Shown here: positions 1 to 55,093 of the stretch, piece by piece | Layout of the letters: each line of letters starts with the position of its first letter | Numbering within the stretch: the stretch's first letter is position 1 | NCBI GenBank assembly: GCA_963575745.1 | Contig: CAUYUJ010000184.1 | Coordinates: 62,001 to 117,093 of the forward strand | Direction: 5' to 3' | DNA length: 55,093 bases | Origin: Prorocentrum cordatum | Taxonomy: Eukaryota | Made by a program: the position numbers and the translations under genes | The notes under the pieces: model-generated | What the model saw: the letters and a program-made list of their open reading frames with translations, nothing else | Told to the model about the DNA's origin: nothing | Database searches by the model: none

Positions 1-631
1 TCCTCAATCCCTCCGACGAAGACCTCCCAGCAGATGCCTCCTAGCCTCAGGAGTGCCGCCCTGCGGGCCGTGCCGCTCGTGCACTGAATACGGGGTCCGG
101 GGACACACGCACACACACAAGCAGACACAACTCCCAGGATTCTCCAGATTTCCCCCTAATTTCTGGAGCTTCGTCTTCCCCCTCCACTTCCCACATGTGA
201 TTTTTGTTTTCCTGGGACGCGACGCTTCTGTGTGTCTGTGTGTGTTTCCCAGTCCGTGCCCGTGCCGCCCTGCTGGCCTCCCCGGCCCTCCGGGAGGAGC
301 CCGCCGAGGCGCGCGAGGCCAGGGCCGGCCTCGCCCGCGCCAGCAGTGCCCTCGCGCCGCCCCAGGGATTCGCCAGGGCGCCTCTCCGGCGAGCCGCCCG
401 CGCCCGTCGGCGATAGTATTGGCCTCCTCCTCCTCCTCCTCCTCCTCCTCCTCCTCCTCCTCCTTCCTCCTCCCTCCTCCCTCCTCCCTCCTCCCTCCTC
501 CCTCCTCCCTCCTCCCTCCTCTCCTCCTCCTCCCTCCTCCTCCTCCTCCTCCCTCCTCCCTCTCCTCCTCCTCCTCCTCCTCCTCCTCGTCCTCCTCCTC
601 CTCCTCCTCCTCCTCCTCCTCCTCCTCCTCC

Positions 632-686
632 TGCTTCTTCTATTCTCTGTGAGCAAGCTCCTGCTGTCTCCGCAGCTTCTCTGCCC
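632..686 (+). repeat. Split direct repeat A1 (55 bp)
   Basis: TGCTTCTTCTATTCTCTGTGAGCAAG...CTCTGCCC, identical to 10272-10326. Confidence 0.95.
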
Positions 687-723
687 AGGGCGCCCCCCCA
701 TCGGCCGCGCGTGCGGGCGCCTT

Positions 724-1248
724 ATGCAGGCGGTCGTACAAGCGGCTCTCGGGGGCGCTGGGGAGATCTTCTTCAGGGGGCTGCGGGCCGCGCTCTACGA
801 GCGGCTCGTGGCTGCCCCCTTCTCTGTACTCCAGGACCAAGGGCCTCCTGTGCCTGCTTGGTCCATCCAGCAGGCGGACTCGTCTGAGGGCGAGGGGGCT
901 TTCTGCCCCCTCCCCTCGGCGGGTTCTGCCTGCCCCACCGTCTGCCTCGGGCTGGCGGTGGATCTGAGCGGCGGGGTCTCTCCCTGGCTGCTCAGCACGG
1001 TCGTCGCCCTTCTCTGGGCGACGGCCGCGTGCAGCGCCTGCGCAGGCTGCTGCTTCGGGCTGTGGGGCCCGTACGTGGGGCGGAGGCTCAGGGCTTCCGC
1101 CTGGCCGCGCGGTGCTGGTCCTGCTTCGCTGGAGCAGGACCGCCGCGCGGCGCGAGCGCTGGCCTACGGGGTTCCGCCTCGGCCCCGAGCGCTCGAGCGG
1201 GCTGACGCCCAGCATTCGGGCGCCAGCTCCCACAGCAGCGCCCATTGA
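724..1248 (+). CDS. Leader ORF0 of the YR element, 174 aa, one predicted TM segment
   Basis: ATG at 724 inside track ORF 232..1248; hydrophobic PWLLSTVVALLWATAACSACAGCCFGLW; stop TGA overlaps the ORF1 ATG (TGATG 1246-1250). Confidence 0.55.
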   Translation: MQAVVQAALGGAGEIFFRGLRAALYERLVAAPFSVLQDQGPPVPAWSIQQADSSEGEGAFCPLPSAGSACPTVCLGLAVDLSGGVSPWLLSTVVALLWATAACSACAGCCFGLWGPYVGRRLRASAWPRGAGPASLEQDRRAARALAYGVPPRPRALERADAQHSGASSHSSAH

Positions 1249-3188
1249 TGGCTGAGCTGCCACCAGTTGGCGGAGGGCCTCTCTGGCCCGAGCTCTACCC
1301 ATTCGCAGCTCCCACGGCTCGCGACTACGCACGATGGCGCCTAGACGAAGGCGACACCAGCTGGGCAGCTATCCCCCTCGCGTCTCGGGAAGGGGGCATA
1401 CTTCTGGCCCTGCCTGGCGCCTTTCGCTCTTCGGCGGAGCTCGAGGCTGCCGAGGCGGGTGGCTTTACGGGAATGCTAGGCCCTTTTCAGCTGGTGGACA
1501 TCCAGCTCCTGGGTGCCGCTTCACGGCCGCTCGCCACTACCGCATCCGTCCTCGTCATAGATATCGAGGTTGCAGAGCTCGAGCTCGAGTCGCTTTACCC
1601 TCTGGAAGTCGGCGCGGACGCTGGCATCGTTCCCTTCGCCGAGGTGCGCGGCCGCGTCTACTGGCCACATCCTTCGGGGGTTCGGGTGCTTCGCGAGGGC
1701 TACGCACGCTTGCACGGCGCTCCTCCTACCGCAGGGGAAGAGCCGCTCCCAGGGGCCGATCGAGCTACTCTCTATCAATCCGCCGACGAGATGGAGGAGC
1801 CCGAGGGGTTCGCGGCCGATGGGGAAGCCGACCGCACGGTCCCAAGTGCGCGGTCCCCTGCGGACGCTGGAGTCCCACGCGGCCTACCCGCGAAGCGCGC
1901 AGCCACCGCCGTGCCGCCCAGGGTCGCGGGTCCCACTCCGATCGCTCCTGGCGCTCCCGCGGCGTCCCTGGACGACGGGGCCCCTATGACCCGTGCCGAA
2001 GTAGCTGCCGAAATGCGCGCCTTGCTTGCAGCTCACGGGGCCTCCCCGATGGTCGGCGGCCCCGAGCCGCTGGGCTTCGCTCCAGCTGCCCGGGGCGAAC
2101 GGCCCGAGGTGCCCCAACTTTTCAGCGACGAAGCGGTGCGCCTCGGGCTGGATCCTGCGGGGATCGAGGCCGTCCTGTCCCACGCGCCCGTGGCCCCACA
2201 GCGGGTCTCCGCACGTCCCAAGGGCCCGACCTCCGCGCTGGTCGCGGCGTGGGAAAAGGCGCGCTCTCTTGCTGTTCCTCGAGCCCCTACCTCGGGCCTC
2301 GGAACGATGGGTCCCCCGCCGCCACCTGGGCTAGCCCATCCCGCTGTGGCCGACGGCTTTGCCGAGGCGGGCGGCGCCGACGGGTCAGAGCTCCCCCATG
2401 CAGCCAATCAGACGGACTTCAGCCTCATGCTACAGTGTCTGCACCAGTCCCTCCTATTGCAGCAGGGGCGGGGCCATCGGCCCACCGTCCACCCGCTTCT
2501 GGGGACTCTGAGCGACTCTGCTCAATCTCCGCCCACGAGCTCGGGCGATCCCGCGCCCGCGTCGGCCCCGATGGGGGGCATTGCTCGGAGGCGCGAGTGG
2601 CAGCAAGCGCTGATACAGCACGGCCCCGACGTGCGAGGACTGATGAAGGAGAATTTGGCCCGCGTCCTGGGCGTGGAAGTCAGCGCCGTGACCCCCATGG
2701 CCATGCACCAGTATTTTCGGGAGCACAGTCCTTTGGGGGCTCAGCCGACGACGCACGAGTTGTTGACGCATTTCGCCTTCCTCAGCGCCGAGCTGTGGCG
2801 GGCCTGCGAGGAGGGGAACCCCGAGAGAGTCCAGACGCTACTGACGTGTCAGTGCATGTTCATCGACCAGCTGGCGGGGGACCGCGGCTATCTCGAGGCC
2901 GCATGGTTCCTCACGGGGCTGGAGCCTCCCCCGTGTCGCGTGACCAGTCGTCACACGGAGCGCGAGGCCCAGGCCCCGTTCTCCCCCCTGGTGGATCCTC
3001 GCTGGCTATCGGCGCAGGGCGAATATGTAAAGGAGCTGCAAGCATTTCGGGCGCGTCTCGACGCCGAGCGCGCCGTCGCGCTCCCCAAGCATCCGCCTCA
3101 GCAGCCCAAGCAGCCCAAGGTCTCGAAGGCCCCCTTCAAGTCCCAGGGTGCTCCCAAGGCACCGAAGGCTGCGCCCAAGAGGGACTGA
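1248..3188 (+). CDS. ORF1, gag-like protein of the YR retrotransposon
   Basis: 646-aa ORF in gag position; normal composition, structured-looking C-terminal region (FIDQLAGDRGYLEAAWFLTGLEPP...FSPLVDPRWL) and basic tail. Confidence 0.75.
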   Translation: MAELPPVGGGPLWPELYPFAAPTARDYARWRLDEGDTSWAAIPLASREGGILLALPGAFRSSAELEAAEAGGFTGMLGPFQLVDIQLLGAASRPLATTASVLVIDIEVAELELESLYPLEVGADAGIVPFAEVRGRVYWPHPSGVRVLREGYARLHGAPPTAGEEPLPGADRATLYQSADEMEEPEGFAADGEADRTVPSARSPADAGVPRGLPAKRAATAVPPRVAGPTPIAPGAPAASLDDGAPMTRAEVAAEMRALLAAHGASPMVGGPEPLGFAPAARGERPEVPQLFSDEAVRLGLDPAGIEAVLSHAPVAPQRVSARPKGPTSALVAAWEKARSLAVPRAPTSGLGTMGPPPPPGLAHPAVADGFAEAGGADGSELPHAANQTDFSLMLQCLHQSLLLQQGRGHRPTVHPLLGTLSDSAQSPPTSSGDPAPASAPMGGIARRREWQQALIQHGPDVRGLMKENLARVLGVEVSAVTPMAMHQYFREHSPLGAQPTTHELLTHFAFLSAELWRACEEGNPERVQTLLTCQCMFIDQLAGDRGYLEAAWFLTGLEPPPCRVTSRHTEREAQAPFSPLVDPRWLSAQGEYVKELQAFRARLDAERAVALPKHPPQQPKQPKVSKAPFKSQGAPKAPKAAPKRD

Positions 3189-6100
3189 AGGCGCCATCGG
3201 CGCCCGTCTCCTGGAAGGGTAGGCCCTCTCGGGGCCGAGGTACGCCACCGCGCACCGTCGGCACCGACGCTGTTGCGGCTGCTAGGCGCATTTGGGCGCA
3301 GCGAGGGCGTGAGGGTAGGAATGCGCTCTTCCAGCGATGCTGTTGCGGCCCCGCAGGGAGGAGTACGTTCCGCCACCACGCCCTTCGCTCCGCTCCGAAT
3401 CGCCTCTCGGTTCCCTTCGGCCATTTTGGCCGACGCCTGCCTCAGTCGAGCGCGCCCTCCAGAGGGCCTGCTGCCCCTGAGGTCGGGGTCCCTGCTGGTG
3501 CCTGTTCTCTTTCGGGCACCCCTGCTGCTCTTGCCAAAGTCGCGCCATTCGTCGCTGACTTGTCTGCCTTGCTGCGCCTGTTTCCAGGCGCGAACATTGA
3601 TATCACCCACTGGGCGGCTGCGTTGTCCCAGGTCGGGATGGGTGCTCGATGTTCTCTTGGTTCTTTCTCCCGCTCATCTATGCGTGCAATGGATAGGGAC
3701 GACCCGTACCTTTTGGGGCCGTTTCCCCGCGATCCTTGGCCGTGCCCGCCTGCTCCATCTCTTGGTCCCCCGCCTGACGGCTTGTCGGCGAGGCGCAGGG
3801 AGCGCTGGAGAGTGCGGCGCGCGGCGCGGACGCTCGCGCAGTATTCTGTTATTGCGCTGAACTGGCTCACCTTGGGTCATCCTAGCCTCGCTCCCGCCGA
3901 GGCTCGCGTCCGCGCCACGGTCTCGCCCTGCCAGGATGGCGTCCGCACCCGTATAGAACGGTTGTGTCGGATCGCAGTTCGCCTCGCCCGTGGCGGCAAG
4001 AGCGACTTAGGTCGAGCCTTCGCTAAGTTCGACTCCACTGAGGTCTCGCTCCATGGCCTGGCCACCCATGTTGCAGCTTTGGAGGCCTCCTTCACTTCTT
4101 CCTCTTCCGTACCCGCCCCCATGCGGCACTGCCCGACCAGCGCCCCTCCTGTGCCTGGTTCGTTGGCGTCTGCGGCGGCCTGGGACTCCACCCAAGCCGA
4201 GCCCTTCGATTTGAAAGTCAGGGCGTCTCGCATCAAGTGGGATTATTCACCTGAGTTTGATCCCGTTCCATTCCTCTCCGACGCTCGAGTCCGCGAAGCT
4301 TTCATTGATCCTGAGGTGATGCGGCTACCGGCGTCAGAGTGGCCTGCTGGCCAAAAGGGGGCGCGCGTCCACATGGACCGCGCCGAGCTGTGGGCCCTGC
4401 TCCAGAAGTGGGATGCTTGCGGCGCCCTGTACCTGACTCCTGCTTCGGACCTCGCTTGGGATGAAGCCTGTGGAGCTTTCAGGGTGCCGAAGGACAGCGA
4501 TTTCGACAGACTGATCTTGAACCCAACGGTCGTGAACAGCCGCTGTGCCTCAATTTCGTCCAGCACCCAGCGCCTTGGCCAGGGTTTTCTGCTTTGCCGT
4601 TTGGGGCTGGCACCTGGGGAATGGCTGGCAGTTTCTTGTGACGACCTACGGGAGTTCTACTACACCTTCCGCGTCCCTCCCGCGCGCGCCAGGCGCAACG
4701 CCCTGCGCGTTCGTCTGCCATCCTCTCGCTTCAAGGCCTTTCGAGCCTGGCGCCCTGAGCTTGAGGGCGTGGACGTCGCGCCCTGCCTCAATGCTCTGGC
4801 GATGGGCGACAACATGGCTGTGGAGATTGCCAACTCTGCGCATGAAGGCGTCTTGCACAGCTTCGGGGCTTTGCGGCCTCACGAGCAGGTTGTCCACCGC
4901 TCGCCGTTCCCGCGGGGCCCGTTTGTCGAGATGCTAAATATTGATGACCACACAGGTTTTCAGAAGCTCTCGTGGCGTGGCTCCGCTCCTCGCCCCGACG
5001 ACCCGCGTCGCCGTGATCGCGAGGTCTTCGCCGCCTGTGATGCGGGCTACCCGCGCGTGGGCCTGATACAGCATCCAGGCAAGCGCGCGCGGGGCGAAAC
5101 GCACAAGGTTGTGGTGGGCGCCGAGGTGGAGGGGCGCATAGGCATCGTCTGCGCTCCTCTCGTGCGGACGGTGGCCTTGTGCAGGCTCACCCTGATCCAG
5201 ATCTACCTCGGGATCACCACACGCTCCCTGCTTGCCTCTCTTGTGGGCTGCTGGGTCCAGGTCTTTCTCTATCGCCGCCCGATGCTCGCCATCTTTACGC
5301 ACGTCTACAACTTCCTGTCGCGCCTTGCGACCGAGGAGGGTATCGAATACGACCTGCCCCCTTATGTTCGCGACGAGCTACTGGCCTGCACCTTCTTAGC
5401 CTTTACGGCTATCACCGACCTTCGGGCGCAGCCTTGCCCCGAAGTGTTCGGTACGGACGCGTCCCTCGGCTGGGGGGGCGTTGTCCGCGCTCCTATCAGC
5501 CCGCAGCTCTCCGCCGAGCTGTGGCGCAGGTCGGAGCACGGGGGGTGGCATACGATTCTGCACAATCGGAGCCTCCTCGCCGTAGTCAGCCGCGGCGTGC
5601 CTCTGGGCCCTGAGCTCACCCAGCTGCACCACGACCTGGGGCTCCCGTCTATTGAGCCCCCCGTCGCGCCGCGATGGGTCACCGAGCTATCAGAGGCGCT
5701 GCGCTTTCGGCTCGCGTACAAATGGGAGTTCCGCATGCCTCGCCACATTAATATCTTGGAGACGACAGTGTATAAGAGTTTGTGCAAATACTGTTGTGTT
5801 CGCCTCCCTGACTCTCGTATCCCCGTGCTCCTGGATTCAAAAGTGGCTTTGGGCGCGACAGCGCACGGGCGCAGCAGCTCTCCTGGGTTATCTCATGTTC
5901 TCTCGACCACTTTGCCCTATGTGATAGGAGGAGGTTTATATATGGGTGGCATGTACGTGCCGACAGACGTGCACAGGGCCGACGACCCCACGCGCAACCG
6001 TGCGGTGAGGCCCCCGTCCCGTGACCCTCCCGCCTGGTTAGTGGAAGCAGAGAGAGGAGAATTTACCCGGTTTGATTGCATCGCATACGCCGATTCCCGC

Positions 6101-9100
6101 TCGTCATTCCCTACTTGCCTCTGGGGCCGATTTGTTGCGCAGCTTGTGGCTCGAGGCCCCGAGGGGTGGCTCAGCCACCGTTGGGCGGCCGCCCCCCCCC
6201 TCCTGCTGGGTGAAGGGATGGCCGCCGACGCCTCCGGCGACGGCGCCCAGGGCGAAGCTCTCGACCCCTCGGGCGCCGCCGAGAGCAGCCGCGAAGCTGC
6301 TCTCGCCAGCGGAGAGCGTCGCGGGCCTCGCAACGCACTCTTCGCTGACAGCGAACGGCCTATCCCGTCCGCGACCGACGCCACGCCCAAAGCGTCTGCG
6401 GCCTCGGAGGCCGGCTCGCACGGGCCCGACCCTGCCGCTGCGAGCGCAGGCTCGGCTCCCCCGGCCGTCAAGCGTGCTCCGCCCCTGGCCCTCCGATCCA
6501 AGGCCGTGGCGGCCCCTCCGCCTGCCATCGGGGTGGGCTCGTCGCGCGACGGCCCGCGGGCAGCACCAAAGGGGGCCACTGCTGCTACCCCCCGCGTCTT
6601 CCAGCGCGCGGCCAGGGTGAGCGCTTCTCGCCAACTACTTGGCGTCGTGGACGGGGCCTCGCGCAGCACCATCGAAGCCGCCTTCAGGCGCCAGTCCCTG
6701 GTCTACCATCCAGACAGGGCTCCTGCGCACCTGGGGGCCGAGGAGCGCGCAGCCCGCGCGCTCAAGTGGAAGCAGCTCTGTGACGCCAAGTCAGTGCTGC
6801 TCCAGGCCCTTTCACAGGCCGCCGCGCCGCCTGTTGATTCTAGCACAGGCGGTGACGGCCCTGCCGCCCGCGCCTACGCCAAGGCAAAGGCGGCAGGGAA
6901 GGGCGCCCGTAAGGGCAAGCTGGCTCCTGGGTCGTTCATGGCCCTTCAGGCGCTCGAGGAAGCTGTCGAGGACCAGCCCAATCGTGGTGGTCACGCACCG
7001 ACCTCCGCCTCGCGCACGGGCGCCGCACACAACAAGCGCGCCAAGAAGCAGCGGCGTGCTTCCACGGCGGCGCTCCCCGCTCCTGAGGGGGCCACCACGA
7101 CGCCTGGCCGCAGGGCGCGTCGCACTGCTAATGCGCGCCGCTGGGCAGGCGCGGCAGGCCCTAGCTCCGCGGCGGGAGTGGGCCCTCCACCGCGGAGCCG
7201 CAGCCCTGCCCGCAGCCGTACGCGGTCTCCAAACCCGTACGGGACTGATCATACCTCTCCCTCGGGAGGCGGCTCTCCGCCTCCCGCCGACGGCTCTATC
7301 TCGTCTGAGGAGCCGTCGGGGCCGCCAGCGGGGGAGGCCCCAGAGGGCCCGCACACTCCTGAGGGTTCTCCGCCCGCGCGCGCTCGCAGCCGCTCGAGAG
7401 CAGAGCCCGCGTGCGCTGAGGACTCCCCGACGGAGCTCGAGGACGTCGTGCTGAGTGCCCTCGCTGACTCCTCGGTGGACCTTGAGCGCGTCGTGGCGGG
7501 CCTGAACCCCGAGGTCCTCCTCCGCTTGCAGGCGGCCTTCCCTCGCCGCGCGGAGGCCTCGCCGCCCGCCGCTCACCCCGCGGCTCGCAGCCGCTCTCGG
7601 GGCCGTGGCACTCGTGCAGGCTCCGAGACACCGCAGCCTGTCCCGCCGCCGCCGCCACCACCACGCCACCACACTGGTGAGCGGGGGGCGTCGCGCTCCC
7701 GCGCGGCGGCCGCAGGCCAGGGGCTTAGTCGAGCGGGCGCGCGCGGCTCCTCGCGTGCGCCTTCTCGTCAGGCGATGTCGCCTGGGCGTCGCAAGGTGCG
7801 CTCCCCTCGCGTCGCTCCGAAGCGTCGCCCGAGCCCGACCGCATCGCAGCAGCCTGCCACTCCTCACCAAGCTGCGAGCTCGGGCGCCGCCCTCGCAGGC
7901 AGCTCCCGCACGGGCTCCGCTGCTCAGGCCCCTCCGACTTCGGTAGGCATGCGCTCTTCCAGCGATGCTGGTGCGGCCCCGCAGGGAGGAGGGCGTGCCG
8001 CCGAAGAAGGGGGGTCTTCGAGCGGCCCCGCGCTTGGCCGAGCTCCAGAGCCCGAGCTGCCTCCCAGCGGCTCTCACAGCGGTGACGCTGGAAGCGCCGC
8101 GGCTGCAGCCTTCGCAGCGCGACGCACGGCCTCTGCGGCCACAGAGCAGCCCTTGCCTCCAGGGGCCGCCAGCGCCCTTGCGTGGCGCCTCAACATCGGC
8201 GGTGAGAAGATCACAGTGGTGAGGTGGGGACCCGCCTGGCAAGCCGCCTTCCAGAGCGCGGCGTCGTGGCTGAGGTCCTTCGCCCCTGCAGGGGCCGCCG
8301 AGCCCGAGGGCAAGGAGGACCTGCACTGCCTCCTGCGGGCCTTGCACGCCTACAAGCGCCTGTTTCAGACGGGCGGCGCCGAGCCGATTGATGAGGCCTC
8401 ATGGATGCATCCTTACGTGGCCGTCGTCGAGCCTGAGGCTATCCCCGCGCATGCTGACCTCCAAGCCATGGGGGCGGGCGCCATCCGTGGCATCGGGCTC
8501 GGCTCCAAGATCGAGCAGCGACGGCGCGCGGGCAAACTGGCCTGCCTCTTCGACATGCTGTACCACGTGCAGGACAGTCACGGCACCATCCCCGCAGCGC
8601 TGTGGGGAGACCATTCCCCCCCGTCCGAGATCCTCGACGCCTTCGCGGAGGTGGTGCCCGTTCCTCATCATTCGGGCCTCACGTCCTCGGCAGCTCGCTC
8701 CGAGCTTGCCGAAGCAGCCGCAGCAGCGCGTGCCGAGCCGCGCCCGCCTTTTGACTGGGCGACCCTCGAGGGAGGGGACGCTCTGCCTGCCGAGATCGAA
8801 GCAGGAGCTCGCCGTGCCTACCGTAACATGGGTGGCTCCTTCAGCTCGGCGCGGGCAATGTTGGCGGAGGCGTCGGGGTTCGAGACCGACGGGCGGGACG
8901 CCCGCGTTCCGCCCTTCTACGCGTCCAGGCGCAGGAGGGCCGCCACGCTGATCAGCTCTCCAAGCCCTGGCCGCCCCGCGCTCCCTCCTGTGGTGCGTCT
9001 GCGGCCTCTGCACTCTCTCTGGGCGCGATTCTCACCGCAGGCCACGGGCTTAGTCGGGCTGCGCCGCCACGCCCGCTCGCCCCCCGCGCACTCCCTTTGT

Positions 9101-9154
9101 GCGCGATTCTCACCTCACTCCCGCGTATCTCGACCGTCGCTCGAGATCGATTGA
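1334..9154 (+). CDS. ORF2/pol: reverse transcriptase + RNase H + J-domain + C-terminal extension
   Basis: RT motifs AFRVPKD..RLILNP, DDLREFYY, LAMGDNMAVE, NIDD (4937-4948). DIRS-type RNase H: GTDAS, HINILE, LLDSKV, GRSSS, RADDPTR (~5441-5995). J-domain 6620-6802. True start uncertain. Confidence 0.88.
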   Translation: MAPRRRRHQLGSYPPRVSGRGHTSGPAWRLSLFGGARGCRGGWLYGNARPFSAGGHPAPGCRFTAARHYRIRPRHRYRGCRARARVALPSGSRRGRWHRSLRRGARPRLLATSFGGSGASRGLRTLARRSSYRRGRAAPRGRSSYSLSIRRRDGGARGVRGRWGSRPHGPKCAVPCGRWSPTRPTREARSHRRAAQGRGSHSDRSWRSRGVPGRRGPYDPCRSSCRNARLACSSRGLPDGRRPRAAGLRSSCPGRTARGAPTFQRRSGAPRAGSCGDRGRPVPRARGPTAGLRTSQGPDLRAGRGVGKGALSCCSSSPYLGPRNDGSPAATWASPSRCGRRLCRGGRRRRVRAPPCSQSDGLQPHATVSAPVPPIAAGAGPSAHRPPASGDSERLCSISAHELGRSRARVGPDGGHCSEARVAASADTARPRRARTDEGEFGPRPGRGSQRRDPHGHAPVFSGAQSFGGSADDARVVDAFRLPQRRAVAGLRGGEPRESPDATDVSVHVHRPAGGGPRLSRGRMVPHGAGASPVSRDQSSHGARGPGPVLPPGGSSLAIGAGRICKGAASISGASRRRARRRAPQASASAAQAAQGLEGPLQVPGCSQGTEGCAQEGLKAPSAPVSWKGRPSRGRGTPPRTVGTDAVAAARRIWAQRGREGRNALFQRCCCGPAGRSTFRHHALRSAPNRLSVPFGHFGRRLPQSSAPSRGPAAPEVGVPAGACSLSGTPAALAKVAPFVADLSALLRLFPGANIDITHWAAALSQVGMGARCSLGSFSRSSMRAMDRDDPYLLGPFPRDPWPCPPAPSLGPPPDGLSARRRERWRVRRAARTLAQYSVIALNWLTLGHPSLAPAEARVRATVSPCQDGVRTRIERLCRIAVRLARGGKSDLGRAFAKFDSTEVSLHGLATHVAALEASFTSSSSVPAPMRHCPTSAPPVPGSLASAAAWDSTQAEPFDLKVRASRIKWDYSPEFDPVPFLSDARVREAFIDPEVMRLPASEWPAGQKGARVHMDRAELWALLQKWDACGALYLTPASDLAWDEACGAFRVPKDSDFDRLILNPTVVNSRCASISSSTQRLGQGFLLCRLGLAPGEWLAVSCDDLREFYYTFRVPPARARRNALRVRLPSSRFKAFRAWRPELEGVDVAPCLNALAMGDNMAVEIANSAHEGVLHSFGALRPHEQVVHRSPFPRGPFVEMLNIDDHTGFQKLSWRGSAPRPDDPRRRDREVFAACDAGYPRVGLIQHPGKRARGETHKVVVGAEVEGRIGIVCAPLVRTVALCRLTLIQIYLGITTRSLLASLVGCWVQVFLYRRPMLAIFTHVYNFLSRLATEEGIEYDLPPYVRDELLACTFLAFTAITDLRAQPCPEVFGTDASLGWGGVVRAPISPQLSAELWRRSEHGGWHTILHNRSLLAVVSRGVPLGPELTQLHHDLGLPSIEPPVAPRWVTELSEALRFRLAYKWEFRMPRHINILETTVYKSLCKYCCVRLPDSRIPVLLDSKVALGATAHGRSSSPGLSHVLSTTLPYVIGGGLYMGGMYVPTDVHRADDPTRNRAVRPPSRDPPAWLVEAERGEFTRFDCIAYADSRSSFPTCLWGRFVAQLVARGPEGWLSHRWAAAPPLLLGEGMAADASGDGAQGEALDPSGAAESSREAALASGERRGPRNALFADSERPIPSATDATPKASAASEAGSHGPDPAAASAGSAPPAVKRAPPLALRSKAVAAPPPAIGVGSSRDGPRAAPKGATAATPRVFQRAARVSASRQLLGVVDGASRSTIEAAFRRQSLVYHPDRAPAHLGAEERAARALKWKQLCDAKSVLLQALSQAAAPPVDSSTGGDGPAARAYAKAKAAGKGARKGKLAPGSFMALQALEEAVEDQPNRGGHAPTSASRTGAAHNKRAKKQRRASTAALPAPEGATTTPGRRARRTANARRWAGAAGPSSAAGVGPPPRSRSPARSRTRSPNPYGTDHTSPSGGGSPPPADGSISSEEPSGPPAGEAPEGPHTPEGSPPARARSRSRAEPACAEDSPTELEDVVLSALADSSVDLERVVAGLNPEVLLRLQAAFPRRAEASPPAAHPAARSRSRGRGTRAGSETPQPVPPPPPPPRHHTGERGASRSRAAAAGQGLSRAGARGSSRAPSRQAMSPGRRKVRSPRVAPKRRPSPTASQQPATPHQAASSGAALAGSSRTGSAAQAPPTSVGMRSSSDAGAAPQGGGRAAEEGGSSSGPALGRAPEPELPPSGSHSGDAGSAAAAAFAARRTASAATEQPLPPGAASALAWRLNIGGEKITVVRWGPAWQAAFQSAASWLRSFAPAGAAEPEGKEDLHCLLRALHAYKRLFQTGGAEPIDEASWMHPYVAVVEPEAIPAHADLQAMGAGAIRGIGLGSKIEQRRRAGKLACLFDMLYHVQDSHGTIPAALWGDHSPPSEILDAFAEVVPVPHHSGLTSSAARSELAEAAAAARAEPRPPFDWATLEGGDALPAEIEAGARRAYRNMGGSFSSARAMLAEASGFETDGRDARVPPFYASRRRRAATLISSPSPGRPALPPVVRLRPLHSLWARFSPQATGLVGLRRHARSPPAHSLCARFSPHSRVSRPSLEID
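6620..6802 (+). other. DnaJ/J-domain within pol
   Basis: LLGVVDGASRSTIEAAFRRQSLVYHPDR...KWKQLCDAKSVL fits the J-domain consensus (LGv...as..eIk.AyR.l...yHPD...f..i..Ay.vL); HPD at 6707-6715. Confidence 0.85.
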
Positions 9155-10103
9155 TGCCTTCGAGCTGTGGTTAGCTGAACACACTGGCGTGCCACCCGCC
9201 ACACTTTACAAAAGCGGGATACTTCTCGCCCGCTTCCTCGCCACCTTCGGCGTGTGGCTTCATGATGCAGGCTTCCCTCATTATATCCTGGTCCATGCCA
9301 TCTTGGGAATCCAAAGCGCCCATCCGCATTGGAAGGCTTTCCTGACAGAAGCTTGGGACGTAGCGAAGCAATGGAAGCTCGCGGAGCCGCCAAAGCTCCG
9401 TCCCCCCTTGCCACGCGCGCTGCTTCGCGCCATGGTGGGGCTCTGTCTAGCCTGGGACTGGCCTGTGATGGCGGCACTGCTGCTCATGGGCTTTACGATG
9501 TTCCTCAGGCCGGGCGAACTGCTGGCGTCACGCCGCTGTGACTTGTCGCTCCCATGCGACCGTCTCGAAGTTGAAGGGGATGCTTTTCTTTCGATTCTTG
9601 TTCCAAAGACCAGAAGAACGTATCCGACGCAACATGCTCGCTGCTCTGATCGGGGCACGGTGAAGATATTGAATCAAGTGTTTGGGAGGCTAGCTTCCAC
9701 CGATCCTCTCGCCCCCTTCGGCGCGAGCGGCTTCCGTACTCGGTGGAATCATCTGCTTTTGGCTCTGGGCGTCCCTCTTGCCCAAGCCGGTCAGGGGCTC
9801 AACCTGACGCCCGCTTGTCTGCGGGGCTCTGGCGCTACGGACTTCTATATCGCTACAGAAGACGCCCCTCGCGTCTTCTGGCGAGGACGTTGGCGTCAAG
9901 CTTCCAGCGCCGAGCGCTATCTGCAAGCCGCCGCAGCCTCCACAGTCCTTGCTGCGCTGCCCGAGCATGCACGGGCTCGTATCTTGTTCTTCGCCACCGC
10001 CAGCGACCGCCTTGTCGCTTCGTTTCTCCAAGTCGGCCCCGCCGCTTGGCCTGCCCTGCTTGCGGCCGCCCGCCAAAACCTTGTCACTTCGCAAGGTCCT
10101 TGA
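9054..10103 (+). CDS. Tyrosine recombinase (YR)
   Basis: FLRPGE (R), PKT (K), PACLRGSGAT (xxxR), RGRW, ERYLQ (Y). Frame opens after TAG 9051-9053, overlaps the ORF2 end and has no early ATG. Confidence 0.9.
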   Translation, partial: SGCAATPARPPRTPFVRDSHLTPAYLDRRSRSIDAFELWLAEHTGVPPATLYKSGILLARFLATFGVWLHDAGFPHYILVHAILGIQSAHPHWKAFLTEAWDVAKQWKLAEPPKLRPPLPRALLRAMVGLCLAWDWPVMAALLLMGFTMFLRPGELLASRRCDLSLPCDRLEVEGDAFLSILVPKTRRTYPTQHARCSDRGTVKILNQVFGRLASTDPLAPFGASGFRTRWNHLLLALGVPLAQAGQGLNLTPACLRGSGATDFYIATEDAPRVFWRGRWRQASSAERYLQAAAASTVLAALPEHARARILFFATASDRLVASFLQVGPAAWPALLAAARQNLVTSQGP

Positions 10104-10114
10104 GCACGGGTATG

Positions 10115-10518
10115 GCTGCCTCGCCGACCTCGGCGACCAGACGGACTCCACCGTCTGACGCGCGGCGCCCCGGCTTGAGCGCGCGGGACGGGCCTGCCCA
10201 TTTTGGGCCGCCCCGCGCGCGCACGCCGCGGCCGCGCTCGGAGACAGCTCGCTGGCGCGCGAGCGGGAGAATGCTTCTTCTATTCTCTGTGAGCAAGCTC
10301 CTGCTGTCTCCGCAGCTTCTCTGCCCCCCTCCCTCCTCTCCCATTCTAAGGCTGACGGGCGCTGCCTCGCCGACCTCGGCGACCAGACGGACTCCACCGT
10401 CTGACGCGCGGCGCCCCGGCTTGAGCGCGCGGGACGGGCCTGCCCATTTTGGGCCGCCCCGCGCGCGCACGCCGCGGCCGCGCTCGGAGACAGCTCGCTG
10501 GCGCGCGAGCGGGAGAAT
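10115..10518 (+). repeat. 3' terminal B1-A2-spacer-B2 repeat block
   Basis: 158-bp B copies at 10115-10272 and 10361-10518 flank A2 (10272-10326). Confidence 0.95.
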
Positions 10519-10674
10519 CCTTCTCCTCCTCCTCCTCCTCCTCCTCCTCCTCGTCCCCCCCCCGCGTTGCCCTCGTCCTCGCCTCCTCGGCCTCGCGCGC
10601 CGGGCCCCGGGCGCAGGGATTCACGAGGGCGCCTCCCCGGCGAGCCGCCCGCGCCCGTCGGCGGTAGGTGTTCG

Positions 10675-10838
10675 TCGGGTGTTGCTAGAAGTGCCCCTGG
10701 CACAAGGTGCCCCCAGCTTTTCGCTCCGTTTTGGAGCCCCTGAGGCCCTCGGTGCCCCTGGAGGCGTCTGGGCCAGTCCAGGCCACCCCGAGAATCCTGG
10801 GGGCACCTTGGGCCAGGGGTACTTCTAGCAACACCCGA
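10675..10838. mobile_element. MITE, 164 bp, 42-bp TIRs, 5-bp TSD GTTCG
   Basis: 10675-10716 vs reverse complement of 10797-10838 has 2 mismatches; GTTCG at 10670-10674 and 10839-10843. Confidence 0.8.
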
Positions 10839-11456
10839 GTTCGGAGGTTCCCAGGACTCGGGGGCGGCAGAGAGGGGGGTGATGGCTAGGGGGGGGGGGA
10901 TATCTTGGCGGGGGCCATGCTATCTCACCAGATGTCACGGCGCCTCTTCTTATGTCATTACGTCCTCGGCCCCCTCTTAGGCCGCGCACATGCCGCCGGC
11001 CATTATTTGCGCCCCCCCCTCTTGGACGCCCCCCTCTTGCCCGCCCGAAGGATCACCGAGCACGTCCCACTGCTCGCAGAGTGCCTACTCGCAAGCGCTC
11101 GAGCATCACATGTTCGCCTCGATATCACGGATCGCAAGTCGCCCGCGAGGGATCCGGGCCATTGGCGAGTATAGCTCTTTTGCGAGTAGGGGGACGCGCT
11201 TGTCTACAGAAACTTTCGGCCGAAGAAGAACAGCAGTATTACACACTGTTCCTCGTCCTCGTCGTCCTCCTCCTCCTCCTCGTCCTCCTCCTCCTCCTCC
11301 TCCTCCTCCTCGTCAGCCCGACACCCAGCCCGATGCCTCGCCCGACGCCGACGCTCTGCCTGGCGCCCAGCCCGCCTCTCCGAGCGCCTAGTCCCACGCC
11401 CTGCGCTTTCCCCTCGGCCCCCCGCCTGACTTCGTGTGGGAAATCGACTAACTATA

Positions 11457-11641
11457 CAGTCAACCCGCGGAGTGAGGATGAGCAGCTTGTCCTAGGTTAC
11501 CCTTGCCTCCTTGCCCCCCTCGGTCCATCCCTGGCAACTTTCGCTGGCCAGCCCCTTAGTGTACCCTCTTCGAAAAACGTCAACATGGCTTTCCAAGGCC
11601 CTTGCATCCTTATCGTGCATCCTTACTCTGCGGGTTGACTG
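11457..11641. mobile_element. Tc1/mariner-type MITE (TA TSD, CAGTC termini)
   Basis: TA-CAGTCAACCCGCGGAGTGAGGATG ... CATCCTTACTCTGCGGGTTGACTG-TA, 24-bp TIR with 2 mismatches. Confidence 0.75.
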
Positions 11642-12948
11642 TAGAGCTGTGCCCCAAGATTGATGCTCTCGTCGAGTCGTGCGTAGAATATTCGCAGCTC
11701 TGCGAGAATTCTACGCACGTCTCGTGTCTCGACGAGCAAGTCAAGCCAGGGGCAAGCCGATTCTGCGGTCGATCCCCTAAGTCGAGAATGTGCCGATGTC
11801 GAGCGCTCCGCGGAAGCCGCGAGCGTTCCGAGGGCCAGCGCGCACGCCACGGCGGCGAGCAGAGGGCGGTGGCGCAACAGGGGCGTGGGCTCCCAAACAG
11901 GCGGGGGGGGACCTCCGTGGAGGCTCCTGGAGGCTCCCGGAGGGAGGCCTCGTAGAGGATCGACGAGGAAACCTCCGACGCTCCGCGCGGCTTTCGCGGG
12001 TCTGCGCCAGAGCGCCCTGGCGGCGCCCCGCGCCGGAGGAGGGGATCCGCCGCAGATCCAAGACATCCGAGAGGAGGAGGAGGAGGCGGAGGAGGAGGAG
12101 GAGGAGACGGAGGAGGAGGAGGCGGAGGAGGCGGAGGAGGCGGAGGAGGAGGAGGCGGAGGAGGCGGAGGAGGCGGAGGAGGAGGCGGAGGAGGAGGCGG
12201 AGGAGGAGGAGGCGGAGGAGGAGGAGGAGGAGGAGGAGCCGGGATGCCGGACCCCCCTCGGCGGATAGTGACAACGTTGCGACGGGATCGTGTTGGCCAT
12301 CTCTCGGCCTCTGGGGGCCCTCGCCAGGCCGCCAGTGGCGACAGACCGGTCGCCCCGGATCGTCGTCTCGAGGAGGCGCCCGATGTTGCCGGACGCCCCG
12401 CGTGCCCGGCGCCCCCGGGCACGGGGGGTGCAGCGGATCGCCGCTCTCTCGGCCCTCGACGCCGTCTTGCAGCGACGACCGGGAGGTGTGGAACGACGGG
12501 CGGGGGAAGTACAAGGGGTGCGGCTACCGCTACCCCCTGAGGAGCGAGCAGGACCAATCAGCACAGGGCAGAGGCTTCCCACGGTTCGCGCAGAGTTGTT
12601 GGGTCGGCGCTGGATCCCCCTCCCTGGCGCGCGGAGCGCGCCCGGGGCGGCGCCCGGGGCGGCCGCCTCTGGGGGGTCCAGCGCCGATCCAAGGCACCCG
12701 CGCGGAGCTCGGAAAGCTGTCGTGTCTGTGCAGCCTCCAGCTGCCCTTCGAGGAGCAAGCTGCTGGAGGACTCCCAGACGCTGACGGCGAAGCTGCTGAG
12801 CCCCCTGATCCAGCAGGAGCTGCGGCGGCTCGAGGAGTCCCGCTGGCTCGGCACGCCCAGCCGCGGCCTCGGAAGCACGGAGCCGGAGCTGCTCAAGGGC
12901 CAGGCCGCCTCGCAGCCATCGGAGAAGACAAGACGGCACAAGCATATA

Positions 12949-13676
12949 CAGTCGGGGCGTTGACCTAAGGAACCCTAAATAAGGAACGAGGCCCCCTTTT
13001 CCCATAATCTAACCTTCGACTTGCAACCAAAAACTTCAGGAAAACATTGGGCAAGGTGTGAAACAATCAAGGAACACCGAGCCCCTCCCCAACGAAAAGG
13101 GTTCCTTCTTCAGGGCCCCGGCTGTAGGCCTTCGGAGCTCCATGCGGACCTCCCGGATCGGCGCTGGAGCCCCTCGCGGGCGCGCGGAGCGAGCCAGGGG
13201 GGGGCGGCGGCGGGGGCGCCATCTATTGGCAGCGCGCACAAGGGGGTGGGGGAGGGGGGAAGGCTTCTTAGAAGAAGCAGGGGTGCTTCTAAGAAGCCTT
13301 CCCCCCTCCCCCTACCCCCTTCTGCGCGTGGCCAGATCTACGCAGATTTTCGGATCTCCTCCAGATTTCTGGGAGCGGCACTGCACCCCCCGGTGGCGCC
13401 TCCGGCGCCGCCCCTGGCGCGCTCCGCGCTCCAGGGAGAGGGCTCCAGCGACGACCCAGGAAGTCTGAGGGGAGGTTCATGGCTTGCGGGGTGGGACGAC
13501 ATACAGTCGGGGAAGAAGGAACCCTTTTCGTTGGGGAGGGGCTCCGTGCTCCTCGATTGCTTCACAGTTTGCCCCAGGTTTCCCTTATGTTCTCGATCGG
13601 AACTCGAAGTTTAGCTTATCGAAAAAAAAGGGGCCTCGTTCCTTATTTAGGGTTCCTTAGGTCAACGCCCCGACTG
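12949..13676. mobile_element. Foldback/composite MITE: two inverted ~175-bp CAGTCGGGG-ended units around a palindromic spacer
   Basis: ~47-bp perfect outer IR CAGTCGGGGCGTTGACCTAAGGAACCCTAAATAAGGAACGAGGCCCC with TA flanks; units 12949-13124 and 13504-13676; central hairpin ~13250-13311. Confidence 0.75.
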
Positions 13677-13882
13677 TACCCCGATACCCACCGCGCGAGG
13701 AGCCGGACGTACTAAAACCCCAGCGGGCCACCGCCTGCTGAGGCCCCCGCAGCCCGACCCCCCCCCCCCGGCCGTGGCCAGGGACATGAGCCCTTGCCTT
13801 CGGTCGGGCGTGCCCCCCTACAGGGGAACGGTCGACGAAAAACAGCAAAATACCCAAAACCAACCCCCAAATGCCAAAACAC

Positions 13883-14099
13883 TAGTCGAAGCAAGCAGCT
13901 GCCAGATCACTCTTTGACTATGTGTTTGAATACTCCTCCTCGGCTATTTCTTTGGATACTCCTCCCGTAGAGGGACGTGCCCGACTTACAAAATAGTCGA
14001 AACAAGTAGCTGCCAGATCAATTTTTGACTATTTTTGAATACGCCTCCTCGACTTTTTTATTTTTTTGGATGCTCCTCCCGTGGAGGGACGGGCCCGAC
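13883..14099 (+). repeat. Tandem duplication, two ~105-bp diverged units
   Basis: TAGTCGAA.CAAG.AGCTGCCAGATCA...GAGGGACG.GCCCGAC occurs twice. Confidence 0.7.
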
Positions 14100-14320
14100 G
14101 TAGCCCTCGCCCCGACAGTGCCCGTGCCGCCTTCTCTTCCGAGCCGGCGGTGCTCGAGCGGGCGCCGGCGGGACCCCGCCCCCACGCGCGGCGCGCCTCC
14201 GACCCCAACACGGCCGGCGCCGCGCCCCTCGGGTGGCCGCCGCGCGCCGGGTGGTGAGAGCGGCCCCGCGGCGGGCGGGCCGGGCGAGCCAGCTGCCCGG
14301 GGCGGCCCGGGGCGGCCCGC

Positions 14321-14855
14321 CTCTCCTCCTCCTCCTCCTCCTCCTCCTCCTCTCCTCCTCCTCCTCCTCCTCCTCCTCCTCTTCTCCCCCTCCTTCCTCC
14401 TCTCCTCCTCCTCCCTCCTCCTCCTCCTCCTCCTTCCTCCCTCCCTCCTCATCCGCCTCCTCCCTCCTCCTCCTCCTCCTCCTCCTCCCTCCTCCTCCTC
14501 CTCCCCTCCTCCTCCTCCTCCTCCTCCTCCTCCTCCTCCTCCTCCTCCTCCTCCTCCTCCTCCTCCTCTTTCTCCCCCTCCTCCTCCTCCTCCTCCTCCC
14601 TCCTCCTCCTCCTCTCCTCCTTTCTCCCCCTCCCTCTCCTCTCTCCTCCTCCTCCTCCTCCTCCTCCTCCTCCTCCTCCTCCTCCTCCTCCTCCTCCTCC
14701 TCCTCGCCTCCTCCCTCCTCCTCCTCCTCCTCCTCCTCCTCCTCCTCCTCCTCTTCCTCCTCGTCCTCTTCTCCCTCCTCCTCCTCCTCCTCTCCTCTTC
14801 CTCTTCCTCTTCCTTCTCCTCCTCCTCCTCCCCCTCCTCGTCCTCCTCCTCCTCG

Positions 14856-14887
<32 letters not shown>

Positions 14888-14933
14888 CTCCTCCTCTTCC
14901 TCCTCCTCCTCCTGATCCTCCTCCTCCTCCTCC
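14321..14933. repeat. (CCT)n microsatellite; similar tracts at 423-631, 12070-12238, 18770-19050, 29320-29660, 47307-47685, 48790-49323, 51842-51920, 53776-53888
   Basis: Direct observation. Confidence 0.95.
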
Positions 14934-15325
14934 TGAGACGCCGCGGTGGGCCGGGCTCCCTCTGCTTTTCCACCCGTATTTTTCGGGGGGAGGGGGGGGG
15001 TAATTAGAGGAAGTGGGGTGCGCCGAAAGGGTGCTTGCCCATCGCCCGTGGTAGGGACGACGCCCAGGGTTCCCTCGCAGCTCTCTTGGGACGTTCGTGG
15101 AGGTTCACCGGGTCCCAGGTGCCCGGGGGTGGACAGACCTCCTGCCCTGACACGTCGATTAGCGAGTTGGCCGTGTTCGGTTCGCGAGAGGGCGTCGCGG
15201 CCGTCGTGTTTGCGGTTCCAGGTCCGTCGGTTTCGGTCCCAGGCCGTTTCCACTAAAGGGAGGTTTACTACAGGGAGTTTTGTCCACCGCCGATGGTGTT
15301 CCGGCGGCGTTGCCGCGCAAGTCAT

Positions 15326-15911
<586 letters not shown>

Positions 15912-16102
15912 GTTTGTGTGTATATCTCTGTGTGTGTGCGGGCCAGGAGAAGGCGTGGGAGGAATGAGGAGGAGGAGGAGGAGGACGAAGAGGAGGAGGA
16001 GGATGAGGCGGAGGAGGAGGAGGCGGAGGAGGAGGAGGCGAAGTGAGGAGTGAGGAGTGAGGAGTGAGGAGGCGGAGGAGGAGGAAGAAGGAGGAGGAGG
16101 AA

Positions 16103-17785
16103 GACCAGAGTGAGCCCAAGACTCATCAACGATGCTGGAATAAACCCTCCCTACGAGCTCCCCCTTCGTAGGCCCCATACACGGGTTCATTTCCAGTGAG
16201 AGAAGGACCCCGTTGGGAGACAACCGATTGAGCATCCTGAAGCATGCCACAGCACCGTTCTCGCGACTTCAACGCCACGACTGAACCTGGCTATTGCGTC
16301 TTGACGATCCCGAGGCGCGCCAGAATGCCATTCTTTGGACTCCAACACCGCGAATCAACGTAATGGTTGAGCCCCAGCAATCCTGAATCGCTCCAACATG
16401 CTATTTCTGGTACGTTGACCATGAGAAGCGCGACAGTCTTGCAAATGTTTAAGACGGGCGTACGCGGCGCAGAGGCGAGAGCCACATTTTGAAAGTGGCC
16501 CGCCCTCAATCCGTGAAGCTCTTGAACCTTGTTTTCAGACTAATGCGCGCGGCGCTGAGGCGAGAACCACATTGAAAACCACCCATCCTCAATCCGTGAG
16601 CAATTGGTGTAACGCATGTGCGCAGCGCTAAGGCGAGAGCCACATGTTGAACAGCGCCTGCCCTCCGTGTGTGAAACTGTTGCTGTCTAAACTTCAGGAT
16701 CAAATCTGCTAAGGAAGTCTCAGGCGAATCGCTTGGCCCGCCCTTCCGACGGGCCTCGGAATGCGACAGGGAGGAGTTAACTATTTGTCAGGAAAAGCGA
16801 TGGAGAAGGAGGAGGAGGAAGAGGAGGAGGAGGATGAGGAGGAGGAGCAGGATGACAAGGGGGAGGAGGAGGGAGAGGAATGGGAGAGATGATGAGTGGG
16901 CGGAGGACTTTCTGACGATGAGAAGGAGGAGGGGGGAGGGGGAGCGGGAGAGGGGGAGGGGGAGTGGAAGGGGGAGGCGGAGGGGGAGGAGGAGGAGGAG
17001 GAGGAGGAGGAGGAGGAGGAGGAGGAGGAGGAAGAGCAGGAGAAGGATGAGGAAGGAGGAGGAGGAGGAGGAGCAGGAGCAGGAGGAGGAGGAGGAGGAG
17101 GAGGAGGAGGACCAGTGTAAGCCCAAGAGGCATCCACGATGTTAGAATAAACCCTCCCTCCAAGCTCCCTCTTCACATGCCCCTACGGCGGTTCATTTCC
17201 ACTGCGGGAACTGCCTCTTTGGAAGACAACCGTTTGGAGACCCTGAAGCCACAACATTGCTCTTGCGGTTCCAATGCCACGGATCAACCTGACTGTTGCG
17301 TCTTGACGATCCTGAATCGTGCCAGACCGCAATCTTTGGGACTTCAACACCGCGAAACAACGTACCTGTTGCACCCATCATAATCCTGAGTGGTTACACC
17401 ATTTCTGTTACGCTGATCATGGGAACCTGTGAAACCCTTGATTGTTTTTTTAACGAATGTGCGCGGCGCTAAGGCGAGAGCCACATGTTGGTCAGGAACC
17501 GCCCTCAATCCGTGAAATTCGTGCAATTATATAAACAATGATTGTTCGCGGCGCTAAGGCGAGAGCCACATTTTGAAAACGACCCGCCCTGAATACATAC
17601 ATGTCTTGCACAGTTCGAAAACGAATGTGCGCGTCGCGAAGGCGAGATCCACATGTTGATAACGACCTGCTCTCCATCGGTGAAGCTGTTTCCAATGTGT
17701 AAGCTTCAGGGTCATAACTGGTGAGAAAGTCTCAGGCGAAACGCCCGGCCCGCCCTAAAAACTGGCCTCGGGGTGCGACAGGGGG
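16103..17785 (+). repeat. Two diverged copies of a ~670-bp repeat (~16103-16770 and ~17110-17785), each after a (GGA)n tract and carrying ~80-bp subrepeats
   Basis: Shared start GACCAG.GT.AGCCCAAGA..CATC.ACGATG.T.GAATAAACCCTCCCT; motif GCGGCGCTAAGGCGAGAGCCACAT about 3 times per copy. Confidence 0.75.
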
Positions 17786-19629
17786 AAATCATCAAATAAA
17801 AGGAAATGGAATGGAGGAGGAGGAGGAGGAGGAGGAGCAGGAGCAAGAGGAGGAGGAGGAGGAACAGCAAGAGGAGGAGGAGGAGGAGGAGGAGGAGGAG
17901 GAGGAGGAGGCGGAGGGTCAGGAGGCAAAAACGCTTCGGCACTCGAGGGCGGAGAAGAATGAGGCACGGGTGTTCTTTCTTTCCCTTACTTGCCTGATCA
18001 TGCCAGCTGTTGTGCTACGCTGCACTTTTGCACACCGCTGTCATGATCGGGACGCAGCTGATGCGATACAGCTTTAACGCTCAGCTGCCTTGCAGTGCTG
18101 AGGATTTGAGGAGTAAAAGGGTGACAGGTTCTTTTCTCCTTTTCCCGACTCCTGCCCTTGCGGGCGGGATTTGGGACGGGGGGTGTGAATAGAACCCGTA
18201 TAATACCCTCATATATACTCCTTATCCTCACTCTCCTGCGCTTGGCCGTTTGGGCTCAGGTATTGGATTATATCGATCATACCTTTGATCGTGCAGGAGG
18301 AAAAGATATCCATCTTTCCCTCCTTTCCTCTACCAGCGGATCAGGGGTTCTGTACCTTTGTACTTCAACCCCATACACCAGAGGCGGGGGCCTACGCGGG
18401 ACAAAAGGAGCGTGGGTGGTAGGCTCTTCGGGCAGGCTCACTGTGAGCTCCCGTGTCTGGCCTCGTATTCGGCGTGAGCGGCCACCAGCTTTTGGAACCC
18501 GTGGGCGCGTTCTGGCCGCTGCGCGCGCGAGCACAGGGGGGCACCCGTTGCCGGGGGGTGGGGGGGGGGGGCGGCGGCGGATGGCACAGTTGGGCGCATG
18601 TTTCGGCAGGGAAATCCGGACCCTGCCTTCGCAGATTCCCAGACGCCGCCCCAGCCTCGGGGTGCTCTCCCGCTTCTGAGCACTCGCCTCGCCGCGAGCA
18701 CTCACTCCTGGTGGGGGTGCCTGGATCGCTCCGCACGGCCGCTGGAGGGTGAACGCCGACAGGGGCTCCCTCCCTCCTCCTCCTCCTCCTCCTCCTCCTC
18801 CTCCTCATCCTCCTCCTCCCTCCCTCCCTCCCTCCCTCCCTCCCTCCCCTCCCTCCCTCCCTCCCCTCCCTCCCTCTCCTCCTCCTCCTCCTCCTCCTCC
18901 TTCTCCTCCCTCCTCCACCTCCACCTCATCCTCGTCCCTCCTCCTCCTCCTCCCTCCTCCTCCTCCTCTCTTCCTCTTCCTCCTCCTCCTCCTCCTTTTC
19001 CTCCTCCTCCTCCTCCTCCTCCTCCTCCTCCTCCTCCTCCTCCTCCTCCTCCCCCCCGCCCGTGAGCAGACGGGTCTTGGGGAACACGCGTTAGCTGGAG
19101 GTTTTCCCCCGTTCTCGGGCTCCCAGGGCCCCCCCCCCCTTCCCGGGGTCCGAGGCTCTTCGGCGGCGAAGTCCCGGCCCTGCCCTCGCCGATCGACGGT
19201 TCGCTTTGCTCTTCGCCATTTCGGCGCTGCAAGTGGACCTGGTGCTCTTGGTCGCCCGCATCTGAAGCGCAGTGTAGCCCGCTCCTTCGCTCTTACATGG
19301 TAATTTAGGCCTCAGCTGGTTGGCAATTCCCTGACGGCGCCTGGCACCCCTGCGCGCTCGCGAACAACAAATCCCCACCAGCCCGCCCATTCAGAAATCC
19401 TGCCGATGCGAGCTGAAGGTGAAAGCGACGAAGAGACACGTTCGGTGAAACAAAGTGGGCAACCAGTGGGTAAACAGGGAGATCTCTGGGATCAGCGGGG
19501 GTGGCCTTGGGGGGGGCTCTTCGGGCCATCCCCGCGTGCAGGCGAGGGGAGGAGGAAGTGGAGGAGGAAGTGGAGGAGGAGGAGGAGGAAGAGGAGGAGG
19601 AGAACGGGGGCGAGGACATAGACCTCAAA

Positions 19630-20200
19630 ATCGCCCCTTTGATCCCTCTTGGGGCTCTTTTTGGGGGTATTTGGGGTCATATTGGGGCTCCTCTGGGGTG
19701 TATTGGGGCCCTGTTGGGGCAATTTTGGGGCCACCTGGGGAGCCCTGGAGGGCCTCCAGGGAGGCTATCGATCAAATGGGGGGTCCCGGCCCAGGTCCCC
19801 CCCTCTGGGGCCTTCAAAATAGTTTTTTTAGTCCCTCTTGGGGCGGTCTTCGAGCGCTCTTGGGGCTCTTGGGGCCGTCTGAAGGGCATCTTGGGCTCCT
19901 GTCGGGCCTCTTTTGGGCCTTTTTGTGGCAACCTCGAGGCCCCAACGCGCATCGGAAACAAACGTGCAAAAAAATACGAGTCACTGAGTTCCCTTAGGTA
20001 TTGGAAGGATTTTGGCCTCTTGGGGGTGTTCCGCGGATGCTCCGGGAGCAAGTGGGCCTCTTTTGGATCGGTCTTCGGGTTTCTTCGAGCATGTTGGAAA
20101 CCATCTTGAGCCATCTTCGGTTATCGGGAGCAATATTGGAGGCCATCTTGGAACATCGGGGGCAATCTTGGAAGCATCTTGGGCCATCTTGGACGCACTT
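19630..20200. repeat. Degenerate ~11-bp satellite (GGGCC.TCTTG-like); also ~23530-24060 and 46073-46178
   Basis: Recurrent GGCCTCTTGG/GGCCGTCTTGG/GCCATCTTGG units. Confidence 0.75.
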
Positions 20201-20562
20201 ACCCTTCGCGGCCCCCGGAAGAATAACACATATAAAAAACATCAGGGAGGGGAGGGGGGAGGGTACCTCTCCCCGACAGGAAGAGGATTTTGGAAGAGGA
20301 AACAACCACGGCGTTAAGTTCACCTACGCCCAGAGGGCTGGTGAGACTCGACGGGAGGAGTAAGCCGCAGGAACATACACATTCGGAGGTTCTCGCGACT
20401 CGAAGAGCAACAAGCTGCATGAACACACGTTTTCGGAGGTCCTCGCGGACTTCTTGGTTTGGTAGCGGACCTCTGACAGTTTGTGCTTATGTAGTTGCTC
20501 CGACTTTTACTCATGACCCCCTTCGCAAGATGCCTGCCAGGATATATTCAGGGTCTCGGAGT

Positions 20563-20569
20563 ACACACG

Positions 20570-20600
<31 letters not shown>

Positions 20601-20616
20601 ACACGCACGCACGGCG

Positions 20617-20647
<31 letters not shown>

Positions 20648-21707
20648 ACTTGCGCACGCACGCATGCACGCGCAAAGACACGGACACAGACGCAAACGCA
20701 GACACAGACACAGACACAGACACAGAAATTGACACAGACACAGACACAGACACAGACACACACACACACACAAACACACACACACGCACACACGCACACA
20801 CGTACACAAACACACACGCATACTCGCACACACACACACACACAAACACACACAGACACACACACACACGCACACACACGCACACGCACACACGCAAACA
20901 CGCACACACGCACGCCCTCACGCACGCACGCACACACGCGCGCCCGCCCGCCCGTCCGCCCGCCGGCCCGCCCGCCCGCGAGCACGCACACGCACGCACA
21001 CACGCAGGCGCGCACGCCAGCCACGCACGCAAGCCACGCACGCAAGCCACGCGCACACGCACGCACGCACACGCACGCACACACGCACACGCATACGCAC
21101 ACGCACACGCGCACACACACAGACACCCACACAAACACACCCACAATTTAAGTTGGCGGCGCAGAGGGTCCTCAGCCGATGGACGTGCTAACTGCGATCG
21201 GGCGTCGCCGACGGCGCAGTGTACGAAGCGTCGCACAGTGTGCAGTGCAGGCCATGGGTGTGTTTGCTTGAGGAACTGTACGTCACACACATTCACACAC
21301 ATAAGCACACGCACACGCACACGCCCACGACCACGCCCACGCCCAAGCCCACGCCCACGCCCACGCCCACGCCCACGCCCACGCCCACACACACAAACAC
21401 AAACACACGCACGCGCACACGCACACGCACACGCACACGCACACGCACGCGCACGCGCACGCGCACGCGCACGCGCACGCGCACGCGCACGCGCACGCAC
21501 ACGCACACGCACACGCACACGCATACTCACCAGCACACGCGCACTCACGCGCACATGCACACATGCACGCACACGCACACGCACACACACAAACACACAC
21601 ACACACACACACACTTCCACACACCCTTACGCACACACTTGCACTTACACGCACACACGCACGCACACCCACACCCTCACCTTCACCCACACCCACACCC
21701 ACACCCA

Positions 21708-21739
<32 letters not shown>

Positions 21740-22770
21740 CACACGCACGCACGCACGCACGCACGAACGAACGAACGAATGCACGCACGCACGGATGTAC
21801 GCACGTACGCACGCACGCGCGCGCACGCGCGCACGCGCACACGCACACACGTACACAAGCACACACGCACACACGTACACATTTGCACACACGCACACAC
21901 GCACACACGCACACACGCACGCACACACGCACACACGCACACACACACGCGCGCGCACACGGGCACACGCGCACACGCACACGCACACACACACACACAC
22001 GCACACACGCACACGCACGCGCACACTCACACGCACCCACACACGCACACGCACACGTACGCTCACGCTCACGCGCTCACGCACGCGCACGCACACGCGC
22101 ACGCGCACACTCACACGCACACGCACACGCACACGCACCCGCGCGCACACACAGACACCCACACACACACAGTCACCCATACACATCCGCACACATCCAC
22201 ACACAAATACACGCACCCACACACCCACCCACACACACACACAGACACACGCACACCCACACCCACACACACATATATATATATATATATACACACACCC
22301 GCCAACGCACACGCACACGCACACGCACACGCACACGCACACGCACACGCACCTTCACACACACCCACGCACTCACGCATTCACGCGCACATGCGCGCAC
22401 ACACACACACACCCCTCACACACACATGCGCCCTCACATTCATTCACTCACACTCACATTCTCGCACACACACACGCTCACACACTGACGCACTCTCACA
22501 CTCGCACACCCACACACTCCTCACGTTCTCACACCCCTCACGTTCGTACACTCTCACACTCCCACCTCGCACTTTCGCACACACCTACACCCACACCCAC
22601 ACCCACACCCACACCCACACCCACACCCACACCCACACCCACACCCACACCCACCACGCACGCACGCACGCACGCACGCACTCACGCACAAGCGCGCAAG
22701 CGCGCGCGCGCGCGCCCGCGCACGCACGCACGCACGCACGCGCGCGCGCACGCACGCACGCACGTACACA
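20563..22770. repeat. Long degenerate (CA)n/(CGCA)n/(CACCCA)n simple repeat
   Basis: Direct observation. Confidence 0.95.
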
Positions 22771-24702
22771 CGAGCTCCTGCATAGAACATTAGAGGTGGA
22801 AGAACTGAGATATGTAATGGAGTAGTCAGGAAACGATATAGATAATGATATACGCTTTTCTTCATGGAGCTCGGAAGACAGAAACACACAAGTAGCGCTA
22901 CAGCGCGGAGGCCGACGACCCAGTGTCTATTTGGAAGTGCCGTCTTTCTTTTGCAGGCTCTGCGCCGGTTGTGCGAATTCATGTTTAGGCCAGGATGCAG
23001 CGGCACCGTTGCCTGCGGCGGCTCCGCTTTCTGGCGGCATGCGCGCAGGGGGTGGCGCGAGGGGGTGGCGTACTGAACAGGGCGGTCGGCCTCTCATACA
23101 GTCCAGACGCTAAACTAAGGATTGCTTTGGGTTCGGAAGGGGCTCGATTGTCCTTAGGTCCTTCCATGGCTGTTCCTCCGGCCCCCTCGTGCACGAAGGC
23201 GCTTGCGGGGTCAAGAAGAATATTCGTTCCTTACCTATCGTTCTTTATCCGTAATGGCTTCGCCCCCTGTCGCCGGCCCCCTCTCTATCAACATGGGATA
23301 CCTCAGAGTCGCGTCGGTGCGTCTCGGTGCTGCTTTGGCGCATCTGGGAACATCATGCGAGGGCGGATCATAATCATCAACGCATCTTGAGACGTTGGGG
23401 TTATCTAAGACGCCTACGGCGAACCACCGCCGCTCCCTGCCTTTTTGGAAGCGCCTATGTGGCCGAACGTTGAGGCCACTATCGGACCATGTGTTCCCCG
23501 AATCGGTTTGGAAAGCCTTCGGGGAACACGAGGGCATCTTGAAAGTCATCTTGGCCGTCTGGAGGCCATTTTGACCCTTTCGGGCCTTCTTAAAGGACGC
23601 CTTGGAGAGCTCTTGGGCCGTCTTGGAGTCCATCTTCAGCGTCTTGGAGGCCTCTTGGGCCGTCTTGGGGGCCTCTTGGGGCCGTCATGGGCCTCTTTGG
23701 CGATCTCTGGGGGCACTTGGGCCGTCTCGGGCCGTCGGAAGGCAGAAAAAATGCAGTTGCCACAATCTTTCAAAAACTTATGGGAAATCAGCGATTTTGG
23801 TCTTTTCGGCCCTTCCTGGAGGCCCTATTGGAAGGTTCTTGGGCCGTCTTGGGCCATCTTTGGGCCATCTTCGGCCGTTTTGGTGTGCTCCCGGCCCGTC
23901 TGACGCAGTCGGAAGCCGTTTGGGGGGCCCCTCTGGGCCGACTTGGGGCCCTCTTGGAATGCTCCAGAGCCGTCTTGGAGGCCATCTTGGGCGGCTTAAA
24001 AGCCTCCTGGGCCGTCTTGGGGGCCTGTTGGGGGCCTCTTTGGCCGTTCTGGGGCGCCCCCATGAATTTAGAGAACGCGACCCGGGCGTGGCAACCGGGT
24101 CGTTTGGGGCTCCCCCCCCTCTTCGCGCGAACTTCAACAATTTACAGTAGGAAGCAGACAGCAGGACTGTAACATTGCAGACTTGAGACTGCAGCTGGTG
24201 CACGGAGCAGCAGCACTTCGGCCTACAGCCTGGTGGCCCCACAAGGGGCCCGCGGATTTCAACAGCCCGACTGCAATGCGGAAGCCTTCTAAGAAGGGCA
24301 CACGGGTTTCGAAGAAGCCCCCGTGCCTTCTTGGAAGCCCTCCAGGCTTCTTACAGGGCCACCCCCCTCGCGCCTCCCACCTACGGTGCGCGCCGCCAAC
24401 TCTTGCCAGCAAGCCAGTAGGGATTGCTCTTGTCTTCCTTTCTACAGTCTACCGACGTCCAGTGTGATTTCTCCAGTCGGCTTCAATAGACGGCTGCGGG
24501 ACATTCTGAGGACGATCCGCTGTGACCTTCCGGAATGCGCCAAGCGCGGTGGAGACAGGAGGAGGACGAGGAGGAGGAGGAGGAGGAGCAGGAGCAGGAG
24601 CAGGAGCAGCACCAGCAGCAGAAGGATGCAGGAAGGGCATTCTTGGAGTTATCACAACGCGTCGTGGCATCAGGGGAGGGAAATGGGGAAAACGAAAACG
24701 AG

Positions 24703-24925
24703 TGATGACGACGATGACGATGGCGATGATGTGATGGTGATGATGGTGACGACGACGACGACGATGACGATTACGATTACGATGAACATGACAGTGATCG
24801 TGTCAGCGGTAGTGATGGTGATGATGATTACGATGATAATAACGATGGTGATGGTGATGGTGATGATGAGGAAGATACTGATGTGCTGATGCTGCTTCTG
24901 CTACTGATGAGGATGATGGTAATGA
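24703..24925. repeat. (GAT/GAC/GGT)n trinucleotide repeat
   Basis: Direct observation. Confidence 0.9.
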
Positions 24926-26091
24926 CATGCATGCAAGGAACGAGCGGACAAGGAGAAGGGAGTAGGGAGGGGGGATACGGGAGGAGGGATGAAGAGGCTC
25001 AGTGGTTTGGGCTCATACATATTTCATGAATTTGACCGTCTTCACTTGGAGTAGTCTGGAGGAGGGTATCCTCGTTTGGCCGTGTATCATGATGACGTGG
25101 CCGGGCAGGGGTCTGGGAGAATCGTGCAAGTGTCTTGAAGAAGTTGTCAGGTAGCCTGCCCGGGAACGTACACATGGTTATAGGTCTCATCATTTATGTC
25201 TCAGGTGAGCCTCGACAGCGGGGAAACTGTCGAGGCTTGTTCTCGTCTGGTGCACGAGAATGGCGGTATCAGTGTCCGTGGTGTTCTGTTGGGGGGCTAT
25301 CGGGCAGGTCCACTGTTCGACCGCGTCGGTGTCCTCAACGCCCATGCTCTCCTGTCTCCTCTCCAAGGCCATGCCCACAAAACGCTCCCAGAGCAACAAC
25401 GTGCAAATTCGCAGGGAAACGTGCGAATTCTATTTAAACGCATTGTCTTGAACCCAACGACAACAACGTTTAGTAGTCACGGCAATTGGTGCGAACACAG
25501 CTCTGCGCAGGAATATTGATGGTTCCATTGGAGCCTCTCTTCTCCCCCTGCTCCGCAGCCCCACGCTGAAACAACGGCAGTTGATCTTATCATGCAACTG
25601 TGGCACACTTCTATACTAGGGACTCGAACTCTTTCGATCGGAGTTTGGATCGCCCAGATCCATGGACGTGTGGTTCCAGACGGAGGCCAGAATCGAAGAA
25701 ACAGCGCCATAAGCATTAACTTTTGGCGCTCCGCGCGGATTTCTTGGATCCGCGCCCAGCGGCGCCGCCGGCGCCGCCCCTGGCAGCGCCAGCGGCAGAC
25801 ACAGACACAGGCACAGGCACAGGCACAGGCACAGACACAGACACAGACACAGACACGGACACAGACATAGACACAGATACAGACACGGACACAGACACGG
25901 ACACAGACACAGATAGACACAAACACAGACACAGACACAGTCACGGACACAGGCACAGGCATAGGCACAGGCACAGGCACAGGCGCAGGCACAGGCACAG
26001 GCACAGACACAGACACAGACACAGACACAGGCACAGACACAGACACATATACAGACACGGACACAGACACGGACACAGACACAGACAGACA

Positions 26092-26113
26092 TCCGTAGCC
26101 ATTTTGGCTCAAG
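26092..26113 (+). other. Complete dinoflagellate spliced leader (DinoSL) sequence
   Basis: TCCGTAGCCATTTTGGCTCAAG matches DCCGTAGCCATTTTGGCTCAAG exactly. Confidence 0.95.
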
Positions 26114-27800
26114 GGAGCGGGCTCACGGGATGCCCTCACGCGCGCGCCCTGGCGGGGCGCCCGGGGCGCGTGCAAGCGGCATGGAAGCGAGGCGCTGGGC
26201 AGCGTCCAGCGCGCGGACCCTGGCGAGGCGCCTCCGCCGCCAGCGGCGGGAGGAGCTTGGGGGCACGCGCGCGTCGGCGCTGGCTCACCGCGTGCAGGCG
26301 CTCAGGGTCGCCCTTGCCGTGCACTGGCAGCTGGGCGACGCGCTGGGCTGTCACTTCCCCACGATGGCGGAGACGCTCCAGGCGGCTCGGGTTGTGGGGC
26401 TGCCGCAGGAGTGCCTTCAGACCGCGGAGGAGGCCCTGGGCGCTGGCAACTGGGCGCGGCACGCGGGGCCGCCCAATGCTGCCAGGCGCCCGCTCCCATG
26501 CCGTCGGGGACGAGCGCAGCCTTCCTGTAGAAGGTCCTCAAGGTGCAGTCCTTCCCGCTGAACGCCGACGCGGTGCCGTACAGCTGCTGAGCGCCAGGGG
26601 ACTAGAGCAGGGCCGTGCAGGAGGGCCACTGCGAGGAGGACGACGAGGAAGCAGCCGTGGAGGAGGGCGCCGTGCAGGTGTACACCAAGAGCGACGTGGG
26701 CATCCAGTGCGTGGACGCGGAGCAGGCCGCCGTGAAGGTGGCCAAGGCCGACGTCGGCGCAGAACAGGCGGGCAAGCTCATGATCGACGGGGGCTGCTCT
26801 GGAGCCAGCTTGGCCGAGGGCACGGGCGAGGCCGGTTCGCCGGCATACACCGTCTGCGACTCGGAGGCAGGCTTGGAGGGCGGCTTCGAGGAGATGAGCG
26901 ACGAGAAGGAGGCGGGTGTGGCCATGCAGCGGAGGGGGTGGGCCGCCAGGGCCAGAATCTCTCGGGCGTGGCTGGGCACGAAGGCCCCGGAGAGCAAAAA
27001 CATGGCGGAGCTCGAGGCGCAGGGCGTTGAGGGCTCCGCGGGGTCCGAAGGCAATGGCATCGACGCGCAGAGGGTGCGGTGCTTGCTGACGGGCAAGGAG
27101 CACCTGGCGGAGCTCGAGGCGCAGGGCGTCGAGGGCTTCGCGGCGTCCGAAGGCAAGGGCATCTACACGCAGGAGGTGCGGCGCTTGCTGACGGGCAAGG
27201 AGATGAGCGACGTGAATGAGGCGGGCGTGGCCATGCAGCGCGGGTGGTGGGCCGCCAGGGCCAGGATCTCTCGGGCCTGGCTGGGCACGAAGGCCTTGGG
27301 TGGCAAAAACATGGCGGAGCTAGAGGCGCAGTGCGTTGAGGGCTTCGCGGCGTCCGAAGGTAAGGGCATCGACGCGCTGGAGGCGCGGTGCTTGCTGGCG
27401 GGCATGGTGAGTGAGTGAGTGAGTTAGGCGTGCGGTTGCATCATTTGTATATCTGTCTCGCCTCGGTGGGGGGGCCCTCTGCGGCCCCCGCGGCGAGAGG
27501 AGGCCCTGGGCGGCCCCTCTCGGGCGTGCAAGCATGTTTGGGGCGTCGCCCGTCGCGTGTCTGCACGGTTGTATATATTCCAGCGCTTCGCGCTGATGCC
27601 CCTCGACGGGGGTCTGAGCTGACAGGCCGAGCGGTGCCTCGGGGCCGATGTGCCCTGGTGGCAGCCTTCTGCGGCTCGTCTGGGCTCTCGGGATCCCTTG
27701 TGGCCCGCCCCCTGTCTTGGGATGGCCCCTTGGGGCTTGGGCCCCTCAGTGGGGCCTGGGCCCTTTGTGGGCTTTTTTAGCCTTTATAGGCCCCGCGCTA
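26092..27800 (+). pseudogene. SL-headed retrocopy of an unknown transcript (ORFs 26130-26561 and 26615-27418, internal 309-bp-period duplication)
   Basis: Begins with the full SL, ATG at 26130, no apparent introns, embedded in a microsatellite; repeat 26891-27100 vs 27200-27410. Confidence 0.65.
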
Positions 27801-28170
27801 ACAGACACAAACAGACACAAACTCAGACACAGACGCAGTCTCGGACACAGACAAGACACAGGCACAGGCACAGACACAGGCACAGACACAGGCACAGTCA
27901 CAGGCACGGGCGCAGGCGCAGGCGAAGACGCAGACACGGACACAGACACAGGCACAGGCGCAGGCACAGGCAAAGGCACAGGCGCAGGCACAGGCACGGA
28001 CACAGACACAGACACAGGCGCAGACATAGACACGGACACAGACACAGACACGGACACGGACACAGACACGGACGCAGACACAGACACGGACACAGACACA
28101 GGCACAGACACAGACACAGACACGGACACAGGCGCAGACACAGACACAGGCACAGGCACAGGCAAAGGCG

Positions 28171-28207
<37 letters not shown>

Positions 28208-29733
28208 AGTCCAGTCAATCGTTCGCTTGTCGTTCGCTCGTTCAGTCAATCCCACGAGGATGCATTGCTTCAGAGCGTTCCACAGCGCTCTCAGAGCGTT
28301 CCAGGAAGCTCTTGCGCGGCCGTGGCGTCCGGTACTCTACCTCCGCCAGGCCCGCCGGCTCTCAGAGGTTCCCGCTGTGCCGTCATTCAGATTGATCACC
28401 GTCCTGCTCTTGTCTTTGCTCCGCCCCGCTGTAACGTCATCCAGATTGATGTGGCGCCCCGCCGGTGCGCAGGCGATGACGGTCCCCGAGCCCGTCACGC
28501 CCAGCGCGGCGCCCTGAAGCGGAGGGGGTCCTGCCGCGCCCCGCTCCGCCGCTGCGAGCCCGACCCTCCCTCGCGCGGGCTGGGGGGCACCGAGGGCCCA
28601 GATCTGCGACCACCTGCGAACCCAGACCCCTCCTCCTCCTCCTCCTGCTCCTCCTCCTCCTCCTCCTCCTCGTCGTCCTCCTCCTCCCCCTCGAGTAGGG
28701 CACGGAGGGCCCAGATCTATGACCCCGCGTGTCCAATGGACGCGGGGGTATCGGACACCCCCGCCGCTGGGGCTCACCCAGCTGCCGATGCCCTTCGAGT
28801 CGTGTTCTGTGTTCCTCGGACGTCTTACCTCCCCGGGTAGGGTGCACGCAGGTTGCTTGTGCCAGACCCCTTGGGTGTCGAGGACGAAAATCACGGCATT
28901 CGTCAGAAACAAATCGGCCTTGGGGAACCGTTTCTGGGCCTTGGTCCAATCTATGCGGGGTGGAGGCGGCGCAGAGGGAAGAGGCAGTGTGAGAGGAGGG
29001 AGGAGGTGGAGGATGAGTAGGGCAGTGATGACGACGACGGCAACGAGCGCGAACGTTATCATTTGTACGAGCAGGAGAGCGAAGACGAGGCGGAGACGGG
29101 GGAAGAAGGCCTCGGATGGACCCTTACCGGGAGCAGCCTCCTCCTTTTCCTCCTCCTTCTCCTCCTCCTCCTCCTCCTCCTTCGTTCCCACTCCCCCCTG
29201 CGCTTGCGTACCCTTCCCCTCGCCATTCCCTTTCGTTCCCGCTCCCCCTTGACTTTCTCACCTCTCCCCTCGCCCCTTCCTTCTCGCTCCCACTCCCCCA
29301 TGTCGTTCTGGCGCTCGCTCCTCCTCCTCCCCTCCTCCTCCTCTCCTCCCCTCTCCCCTCCACTCCTCCTCCTCCTCCTCCTCCTCCTCTCCTCCTCCTC
29401 CTCCTCCTCCTCCTCCTCCTCCTCCTCCTCCTCTCCTCCTCCTCCTCCTCCTCCTCCTCCTCCTACCCTCCTCTCTCCCTCCTCCTCCTCCCCTCCTCCT
29501 CCTCCTCCTCCTTCCTCTCCTCCTCCTCCTCCTCCTCCTCCTCCTCCTCCTCCTCCTCCTCCTCCTCCTCCTCCTCCTCCTCCTCCTCCTCCTCCCCTCC
29601 TCCTCCTCCCCTCCCCCCCTCCCCTTCCCCCTCCCCTCCTCCTCCCCCTCCCCCTCCTCCCCCCCCCGCTTTGCCCTCGTCCTCGCCTCCTCGGCCTCGC
29701 GCGCCGAGGCCCGGCCGCGGGAGTCGTTGCCTG

Positions 29734-29985
29734 ACTTAAAGGGTAGCTCTTTGGGAGATGTTGCAATATCGGGAGCATAGCTCGCGCGCCGTTGCCTTTG
29801 GCCCAAGGCACGCGCGCCCTATTTGCCCGGACACCGCGAGTGTTCGCTATGTGCTGGAAAGATCATTACATCGATCTTATCCTATCTTATCCGTCCACCC
29901 CTCATACTGTACCTTCACAGCAGAGCGATGGACGCAATTTGCCAGGCTATATGCCATATTTGAGCTACCAGGCTCACTTTCGACT
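29734..29985 (+). repeat. 5' LTR
   Basis: 4 mismatches vs 45446-45697 (~98.4% identity). Confidence 0.95.
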
Positions 29986-29997
29986 TGGTAGCGGAGC
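29986..29997 (+). promoter_or_regulatory. Primer-binding site, initiator tRNA-Met type
   Basis: TGGTAGCGGAGC immediately after the LTR; implies a tRNA 3' end GCUCCGCU-A-CCA, consistent with A1:U72 and close to the canonical TGGTAGCAGAG iMet PBS. Confidence 0.75.
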
Positions 29998-30391
29998 TGG
30001 CCGCACTCTCGTGTGGTCAGCTCTTGCTCTTCTTAGCCTCATATTCTTCGGCACGATCTTCGTGACTACCTACCACCCTGCGCCACCACTCCCAGTACGT
30101 TTACGAGGATCTATCCAAGAGCAAGAAGCAACACGAGAGGTACGACGTCTAGACGACCAGACTGGTACCATATACGCTTCATCATTGCGTTACCACCAAC
30201 CGCTCGGCAACGAGCTAACAGCGCAATACTTGAAGCAGGGGCGGGGAGACCCGCCAGACAGAGCGCCTCGAAGACTCGACAAGGCGCTACCCCAGCGCGA
30301 CAACGCGCATCATAACCGTCCTTCGTTACACATTCTCGGGCTAGTCGTTTTCGCTATTATATGGTTCGCGCTGGGGGCAGCAATCGGACAC

Positions 30392-31705
30392 ATGCGTCGT
30401 GGAGAAAACAGCACCGATGGGCAAACACATGGCCCATATTGGGACCCTCAAGGTAATGTGCCTTTTCGTGAGTAATCTACGAGGTCAACGCATGGCTCAA
30501 CGTTACAAGCGGACGTATGACGCCACAGGCCCAAGCGGCCGCAATACAACGCGGCCTGGGTGGCCTAGCGAGGACACTCGCCATGAGGGTACCGGCTGAC
30601 ATTATAAACTATGGTGCTGACATCGATGGGGTCCACACAGACCCAGTGACCTACATCATGTTTCTCCTAAGCATGAAGTTCGAACGCCTGGAAGATGAGC
30701 GACAGCTCAATTCCGGCACACAACTCATCGACTTCCACGTGCCTCACGGGGAACGAATCGATGTCACCCTTACCCGATTCGAAATGGCCCGGCTTGAGGC
30801 ACAATCGGTGGGATTCGACCTTCCCAACTTCCAACTGCTAACCACTATCTTATTCCGCGCCTTAGGCGTCGGCAACCAGCGAGCCACGCAACTCTTACAG
30901 CCACTCAATCACCAAATGCCCCGAACACAACAACAGTATGATGAGTTGCTGGAGAGGATGCGTTCGATAGGCCACCTATCCGAACGGTCTCCTGGTAACA
31001 TAGGATCTGTGTTTGGAAGGGGAAGGGGATCTGGTAGTGGAAATTTCTACACTACCTTGACTACTGAAGCCCAGCCTGGAAACGGGCCCTCAAGCATATG
31101 GGCCGATGACCCAGGAGAATCCACTGCGTTATTAGCAGGGGATCGATCACAACCAAGCTGGGCAACCAGCCCTCCTTCTAGAGAACCACAACCACACCGT
31201 TCTTTATGGGGGGAATCAAACCCCCTAACCGACGGTGTATCCACCTACTTGGGAGACGAGGATTTCGACTCCGGCACCGATACAGACACTATATCATCAG
31301 ATGGTGTTGAAGCTTTAGATTGGTCAGATATTATGAATATGGATAACGACAATCAGCGTGCTGAGCATTTATTCTGGTTATTACAACAGGCTAAACGAAG
31401 GTGGAGGAGGTTCACACGAAAACCAGTGCGTCGTGTTAGAAGGAGGATACGTAGAAGTTTTAAAGGAAAGGGTAAAGGTAAGCGAGGTCGTCGGAGGTTG
31501 AACGGACGAGGTATCGCGGCATTTCTCCAGAGGCTCTCAGATGAACAACATGATGAGATATTCTTTGGGGGAAAAGGCCGTAGTACGGGCCGTGGAGAGA
31601 CCTCAGGAAAAAGGCAAAGGAAGGCGGGGAAACCCGCGAGGTAGAGACGGCCAGGTTCTCAAATGCCATGAATGTGGTAGTTCCGATCATCTTGTGCGAG
31701 ATTGT
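30392..31705 (+). pseudogene. gag with CCHC zinc knuckle, frameshifted
   Basis: PYWDPQGNVPFRE / IYEVNAWLNVT..QAAAIQRGLGGLAR can be rejoined across a 1-nt loss at ~30475; second frameshift ~31590-31640; CHECGSSDHLVRDC at 31664-31705. Confidence 0.8.
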
Positions 31706-32792
31706 CCAGTGAAGGGAAATGGAAAGGGCAGGTCGACGGAAGTCCATTTTGGCTCAAGTGAACCATCCATTGAGTATCTGAGCCTCCAGGACTTTGAGGC
31801 TATGGAGCAGATATTTTTCACTTGGGTTGTTGGCATGGACAACGTCGACGAGCTCGAGGGGTATGGTCATGGATTGTACGCGTACTACCTCGAGTACGTC
31901 CGCCGGTTCGTTACGGGCAGTAACGAGCTCACTCCCGTGGAACACGGTACGCTGGGAAACCACCCTCTTCTTTTCTTCGACTGGATGTTCGGGAACCCAG
32001 GCAACATCATGGCCTACGAGAGTGACGACGAGGACACCACTATAGAGGCTTCGCCTTCCGAGGTTCAACGGAACCTCGAACCTCCGCCTGAAATCCCGCC
32101 TGGAAACAGGCCGTCTTTGATGGGAGAATATCCCCAGACCACTGAAGACTTAATTGAAATGGAGTCTCAGGCATTTGTTCGGGCCTTCATTGCAGGCGGA
32201 CCAGATACTCTGTTCATACCTCCTGGTTCGCTTGCTCCAGGCGAATATGGACCGCGCACCCTTTTGCAGACCCTCATGAGGATGCATGAGATACTTGTTA
32301 CTGGTTATCCTGAGAGTCAATAACATATCGAAGCTGACATTATGACAGAACAGGATACTGATGCTTGCGGTAGCTCAGAGCTGTTGTTGGCAGCTCTGAC
32401 TCTCATTGACAGCGTGCATCCTCAGGACGTGCAGAGACGCTTGATATGCTCCCGTGGTAGATGGCGTAATGCTCTAGAAATGGCTATTGCTATGCGCGGT
32501 CATGATCTTCCTCCGCCAGGATGGGGTCTCCAGGCGGTGGGAATGAGGCCAAACCATACGGCCATGCGCAACATTGCTGGGCAGCCTGTGCTCGGCAACG
32601 AGCCTGAGCCGACAACAGTGCCTCCTACACCGGGACAGCCGAGCGACGCACAGACGCCGGCTATGCAGGGAAACCTGCCTGTATCAGATACGCCAATGGC
32701 CATCATCATTGGTAGTTCGACATCAGAAGAAGTAGAAGGCGATGGTTGCGGGTTAGATGAGGATGACGTCACCATCCTCATGATGGACGTGA

Positions 32793-35700
32793 AATGGTGA
32801 GGAAGAGGTTGACTTCGATCCTGATGAGTCTGAATCATCATCACCATCGGCACACGCGCCATTTGCGCCGAGCTCCACCCAGCAGGGAGACCTGCCTCCA
32901 TCGGACGATCCATCTGGGATCGCACAGGAGCCTCCTCAGGCACCTCCACCGGGTGCCGCTCCTGCTGCTTCGGCAGCTTCCTCTGATGAGAACACCAGAA
33001 GATCTCGTCCCCATACGCGCGTCAGAGAAGAGCCACATCCACAGGCTCGACTTCCTCGTGAGTGGAGGCAGGCTGGCCCAAAAGAACACGCTCTCAGGAG
33101 AGGTGGCCAGCTACTTCCGCACAACGACCCAAGACGCCGAAAAGGGGAACACTCGGCCTTCGGCAAGGGCAACCCTGCCTATAGGGACAGTGATGGCAAG
33201 GCCATCCGCGGAGGCTATCAGCTTGCAACAAATATCCGCCGCCCTGAATTTCAAGAAGCGCGGACTCAGTTGCGAGATATTATCGCGGCGCGCAAGCAGT
33301 ATAGGCCTCACGCAGCATGCGGACCTTGTTCCCAGCCGTTCCAGAACCACGGGCCAGGATGCCCCGTTGGCAACAACGAAGGCCTGAGCCCCAACAGGGG
33401 CAAAACCCCTCATAAAGAGGGCCATCCGCAACTTATCCCGATGACACAAGAAGAGATTGCAGAAGTGAATCGTCGTCTCTGGATCTTGAGCCACTTGGAT
33501 CCGAAAGAAGAAGAAAAGCCTACCCCGGTTCCAAGGGGACTGGTAGCCATGACCCAGGAAGAGAAAGACGCGCTCTTCAGTCTTCCTAGTATGCGAGGAA
33601 ACTCGCCTGGCGTCTCTAGCCAGTCCCAACAACCAGAACCGACAATCAAGGATGAGGAAAAGGCTCAACGTGTGGCGGAGGACGAGGAGCGTATGCGGAC
33701 AGCAGAAGACCGCACTCGCGAGGCAACTCGCAAGATGTTGGAGGATTCTAGTAAGATCTACATGAAGAGGGCTACGAGGCCCCCACTCCCACTAACTTCG
33801 AAGGCCAAGAGTGGACCCCCGACACCTAAGCCGTCCTCGGTGCCGAAACCGAAGACGAGCCCTCAGGACCCTGGGCCAGACGTGCAGATGGAGGTGCCTC
33901 GAACTGAAACTCCGAGGCCGCCGATTGGCGCAACTCCTACACAAGCGTCTGTGCCCAAGCAGCAACCTCAGGACCCTATGGAGGAACGAAGACGCCCGCC
34001 TAGTCGCAGCAGTTCCATTGCGAAAAGGGCGGCAGCTTTCGAGCGCAGTGGGTATGCACCTGCGCCAGCTTCGCCTGTGGCGGCTCGTTCCAGGAGGTCC
34101 GATGAAGGTGCTATGTCGAGGGGTACCTGGGTGCCGAAGATCAGGGGCAGCGCCAGTCGCGCATCTCCGCGGGGAAACCCGCCAGGCGCTGCCGCCGCAG
34201 CTTCCTCCTCTTCTGGAGCCGCAGCCTCTTCAGCAACAGAGGTTCCGATGCGGGGAAACCCGCCAGTGGTTCAGCTGCACCACCCAGGTGACACGTCCTT
34301 CACTAGTGGGACTCCAAATGTGATCAGGGATAGACTTGCGCTTCGGAAGCTCCCACCGATACGCTCGGTGGATGAGACATTCATGAAGGAATGCAGGAAA
34401 GCTGGAATCCTTCCCACATCCAATGATATTCTCAAACAGCTGAGCAAAGCTCTCAGCAGGATATGCAGACATGCGCCAGACAAGCAACACAATCCTGTGT
34501 GGCGCTTGGAATCTTTCGATGATCATGATGGTTGGGTTAACCTAGTGGAACTCGTGGACCGTTATCCGTGGAACACAGGTCAATCAAGACACGCTGGGTA
34601 TAATCCAAGATATGACGAGGCCAAGATCATCAACGAGCATCTATGTAGGCGCTCGGTTGACCAACTAGCAGCCATCATGATGGCAGTTGTTCATGTCCGT
34701 GAACCAGACGGAGAAGAAAAACAGCGCCTACAGTTCAAGGTGTTGATGCGGGACTCCGGAGAGCCCGCTATCTTCGTCCGCGCCTCTCAGGGGCATTCAT
34801 GGGAATTGAAAGCTCCATGGTCGCTGTACAGCTACATTGTGCTGTGCGACCAACCTGCCGGGAGACCGGCCCCATACCCCGATGTTGCTATGCATGGCAC
34901 TCGATGGCACGCCTTCGAAGGGATTATGTGGCACGGCCTGTCCTGTAGACCTGAGCATAACACGAAGAAAAAGGGGACAGGCCGGTCGCGCATTCACTTC
35001 GTGCCGACAGTTCGCCGCCGTGCCGTGAACAGTGGGTGGGACCCAGACTCAGACATCATCATCTTCGTAGATTGGCGTGAGGCCATACAAGATGGTATGA
35101 AGTTCTGTTGGTCCGATAACGGAGTCCTCTTGTCCGAGGGAGATAACGGTATCATTGAACCATATTACATCTCTCATGTAGAGGACCTGTCCACAGGAAG
35201 GCAATGGCGTAATCCAGAGTATCTGGGGAGCCGCCATGCGCGAGTCTCTGTCGCAACGATGTCTGCTCCTGACAGGTGGGCTGAAGTTGGTACTTCCAGC
35301 GTTAAGTACCAGTGGTCCCGAGACCAAGGGGGCGTTGACCCCCCTATGGGCTACCTCCACAGGGAAGTTGGGGACCACTACAGCCCTACCCAGCTGGGAA
35401 ACCAGCCTGAGATCCATCGGATCTTCATGATTACCGAGAGTGAGGCCGGGAGCGCGGCTCCAAGCCGTGCCCCAAGCCAAGGGCCTAGTGCCGTGTCTTG
35501 GCAGGCCATCAGTACCTCGGACCTGGATCAGATCGCAGCCGCGCTGAACCCTGACCAGGTAGAACAGCTGGCGGACAGGTTATACCAGCAGGATCCCTGG
35601 GCCGCAGGCCAGGGAGCAATGTCCGCTATGGCTGCGAGAAATCGTCAGGCCATGCAGGGAAACCTGCCTACAAGCGGACCTGCTCGGTTTGAACCAATGC

Positions 35701-38573
35701 ATGGAAGCCCTACTCAGAGCATGCACACTCCAAGGGGCATGACTCCATTGGGCACACCACCGGCACAATCCCCATTCGGGACACCTGTCCGCCCTGCCAC
35801 AAACGGCGCTCTCATGGAGAGGAAAGCTGCGGCTAGGGCTGAACACAGCACAGCCCTCCTCAACATGATGCCGCCCGGCACGCCAACGAGTCAGCAGGGA
35901 AACCTGCCTGGCACACCAAGCCACCACAGGGCGGGTGTACCTGACGACTATCGCTCAAGAGTGGCGGCCGCGGTGCAGCAGGTGCAGAGCCATAATCTGC
36001 CTCACCCAAGTGGGCAGAGGTGGAGGCCAGCCTGGTCCTGGGAGCCTGAGGGTCCCAACCCACGGGATCCTGCTCGGCAACGAGCCTTTATCCCGGCGTT
36101 CAATGCCCATCCGAGCATGTCTCAGGGCCAGAGGCCACCACCAGCGCAGATGAACCCGCCATTATACCCTGATGGGTCAAGGGTTCCGAACAAATTTGTT
36201 CGTGAATTGGCGGATCAGATGCATAACCTCACTAATGTGCGCTGCAGTGACCATTCCATGTACCCGCACATGGCCTTCATGCCTTCACCGACATCACCAG
36301 AGGTGGTTGTCCAGCCCACTGCCCATTCAATATCGTCTGGCAGTAGGGGCGTGCCTGACTACATCAGGCAGACGCACCACACTCAGCAGGCATGCTTCAG
36401 GAGAAGGCAGGCGGTGCAAAGCGTACGGGATCAGTCACGTGCAGCTGCACTTGATGTGGTGAGGAACAGGGGCTCACCTTTGCGAGGAAACTCGCCCGCC
36501 GTGACTCCTACCACTTCCATGCCAAATGTCGAAGTGCAGGAGGTGCTGAATCCAACGGGGACACCCCCATCAGCCTTCATGCCCTCCGAGACGGTACTGG
36601 AGAGGCAACGGCGGGTATATCCCAGGGCAGCAGACGTAGAGGTCTTTACTGGGATGGAAGATACCTGCGCGGTATGCCTCGAAGAATTTCAGCCCAGGGA
36701 TAGTGTTTACCGCCTGAGGTGCAATCACCTATTCCACGAGGGATGCTGGAATTCTAATGTGGTGGGCCACGTTGCAAATCAGCGTGAGGGAGATCCCCAG
36801 CAGCCACCATGTGCTATCTGTCGAGCACCTGGCATTATAGCATCATCCTTCCCATGGACCGGCTCCTTTAGTCAGACTCCTGAGCAGTCAGCGAGAGAGC
36901 TGCGGGAGCTGAGGAGCATGGTGGAGGAGATGACGTCTAGGATGCTAGCTATGCAGACAGCTCCGTCACAACAGCAGGGATACCTGCCTGAAGAGGTAAG
37001 GCCGCCTATGGAAACGGGATATTTTGATCAGCTTATCCCGATGACGGCGCCTCAGCAGGGAAACCTGCATGATACTCCTCAGATGTCTCCCCAGAGTGGA
37101 GGCGAGGCTGAGATGTCACTGGGCCCTGATCAGCTGCGTGAATTGCGTGTACGACATTTTCAGAATCAGATGGATAATACGCACACAACATTTATGCTGG
37201 ATGCCAACAATCCTGAAACTGATAGTCCGTCGCTAGACTTATCAGAATCCTCAGTGGCGTCAGCAGCAACAGCAGCCAGGGCCGTCAATATCTCAGCGAC
37301 GAACGAGGAGTTCGAAGAGTGGCTGCGGTACCGGGATCACATCACGAACGAGGGGCTGCAAGACATCGCCCTTCACTCGTACCTAACGTTGATAAGGCGC
37401 ACGACCCGCGAGCAGTATATGAGCATACGTGATGAGTATGCCAACTGGCGGGAGGAGCGTGGCGATCACGCCCAGCACGTGTCGCACTTCCAGTACATTG
37501 ACCTGGCACGCATGGCCGAGAGCGAGTCGCATGCCAGTGTCATGCGGGGTAACCCGCCAGGGAGTACGACTGTGCCGCGGGGAAACCCGCCTACCGACAC
37601 AGCCGACACTTCAGAAACTGTGCACATCAAGCAGCCGAGTAAGACGTTCTTGGATGATGGTGGAAATTCCATACTCATCGACGTCGGTTCGAAGATCAAC
37701 ATCATGGGCGAGAACACGAGCCGTAAGTTCGTCCAGGCTGCCGAGGCACATGGCCGTACTTGTACGTTCGAGCCCCGCTCTCGTTTGAATATCAACGGAG
37801 TGGGAGAAGGGTCGGCCCCAGCGGATACCGTAGGCACATTCAGTATTGCCTGCGAGTACCAGGGGTCGGCCCAACTCGATTCATACAAGACGAACATTGT
37901 GTCAGGCTGTGGCAAGGACCTGCCAGCCATCCTAGGTCTCGATAGTATGCAGGACAAACGCACGATCATCGTGCTTGAACGAGGCCAGGAGAAGCTGATA
38001 TTCCCTGGTAAGGGGCAGGTCAAAATGGAGCTCCCAGAAGGCTCCAAAATCATGCCGACGACAAAGTTGCCGTCAGGGCATCTGTCGATCAGGTGTGATT
38101 GTTTTGGAGCTGCGGGGCAACCCGCCTCGAGCTCAAGCAGCACGTCCTTCCAGACAGTGCTGACAGGCGAGCCGACCCCGGCGCAGGAGCGCAAGCAATT
38201 GCAGGGAAACCTGCCCCAGGGGTTGATGGAGACGCTCGCCAAGGCCACCATGCGAGGCGACAACATCGACGATCTCGAGACGTTCGATTGTTTTGTTGCC
38301 AGGACACTGGCCCTGCATGGTGGTAGTGTACCCATGGACGCTGTACAGTCCCGCCGTAAGATAGTGATGGGATACACTAACCGTGAATTGCATACGGTCA
38401 GCGACGCTAGGTCCAAAGGCGTGCTGAAACAGCTGATGGATAATCCATCGATGCTGACAGCATTTGCGGAGCAATCCGCCTCTGAGGCCACGGCGCGCTG
38501 CAGTGCTGAGCTCCAGCATCTGAGGGAAGCCCAGATGCTGGCAGATATTGTAGGCACATCTTCTTCATCTTGA
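32793..38573 (+). CDS. Copia polyprotein segment: Tpt1/KptA 2'-phosphotransferase + RING-H2 + aspartic protease
   Basis: Frame open from 32793 (track ORF 33270..38573); Tpt1 motifs at 34428-35190; RING at 36666-36824; protease ILIDVGS (D at 37680) and LPAILGLD. Confidence 0.85.
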   Translation, partial: NGEEEVDFDPDESESSSPSAHAPFAPSSTQQGDLPPSDDPSGIAQEPPQAPPPGAAPAASAASSDENTRRSRPHTRVREEPHPQARLPREWRQAGPKEHALRRGGQLLPHNDPRRRKGEHSAFGKGNPAYRDSDGKAIRGGYQLATNIRRPEFQEARTQLRDIIAARKQYRPHAACGPCSQPFQNHGPGCPVGNNEGLSPNRGKTPHKEGHPQLIPMTQEEIAEVNRRLWILSHLDPKEEEKPTPVPRGLVAMTQEEKDALFSLPSMRGNSPGVSSQSQQPEPTIKDEEKAQRVAEDEERMRTAEDRTREATRKMLEDSSKIYMKRATRPPLPLTSKAKSGPPTPKPSSVPKPKTSPQDPGPDVQMEVPRTETPRPPIGATPTQASVPKQQPQDPMEERRRPPSRSSSIAKRAAAFERSGYAPAPASPVAARSRRSDEGAMSRGTWVPKIRGSASRASPRGNPPGAAAAASSSSGAAASSATEVPMRGNPPVVQLHHPGDTSFTSGTPNVIRDRLALRKLPPIRSVDETFMKECRKAGILPTSNDILKQLSKALSRICRHAPDKQHNPVWRLESFDDHDGWVNLVELVDRYPWNTGQSRHAGYNPRYDEAKIINEHLCRRSVDQLAAIMMAVVHVREPDGEEKQRLQFKVLMRDSGEPAIFVRASQGHSWELKAPWSLYSYIVLCDQPAGRPAPYPDVAMHGTRWHAFEGIMWHGLSCRPEHNTKKKGTGRSRIHFVPTVRRRAVNSGWDPDSDIIIFVDWREAIQDGMKFCWSDNGVLLSEGDNGIIEPYYISHVEDLSTGRQWRNPEYLGSRHARVSVATMSAPDRWAEVGTSSVKYQWSRDQGGVDPPMGYLHREVGDHYSPTQLGNQPEIHRIFMITESEAGSAAPSRAPSQGPSAVSWQAISTSDLDQIAAALNPDQVEQLADRLYQQDPWAAGQGAMSAMAARNRQAMQGNLPTSGPARFEPMHGSPTQSMHTPRGMTPLGTPPAQSPFGTPVRPATNGALMERKAAARAEHSTALLNMMPPGTPTSQQGNLPGTPSHHRAGVPDDYRSRVAAAVQQVQSHNLPHPSGQRWRPAWSWEPEGPNPRDPARQRAFIPAFNAHPSMSQGQRPPPAQMNPPLYPDGSRVPNKFVRELADQMHNLTNVRCSDHSMYPHMAFMPSPTSPEVVVQPTAHSISSGSRGVPDYIRQTHHTQQACFRRRQAVQSVRDQSRAAALDVVRNRGSPLRGNSPAVTPTTSMPNVEVQEVLNPTGTPPSAFMPSETVLERQRRVYPRAADVEVFTGMEDTCAVCLEEFQPRDSVYRLRCNHLFHEGCWNSNVVGHVANQREGDPQQPPCAICRAPGIIASSFPWTGSFSQTPEQSARELRELRSMVEEMTSRMLAMQTAPSQQQGYLPEEVRPPMETGYFDQLIPMTAPQQGNLHDTPQMSPQSGGEAEMSLGPDQLRELRVRHFQNQMDNTHTTFMLDANNPETDSPSLDLSESSVASAATAARAVNISATNEEFEEWLRYRDHITNEGLQDIALHSYLTLIRRTTREQYMSIRDEYANWREERGDHAQHVSHFQYIDLARMAESESHASVMRGNPPGSTTVPRGNPPTDTADTSETVHIKQPSKTFLDDGGNSILIDVGSKINIMGENTSRKFVQAAEAHGRTCTFEPRSRLNINGVGEGSAPADTVGTFSIACEYQGSAQLDSYKTNIVSGCGKDLPAILGLDSMQDKRTIIVLERGQEKLIFPGKGQVKMELPEGSKIMPTTKLPSGHLSIRCDCFGAAGQPASSSSSTSFQTVLTGEPTPAQERKQLQGNLPQGLMETLAKATMRGDNIDDLETFDCFVARTLALHGGSVPMDAVQSRRKIVMGYTNRELHTVSDARSKGVLKQLMDNPSMLTAFAEQSASEATARCSAELQHLREAQMLADIVGTSSSS
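34428..35190 (+). other. Tpt1/KptA (RNA 2'-phosphotransferase) domain
   Basis: LSKALSRICRH, DGWV, KQRLQ, VRASQGHS, HGT, GLS, GRSRIHF, SGW, IFVD, SDNGVLLSEGDNGII. Confidence 0.9.
36666..36824 (+). other. RING-H2 zinc finger
   Basis: CAVCLEEF..LRCNHLFHEGCW..CAICR (C3H2C3). Confidence 0.9.
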
Positions 38574-39569
38574 AGATGGCAGGGCGACGTCGCCCCCTCG
38601 TCGTCTTGCCTGTTGGCTGAAAAGCCGGGGGGTAACAAGGACAGCGGGGTAACCTGCCTTAGTAAGAGGGCTTTTGTCATTGAAGATACGAGGGAGGCAT
38701 GTGCCGACCTCCGCACGCGAGGTTATATTTGTGATCGTATTTCCCACAACGAACTTATGACAAGCGTGGGCACAAACTACATAGGTGCGGTGATCAGTGG
38801 AGATTACACTCTCATATGGATCAGTACTCCGGGTGACTGGTACGTAAGAATTCCAGGAAAGAGAGTGGCCCCACATTGGTCACGTATCCAGAACCAATTA
38901 ACAAAAGCCAAGAAACCCCGTATGAAGATCATAATATTTGGTCCCCCAGGATATGTTTGGAAGTTATCTCCAGTACGTGATACTCTGGAAGATCTAAAGT
39001 TGTCAGTAATACGGATGCGTTTGTGTCATTTCGGTATTCGGTTCAATATGCAAGACAGTACACCAAGTGGTACTTATATGCAGGTAGCATCATCAATACC
39101 GATTAGCTCGAAGCTGTGGGCATGTACCTGTAAGCAGGCAATACCACAACATGTGTTGGATTGGTACGGCCATACAGTGCGGCGTGCTGAATGGCGAGCT
39201 CAGACACGTACTACACTCATCCGTCACTTGAACGACAACATCCTGGGGAGCACCACCGCGCACGGAAACGTGCCCGTATACCTAAATACGTATGCACGCA
39301 CAGACCAGAACACCCGTCACTACGTGACGACTAATAAGGGAGGACCAAAATGGTCTGAAGTCATCCGACGTGTAACAATCAACCTGGATACCAATGCGGT
39401 TATTCAGGATATCTCGGTTACCGATCAACCAACAGGATATGATTGGCATGCACCATTACCTACAGGGGTTGCCAACATCAGTACTCGGTTGCATTGGCAA
39501 CCCGAGACTGGTCTTGCTCGGAAGCGAGCCGACTCAATCACCACAGAAACATCGACGCGTCATCATTGA
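38574..39569 (+). pseudogene. Continuation of the Copia polyprotein between an in-frame TGA (38571) and a frameshift (~39540)
   Basis: Same frame as the upstream ORF; protein-like composition; overlaps the start of the downstream pol frame. Confidence 0.6.
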
Positions 39570-42500
39570 TGACTGTTCTCTCCCCCTCCCGACTCTGGCG
39601 ATTGACGCATGTACCCATTCAACCATGACAATGAGTACACAGACCGACGAACAAGACGAGCAAGCTTTACCCGCTGAGTCGCGTATAAAACAGAAGAAGA
39701 GGCTCAAAGCCGAAAAGGAAGCAGGCATCAAGCCTCGCCGCATTAAAAAGCACGTTGAAGACGGAAACGATGATTGCGGCGACGAATTGTCAGGACTCGG
39801 ACAGGATCTTATGGCAACCTGGAGTACTGACGTCCCTGTTGAGCTGATAAGCTCCGACGAGGACGATGACCTGTTCCTTACCCTCCCCACATCTATGCCC
39901 GACACACACGCTAACATATACAGCATAGTTGCTACACTATGCTATGGTCATAACAACTGCGTGGATATGTTGGAGCTTTGTGGCGGTGAGGGTGGCATCT
40001 CAGAGCTTGCCTTCTCAAGGGGACTTTCCTCAGGCGGCAACTTGGACAATACTACATATGTCGACCTGGGAGACCCCTCGGTGCAGCAGGTTATAGACCA
40101 TTACTTTGCTATATGCTACGTACGAGTTGCCATACTGCAACCCAGCTGTCGCACCACAGGACCACCATCCTATTACAACCACAAAGTCAACTACAACACT
40201 TGGGAACAGCACCATAAAGAAGACTTACCACACATAACTTATTGTGGTAAAATTGCTGCAACCCAAGATGACTCTCAGAGGTGGTTTATACGCGAACAAC
40301 CTACAGGAACATGGGTAGATGATATTTCTCCATGGAAAAAGCTTGCCAACCGACCACGCATTACAACCGTGCGCATTGACCAATGCGCTACGGGACTTAG
40401 AGACACGACTGGTGAATATATTAAGAAGTCGACAAATATCACCAGCAACGACGAGACAATTCTTAAACCATTTGAGCGACTCAAGTGCAACGGTCAGCAT
40501 GTGCACGCACAACCGTGCAATACCGAGCTTTCACTGGCACAAAAATACACCCGACGACTGCAGTCTGCCTTCGTGGAAGCTGTATATCTGGCGAAAGCCA
40601 TTGACACCACGCGCGGAAACGCGCCTATAAGTACCGCACATGCTTATCCTACAGACCTTCCCGATCAAGCTGAACCAGGCGAAGGTATGAGACGCATCGG
40701 TGATCGTATCATCCCAAAGGTGGCTACTTGCCCGGCATGCATCGACAACGTCCGAAAGGACAGTCCCAGCCATAACAGAGACCCTACGCAGTGTAAATAT
40801 CATGATTCCATCTCTGTATATTGGCCATGTCCAGCATGTCAGAGGGATCTTACGAGAAGCAAGGGTGTTAAGAACCACCTCGATACCGAACCTGGTAAAC
40901 GTCGTTTTGCTGAACCATTTAAATTACCAGACGACCACGACCCCGAAGGCAGAACCGTGCCAGCTTGGTGGAAACCCTTACCTAAACCTGGTGAGGGCCA
41001 AGCCTCAGCTTCAGGTGGCCGTCAAGGCGCACACGCCAGGCCACCACAACCACGATCCTTCGGCAACGTCGATCCGACATCCGGTGCCAGCAGCTACGAC
41101 ATGCTACGAGACGCCCCCGAGCGTGGAAACACGCCTTCTGCGTCTTCTAGCGAAGTGCCACAGGTAGCGGCCCGCCGCGGCCGTCTACAAGGCGTACCAC
41201 CACCTCCAGACGCAGTTAACACAGGGGACCAACTACGGAGAGCTACAAGGAACCCTCTTGCCTCCACCGGCTCTGGGGCTCCACGACTACCCGACTGGGC
41301 GAGATTCGACATCCAACACAGTCTACAGAGTCTCCGTAGTCACGAACCTCATGTCGTGAAAAAGGAACTCCGAAAACTGCATCTGCGATGGCATCATGCG
41401 AAGGAGCCAAAGATGAGGCTAATCCTCGAAAAGGTGGGGCTTGATAACGTTCGGCTGAACATGATCAAGGAAGTCTGTGATACCTGTCGGGAATGTAGAG
41501 CATGGGAACGTCCAGGAAACTCAACACTACCATCGGTAAGCCTTCCTGGTAACTGGCTCGATGAAGGGGAAATGGGCCTCATGTTTTACAAGAAACGGAC
41601 CATATTTCATATTATGGATCGTTGTATTCGCCTGGCAGCAGGCCTAGAAATTTCCGACAGAGAACGTGACGCTATCATCGACGCCTACCACTATTGCTGG
41701 ATTGCCTATCACGGACCCTTCATAGTTTTATTCTCAGACGGAGAAGGCGCCCTGAATAACGATACCGCTAAAACCATGATAGCCAATAAGGGCACGGAAC
41801 TTCGTATCCGAGCACCTGGCCAACACGCGACTTCAATTGAGTCACGAAGCGGCATTCTCAGAGGCGTCCTCCACATGATTGAGGAAGAATTGAATAGACA
41901 CAACATCCCTGTTGTATTCACTAGAGTATTGGCGGAAGGCATCTTCGTTACCAATGCGTTTACGTTTTATAACGGAGTAGTGCCATATCAGGCACACACA
42001 GGACGTCAGCCCTCCTTCCTTCCTGATCTCGATACCCTTGACTTTCCCAAGGGACCCGAGACTTCAGGACACGAACGAGAACGTCGTGTAAGGGAAGTCA
42101 GCCTAGAAGCTATAACTCAGGCTACTGCTGTGGCCAAGACAAATCGGGCTCTTAGGGCTAAGACGACTCCTGATGGTGCTCGCCTCTACTCATCAGGGGA
42201 TTTGGTCGACTACCACCGACCTACTGCCACCAAGGACGACCATGGAGGCTGGAATGGCCCATTCCCGGTGATCCGAAATGTGCCTGAAAGAGGACATATT
42301 GTTGTCAAGGCAGGATCTCGTGAGGTAATTGTGATGTATCCTGATGCTCGTCACACACTATACATCGAATGTCTCCTCACACGGGAACTTGGCATGGATA
42401 ATATGGCCATGCAAGCCGTCCTTGCTTATGTGGCACACCTCAGCGCAGGGAAACCTGCCAAAGTTTTCGGGTATATTCCCGATTACAAGGGAAACCTTAA

Positions 42501-45075
42501 TCTGTCAGACGACAGCAAGTTCCACCCGCGCGTGCACTTAGCACTACAGTATCTCGTACGAAATTACTTCCGAGTAGAACATGTAGTAGCAGTTCGATTG
42601 GCTAAGAGTGTGTCAAGCCTATCTGCAGTAAAGTACGCCACCGGGTCTACGCTGATCCACTATGACAACGACATCAGCCCGGCGTTCCACTATTACGAAT
42701 GTGTGGGCACTGGCTTAAACATTTCTCAGATCACTGGTAGCACTCACTCCAGACTGATTCAATGCTTGACTTCACGTGTCCCTTCCTTAGGATTTCACGA
42801 CGATTTGGCTAAATATCAGCATCCAAGCAACACGTCTGGAGAATACGTGTCGCCTGGAAACAGGCCTTCTCCAGACACACCAGATGCTTCATCGCCGCGC
42901 GAAGGCCGTCTGTCGACAATCTATGAGGAAAATGAGGAACACCATATCGAAGCTATGATGCTGGAAGAGTGGTACGACGAGCTACGTATGGACCTTCATC
43001 CTACGACGATTACCGATGATTATCTTTATTGCGTCCCAACAACTATGCTGCCCGACCAATGTGTTTTGGTTTCAGCATTTGTGGACGAAGATGATATTAC
43101 ATCATCAGATATGCTCGGAGACGAGCCGAAATCATGTGAGTCCTGTCTAGTATCTCTTTGTTCAAACACAACCGACGAGAGCTACTCTCTAGACAGTGAT
43201 GAATACGGTCCTTACGTTGAACTATGCTTTACATCAGAAATGTCAAAAATAGTGTTGGATCAGACTCAACTTGCACAGCTCGATACCGATATGGTCGCAA
43301 CGATGAGAGTATATGTACCCTCTGCTGCTAAACGTGCTGTGGTTGTCAAAGAAGATGATCTACTGACCAAAGCCGACATAGCAGCACATCCAAAGGAGGT
43401 TAGTGAAGCCTTATATACTGAGCTCAAAATCTGGATTGATAACCGATGCTTTGAGATGTACGATTTGTCCAAAGCTTCCAACATCATGACGTCCAGATAC
43501 GTATACAAGTGGAAGTTCGTAAAGATGGGTACCGAGAGCGTTAAAACCATTCGTCTCAGACTGGTCCTTTGTGGATTTATGGATACTGAGGCTTTTGGTG
43601 TGGAAACATTCTCGGGAACCGCCCGAAGGCAGCCCCAACGACTCCTGGCAAGTGAAGCGGCATGTCATCCAGAGTGGATCTTAGCATCCATGGATATCGA
43701 TAAGGCGTTCTTAAAGGGTTTGACCTATGAGGAACTTGCCCATGCCACCGGCGAGGAAACTCGCATGGTTTGCTTTACTCTTCCACCAGGAAGCGCTCAG
43801 GTACTTCGTACCTTACCCGGCTTCTCATCCTACGACGAAAGTCGACACTGTCTTAGATGCCTCAAACCAGGAACGGGTACTAAGGACGCTCCAAGAGCGT
43901 TCTCTCTCAAACTTGGTACGACCACACGAGCTATAGGACTTACACCGACCAGCTACGACCCTGAATTTGAATTCAGCCAAGACCTTCTGACGGCCAAACA
44001 TGTCGATGACATTAACATGACAGGTCTAGAGAAAAATATAGACGACTATGTACAACGTGTCGAAAAGGTATTTGGCAAATGCAAGCTCAACAAGCACACA
44101 TATACGAACTGCGCCGTTCGCTACACTAAGAGTGATCAGGGAGATGTGATCATGGACCAGGACGAGTATATTAAACAACTACGTCCTATCACACACCCAG
44201 AACTCACAGGAGCGGCGGCCGACGCCAAAGCCACGAAACTCATTACCGACATGTTCGTCAGCCTGCGAGGAGCCCTCGCCTATGCCCTTCTTACCCAAAT
44301 CTGGCTTATGGTATATGTGGTCTCTCCTCAGAAAATTCAAGAGCCCACCAATTTGCAAGTCAGACGTTTGAACGCTGTGACGCGAAAGCTGATCAGCAGT
44401 CCGAAACGCATCACCTTCCCTCGGATGAAGCCGACGAATGAAGTTGACATCCATAGCGATTCGGGGTATCGGAAGCTTACCGGGGAGGAGGATGACGAGA
44501 CCAAGGGCTACGGCATACGCGGGGCCAACGTACTACGGCGAGGAAACTCGCCCCAAGGCAAGTCCGTCGTTCACCTCTGTGACGGACTATGCAAATCACA
44601 CCGATTACAGGTGAGGTCCAGTTATGCTGCGGAGGCACTTGCAGCCGCACATAACCTTGATGAGTGTTACCCTACGCTCATTACTCTCCACGAGCTTAAG
44701 GCAGGGGCTTTGACTCCACGACAACTACGAGACATGCGTGAAGTTGGAGGCCTTGCTATCAAAGTCTCTCTTACCATAGACGCCGAGTCCGTCTACAAGT
44801 CTTTATCAAGCAGGGATCTCAAAATACCTACAGAACGGACTCTGCTTGGACATATCAGCTGGATACGTGAGCTCATGGATATAGGTATAGTACATAATGT
44901 GCAATGGTGTGATACTAGGGATATGACCGCAGATGGGCATACAAAGGGAAGCATCGATCGGGAGCTGCTTCTGGAAGTGATGTCAGGCACTCAGTCATTT
45001 AAGTATGACGTGAAGCAATTTGTTCCCTTTCGGGGTCCCGAGGACAGAGACAAACCTAAGTCTAATCAATTTTAG
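39394..45075 (+). CDS. Copia pol: cytosine-methyltransferase-like domain, integrase, RT, RNase H
   Basis: MLELCGGEGG..QPSC..REQP..DQC..KKST (~39961-40590). INT: HLRWHH..CDTCREC, FSDGEG, IESR. RT: SRYVYKWK, RLRLVLCGF, DIDKAFLKG, KDAPRAF, HVDD (43999-44010). RH: SDSGY, SSYAAEA, IDAES, MTADGHTK. Confidence 0.92.
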   Translation: MRLFRISRLPINQQDMIGMHHYLQGLPTSVLGCIGNPRLVLLGSEPTQSPQKHRRVIIDDCSLPLPTLAIDACTHSTMTMSTQTDEQDEQALPAESRIKQKKRLKAEKEAGIKPRRIKKHVEDGNDDCGDELSGLGQDLMATWSTDVPVELISSDEDDDLFLTLPTSMPDTHANIYSIVATLCYGHNNCVDMLELCGGEGGISELAFSRGLSSGGNLDNTTYVDLGDPSVQQVIDHYFAICYVRVAILQPSCRTTGPPSYYNHKVNYNTWEQHHKEDLPHITYCGKIAATQDDSQRWFIREQPTGTWVDDISPWKKLANRPRITTVRIDQCATGLRDTTGEYIKKSTNITSNDETILKPFERLKCNGQHVHAQPCNTELSLAQKYTRRLQSAFVEAVYLAKAIDTTRGNAPISTAHAYPTDLPDQAEPGEGMRRIGDRIIPKVATCPACIDNVRKDSPSHNRDPTQCKYHDSISVYWPCPACQRDLTRSKGVKNHLDTEPGKRRFAEPFKLPDDHDPEGRTVPAWWKPLPKPGEGQASASGGRQGAHARPPQPRSFGNVDPTSGASSYDMLRDAPERGNTPSASSSEVPQVAARRGRLQGVPPPPDAVNTGDQLRRATRNPLASTGSGAPRLPDWARFDIQHSLQSLRSHEPHVVKKELRKLHLRWHHAKEPKMRLILEKVGLDNVRLNMIKEVCDTCRECRAWERPGNSTLPSVSLPGNWLDEGEMGLMFYKKRTIFHIMDRCIRLAAGLEISDRERDAIIDAYHYCWIAYHGPFIVLFSDGEGALNNDTAKTMIANKGTELRIRAPGQHATSIESRSGILRGVLHMIEEELNRHNIPVVFTRVLAEGIFVTNAFTFYNGVVPYQAHTGRQPSFLPDLDTLDFPKGPETSGHERERRVREVSLEAITQATAVAKTNRALRAKTTPDGARLYSSGDLVDYHRPTATKDDHGGWNGPFPVIRNVPERGHIVVKAGSREVIVMYPDARHTLYIECLLTRELGMDNMAMQAVLAYVAHLSAGKPAKVFGYIPDYKGNLNLSDDSKFHPRVHLALQYLVRNYFRVEHVVAVRLAKSVSSLSAVKYATGSTLIHYDNDISPAFHYYECVGTGLNISQITGSTHSRLIQCLTSRVPSLGFHDDLAKYQHPSNTSGEYVSPGNRPSPDTPDASSPREGRLSTIYEENEEHHIEAMMLEEWYDELRMDLHPTTITDDYLYCVPTTMLPDQCVLVSAFVDEDDITSSDMLGDEPKSCESCLVSLCSNTTDESYSLDSDEYGPYVELCFTSEMSKIVLDQTQLAQLDTDMVATMRVYVPSAAKRAVVVKEDDLLTKADIAAHPKEVSEALYTELKIWIDNRCFEMYDLSKASNIMTSRYVYKWKFVKMGTESVKTIRLRLVLCGFMDTEAFGVETFSGTARRQPQRLLASEAACHPEWILASMDIDKAFLKGLTYEELAHATGEETRMVCFTLPPGSAQVLRTLPGFSSYDESRHCLRCLKPGTGTKDAPRAFSLKLGTTTRAIGLTPTSYDPEFEFSQDLLTAKHVDDINMTGLEKNIDDYVQRVEKVFGKCKLNKHTYTNCAVRYTKSDQGDVIMDQDEYIKQLRPITHPELTGAAADAKATKLITDMFVSLRGALAYALLTQIWLMVYVVSPQKIQEPTNLQVRRLNAVTRKLISSPKRITFPRMKPTNEVDIHSDSGYRKLTGEEDDETKGYGIRGANVLRRGNSPQGKSVVHLCDGLCKSHRLQVRSSYAAEALAAAHNLDECYPTLITLHELKAGALTPRQLRDMREVGGLAIKVSLTIDAESVYKSLSSRDLKIPTERTLLGHISWIRELMDIGIVHNVQWCDTRDMTADGHTKGSIDRELLLEVMSGTQSFKYDVKQFVPFRGPEDRDKPKSNQF

Positions 45076-45445
45076 TCTGTCCTTGTTGCCCTCGCGGTCC
45101 AGTTTGCCAGCACGGGCGCCTACTATAAAGGCGCCCCTCTAGCTGCTCGGAAACGAGCCTTATATTTCACGCCTGGCAACGAGCCGGCTTCGTACAACTC
45201 AGGCTCTTTGCCTTAATACACATTTGCTTGGTGAGGTATGGCCTAATTTTGGCTTACCTCTAACTGAGCCGATAGCCCTTCATTGTTTGAAGGGGCTGTC
45301 CTGTATTTGCGTGAAATACTTTGCGAGGAAACTCGCCTTACAGTCTGGTGTTTGACCAGACTGTACGCACTGTTTTCTTTTCTTTGCAAACAGTCGTGCG
45401 CGCGATCTTTGCGTGCGACTATGCTCTCCGTCTCCTCCCCTCCCG

Positions 45446-45697
45446 ACTTTAAGGGTAGCTCTTTGGGAGATGTTACAGTATCGGGAGCATAGCTCGCGCG
45501 CCGTTGCCTTTGGCCCAAGGCACGCGCGCCCTATTTGCCCGGACACCGCGAGTGTTCGCTATGTGCTGGAAAGATCATTACATCGATCTTATCCTATCTT
45601 ATCCGTCCACCCTTCATACTGTACCTTCACAGCAGAGCGATGGACGCAATTTGCCAGGCTATATGCCATATTTGAGCTACCAGGCTCACTTTCGACT
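45446..45697 (+). repeat. 3' LTR
   Basis: Matches 29734-29985; followed by TSD GCCTG. Confidence 0.95.
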
Positions 45698-47546
45698 GCC
45701 TGCGGCCGTGTGTTGTCGGGGGTGGCCGCGCCGGAATTCCTTTAGCTCATCGATGCCGAAGAGCTCTAAGAGGTACACCGGAAAACTTTCCGGCGAGCCC
45801 TCGGACGCTCTCGTGAAGCGCTTCTGGGGCTCGGGGGGGCTCCCCTGCAGCGCTTCCGAAGCGCTGCTAGGAACGCTTCCACGCGTGCCTGCACGCGTGC
45901 AAGCACGCGTGGACGCTTGCCGGAGAGCCAGAGAGGGAGGTGATGACTCGGGGGGGGTGGATGCCATGGCGAGGGCCATGATATCTCCCCAGATGTCATG
46001 GCACCTCTTCTTATTTAATCGCTTCGCTCATTCCGCCGGCCCATATTGTCGCACCGTTGTGGGCTAGCCGAGTTTGGGGGCCTCTTGGGGGCCGTTTTGG
46101 GGCCTCTTGGGGCTTCTTTTGGGCCTCTTGGGCGCCTCTTGGGGCGTCTCGGAGGCCTCTTGGGGGCCTCTTGGGGCCCCAGATGTCATGGCGCTTCTTC
46201 TTATTTCAATGCGTGCCTGGCCCCCCCTGGGCCGCACACATGCCGCTGGCCATGATTTGCGCCCTCCCCTCTCGGACGCCCCCCTTCTGGGCGACCCCGA
46301 GTTCGGCAGAGCCCTTGCGCCAAAGCTAATCCCTACGAGCCCGCGTGTGCTTTCACAAATCCTGTGCCCTCTCCGCACCAGTCCCCGCCCTCGTCGTCCT
46401 CCTATTCCTCCACGTCCCGTGCTCTCTGACGTGTGCTCGCTCGAGACGCTGTTCTCCCTGGTGTTTTAAGCATCCTGTTAGAAGTCCGACGTATCAACCA
46501 CCTCATTGTAGTCACCTCCCCAGTCCTCGCCCTCTCCGTCCTCCTCGTCGTCCTACTCCTGATCCTCCGCTTCCTCTTCCCCCTTCCACTCCCTCTCTTC
46601 CCCCCTTCAGCCTTCTGCTCCATCTCCTCCCCCTCCCCCCCCTCGGAGGAGGACACCTGTACCACCCTCACCCCTCTTTGTCCCCCCCGTCTCTTCTTCT
46701 CATACCCCCCCCCAGACAGGAGGAACGCATTGAAAGGAGTAGGGGGAAGGGAGGAGGAAGGTGGTGGACCTGTTCGAATGCTTGGTTCCTGATCCCCCTC
46801 CTCCCCTGAGATCCAGCGTCTCGAACACATTTCCCGAGACGTACCATCTCCAACAAGTGGCCACAGCAGTGGTTCGGCTTTGTGCTGATGGTTTGGGATG
46901 GGCATGCGTCCCCTAATCGACCCCCTTAATTAGGACGCTTTTGTGGTGGGTTTAGTGGCAGGGTTTGTCAATTGTGTTGTTGTGTTTGTGGAGAGCTTTG
47001 CGCCTTAATTGTGTCTGCATGTTTGACGAGTCGTATGCCCGTGAAGAGTAGCGGTCGAGCGCCCATGCCAGTTGATGGTACCATGCATGGAGACGCATTG
47101 ATGTGGTATGACAACTACTCGGGTGGCTCTCTTGTTCTACGATTCACGGGAAATTGTCCTCCTCCACCTCCTCCTGCTGCAAGGCGTGAGCAAGGGAGGG
47201 AAACGACCGCCGAGGTTCCTATTCCTGGGGGTCCGATGGGCCACCGCCGTGAGCCACCCATCTGCGGCGACAGCGGCGCACGTGGCAGCCCCCCCGGGAG
47301 ACGCGAGGAGGGGGAGGGGGAGGGAGAGGGGGAGGGGGAGGAGGAGGAGGAGGAGGAGGAGGAGGAGGGAGGAGGAGGAGGAGGAGGAGGAGGAGGAGGA
47401 GGAGGAGGAGGAGGAGGAGGAGGAGGAGGAGGAGGAGGAGGGAGGGAGGGAGGGAGGGGGGAGGGAGGGAGGGAGGGAGGGAGGGAGGAGGGAGGGAGGG
47501 AGGGAGGGAGGGAGGAGGGAGAGGAGGGAGGAGAGGAGGAGGAGGA

Positions 47547-47578
<32 letters not shown>

Positions 47579-47864
47579 GGAGGAGGAGGAGGAGGAGGAG
47601 GAGGAGGAGGAGGAGGAGGAGGAGGGGGAGGAGGGGGAGGAGGAGGAGGAGGGAGGAGGAGGAGGAGGAGGAGGAGGAGGAGGAGGTCTCGCCTGGATCT
47701 GCGCGACAGCCCGTTCCGCCGGGCCTCCCGGGAGCCCGCGACGGCGGCAGCCTCCCGGGGAGCCGCGAGGCGTCGCCTGCCCACCGCCCTCTGCTGGACC
47801 TTCCGGGAGCCCACGAAGGTGGCGACGGTGCGCAGTTGGGAGCCTTCCAGGCAGCCGCCCAATA

Positions 47865-48229
47865 CAGTCGGGCCGGACGAAAGGGGGGGATAGTGAAAGG
47901 GGGGGGTACGAAATCTGCTGCATGCAGCTGGTTTCGGCCCCACCGAGGGGCCCATTCCTCGATACATGGGCGCCCCCCTGCGCCGGGAGGCGCTGGGGAA
48001 ATTAGCTACGTGAGCTGATTCTCAAACCCCCCCTTTGCTATCCCCCCCTTTCGCCCGGCCCGATACAGTCGGCCCTGATTAGTGGGTCGACCCTGCCAAA
48101 TCAAGGGTACCCTTAGGTACCCCTGTGTCCTGTGCCTCGCGACCCATGCCTCCTGCATCCCCCACGGCAACGTGGCCCTCGGAAGGGTCTTGTGTCCTCT
48201 CGCGTGTCCTGTCCAATCAAGGCCGACTG
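47865..48229. mobile_element. Two adjacent CAGTCGG-type MITE-like TIR elements (47865-48063 and 48066-48229)
   Basis: IR 47868-47905 / 48027-48063; IR CAGTCGGCCCTGATT / AATCAAGGCCGACTG; TA precedes each. Confidence 0.6.
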
Positions 48230-48905
48230 CAGGGAAGCCACGAGCAAGGGGGAGAAGCGCGAGCAGCGCTCTGTTCAAAACGAGAGCCCAGCCCAGGGAG
48301 AGTCGGGGATCAAACAGCGCGAAAAAGCGCGACTGGAGCCCTAGGCTCTGTCTTTCGGCGCCATCTGTAGAGCCCGATCGACCTGCGAGGGTGTGGGGCC
48401 CCGAATCTGGGCGAACACGTCTGGCTCGAAGAAAGCGAGACGCCATGATCTCAGGAGGTGGTTCAAAGACGGACTCCTGATGAATGGGGCCCTAACGATA
48501 AGCGGGGATCCAAGGGTGGATTTACATCGGGCGACGAAATCTATACGTATCCACTGCCCCCTCGCCGGTCCCTTCCTGGGCCCAGGAGCTGTGTAGACGC
48601 CCCCCTGGCCAAGCAGGGAGGGCGAGGCGTGCACACCGCTGCTGGATTCAGGGTGGGCCCGGCCGGGGAGCGGTGGACCACCGTAGATCTCGCGGCCTTG
48701 GACTCTTGCACTGCTTGAGGCGCCCCGTCCTCGGGACCCCGTGCCTCAGGGACCCCCGCTTCGACCCACCGGCTCGGGAGGTCCTCCTGCCTCCTCCTCC
48801 TCCTGCCTCCTCCTCCTCCTCCTGCTCCTCCTCCTGCTCCTCCTCCTCCTCCTGCTCATCCTGCTCCTCCTCCTCCTCCTCCTCCTCCTCCTCCTCCTCC
48901 TCCTC

Positions 48906-48940
<35 letters not shown>

Positions 48941-50899
48941 CTCGCTGCCCCCAGCCTGCTCGCGGGGGGGGGGCCCCGGCTGCCCGCCCCGACCCGCGGG
49001 GGCCTGCCCCCCGGGGGTGGGGACTGTCTGCCCCGCCGTCCGTGCCAGCGCGCGAGGCCCCACGTCTCGACTGGACGCAGGGGTGGCCCTTCGCTGGTGT
49101 AGCCTCAGGAGGAGGAGGAGGAAGAGGAGGAGGAGGAGGAGGAGGAGGAGGAGGAGGAGGACGAGGAGGAGGAGGAGGAGGAGGAGGAGTAGAGGAGGAG
49201 GAGCAGGAGGAGGAGGAGGACGAGGAGGAGGAGGAGGAGGAGGAGGAGGACGAGGAGGAGGAGGAGGAGCAGGAGGAGCAGGAGGAGGAGGAGGAGGAGG
49301 AAGAGGAGGAGGAGGAGGAGGAGGTGCGGGCCCAGCGACAGCGGCGCCCCGCGCGCCTGTTTTTGGTCCCCCCCCCGCGTCTCCCCGGAGGCCTCGCACC
49401 GGAGGCCGCTCTTGCCCGGGGCCATTCCTGCGTGCAGCCGAACCTCCTCTGTCGATGCCAGAAGGAGCAATTCAATGCCAGCCGGCGGCGCGCGCGAGGG
49501 GTCGGATCTCGGCACGACCTGAGGGGGTGCGGAGCGAGCGGGCACGAAGCCAGACCGCGGTGCCTGCTCGGCCTCAGCAGGAATCGCTGTCGGTGTCGCC
49601 GCGGACGCCAGCGGCGCCCATCTGAGACAGGAGGCAGCCTGCCCAACAGCGGCTGCTGTCGGCGTGCATCGCACCCGCTTTTCGTACCCTCCTCGGGCGT
49701 CCACGGGATCGATCGGTCGGCAACGGGGGGCTGGCTGACTGAGCCGAGCATCCAGAAGGACGCGTGGGCAGAGGAGTGCACGATTGGCAGCTCTCCGTGG
49801 AATTCTAGAGTACACCCACTCGACTCTGAAGCAGAAAACAACGGTGCGCATCATGACTGCGAAACAGGAAACAAGAGAGGAGCGGGAGGAGAAAGGGAGG
49901 AGGACGACGACCCAGAGATCCGACGTCGTGATTTTTTCAGTACGGGGTCCCCAGAGGTCTCGACCCATTCCCCAAGACCGTATTTTCATCCTGGGTCGTT
50001 TTTTGACGGTCCCGGGGCCCGGCGAGGGCCCCTTGCGGCTGAAAATTACGAAAAACCTGCGCCTTGATTTTTTCGATGCGTTGGATCTCTGGGGAGGAGC
50101 GGGCAACGGGAGGGGGTGCCGTAAACGAGGGCGGGAGGACCGAGGACTGCGGGGGAGCGGCCCCGCAGGGGGGCCCCCGACCGATCTTCCGGCACTGCCC
50201 CTGCGGGCCCCAGAGCAGTCAGGAGGGGGAAAAACACACACATGCACAAGGAATCGTCGGCTCCCAGGAAAGTATGGGAAAAGATGTGGGAAGTGTGGGG
50301 GGGGGAAGACAAACGCCCAGAAAATAGGGGACGATAGGGGGAATCCTGCTACGTGTGTCTACTTATTGGTGTGCCCCAGGGCCCCTTCCAGCAGGTGCCG
50401 TCGCCCCTCCCCCCCCCCGCCCGAGGGACGAGTCCTGGGGCGTCTTCCGGCCCTCTCGGGGGCGTGGGAGGGCCGAGGGAGGCCTCAGAGGCAGAAGAGG
50501 TGCCCCTGCCCCCTTGGCATCGCTCGGACGTGTGAATTTTTCCTTCGGCGAGGGCCATCGAGGAGCATCCTTGATCATTTGGCGAAGCAACCGCGCACGA
50601 AACCCAAAAAAACACAGGAAATGGACGTCCGAGCGATGGCGAGCCTCTGCCCTCCCCTCGTTCTCCTCTTTTTGTGGCCTCCTGGGCCTCTGTCGTCGCC
50701 ACCGCCGGCTTCGCCTCGAGCTCCTGGTCAGCACGCACCCCGGGAGGGGTCCGGGGAGCAGCGGTGTCTCGGTACCCTTTGGCCTCCCGTAGACCAGGCA
50801 CGGCGAAACACCTCGGGGCCCGCTTCCCTCGGGTCCCCGTGCGTTTCGTGCCAGGAGGGCAAGAGGGAAGGGACGGTGGGGCCTTCTGAGAGCCCCCCC

Positions 50900-51043
50900 A
50901 CACACCCACCCACCCACCCACCCACACCACACACCACACACCACACACCACACACCACACACCACACACCACACACCACACACCACACACCACACACCAC
51001 ACACCACACACCACACACCACACACCACACACCACACACCCAC

Positions 51044-51077
<34 letters not shown>

Positions 51078-51186
51078 CACACCACACACCACACACCAGA
51101 CACCACACACCACACACAACACTCAACACTCAACACTCAACCCTCAACACTCAACACTCAACACTCAACACACACACACACACACA
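50900..51186. repeat. (CACACAC)n / (ACTCAAC)n heptamer-type repeats
   Basis: Direct observation. Confidence 0.9.
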
Positions 51187-52199
51187 TCTCGTGCCCTCCT
51201 GCATTCTCCGACTTGTTTCGATACCTTCCAAGAAGAGGGCCGATCCCATCCGCGAAGCCAGCCCTGCCCTCTTCGACCACATACACGTAAGAGTGACCCT
51301 CTGCTGAAGTTATATTTTGAAAAGGGTCCGCTGGTTCTCCCGATCACTGAACGCGATGCGATATCAGCTGCTCGCCCGCTTGGGTCTGCCCCCCCCGCGC
51401 CTACCAAAGAGCCGCGCAAGGTCACTCTGACCCAGTGTCACTCTTGCGTGCAGCTGACTTCTTGGAGTCGCCCCCCCCCAGCCGCACCACACCACCTTGC
51501 GCGCGGCGCCATTCCAGACTGTTTAATGATCGGCGCTGACCTGTTTGACAATCGGACCCCTCGTCAGCCTCCTCCTCCTCCTCCTCGTCCTTCTTTTTCT
51601 TCTCCTCCTCCTCCTCCTCCTCCTCCTCCTCCTCCTCCTCCTCCCTCTTCCTCCTCCTCCTCCTCCTTCTCCTCCTCCTCTTGATCGTTCGCCTTGCATC
51701 ACCTGCCTGTGGCTGCCGAGACCAGGGTCATTGCATCCTGTCCTCGCGTTGGCGAGCGTGTCGTTGCCGGCCTCCGCGAAGCAGGCATCCCAGCTCCCCT
51801 GGCGGCCCGGGCCGTGGATCCTGCCTGCGACACGGGCGGGGGGGAGGAGGAGGAGGAGGAGGAGGAGGAGGAGGAGGAGGAGGAGGAGGAGGAGGAGGAG
51901 GAGGAGGAGGAGGAGGAGGAGTGGCGAAGCCGCCCACGGACCGTCGGAGGACGGCCAGGCCACTAGCCCAGCGCACCAGGCACGGTGCGTCGGCACGCTC
52001 GGCGCGGCCGAGGTTTCTCGGGGGCTGTGGCTCCAGGGTGCCCCTCCCCAAGCCGTGCACAGCCATCAGGCCAGTGGGGCTCGCGCCGTCTTCCGTTCGG
52101 CTTGTGAGAGGTCAGGCTGCTCGGCCGGTTGTCAGTAGAGCTCCAGGTCGTTGCTTCACCACCGCTCTGTCTCTTTCTCTCTCTATCTCTCTTTCATGG

Positions 52200-53400
52200 G
52201 GATCGTGAGCCCTTGATCGCCCTCAGGGCTCAGGTCCTTCTCACGCGGTCTGACATGTGGGAGCGATTTCCTGAGATGCACGCACGGATCGCGCGAGCGT
52301 GGCATCACATCCGAGGCTGGCTCGATTGGATGGCCTCTCTGCGTTGGCGTCGGGCTCGAGGTCCGGGCGGTGCCGCCGTTGCCACATTGCTGGACGCCGG
52401 CCGGAAACCTCTGTCTCCTGTGGTGTGGCACAGGCCCTTCGAGGGCCACTTCGAAGTTTGGCACATTCCTGATGTTGACCGCATCGAGCGCCTTGGGGGC
52501 GACTTTGATGTCTCGGAGCTCGTTGCTGATTTCACGAACGACTTGCGAGCCGCGCTCTGGGCCCAGGCCTCTCGCCACCCCCGGGGCGAGGACCTCGTTG
52601 GTGGGGCCGACCTCCATCCCGTCCGCCAAGAAGTCCGCAGGCTGGAGCAGCGTGACGAGCACGACCAGGTGGGGCTCCTGGTCTCGGTCGCGTCAGGAGG
52701 GCAGTGGACCCATTCCCAGCAACACGAAGCGGGATACGAGGTCCCACCCGTATGTCGTAGATGCGGGCTTGCGCCCGAAATCCTGTTTCATCGCATCTGG
52801 GAGTGCCCCAAGAATAGCGTTCATAAGGCGTTCGACCAACCGGCCTCCCTCGGCCACCAGGCCCGTGTCGGGCTCGAGGCGAATCGAGCTTTGTGGCTGA
52901 GGGGTGTCTCTCCCGCCTCTCTAACTGACCCTGCGTTAATGGACGAGGGGGTGGATGTGTCGTGGGAAGTGGGGTCGTCTTCGAGTTTTGATTTCGCCGA
53001 CGTGTCGGCGCGGCCGCAGTGTTGGTGGTCTTGGATGGTAGTGCATGGTCTCGCCTTCAGGGCTGGGCTTTTTATTTCGACGGGCCGACCCCAGACGGTG
53101 CCGAGGGCCGAGATGCTGGTGTATGAGCTTGCCCTGCGCAACCACCCAGGTCACACCGAGTAAGCCCCAGTTGGAAGGTTGGCGCCGCCGACATTTTCAT
53201 TGCGACGGTGTCAATTTCGAAGTATGGTTTCGAATTCGTTAAATTGTTAAGGTCGCCAGGATGGGACTCTGTTGACGTGGGCCACTTCCCAAGTTTATCC
53301 CTTGGACCCCTCACTTTCGGAGGAGGTGGCTCTCCTCGCGGCTGGCAACGATGTAGCTGATCAGCTCGCGTCCCAAGCTGCCCAGGAGTCGTGTAACATC
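52200..53400 (+). pseudogene. Degraded non-LTR (LINE) retrotransposon C-terminal fragment: CCHC finger + RNase H
   Basis: GGQWT..VCRRCG..HRIWECP..LWLRG; GRPQTVPRAE; AGNDVADQLA (RNase H GNxxADxLA motif) in broken frames. Confidence 0.7.
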
Positions 53401-55093
53401 ACCACCAGAGGCCAGCGCGAGCCTGACAGTGACCGTTGGGACGCCCCTGACAGTGACCGTTGGGCGCGGCGGGAGAATCTCTAGATAATCACAACGGGCT
53501 TACCCGAGCTACGGGCCGCTCAATCGCAACAAGTTTATGGGCCTGTCGAGGGTGGACTTGGGCTATGGGCCGCTTCGGATGAAGGACTCGGGCATGCAGG
53601 AGCGGTCCCCGCCAGGCTACAAGAGCCCAGCGGCCCCCCCGTTGGACACCGCCACCTGCCGTGCTCGGCACAACCAGGCGCGTCGGATGGCTCCAGGTGC
53701 CCTGTAGGGTCTGCGGTCAGGTGCCCTGTAGGGTCTTCGGCCACATGGATTGTGGCGCCCAGGACAGTCCAGGATCCTCCTCCTCTTCCTCCTCCTCCTC
53801 CTCCTCCTCGTCCCCGTCCTCCTCCTCCTCCTCCTCCTCCTCCTCCTCCTCCTCCTTCTCCTCCTCCTCCTCCTCCTCCTCCTCCTCCTACTTCTTCGCG
53901 CCCTCCGCTACCGCGGTGTCGGCGCCGAAGTGGCGCGCGGCGCGCCGTGGGCCAGCCAGAGGCCGGGGGCGGCGCCGCCGCCTCAGGCTTGCCCGCCATC
54001 CCGCCGCCCGCAGCGCGGATGCCGCCCCGCCACCGCGGCGGCCGCGCGTGCCCCGCGGGCGGCGGCGCGCCGGAACAGCCGCCATCGCCATGGCGGCCGC
54101 GGCGGTCGCACGTGCCGAGGCGCCGCGCGCGGCGCCGTGGTCCGAGGATGCCGCGGTCGGCGACGCCCCGCCTGCCTGTGCGCGGCGGGCGAGGGGGCGA
54201 TCCTGGGTCGGCCAGGGGGGGCGGAGGCCTCGGGAGGCCAGCCCGCAGGTGGGGGGGGGGGGGGCTGGACGAGCAAACGGCAGCCACCCCGTGAGCGATG
54301 GCCACCGCCGCGGCGGGCGCGGCCGCCCGCGGCCAGGAGGGCGCGCCAGACCCAGCGGCAGCACCTGCGGCAGTCCCCGCGGCAGGATGTTCAGCCCCTC
54401 CCCCGGCCAGGAGGTGGCGCGCGCCAGCCCCGGCGGCAGAGGGCCCTGCCCCAGCGCAGCCGCCACTGCAGCCTGAGTGGCGCGGCCGCGGGTGACGGGC
54501 GACGCCGTGTTCAGCAGCGGGTGCGGCGCTATCGCGAGGTCGGTGCGACTGCCGCAGCCCTTGGATGCGCGCAGCGAGACGCCGAAAACAAACCGCGTCG
54601 AGGGTTGCCTGGGGCGGCTGATGCGTGGGCAGAACCCCGACGGAGGCGGCGCGGCCTGCGCGCCCATCCCGCCGGCACAGCGGTGGCCCCACCCAGGGCA
54701 GATCCAGGGGGCGAGGTCGCTTTCGCCGAGGGCGGACGTGGCCGAGGGACCACGCCCGCGGGGCAGGGTGAGGCGCGATCCCCGCTGGCAGGCACCCGCT
54801 GGTCGAGCTCCGAGGGGCGCGGCGGGGTGCGAGGCATTGGCGCCCCTCACGCCGCGGGCCGAGGCGCCCCCGACTACCGGCGGCGCCGCCGTCAAGCGGG
54901 CGCGCCCGAGGGCGCAGAACGCGCGGGGAGGGGAGGGGCGCGGCCCCCCGTTGGCCGAGGCGGCCGCGCCGCGGCGGCGCCGCCGTCATGTGGGCATCGG
55001 CGGGGTGGCGAAGTCTTAGGGCGCGTCGCCCTGCCCGCTCCAGATCTCGGGTGGCCGAGGCGTCCGCGCCGCGGCGGCGCCGCCGTCGCGTCG

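What the first reader, a model, noticed from the sequence alone, without database searches (positions are those of the whole stretch)
6620..6802. Hsp40 J-domain with intact HPD fused in-frame to the RT-RNaseH of a YR retrotransposon
A recognisable J-domain follows RNase H in one uninterrupted ORF. J-domains recruit and activate Hsp70. Hepadnaviral RT needs Hsp70/Hsp40 for activation and polyomavirus T antigen carries its own J-domain, but this is not a standard DIRS/Ngaro domain. The element may recruit its own chaperone, possibly linking mobility to heat stress (inference).
Basis: partly seen in the sequence, partly recalled or inferred. Interest (0 to 1): 0.8.

Follow-up and report, generated by a model that had tools for sequence, protein, structure and literature searches.

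The report
Retrotransposon carrying its own J-domain
A jumping gene in a GC-rich dinoflagellate-type genome carries, inside its polymerase protein, a real copy of the small domain that cells use to switch on the Hsp70 chaperone, and related copies elsewhere carry it too.

Summary
Window 6620-6802 encodes a J-domain: Pfam PF00226 E 3.5e-8, 33.9 bits against a cut-off of 27.8. The HPD motif is intact at 6707-6715. A confident model (pLDDT 86.8) has J-domains in every listed PDB match. The domain lies in frame, about 160 codons downstream of an RNase H-like domain, in one 2606-codon ORF (1334-9154). That ORF belongs to a 9.9-kb element with split direct repeats (A-coding-B-A-B), related to the DIRS-like elements of Symbiodinium.

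Four corrections apply.
- Pfam does not recognise the RT, RNase H or recombinase; they rest on homology and motifs.
- The first ~760 codons of the ORF are a wrong frame laid over a gag-position ORF.
- The recombinase is in another frame in this copy, after a 1-nt insertion that copies in all four other runs lack.
- The J-domain is part of a ~2.9-kb accessory region that the Symbiodinium-type relatives lack.

The domain is not private to this copy. Six relatives cover the HPD position: four keep HPD and two (Prorocentrum cordatum gene models) have RPD. Three fragments link RNase H to it.

Most likely the domain recruits host Hsp70 in cis to the Pol polyprotein. This is inferred, not shown. Four literature searches found no published retrotransposon J-domain.

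The parts
632..686 (+). Terminal repeat A1
   Evidence: 55/55 identical to A2 at 10272-10326. A (CCT)n tract at 423-632 lies directly upstream.
1245..3188 (+). ORF1 in the gag position (647 aa, frame +1 relative to the long ORF); no known family
   Evidence: GC by codon position fits frame +1 here. Pfam finds nothing. There is weak tblastn similarity to the N-terminal parts of P0008 and P0009. Residues 568-600 are 29/33 identical to P0028 residues 224-256.
3302..3387 (+). Stable + strand hairpin, copy 1 (61-nt core at 3314-3374)
   Evidence: RNA fold -53.3 kcal/mol, z -6.38. The core is 92% identical to 7942-8002.
1334..9154 (+). Uninterrupted 2606-codon ORF (P0001); homology to relatives starts near 3.6-3.8 kb
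   Evidence: The codon-position GC pattern of a coding frame appears from ~3734 onward. tblastn matches to relatives begin at 3833.
3833..5605 (+). RT-like domain (divergent, DIRS-type)
   Evidence: 43% identical over 595 aa to P0002, E 3e-126. Invariant K, D, and DD positions across 7 sequences. ESM-Atlas neighbours score 0.97, with RVT_1 on 24% and 10% of members. Pfam, NCBIfam and PDB profile searches find nothing.
5645..6145 (+). RNase H-like domain
   Evidence: 45% identical to P0002 residues 893-1059; 135/159 to P0010 and 136/159 to P0011. Invariant acidic positions fit my reading of a D-E-D-D pattern. No Pfam hit.
6146..6619 (+). Ala/Pro/Gly-rich linker
   Evidence: Composition. Only 41/122, 53/120 and 47/111 identical to P0010, P0013 and P0024.
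6620..6823 (+). J-domain (Pfam envelope 6635-6802; HPD at 6707-6715; modelled helix III runs to 6823)
6872..6919 (+). Conserved Lys/Gly-rich basic patch just after the J-domain (possible nuclear-import or nucleic-acid-binding patch; inference)
   Evidence: Also present in P0024, P0027, P0033 and P0036.
6824..8095 (+). Ala/Pro/Ser/Gly/Arg-rich low-complexity region with Arg-Ser repeats
   Evidence: Partly conserved: P0037 is 38% identical over 7208-8047.
7930..8015 (+). Stable + strand hairpin, copy 2 (61-nt core at 7942-8002)
   Evidence: -60.7 kcal/mol, z -6.55. The depth bin 7899-8019 is 3-7 times its neighbours, with loose ends at 7942 and 8002.
8096..8985 (+). Conserved C-terminal module of unknown fold
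   Evidence: 10 relatives at 29-67% identity. Clear coding GC pattern. The model is poor, pLDDT 47.9. No Pfam or Atlas hit.
8983..8985 (+). C-run holding one base more than the contigs of all 4 laid runs; it shifts the frame before the recombinase
   Evidence: table 4 (place 8984); sequence. P0021, P0023 and P0038 read straight through.
9054..10103 (+). Tyrosine-recombinase-like ORF in frame +1 (homology 9075-10037), opening after the TAG at 9051-9053; no ATG before the catalytic core
   Evidence: 40% identical to P0002 residues 1140-1437, E 1e-49; frames. phrog_1 integrase reaches only E 0.056. Pfam finds nothing.
10115..10278 (+). Terminal repeat B1
   Evidence: 99.4% identical (164 nt) to B2.
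10272..10326 (+). Terminal repeat A2
   Evidence: Identical to A1.
10361..10524 (+). Terminal repeat B2, followed by (TCC)n at 10518-10556

Best explanation
What it is. The window holds a young, nearly complete copy (~632-10524) of a DIRS-order, tyrosine-recombinase-type retrotransposon. It belongs to the divergent dinoflagellate lineage related to the Symbiodinium 'SymbioDIRS' elements.

The accessory region. This subfamily has gained a ~2.9-kb region between RNase H and the recombinase. It consists of a linker, a bona fide J-domain, two basic patches, a low-complexity Arg/Ser-rich stretch, and a conserved ~300-aa module of unknown fold. The whole region is translated as part of Pol.

Mechanism (inferred). 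The J-domain acts in cis. Its HPD loop and basic helix II dock on host cytosolic Hsp70 and trigger ATP hydrolysis, so Hsp70 clamps onto the Pol polyprotein that carries the domain. This could help fold a >2000-residue protein that has no protease. It could also help load RT on its RNA, or take apart the recombinase complex. This is the role proposed for J-domains inside RNA-virus polyproteins, and it echoes the chaperone dependence of hepadnaviral RT (recalled).

Shown: the domain, its frame, its place in the element, and its recurrence in relatives. Inferred: Hsp70 binding, and any benefit to transposition.
For: Domain identity: PF00226 E 3.5e-8, 33.9 bits; 41 PDB J-domain chains at E<=1; model pLDDT 86.8 with HPD between helices II and III; every listed Foldseek row is a J-domain. 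In the alignment to human Hsp40, helix II and HPD match residue for residue over the Y/F-R-R-Q-x-L-x-Y-H-P-D stretch.

Part of the element. It is in frame after RNase H in ORF 1334-9154 and lies inside the repeats A1...B1-A2-B2. These are 55/55 and 163/164 identical, which indicates a recent insertion. PMC5890265 describes the same A-coding-B-A-B layout for SymbioDIRS (passages read).

Recurrence. An exhaustive HMMER search with 6560-9151 finds 21 proteins at E<=0.001.
- Six relatives cover the HPD position. P0022, P0024, P0027 and P0032 keep HPD; P0028 and P0030 have RPD.
- Pfam DnaJ reaches E<0.01 in 5 of the 5 that cover the domain fully, and one (P0024, 27.9 bits) passes the cut-off.
- 22 positions are invariant across 5 sequences that are 44-48% identical.

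RNase H to J linkage in other copies. P0010 aligns continuously over 5066-6646 and P0013 over 5942-6643; both are cut at the first J helix. P0011 (RNase H) and P0024 (J-domain) both come from a 4205-nt contig; that it is the same contig is my inference.

Conservation gradient. J core 49/68, 34/66, 39/68 and 33/62 identical, against linker 41/122, 53/120 and 47/111.

Multi-copy family. 152, 127, 88 and 1608 contigs of 4 runs from 4 studies lie on 5600-9200 at 80-100% likeness.

Precedent for the mechanism. [quoted passage not shown]
Against: - The J core is far less conserved than RNase H: 34/66 against 136/159. If P0011 and P0024 are one copy (inferred), that contrast lies within a single copy.
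- The J core is only modestly better conserved than the linker.
- Four of five full-length relatives score below Pfam's cut-off.
- Two of six relatives have lost the His of HPD.
- No fourth helix is modelled, and Foldseek E-values are weak.
- Many relatives are decayed or deleted copies read from short contigs, so retention partly reflects shared ancestry.
- I obtained no nucleotide sequences of relatives, so dN/dS could not be computed.
- This copy itself has its recombinase out of frame and behind a TAG.
- No Hsp70 interaction was tested.
Confidence: 0.55

Rival explanations
1. Passenger. An ancestor of this subfamily captured a fragment of a host J-protein gene together with the rest of the 2.9-kb region. 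It is carried along without a role in transposition, and it still looks like a J-domain only because the capture is fairly recent.
For: The J core diverges much faster than RNase H (34/66 against 136/159). Four of five relatives score below the Pfam cut-off. RPD replaces HPD in 2 of 6. Helix IV is missing. Relatives such as P0002 and P0003 transpose without this region, with RNase H and YR only ~80 aa apart.
Against: HPD and 22 other positions are invariant across sequences only 44-48% identical. As a rough guide, if the three HPD residues changed at the average rate of the J core, all four HPD-bearing relatives would keep them about 0.3% of the time. That is my arithmetic; it treats the copies as independent and so overstates the case. 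No close host donor exists: the best non-family J-proteins among 1.84 billion representatives reach only E ~4e-4. The reading frame stays open through the whole region in a young copy.
Confidence: 0.3
2. A functional J-domain with a different client. Through Hsp70 it remodels host complexes, as the N-terminal J-domain of polyomavirus large T antigen does. Alternatively, together with the basic patches, it drives nuclear import or uncoating of the particle rather than folding Pol itself.
For: Conserved Lys/Gly-rich and Lys/Arg-rich patches follow the J-domain directly, in the window and in P0024, P0027, P0033 and P0036. Arg-Ser repeats follow those. The large T antigen precedent is quoted in the passage read.
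Against: No partner domain was identified. The C-terminal module has no recognisable fold. Nothing distinguishes this from the cis-folding model with the present data.
Confidence: 0.1
3. Not part of the element. The J-domain belongs to a host gene or an unrelated insertion that an assembly error or a nested insertion placed inside the retrotransposon, or the match is a chance product of an open frame in GC-rich DNA.
For: Wrong frames do stay open here: frame 0 over 1334-3188. P0028 and P0030 show the J-like piece in other protein contexts, namely CSD and phosphatase-named gene models.
Against: The Pfam E-value is 3.5e-8 and the model is confident. The same RNase H-linker-J order is seen in P0010, P0013 and probably P0011+P0024. 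Relatives tile the whole of 5066-9460. In P0028 and P0030 the J-like piece is preceded by a 33-aa piece of this element's ORF1 (29/33 identical), so those models are themselves built from fragments of this family.
Confidence: 0.05

Closest known systems
SymbioDIRS / SymbioDIRS-Dnmt3 retrotransposons of Symbiodinium (de Mendoza et al. 2018, PMC5890265; passages read)
   Same: Both have a divergent RT that Pfam misses. Both have RNase H, a tyrosine recombinase and A-coding-B-A-B repeats. In both, a host-type domain has been taken into Pol. Window proteins are 26-47% identical to Symbiodinium and unnamed relatives P0002-P0009.
   Different: The window has no insert between RT and RNase H, where P0002 and P0003 carry ~290 aa with a GPPC motif. 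Whether that insert is the DNMT was not tested, and Pfam gave no hit. Instead the window has a 2.9-kb region after RNase H that includes a J-domain. It also has no NPGP motif before the recombinase, whereas P0002, P0003 and P0006 do.
J domains inside RNA-virus polyproteins (11 families of Kitrinoviricota and Pisuviricota; Neri et al., bioRxiv 10.1101/2022.02.15.480533; one passage read)
   Same: A J-domain is embedded in the replicase or polyprotein of a selfish replicon. The proposed role is folding and processing of the polyprotein or assembly.
   Different: Those are RNA viruses with an RdRP. Here the carrier is a reverse-transcribing, recombinase-integrating genomic element. No sequence relationship was tested.
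Polyomavirus large T antigen N-terminal J-domain
   Same: A replication protein of a mobile genome carries its own HPD J-domain to use host Hsc70 (quoted in the passage; further detail is recalled).
   Different: In large T antigen the domain is N-terminal, on a DNA-virus helicase, and acts on host Rb-family complexes. Here it is internal, between RNase H and the recombinase.
Cellular class B/C J-domain proteins (human DNAJB1/Hsp40, PDB 1hdj)
   Same: This is the best sequence match, at E 4.4e-5. It shares the helix II-HPD-helix III core.
   Different: No G/F region, zinc finger or canonical C-terminal client-binding domains were found. Helix III is longer and helix IV is not modelled.
Hepadnaviral reverse transcriptase activation by Hsp90/Hsp70/Hsp40 (recalled, no call)
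   Same: A reverse transcriptase whose RNA binding and priming depend on the Hsp70/Hsp40 system.
   Different: The hepadnaviral RT borrows host Hsp40 in trans; this element would carry the J-domain in cis.

Membership tests
J-domain (Pfam PF00226, Hsp40/DnaJ co-chaperone domain) | Significant match to the family profile at or above the gathering score | tested here: met
   33.9 bits against a cut-off of 27.8, E 3.5e-8, on the 100-aa segment. Inside the whole 2606-aa ORF the score is 27.1 bits, just under the cut-off.
J-domain (Pfam PF00226, Hsp40/DnaJ co-chaperone domain) | His-Pro-Asp tripeptide in the loop between helices II and III | tested here: met
   HPD at nt 6707-6715. These are model residues 40-42, between helix 25-39 and helix 50-78.
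J-domain (Pfam PF00226, Hsp40/DnaJ co-chaperone domain) | Compact helical fold with an antiparallel helix II/III hairpin, flanked by helices I and IV | tested here: inconclusive
   Three helices are modelled at pLDDT 86.8, and every listed Foldseek row is a J-domain. However, E-values are >=0.02 and no helix IV is modelled.
J-domain (Pfam PF00226, Hsp40/DnaJ co-chaperone domain) | Stimulates the ATPase of an Hsp70 partner | not testable with these tools
   Needs biochemistry. No complex prediction was run.
DIRS-order (tyrosine-recombinase) retrotransposon, PAT-like/SymbioDIRS layout | Split direct terminal repeats, A1-coding-B1-A2-B2 | tested here: met
   A1 632-686 equals A2 10272-10326 (55/55). 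B1 10115-10278 equals B2 10361-10524 (163/164).
DIRS-order (tyrosine-recombinase) retrotransposon, PAT-like/SymbioDIRS layout | Reverse transcriptase domain | tested here: inconclusive
   No hit from Pfam, NCBIfam, a PDB profile search, or hhalign against the window's own Copia RT. In support: homology to Symbiodinium relatives, invariant K, D and DD positions, Atlas neighbours carrying RVT_1, and the statement in PMC5890265 that these RTs do not fit Pfam.
DIRS-order (tyrosine-recombinase) retrotransposon, PAT-like/SymbioDIRS layout | RNase H domain after the RT | tested here: inconclusive
   No Pfam hit. The block is conserved with invariant D, E, D, D positions, which I read as the RNase H tetrad; the motif itself is recalled.
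DIRS-order (tyrosine-recombinase) retrotransposon, PAT-like/SymbioDIRS layout | Tyrosine recombinase instead of a DDE integrase | tested here: inconclusive
   Region 9075-10037 is homologous to the C-terminal domains of P0002-P0009. phrog_1 integrase reaches only E 0.056, and E 0.12 in P0003. No hit from Pfam, NCBIfam or a PDB profile. Arg, Lys, Arg, Trp and Tyr positions are present by my reading. No DDE integrase or protease was found by Pfam in the element's ORFs.
SymbioDIRS-Dnmt3 | Cytosine methyltransferase domain inside Pol | tested here: not met
   P0002 residues 611-892 and P0003 residues 739-1010 have no counterpart in the window. RT-like and RNase H-like matches are separated by only ~40 nt, 5605 to 5645.

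The most novel reading that the evidence does not exclude
A retrotransposon lineage that encodes its own Hsp70 co-chaperone. The Pol-embedded J-domain would make reverse transcription or integration directly dependent on, and tunable by, the host's Hsp70 pool. Mobility would then be wired to proteotoxic or heat stress in bloom-forming dinoflagellates. If so, some of the 'DnaJ-domain genes' counted in dinoflagellate genomes may really be fragments of this element family, as the two Prorocentrum cordatum gene models suggest.
Probability: 0.2. Interest if true: 0.8.

Novelty: new variant of a known kind. Interest (0 to 1): 0.6.

Why it matters
Retrotransposons and reverse-transcribing viruses are known to lean on host chaperones, but they borrow them. 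An element that carries the Hsp70-activating domain in its own polymerase would be a direct, testable case of a mobile element controlling its chaperone supply. It would parallel the J-domains of polyomavirus T antigens and of some RNA-virus polyproteins.

It also extends the picture from Symbiodinium, where the same element lineage took up DNA methyltransferases. Dinoflagellate DIRS-like elements appear to be unusually open to acquiring host domains.

On the practical side, fragments of such elements end up in gene models: two P. cordatum proteins join a 33-aa ORF1 piece to the J-like piece. This can inflate counts of chaperone genes in these genomes.

Tried and rejected
Family and profile searches
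- Pfam on the whole ORF and on 17 in-frame or neighbouring pieces gave no RVT, RNase H or integrase hit.
- NCBIfam gave nothing relevant. PHROGs gave only integrase at E 0.056 and 0.12.
- phmmer of RT+RNase H against PDB gave only a spurious Tel1 row. A profile of 10 sequences against PDB gave one spurious row at E 0.08.
- hhalign of the RT alignment against the window's own Copia RT gave probability 0.06%.

C-terminal module
- The fold prediction was unusable, pLDDT 47.9. The ESM Atlas returned no usable hit.

DNA of relatives, needed for dN/dS
- With a smaller alignment, metagenome contigs gave 288 pattern matches and none confirmed. Viral contigs gave 109 and none confirmed.
- No whole genome is held for this window.
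- Read laying printed only 40 of about 440 differing places. One falls in the J-domain: 6637 A>G, a synonymous third-position change by my reading. So no dN/dS was possible.

Other searches
- Expression: no RNA holder is listed.
- The third homologue search returned only P0022.
- The rest of the window holds no second copy of the element.
- Rfam at gathering score finds nothing in the whole window.
- No NPG motif occurs in any + frame of 601-10600.
- A splice joining ORF1 to the J-domain, suggested by P0028 and P0030, has no obvious donor or acceptor at the corresponding window positions.
- Earlier findings of this scan: none for this genome or this sequence.
- Complex prediction was not run. 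A J-domain with a stand-in Hsp70 would pass mainly by likeness to solved complexes.
Full report
1. THE OBSERVATION

The window is 52-73% GC, and 63-73% over the first 14 kb. An ORF runs from 1334 to 9154 on the + strand, 2606 codons.

Translating 6560-6860 in that frame gives Pfam PF00226 (DnaJ) at E 3.5e-8 and 33.9 bits, against a gathering score of 27.8. Inside the full ORF the same stretch scores 27.1 bits.

phmmer against PDB sequences returns 41 distinct chains at E<=1, all named as J-domain proteins. The best is human Hsp40 (1hdj) at E 4.4e-5, and helix II and the HPD loop align almost residue for residue.

HPD is encoded at 6707-6715.

An AlphaFold2 model of 6590-6850, built from an alignment of nine sequences, has mean pLDDT 86.8. 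It shows three helices (2-17, 25-39, 50-78) with HPD at residues 40-42. Every listed Foldseek row against PDB is a J-domain, with probability 0.89-1.00 and TMq 0.45-0.64. E-values start at 0.02, however, none of the 428 matches reaches 0.001, and no helix IV is modelled.

2. WHAT SURROUNDS IT

Pfam finds nothing else in the ORF or in 17 neighbouring pieces. A word-indexed search of residues 1000-1850 does find eight relatives at E<=0.001. Three are named Symbiodinium proteins.

tblastn of these relatives on the window defines three shared blocks:
- 3833-5605 (43% identity to P0002 over 595 aa)
- 5645-6145
- 9075-10037

The first block carries invariant Lys, Asp and Asp-Asp positions across seven sequences. 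I read these as RT motifs; the motifs themselves are recalled. The ESM Atlas places the first and second blocks together next to clusters scoring 0.97 in which 24% and 10% of members carry RVT_1.

The second block has four invariant acidic positions that fit an RNase H tetrad (motif recalled).

The third block is the C-terminal domain of the relatives. It reaches only E 0.056 against the PHROG integrase family, and P0003 hits the same family at E 0.12.

Sequence profiles against PDB, NCBIfam, and hhalign against the window's own Copia RT all fail. This agrees with de Mendoza et al. (PMC5890265; passages read). [quoted passage not shown]

The window has exactly that layout:
- A1 632-686 equals A2 10272-10326 (55/55).
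- B1 10115-10278 equals B2 10361-10524 (163/164).

Such near-identity points to a recent insertion, apparently into a (CCT)n tract.

(a) GC by codon position shows that 1334-3188 is really read in frame +1, as ORF 1245-3188 in the gag position. Frame 0 is merely open there. The coding pattern of frame 0 starts near 3.7 kb.

(b) The recombinase-like ORF (9054-10103) is in frame +1, behind a TAG at 9051-9053, and has no ATG before its core. Contigs from all four laid runs lack one base of the C-run at 8983-8985. They also carry further small indels up to 9066. In the X2/X3 contig these sum to +2, which would put the recombinase in frame with Pol (the arithmetic is mine). P0021, P0023, P0038 and P0034 also read across this junction. 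This copy is therefore either slightly damaged or mis-assembled at a homopolymer.

(c) In relatives such as P0002, RNase H and the recombinase are about 80 residues apart. In P0002, P0003 and P0006 an NPGP motif lies between them; I recall this as 2A-like. The window has 2.9 kb there and no NPG in any + frame.

4. THE ACCESSORY REGION IS A FAMILY FEATURE

An exhaustive HMMER search of 1.84 billion representatives with 6560-9151 finds only 21 proteins at E<=0.001. They tile the region:
- P0010 over 5066-6646
- P0013 over 5942-6643
- P0024 over 6227-8002
- P0022 over 6416-7144
- P0037 over 7208-8047
- P0021 over 8468-9127
- P0034 over 8615-9460

Six relatives cover the HPD position. P0022, P0024, P0027 and P0032 keep HPD. 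P0028 and P0030 have RPD; these are two Prorocentrum cordatum gene models with near-identical J segments.

Pfam still sees DnaJ at E<0.01 in all five that cover the domain fully (25.7, 27.9, 17.3, 19.7 and 19.9 bits). Only one passes the cut-off.

RNase H is linked to the J-domain in P0010 and P0013, both cut at the first J helix. It is probably also linked in P0011+P0024, which both come from a 4205-nt contig; that it is the same contig is my inference.

P0013 carries the name of a Pyramimonas record in EukProt. Its last 20 residues are identical to the P. cordatum models, so contamination is possible (inference).

In P0028 and P0030 the J-like piece is directly preceded by a 33-aa piece of this element's ORF1, 29/33 identical. 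Those gene models are therefore assembled from fragments of the same family.

P0022 is an internally deleted copy: its match jumps from 7144 to 9683.

5. CONSTRAINT

Identity to the window, by segment:

| Segment | Identity to relatives |
|---|---|
| RNase H | 135/159 and 136/159 |
| Linker | 41/122, 53/120, 47/111 |
| J core | 49/68, 34/66, 39/68, 33/62 |

Twenty-two J-core positions are invariant in five sequences only 44-48% identical. They include Pro-Asp of HPD, the Phe-Arg-Arg of helix II and a nine-residue stretch of helix III.

This fits selection on the J fold and its Hsp70-facing surface. The domain nevertheless evolves much faster than RNase H. I could not obtain DNA of relatives for a dN/dS test, and read laying printed only 40 of about 440 differences.

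The family is multi-copy. 152, 127, 88 and 1608 contigs of four runs from four studies lie on 5600-9200 at 80-100% likeness.

6. MECHANISM

Shown: an HPD J-domain is translated as part of Pol in a young element, and it recurs in the subfamily.

Inferred: it docks on host Hsp70 and hands Pol, or its RNP, to the chaperone in cis.

The closest functional precedents are:
- J domains inside the polyproteins of 11 RNA-virus families, proposed to aid folding, processing or assembly (bioRxiv 10.1101/2022.02.15.480533, one passage)
- the J-domain of polyomavirus large T antigen (same passage)
- the Hsp70/Hsp40 dependence of hepadnaviral RT (recalled)

Conserved basic patches directly after the domain (6872-6919 and a second Lys/Arg patch) and Arg-Ser repeats suggest nuclear targeting or nucleic-acid contact (inference).

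The main rival is a passenger capture under weak or no selection.

7. NOVELTY

Four full-text searches returned 21, 5, 3 and 3 papers.
- For one search I saw only the listing.
- For PMC9004415, PMC9940879 and PMC9998398 I read the DnaJ passages, which were incidental.
- PMC10449503 came from a separate search on Prorocentrum cordatum and retrotransposons and does not mention DnaJ.

None of the papers I saw describes a J-domain encoded by a retrotransposon. Supplements were not read.

I rate it a new variant of a known kind: a DIRS-like element with a newly seen accessory domain.

Noticed in passing
window 3302-3387 and 7930-8015 (+): A 61-nt repeat (92% identical) forms the core of an ~80-nt, very stable + strand RNA hairpin at both sites (-53.3 and -60.7 kcal/mol, z -6.4 and -6.6; minus strands z about -3). 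The outer stem is made by different flanking letters at each site. In laid contigs the bin 7899-8019 is 3-7 times deeper than its neighbours, with loose ends at both edges, so the unit is high-copy and occurs in other contexts. There is no Rfam match. One diverged contig joins 5997 to 7941.
   Followed up: partly
window 30517-45075 (+): A second retroelement, Copia-like. It has a zinc knuckle (31541-32323) and a 1767-aa ORF (33270-38573) with an RNA 2'-phosphotransferase Tpt1/KptA domain (PF01885, E 5e-22) plus a RING finger. A 1893-aa ORF (39394-45075) follows, with RVT_2 at 26.4 bits, below the cut-off. A Tpt1/KptA domain in a retrotransposon ORF looks unusual.
   Followed up: no
proteins P0028 and P0030 (Prorocentrum cordatum gene models); window 2946-3044 and 6569-6835: Both gene models join a 33-aa piece of this element's ORF1 (29/33 identical) directly to the J-like piece, which has RPD instead of HPD. 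The flanks are unrelated: a cold-shock domain in one, a phosphatase-named protein in the other. This is either a deletion derivative, a spliced form, or TE fragments swept into gene models.
   Followed up: partly
relatives P0002, P0003, P0006: An NPGP motif (recalled as 2A-like) lies just before the recombinase domain, and a ~290-aa insert with a GPPC motif lies between RT and RNase H, or after RNase H in P0006. Pfam gives no hit on any of it. The window has neither.
   Followed up: partly
window 363-416 and 10614-10667; 423-632 and 10518-10556: Outside the A/B repeats the element is flanked on both sides by (CCT)n tracts and, further out, by a 54-nt direct repeat (93% identical). This suggests insertion into a microsatellite inside another repeat, or longer termini than those I assigned.
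   Followed up: partly
window 8096-8985: A ~300-aa module just before the recombinase is conserved in 10 relatives (29-67% identity). It has several short near-invariant motifs, but no Pfam, Atlas or usable fold assignment.
   Followed up: partly
window 5600-9200 against contigs of runs X1-X4: Differences between this copy and other copies are dominated by places where the window has T or A and the others have C or G (T>C 67-73 and A>G 57-67 places per run, against C>T 51-56 and G>A 19-24). This would fit C-to-T decay in the window copy.
   Followed up: no
window 11623-13005 (-): A 460-aa ORF with a weak SPX-domain match (E 0.0016, 19 bits, below the cut-off) next to a (GAG)n tract.
   Followed up: no

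What the first reader, a model, noticed from the sequence alone, without database searches (positions are those of the whole stretch)
30202..45336. More than 30 dispersed, covarying GNRA-tetraloop hairpins across the Copia internal region
The 14-nt motif GC-NN-G-[GAAA/GCAA/GAGA/GTAA]-C-N'N'-GC, usually followed by C, starts at 30202, 30241, 31074, 31157, 31624, 32098, 32590, 32665, 32882, 33593, 34169, 34250, 34857, 35393, 35654, 35894, 36072, 36482, 36974 (GATA loop), 37055, 37544, 37577, 38112, 38201, 38644, 39260, 40611, 41121, 42445, 42852, 43751, 44538, 45145 and 45323. NN takes about 10 different values (AG, GG, GA, CT, TC, TG, CG, AC, GC, GT) and N'N' always pairs, twice by G-U. All lie on the sense strand, in different reading frames (xGNxP, GEETR, AGKPA) and in the 3' UTR. 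I saw only one imperfect match outside the element. This looks like a selected RNA structural code superimposed on the coding sequence: multiple packaging signals, boxB-like protein-binding or antitermination sites, or tetraloop-receptor compaction of an unusually long genomic RNA. The Arg/Lys-rich gag tract (KRRWRRFTRKPVRRVRRRIRR) is a candidate ligand (inference).
Basis: partly seen in the sequence, partly recalled or inferred. Interest (0 to 1): 0.9.

Follow-up and report, generated by a model that had tools for sequence, protein, structure and literature searches.

The report
Hairpin code inside a giant retrotransposon
A 16-kb Copia-type jumping gene carries about 37 small, same-shaped RNA hairpins written into its protein-coding sequence, relatives keep them with matching changes on both sides of the stem, and they most likely act as docking sites for a protein that handles the element's RNA.

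Summary
All 34 listed sites exist and three more were found. The pattern GCNNGGNRACNNGC has 40 matches against 2.69 expected; 36 lie on the sense strand of one LTR element and none on its antisense strand. The two free stem positions pair in 35 of 36 sites, using 10 stem variants. Synonymous-codon shuffles give 4.7 hairpins against 36 observed.

The element is a young Copia-type retrotransposon with 254-bp LTRs, a 5-bp target duplication, a PBS and one long polyprotein frame that is broken in this copy.

Metagenome relatives carry the same G-GNRA-C hairpins on the sense strand (86 against 18 antisense in 99.7 kb) with lineage-specific stems. More distant relatives do not (19 against 15). Homologous sites keep the hairpin through changes on both sides. 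The encoded peptide differs between lineages (QGNLP against AGQPA). At least three sites arose by substitution without indels.

So these are selected sense-strand RNA structures, not peptide motifs or inserted mini-elements. Their function is inferred. Binding by Gag/NC as dispersed packaging signals is my leading reading at about 0.4. No RNA or binding data were available.

The parts
29727..29731 (+). 5-bp target-site duplication GCCTG, left copy
   Evidence: Read directly. The same 5 bases follow the 3' LTR.
29732..29985 (+). 5' LTR
   Evidence: 256-nt direct repeat at 98% identity. Boundaries were trimmed to the target duplication.
29986..30000 (+). Primer-binding-site-like TGGTAGCGGAGCTGG directly after the 5' LTR
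   Evidence: Read. Its role as a tRNA 3'-end complement is inferred.
29747..45075 (+). Polyprotein frame in seven stop-to-stop pieces (29747-30475, 30472-31644, 31502-32323, 32324-32800, 32793-38573, 38574-39569, 39376-45075): gag, NC, Tpt1, RING, protease, unknown domain, integrase-like, RT/RNase H
   Evidence: Relative L018 has one open frame of 2653 codons over gag to protease. At four of the frame changes, other copies differ from this one by an indel.
31393..31455 (+). Arg-rich tract KRRWRRFTRKPVRRVRRRIRR in Gag (candidate RNA-binding motif)
   Evidence: Conserved in L018 and in 36 of 36 gag homologs examined.
31664..31705 (+). CCHC zinc knuckle (NC)
   Evidence: Pfam zf-CCHC, E 2.5e-4, 21.4 bits, above the cutoff of 20.8. 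Coordinates.
34434..35141 (+). Tpt1/KptA RNA 2'-phosphotransferase domain
   Evidence: Pfam PF01885, E 6.6e-22.
36660..36755 (+). RING-H2 finger
   Evidence: Pfam zf-RING_11, E 2.8e-8.
43444..44085 (+). Copia-type reverse transcriptase (RVT_2)
   Evidence: Pfam PF07727, E 6.3e-6, 26.4 bits, below the curated 31.6. Homologs carry PF07727.
30202..30215 (+). Hairpin GCTCG-GCAA-CGAGC
   Evidence: In-context pair probability 1.0.
30241..30254 (+). Hairpin GCGGG-GAGA-CCCGC; forms a pair with 30202 (39 nt start to start)
   Evidence: (0.99).
31074..31087 (+). Hairpin GCCTG-GAAA-CGGGC (one G-U pair)
   Evidence: L018 has a hairpin at the same gag site in another frame. Predicted probability 0.0.
31157..31170 (+). 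Hairpin GCTGG-GCAA-CCAGC
   Evidence: 0.22.
31624..31637 (+). Hairpin GCGGG-GAAA-CCCGC
   Evidence: 1.0.
32098..32111 (+). Hairpin GCCTG-GAAA-CAGGC
   Evidence: 0.65.
32590..32603 (+). Hairpin GCTCG-GCAA-CGAGC
   Evidence: 0.02.
32665..32678 (+). Hairpin GCAGG-GAAA-CCTGC
   Evidence: 0.96.
32882..32895 (+). Hairpin GCAGG-GAGA-CCTGC
   Evidence: 0.97.
33593..33606 (+). Hairpin GCGAG-GAAA-CTCGC
   Evidence: 0.99.
33718..33731 (+).
   Evidence: 0.96.
34169..34182 (+). Hairpin GCGGG-GAAA-CCCGC
   Evidence: 0.82.
34250..34263 (+). Hairpin GCGGG-GAAA-CCCGC
   Evidence: 0.90. One contig of run X2 joins 34266 to 37600, just after this hairpin and its twin at 37577.
34857..34870 (+). Hairpin GCCGG-GAGA-CCGGC
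   Evidence: 0.01.
35393..35406 (+). Hairpin GCTGG-GAAA-CCAGC
   Evidence: 0.89.
35654..35667 (+). Hairpin GCAGG-GAAA-CCTGC
   Evidence: 1.0.
35894..35907 (+). Hairpin GCAGG-GAAA-CCTGC
   Evidence: 0.39.
36072..36085 (+). Hairpin GCTCG-GCAA-CGAGC
   Evidence: 0.91.
36482..36495 (+). Hairpin GCGAG-GAAA-CTCGC
   Evidence: 1.0.
36974..36987 (+). Hairpin GCAGG-GATA-CCTGC (GNNA variant loop)
37055..37068 (+). Hairpin GCAGG-GAAA-CCTGC
   Evidence: 1.0.
37544..37557 (+). Hairpin GCGGG-GTAA-CCCGC; forms a pair with 37577 (33 nt)
   Evidence: (0.99).
37577..37590 (+). Hairpin GCGGG-GAAA-CCCGC
   Evidence: 0.99.
38112..38125 (+). Hairpin GCGGG-GCAA-CCCGC
   Evidence: 0.64.
38201..38214 (+). Hairpin GCAGG-GAAA-CCTGC
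   Evidence: 0.21.
38644..38657 (+). Hairpin GCGGG-GTAA-CCTGC (one G-U pair)
   Evidence: 0.05.
39260..39273 (+). Hairpin GCACG-GAAA-CGTGC
   Evidence: 0.79.
40611..40624 (+). Hairpin GCGCG-GAAA-CGCGC
   Evidence: 0.99. The peptide RGNAP aligns with RGDTP in P0006.
41121..41134 (+). Hairpin GCGTG-GAAA-CACGC; site shared with other lineages
   Evidence: 0.98. L003 has TCGTG-GAGA-CACGA at the aligned place. The xG[ND]x' column is visible.
42445..42458 (+). Hairpin GCAGG-GAAA-CCTGC inside the conserved peptide AGKPA
   Evidence: L001 has GCGGG-GAAA-CCTGC. 14 other loci with the related peptide have no hairpin, and there is no indel.
42852..42865 (+). Hairpin GCCTG-GAAA-CAGGC
   Evidence: 0.99. 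L024 and L025 have TCACG-GAAA-CGTGA at the aligned place.
43113..43126 (+).
   Evidence: 13 of 15 aligned proteins have xG[ND]x' in these columns, and 10 of the 13 have complementary-compatible pairs. L008 has GCATG-GAAA-CGTGC.
43751..43764 (+). Hairpin GCGAG-GAAA-CTCGC inside the conserved RT-region peptide (GEETR, where relatives have GEKER)
   Evidence: Made by substitution, with no indel. 13 of 15 aligned proteins have GE[KQN]ER.
44538..44551 (+). Hairpin GCGAG-GAAA-CTCGC
   Evidence: L001, L002 and L018 have GCGTG-G[AC]AA-CACGC at the same codons, a change on both sides of the stem.
45145..45158 (+). Hairpin GCTCG-GAAA-CGAGC in the 3' untranslated region
   Evidence: 0.96.
45171..45184 (+). 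Imperfect hairpin GCCTG-GCAA-CGAGC (one mismatch) in the 3' untranslated region
   Evidence: (0.0).
45323..45336 (+). Hairpin GCGAG-GAAA-CTCGC in the 3' untranslated region
   Evidence: 0.94.
45444..45697 (+). 3' LTR
45698..45702 (+). Target-site duplication GCCTG, right copy

Best explanation
The 14-nt units are selected RNA hairpins on the sense (genomic/messenger) RNA of a Copia-type retrotransposon. Each has a 5-bp stem closed by G-C and a GNRA tetraloop. They are written into whatever reading frame and peptide the local protein tolerates, and also into the untranslated ends.

Shown:
- They are strand-specific.
- They are far above every control.
- They covary.
- They are kept at homologous sites in related elements through changes on both sides of the stem.
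- They diverge more slowly than their surroundings.
- They encode different peptides in different lineages.

Inferred:
- They are multiple dispersed binding sites for a protein that handles the element's own RNA.
- The most likely protein is the nucleocapsid part of Gag (Arg-rich tract plus CCHC knuckle).
- Many moderate-affinity sites along the 16-kb RNA, together with a hairpin pair in the leader, would mark it for selective packaging and condensation into virus-like particles.
- Lineage-specific stems would make the mark private to each lineage.
For: Enrichment and strand bias:
- 36 sense and 0 antisense matches, against 2.69 expected window-wide.
- 36 of 76 sense GGNRAC hexamers are fully paired, against 0 of 25 antisense and 6 of 145 outside the element.

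Not a by-product of the protein:
- 300 synonymous-codon shuffles give 4.69 +/- 2.0 (max 14) against 36 observed. For the strict form they give 1.44 +/- 1.1 (max 5) against 33.
- Frame use is 25/5/4 (offset 2/0/1) in the window, mostly xGNxP. In L018 it is 3/11/4, mostly AGQPA.
- One gag site holds a hairpin in both elements but in different frames.

Covariation: 99.4% of cells are paired, the score is 0.54 against 0.09, and 0 of 500 shuffles are as high.

Relatives:
- Sense/antisense GNRA hairpins are 86/18 in the first 28 loci (99.7 kb) and 19/15 in the last 28 (110.9 kb).
- L018 has 20 matches against 0.25 expected.
- L025 has 10 identical-stem matches against 0.00 expected.
- The peptide signature is concentrated in one clade of 24 rows with SH-like support 100. 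13 of those 24 have two or more, against 2 of 70 outside.

Homologous sites:
- 44538 has GCGAG/CTCGC where L001, L002 and L018 have GCGTG/CACGC.
- At 43113, 13 of 15 aligned lineages carry xG[ND]x', with L-E, R-T, H-V and P-R pairs.
- 43751 and 42445 arose by substitution inside conserved peptides.

Slower divergence: 0 of 28 hairpin positions differ against 180 of 1083 others (L018 against L002). For L001 against L002 it is 1 of 34 against 138 of 1128. For L024 against L025 it is 3 of 112, all three at positions that fall in the loop of the 14-mer, against 136 of 3485.

Folding: dG is -7.0 to -9.3 kcal/mol for 35 of 36, and 28 of 36 have pair probability of at least 0.5 in a 214-nt context.

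Placement fits a packaging role:
- A hairpin pair lies about 215 nt after the PBS (30202 and 30241).
- Hairpins lie between the pol end and the gag start in L018 and L025.
- Gag carries an Arg-rich tract and a CCHC knuckle.

Recalled, not tested: Arg-rich peptides bind GNRA-type hairpins in the lambda N-boxB system. Dispersed stem-loops with a shared loop motif act as packaging signals in ssRNA viruses.
Against: - No RNA or binding data were obtained. No listed sequencing run that holds the element is on record as RNA.
- The Arg-rich tract is conserved in all 36 gag homologs examined. Most of them show almost no hairpin-type peptides, so there is no ligand-specific co-variation.
- 8 of 36 hairpins have a predicted in-context probability below 0.5. 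Ten unrelated GC-rich 5-bp hairpins in the element fold nearly as well (0.65 against 0.75).
- Spacing is irregular: mean 432 nt, CV 0.74.
- Identical stems within a lineage (L025: 10 of 10) could come from copying between sites rather than from a sequence-specific reader.
- Recalled: retroviral NC knuckles prefer exposed guanosines. GNRA loops are better known for RNA-RNA contacts.
Confidence: 0.4

Rival explanations
1. The hairpins recruit a host RNA-binding factor (for nuclear export, stability, translation or escape from silencing of a long unspliced RNA) rather than the element's own Gag. Lineage-specific stems would then reflect different hosts.
For: This reading fits all the evidence for selection on a sense-strand structure equally well. 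The lack of co-variation between the Gag Arg-rich tract and the presence of hairpins is neutral to mildly favourable. Stems differ between metagenome lineages that may sit in different hosts.
Against: In the window's 39 kb of non-element DNA there are only 6 of 145 paired GGNRAC sites. A host-wide use of the motif is therefore not visible here. No host factor is identified. Host assignment of the metagenome loci is unknown.
Confidence: 0.2
2. The hairpins act during reverse transcription. They could be pause or template-switch points that promote recombination between co-packaged RNAs. They could be RNase H-resistant internal plus-strand primers. They could also form stable GNRA-type mini-hairpins in plus-strand DNA.
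For: - No polypurine tract lies next to the 3' LTR; the run there is pyrimidine-rich.
- Many 5' arms plus loops are purine-rich, for example GCAGGGAAAC.
- One contig of run X2 joins 34266 to 37600, just after two identical hairpins.
- Sense-only polarity fits plus-strand nucleic acid of either chemistry.
Against: - Stems such as GCTCG/CGAGC, GCCTG/CAGGC and TCACG/CGTGA are not purine-rich.
- A single joint in one contig is an anecdote.
- Strict conservation of the GNRA loop and of pairing is not needed for a primer.
- The last hairpin is about 107 nt from the 3' LTR and so cannot define U3.
Confidence: 0.12
3. The hairpins are selfish or mutational products with no function for the element. 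They would be a 14-15-nt palindromic cassette spread in frame by insertion, local duplication or gene conversion, like in-frame palindromic repeats known in some bacteria.
For: - Stems are near-identical within some lineages. L025 has 10 of 10 TCACG/CGTGA, and L018 has 7 copies of GCGGGGCAACCTGC.
- Each element has a preferred frame.
- Tandem pairs sit 30-39 nt apart: 12 of 90 spacings, although L024 and L025 are near-duplicates.
- A 3-codon length difference occurs at the shared gag site.
Against: - Three sites lie in ungapped, conserved protein alignments and differ from relatives only by substitutions (42445, 43751, 44538).
- The window has 10 stem variants, all still pairing, which decay of copies would not give.
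- Hairpin positions diverge more slowly than their flanks.
- Homologous sites persist across lineages with different stems.
Confidence: 0.1
4. The GNRA loops dock into tetraloop receptors elsewhere in the RNA and so compact the long genome by RNA-RNA tertiary contacts.
For: GAAA is the commonest loop, at 23 of 41 strict-stem sites. Recalled: GAAA loops bind the 11-nt receptor.
Against: The receptor half CCTAAG occurs 3 times against 4.3 expected. Only 3 CCTAAG/TATGG pairs lie within 300 nt of each other. Loops vary freely among GAAA, GCAA, GAGA and GTAA, which have different receptor preferences (recalled).
Confidence: 0.05
5. The repeated unit is a peptide motif (xGNxP) selected at the protein level, and the palindrome is incidental.
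For: 25 of 36 window hairpins share one frame.
Against: - x and x' covary as complementary codons: Q-L, R-P, R-S, P-R, L-E, H-V.
- 9 hairpins use other frames, and 3 lie in the 3' untranslated region.
- L018 encodes AGQPA from the same hairpin.
- Codon shuffles that keep the protein lose the hairpins.
Confidence: 0.02

Closest known systems
Dispersed packaging signals of ssRNA viruses (MS2-type stem-loops; packaging-signal-mediated assembly). Recalled. Also seen as search listings and the first lines of abstracts: PMC12377776 (MS2) and bioRxiv 10.64898/2026.06.18.733228 (coronavirus).
   Same: Many short stem-loops with a shared loop motif and variable stems. They are scattered through coding sequence on the genomic strand and kept in relatives.
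   Different: Here the carrier is an LTR retrotransposon, not a virus. The units are unusually uniform (5 bp plus GNRA) and unusually numerous. Binding to the capsid protein is untested.
Lambda/P22 boxB hairpin bound by the Arg-rich motif of protein N (recalled)
   Same: A 5-bp GC-rich stem, a GNRA-type loop fold, and an Arg-rich peptide with a Trp (KRRWRR) encoded by the same element.
   Different: boxB has a pentaloop and acts in transcription antitermination at one or two sites. Here there are true tetraloops at about 37 sites. No Rfam family matched. The Arg-rich tract also exists in hairpin-poor relatives.
Retroviral and Ty1 leader packaging/dimerisation stem-loops bound by Gag/NC. HIV-1 SL3 is recalled. 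For Ty1, PMC6844567 was seen only as a listing and the first lines of its abstract.
   Same: An LTR element with a CCHC nucleocapsid, and a hairpin pair in the leader after the PBS.
   Different: Known signals are concentrated in the 5' leader and the start of gag. Here most units are spread over the whole 15-kb internal region and the 3' end.
In-frame palindromic repeat insertions in protein genes (Rickettsia palindromic elements; recalled)
   Same: Palindromic units sit inside open reading frames without breaking them.
   Different: Those are 100-150-bp insertions. Here three tested sites arose by substitution without indels, and the stems covary.

Membership tests
Ty1/Copia LTR retrotransposon | Direct LTRs flanked by a short target-site duplication | tested here: met
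   254-bp LTRs at 98% identity. GCCTG lies on both sides.
Ty1/Copia LTR retrotransposon | Copia-type reverse transcriptase, with integrase upstream of RT | tested here: met
   RVT_2 hit at E 6.3e-6, below the curated cutoff. Homologs carry PF07727 and PF00665. The HHCC-like motif at P0002 residues 669-707 precedes the RT at 1357-1570.
Ty1/Copia LTR retrotransposon | Gag with a nucleocapsid zinc knuckle, a PBS after the 5' LTR, and a polypurine tract before the 3' LTR | tested here: inconclusive
   The CCHC knuckle and a PBS-like TGGTAGCGGAGC are present. No polypurine tract is seen; the run before the 3' LTR is pyrimidine-rich.
GNRA tetraloop hairpin | Four-base loop G-N-R-A closed by a Watson-Crick pair on a paired stem | tested here: met
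   35 of 41 strict-stem sites have GNRA loops. The other six loops are GACA x2, GATA, ACAA, GAAG and GCAG. The stem is paired in 99.4% of cells.
GNRA tetraloop hairpin | The loop adopts the GNRA fold (sheared G-A pair) in RNA | not testable with these tools
   Only nearest-neighbour folding was possible.
Dispersed packaging signals | Multiple stem-loops with a common loop motif spread over the genomic strand and conserved in relatives | tested here: met
Dispersed packaging signals | Specific binding by the cognate capsid/nucleocapsid protein, and a packaging defect when the signals are removed | not testable with these tools
   No RNA-protein tool was available. No RNA run is listed.
boxB / N-type antitermination hairpin | Pentaloop with a GNRA-like fold in a nut site; match to the curated RNA family | tested here: not met
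   The loops are tetraloops. The Rfam scan of 29500-46000 at E up to 1 gave only one unrelated weak snoRNA hit.
GAAA tetraloop with 11-nt receptor | Receptor motif (CCUAAG...UAUGG) present in numbers that match the loops | tested here: not met
   CCTAAG occurs 3 times against 4.3 expected.
In-frame mobile palindromic insertions | The unit is present as an insertion relative to homologs that lack it | tested here: not met
   Sites 42445, 43751 and 44538 align without gaps to relatives that lack the hairpin. One gag site does show a 3-codon length difference.

The most novel reading that the evidence does not exclude
Each lineage of this retrotransposon clade carries a private RNA address code. 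Dozens of GNRA hairpins have stem sequences that evolve in concert with an element-encoded reader, so that particles package only their own lineage's RNA among co-resident relatives. Much of the roughly 2,000 extra codons of low-conservation linker in these giant elements would then exist mainly as an open-frame carrier for RNA signals rather than for the protein it encodes.
Probability: 0.2. Interest if true: 0.85.

Novelty: new variant of a known kind. Interest (0 to 1): 0.74.

Why it matters
How LTR retrotransposons pick out their own RNA is poorly understood outside a few models. This family offers an unusually clean signal.

- The structural unit is short and countable.
- It is repeated about 37 times per element.
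- It is conserved with changes on both sides of the stem across a clade of marine-protist elements.
- Its sequence differs by lineage.

That makes specificity, co-evolution of protein and RNA, and the cost of overlaying RNA structure on coding sequence directly testable. The tests need only small synthetic RNAs and one recombinant protein.

The family also shows that long 'disordered linker' coding regions can be shaped by selection on RNA.

Six full-text searches found no description of GNRA hairpin arrays in an LTR retrotransposon. The search 'LTR retrotransposon' + GNRA + Gag + 'genomic RNA' returned 0 papers. Subscription journals are not covered by these searches.

Tried and rejected
- Own genome: none is held. 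No genome-wide scan or paralog alignment was therefore possible.
- Earlier findings: four look-ups returned nothing.
- RNA evidence: no RNA holder is listed among the 24 runs. The four runs laid are contigs, so they show neither expression nor RNA ends.
- Variant table: of the 2,032 differences in the read-laying output, only 40 are printed. None falls inside a hairpin, against about 1.2 expected. This is too few to use.
- Tpt1-RING half against the word-indexed protein database: no hit. The exhaustive HMMER search gave mostly short fragments and ordinary Tpt1 proteins. Among my loci Tpt1 was found only in L018, and among the pol homologs only in P0101. Co-occurrence of Tpt1 with hairpins could therefore not be tested.
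- Arg-rich tract against hairpin signature across 36 gag homologs: no clear relation.
- Tetraloop receptor: not enriched.
- Regular spacing: none (CV 0.74).
- Distributed -1 frameshifting: 11 of 13 GGGAAAC heptamers lie in the slippery register G_GGA_AAC. The dominant hairpins of L018 and L025 lack any slippery heptamer, so I rejected this as a general explanation.
- DNMT-retrotransposon paper PMC5890265: term search only. It states that the Symbiodinium Copia elements lack a DNMT domain, and it does not mention hairpins.
- Peptide-motif reading: rejected.
Full report
**The observation**

The pattern GCNNGGNRACNNGC leaves the two inner stem positions free. It has 40 matches in the 55-kb window, against 2.69 expected from dinucleotide shuffles (largest 8; 0 of 100 shuffles reach 40). 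Of the 40 matches, 36 are on the + strand between 30202 and 45336, and none is on the - strand there.

Outside the element there is one perfect match (3576, - strand) and three imperfect ones.

Other counts agree:
- A broader scan for any 5-bp stem with a tetraloop finds 40 GNRA hairpins on the sense strand of the element and 3 on the antisense strand.
- Of the 76 sense-strand GGNRAC hexamers in the element, 36 have four further pairs. The figures are 0 of 25 antisense, and 4 of 73 and 2 of 72 on the two strands outside the element.
- On the alignment of the 36 pattern matches, the two free pairs take 10 combinations. 99.4% of cells pair, against 77.8% in shuffles, and the covariation score is 0.54 against 0.09. 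In both cases 0 of 500 shuffles are as high. Sliding the 3' partner by 1-3 columns drops pairing to 24-48%.

**What carries the hairpins**

The span is one LTR retrotransposon.
- It has 254-bp LTRs at 98% identity (29732-29985 and 45444-45697).
- A 5-bp duplication GCCTG lies on both sides.
- A PBS-like TGGTAGCGGAGC follows the 5' LTR.
- Its G+C content is about 52%, in flanks of 63-73%.

On the + strand, seven stop-to-stop pieces add up to one polyprotein. In order it holds:
- gag with an Arg-rich tract and a CCHC knuckle;
- a Tpt1/KptA domain (E 6.6e-22);
- a RING-H2 finger;
- a protease-like region;
- an unknown domain;
- an integrase-like HHCC region;
- a Copia-type RT.

The relative L018 has a single open frame of 2653 codons over the gag-to-protease part. 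At four of this copy's frame changes, other copies in public runs differ by an indel. The breaks are therefore private damage to a young copy. The family is highly repeated in the runs laid, with 30,489 contigs laid in run X1.

**Not a peptide motif and not a by-product of the protein**

In the window, 25 hairpins sit so that they read xGNxP, 5 read A-G-K/Q-P-A, 4 read x-E-E/A-T-R, and 3 lie after the last stop codon. The residues x and x' follow codon complementarity: Q-L, R-P, R-S, P-R, L-E, H-V, R-A and R-T.

I shuffled synonymous codons over the whole polyprotein, which keeps the protein and the codon usage. This leaves 4.69 +/- 2.0 hairpins (max 14 in 300 shuffles) against 36 observed. 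For the strict GC..G/C..GC form it leaves 1.44 +/- 1.1 (max 5) against 33.

In L018 the same kind of hairpin is mostly read in another frame: 11 of 18 as AGQPA and 3 of 18 as xGNx. At one gag site both elements have a hairpin. The window reads AQPGNGP and L018 reads ATAGQPA, with a 3-codon length difference. The nucleotide structure is the constant; the peptide is not.

**Relatives**

The pol half has 96 homologs in public protein sets. They include Symbiodiniaceae proteins among the distant ones.

Protein evidence:
- Tetrapeptides xG[N/D]x' whose outer residues can be encoded by complementary codons number 84 of 1029. Shuffles give 51.7 +/- 6.4 (max 74).
- These peptides are concentrated in the closest homologs.
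- On a FastTree of the RT/RNase H region (94 rows), they fall in one clade of 24 rows with SH-like support 100. 13 of those 24 have two or more, against 2 of 70 outside.

DNA evidence from 56 metagenome loci:
- The first 28 loci of the listing (99.7 kb) have 86 sense and 18 antisense GNRA hairpins.
- The last 28 loci (110.9 kb) have 19 and 15.
- The split follows listing order, so it is rough. A few short high-identity pieces sit in the second group.

Stems are lineage-specific:
- L018 has mostly GC[GA]GG-GCAA-CCTGC (20 pattern matches against 0.25 expected).
- L024 and L025 have TCACG-GRRA-CGTGA (10 of 10 in L025 against 0.00 expected).
- L003, L020, L021 and L035 have TCGTG-GAGA-CACGA.
- L007 and L008 have GCA[CT]G-GAAA-CGTGC.

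The C2-G13 pair, the G5-C10 closing pair and the GNRA loop are common to all lineages.

**Homologous sites**

- Site 44538: the window has GCGAG/CTCGC. L001, L002 and L018 have GCGTG/CACGC at the same codons, a change on both sides of the stem.
- Site 43113: 13 of 15 aligned proteins carry xG[N/D]x' in the same columns. The pairs are L-E (5), H-V (2), P-R (2) and R-T (1), plus three that are not strictly complementary. L008 shows GCATG-GAAA-CGTGC there.
- Site 43751: this lies in a highly conserved RT-region peptide. 13 of 15 proteins read GE[KQN]ER without a hairpin. The window reads GEETR with a perfect hairpin, and its closest homolog reads GEATR. There is no indel.
- Site 42445: the peptide xGKxP is widely conserved, but only the window and L001 encode it as a hairpin.

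These cases show hairpins created and maintained by substitution. That argues against a purely insertional origin.

Hairpin positions also diverge more slowly than their surroundings:
- L018 against L002: 0 of 28 hairpin positions differ, against 180 of 1083 others.
- L001 against L002: 1 of 34, against 138 of 1128.
- L024 against L025: 3 of 112, all three at positions that fall in the loop of the 14-mer, against 136 of 3485.

The numbers are small, and the first two comparisons share hairpins.

**Physical plausibility and anatomy**

Each perfect unit folds at -7.0 to -9.3 kcal/mol. Within 100-nt flanks, 28 of 36 have mean pair probability of at least 0.5 (mean 0.75). Ten unrelated GC-rich 5-bp hairpins of the element reach 0.65, so context folding is not distinctive.

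Spacing is irregular, with a mean of 432 nt and CV 0.74. Across the window and the close loci, 15 of 90 spacings are 60 nt or less, against 7.1 +/- 2.4 for random placement. Twelve of those lie at 30-39 nt. L024 and L025 are near-duplicates, so this is a modest signal.

Hairpins are sparse in the best-conserved protein regions. The gaps 39260-40611 and 41121-42445 are examples. Five of the seven pol-half sites lie in columns of below-average conservation.

A hairpin pair lies in the leader about 215 nt after the PBS. L018 and L025 have four or five hairpins between the pol end and the gag start.

No Rfam family matches. The classical GAAA receptor is not enriched.

**How it most likely works**

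Shown: a sense-strand, structure-constrained, positionally conserved, clade-specific set of GNRA hairpins under purifying selection.

Inferred: they are read as RNA by a protein. I favour the element's own Gag/NC at 0.4. The reasons are these:
- The element encodes an Arg-rich tract with a Trp next to a CCHC knuckle.
- Arg-rich peptides are known to read GNRA-type hairpins and the adjacent stem groove (lambda N-boxB; recalled).
- Dispersed stem-loops with a common loop are an established way to mark long RNAs for encapsidation (recalled; listings and first lines of abstracts).
- An element-encoded reader explains why stems are uniform within a lineage and differ between lineages.

Against this reading:
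- The Arg-rich tract is equally present in relatives with no hairpin signature.
- No RNA or binding data exist. No RNA holder is listed.

The rivals are recruitment of a host factor (0.2), a role in reverse transcription or plus-strand DNA (0.12), non-functional spread of a palindromic cassette (0.1), tetraloop-receptor compaction (0.05) and a peptide motif (0.02).

**Novelty**

Six full-text searches found no description of such an array in an LTR retrotransposon. The four-term search returned 0 papers. Subscription journals are not covered.

I file the finding as a new variant of a known kind, namely dispersed cis-acting RNA signals on a packaged genome. The function is unproven.

Noticed in passing
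window 34434-35141 and 36660-36755: The Copia polyprotein contains a Tpt1/KptA RNA 2'-phosphotransferase domain (E 6.6e-22) and a RING-H2 finger between NC and protease. L018 shares the Tpt1 domain. In a search for 'LTR retrotransposon' with Tpt1/KptA/phosphotransferase, none of the 10 listed papers contains the retrotransposon term. Why a retroelement would need to remove RNA 2'-phosphates or ADP-ribosylate nucleic-acid ends is unexplained.
   Followed up: partly
window 45410-45443: No polypurine tract lies next to the 3' LTR. The sense strand there is a pyrimidine run. Plus-strand priming may be unusual in this family.
   Followed up: no
window about 30473, 31500-31644, 32321-32323, about 32793, 38571-38573, 39376-39569: This copy's polyprotein frame is broken by four frame changes and two in-frame stops. 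At four of these places other copies in public runs differ by an indel, and L018 has one open frame.
   Followed up: partly
window 31627-42489: 11 of 13 GGGAAAC heptamers lie in the register G_GGA_AAC, a classical -1 slippery pattern (recalled). Ten of them are inside hairpins. The -1 frame stops within 3-40 codons. This is probably a by-product of the preferred frame, since the hairpins of L018 and L025 lack it.
   Followed up: partly
window 30202/30241, 37544/37577; L003, L017, L018, L024, L025: Hairpins often come in tandem pairs 30-39 nt apart, always a multiple of 3 (12 of 90 spacings). This could reflect a dimeric reader or local duplication.
   Followed up: partly
window 34266 to 37600 (run X2): One contig (depth 27.7) skips 3,333 nt. 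Its ends lie just after two identical hairpins (34250 and 37577), and a hairpin-like stretch sits at the joint. This looks like a deletion or template switch between hairpins.
   Followed up: no
window 29747-30475: The frame is open from inside the 5' LTR through the PBS into gag. It encodes two hydrophobic, membrane-helix-like stretches. The second aligns with the N-terminus of Symbiodiniaceae homologs. The start codon may lie in the LTR.
   Followed up: no
window 38574-39569 and 39376-40600: Two conserved regions between protease and integrase have no firm Pfam family; there is only a weak DUF5956 hit at E 4.6e-4. The second has a glycine-rich LELCGG.GG motif that reminds me of SAM-dependent methyltransferases (recalled, untested). 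Both are conserved in hairpin-less relatives too.
   Followed up: no
L018 3390, 6364, 7707: The three minus-strand pattern matches in L018 read, on the sense strand, as the usual stems with a UCAC loop. A second loop type may exist.
   Followed up: no
window 28586-29700 and 47279-47650: Long (CCT)n-type arrays lie just upstream of the insertion, and (GGA)n-type arrays about 1.6 kb downstream, so the same repeat appears in opposite orientation on the two sides.
   Followed up: no
window 3576-3589 (- strand): A single perfect GCCTG-GAAA-CAGGC hairpin lies in host DNA far from the element, within a longer GC-rich palindrome. This is compatible with chance.
   Followed up: no
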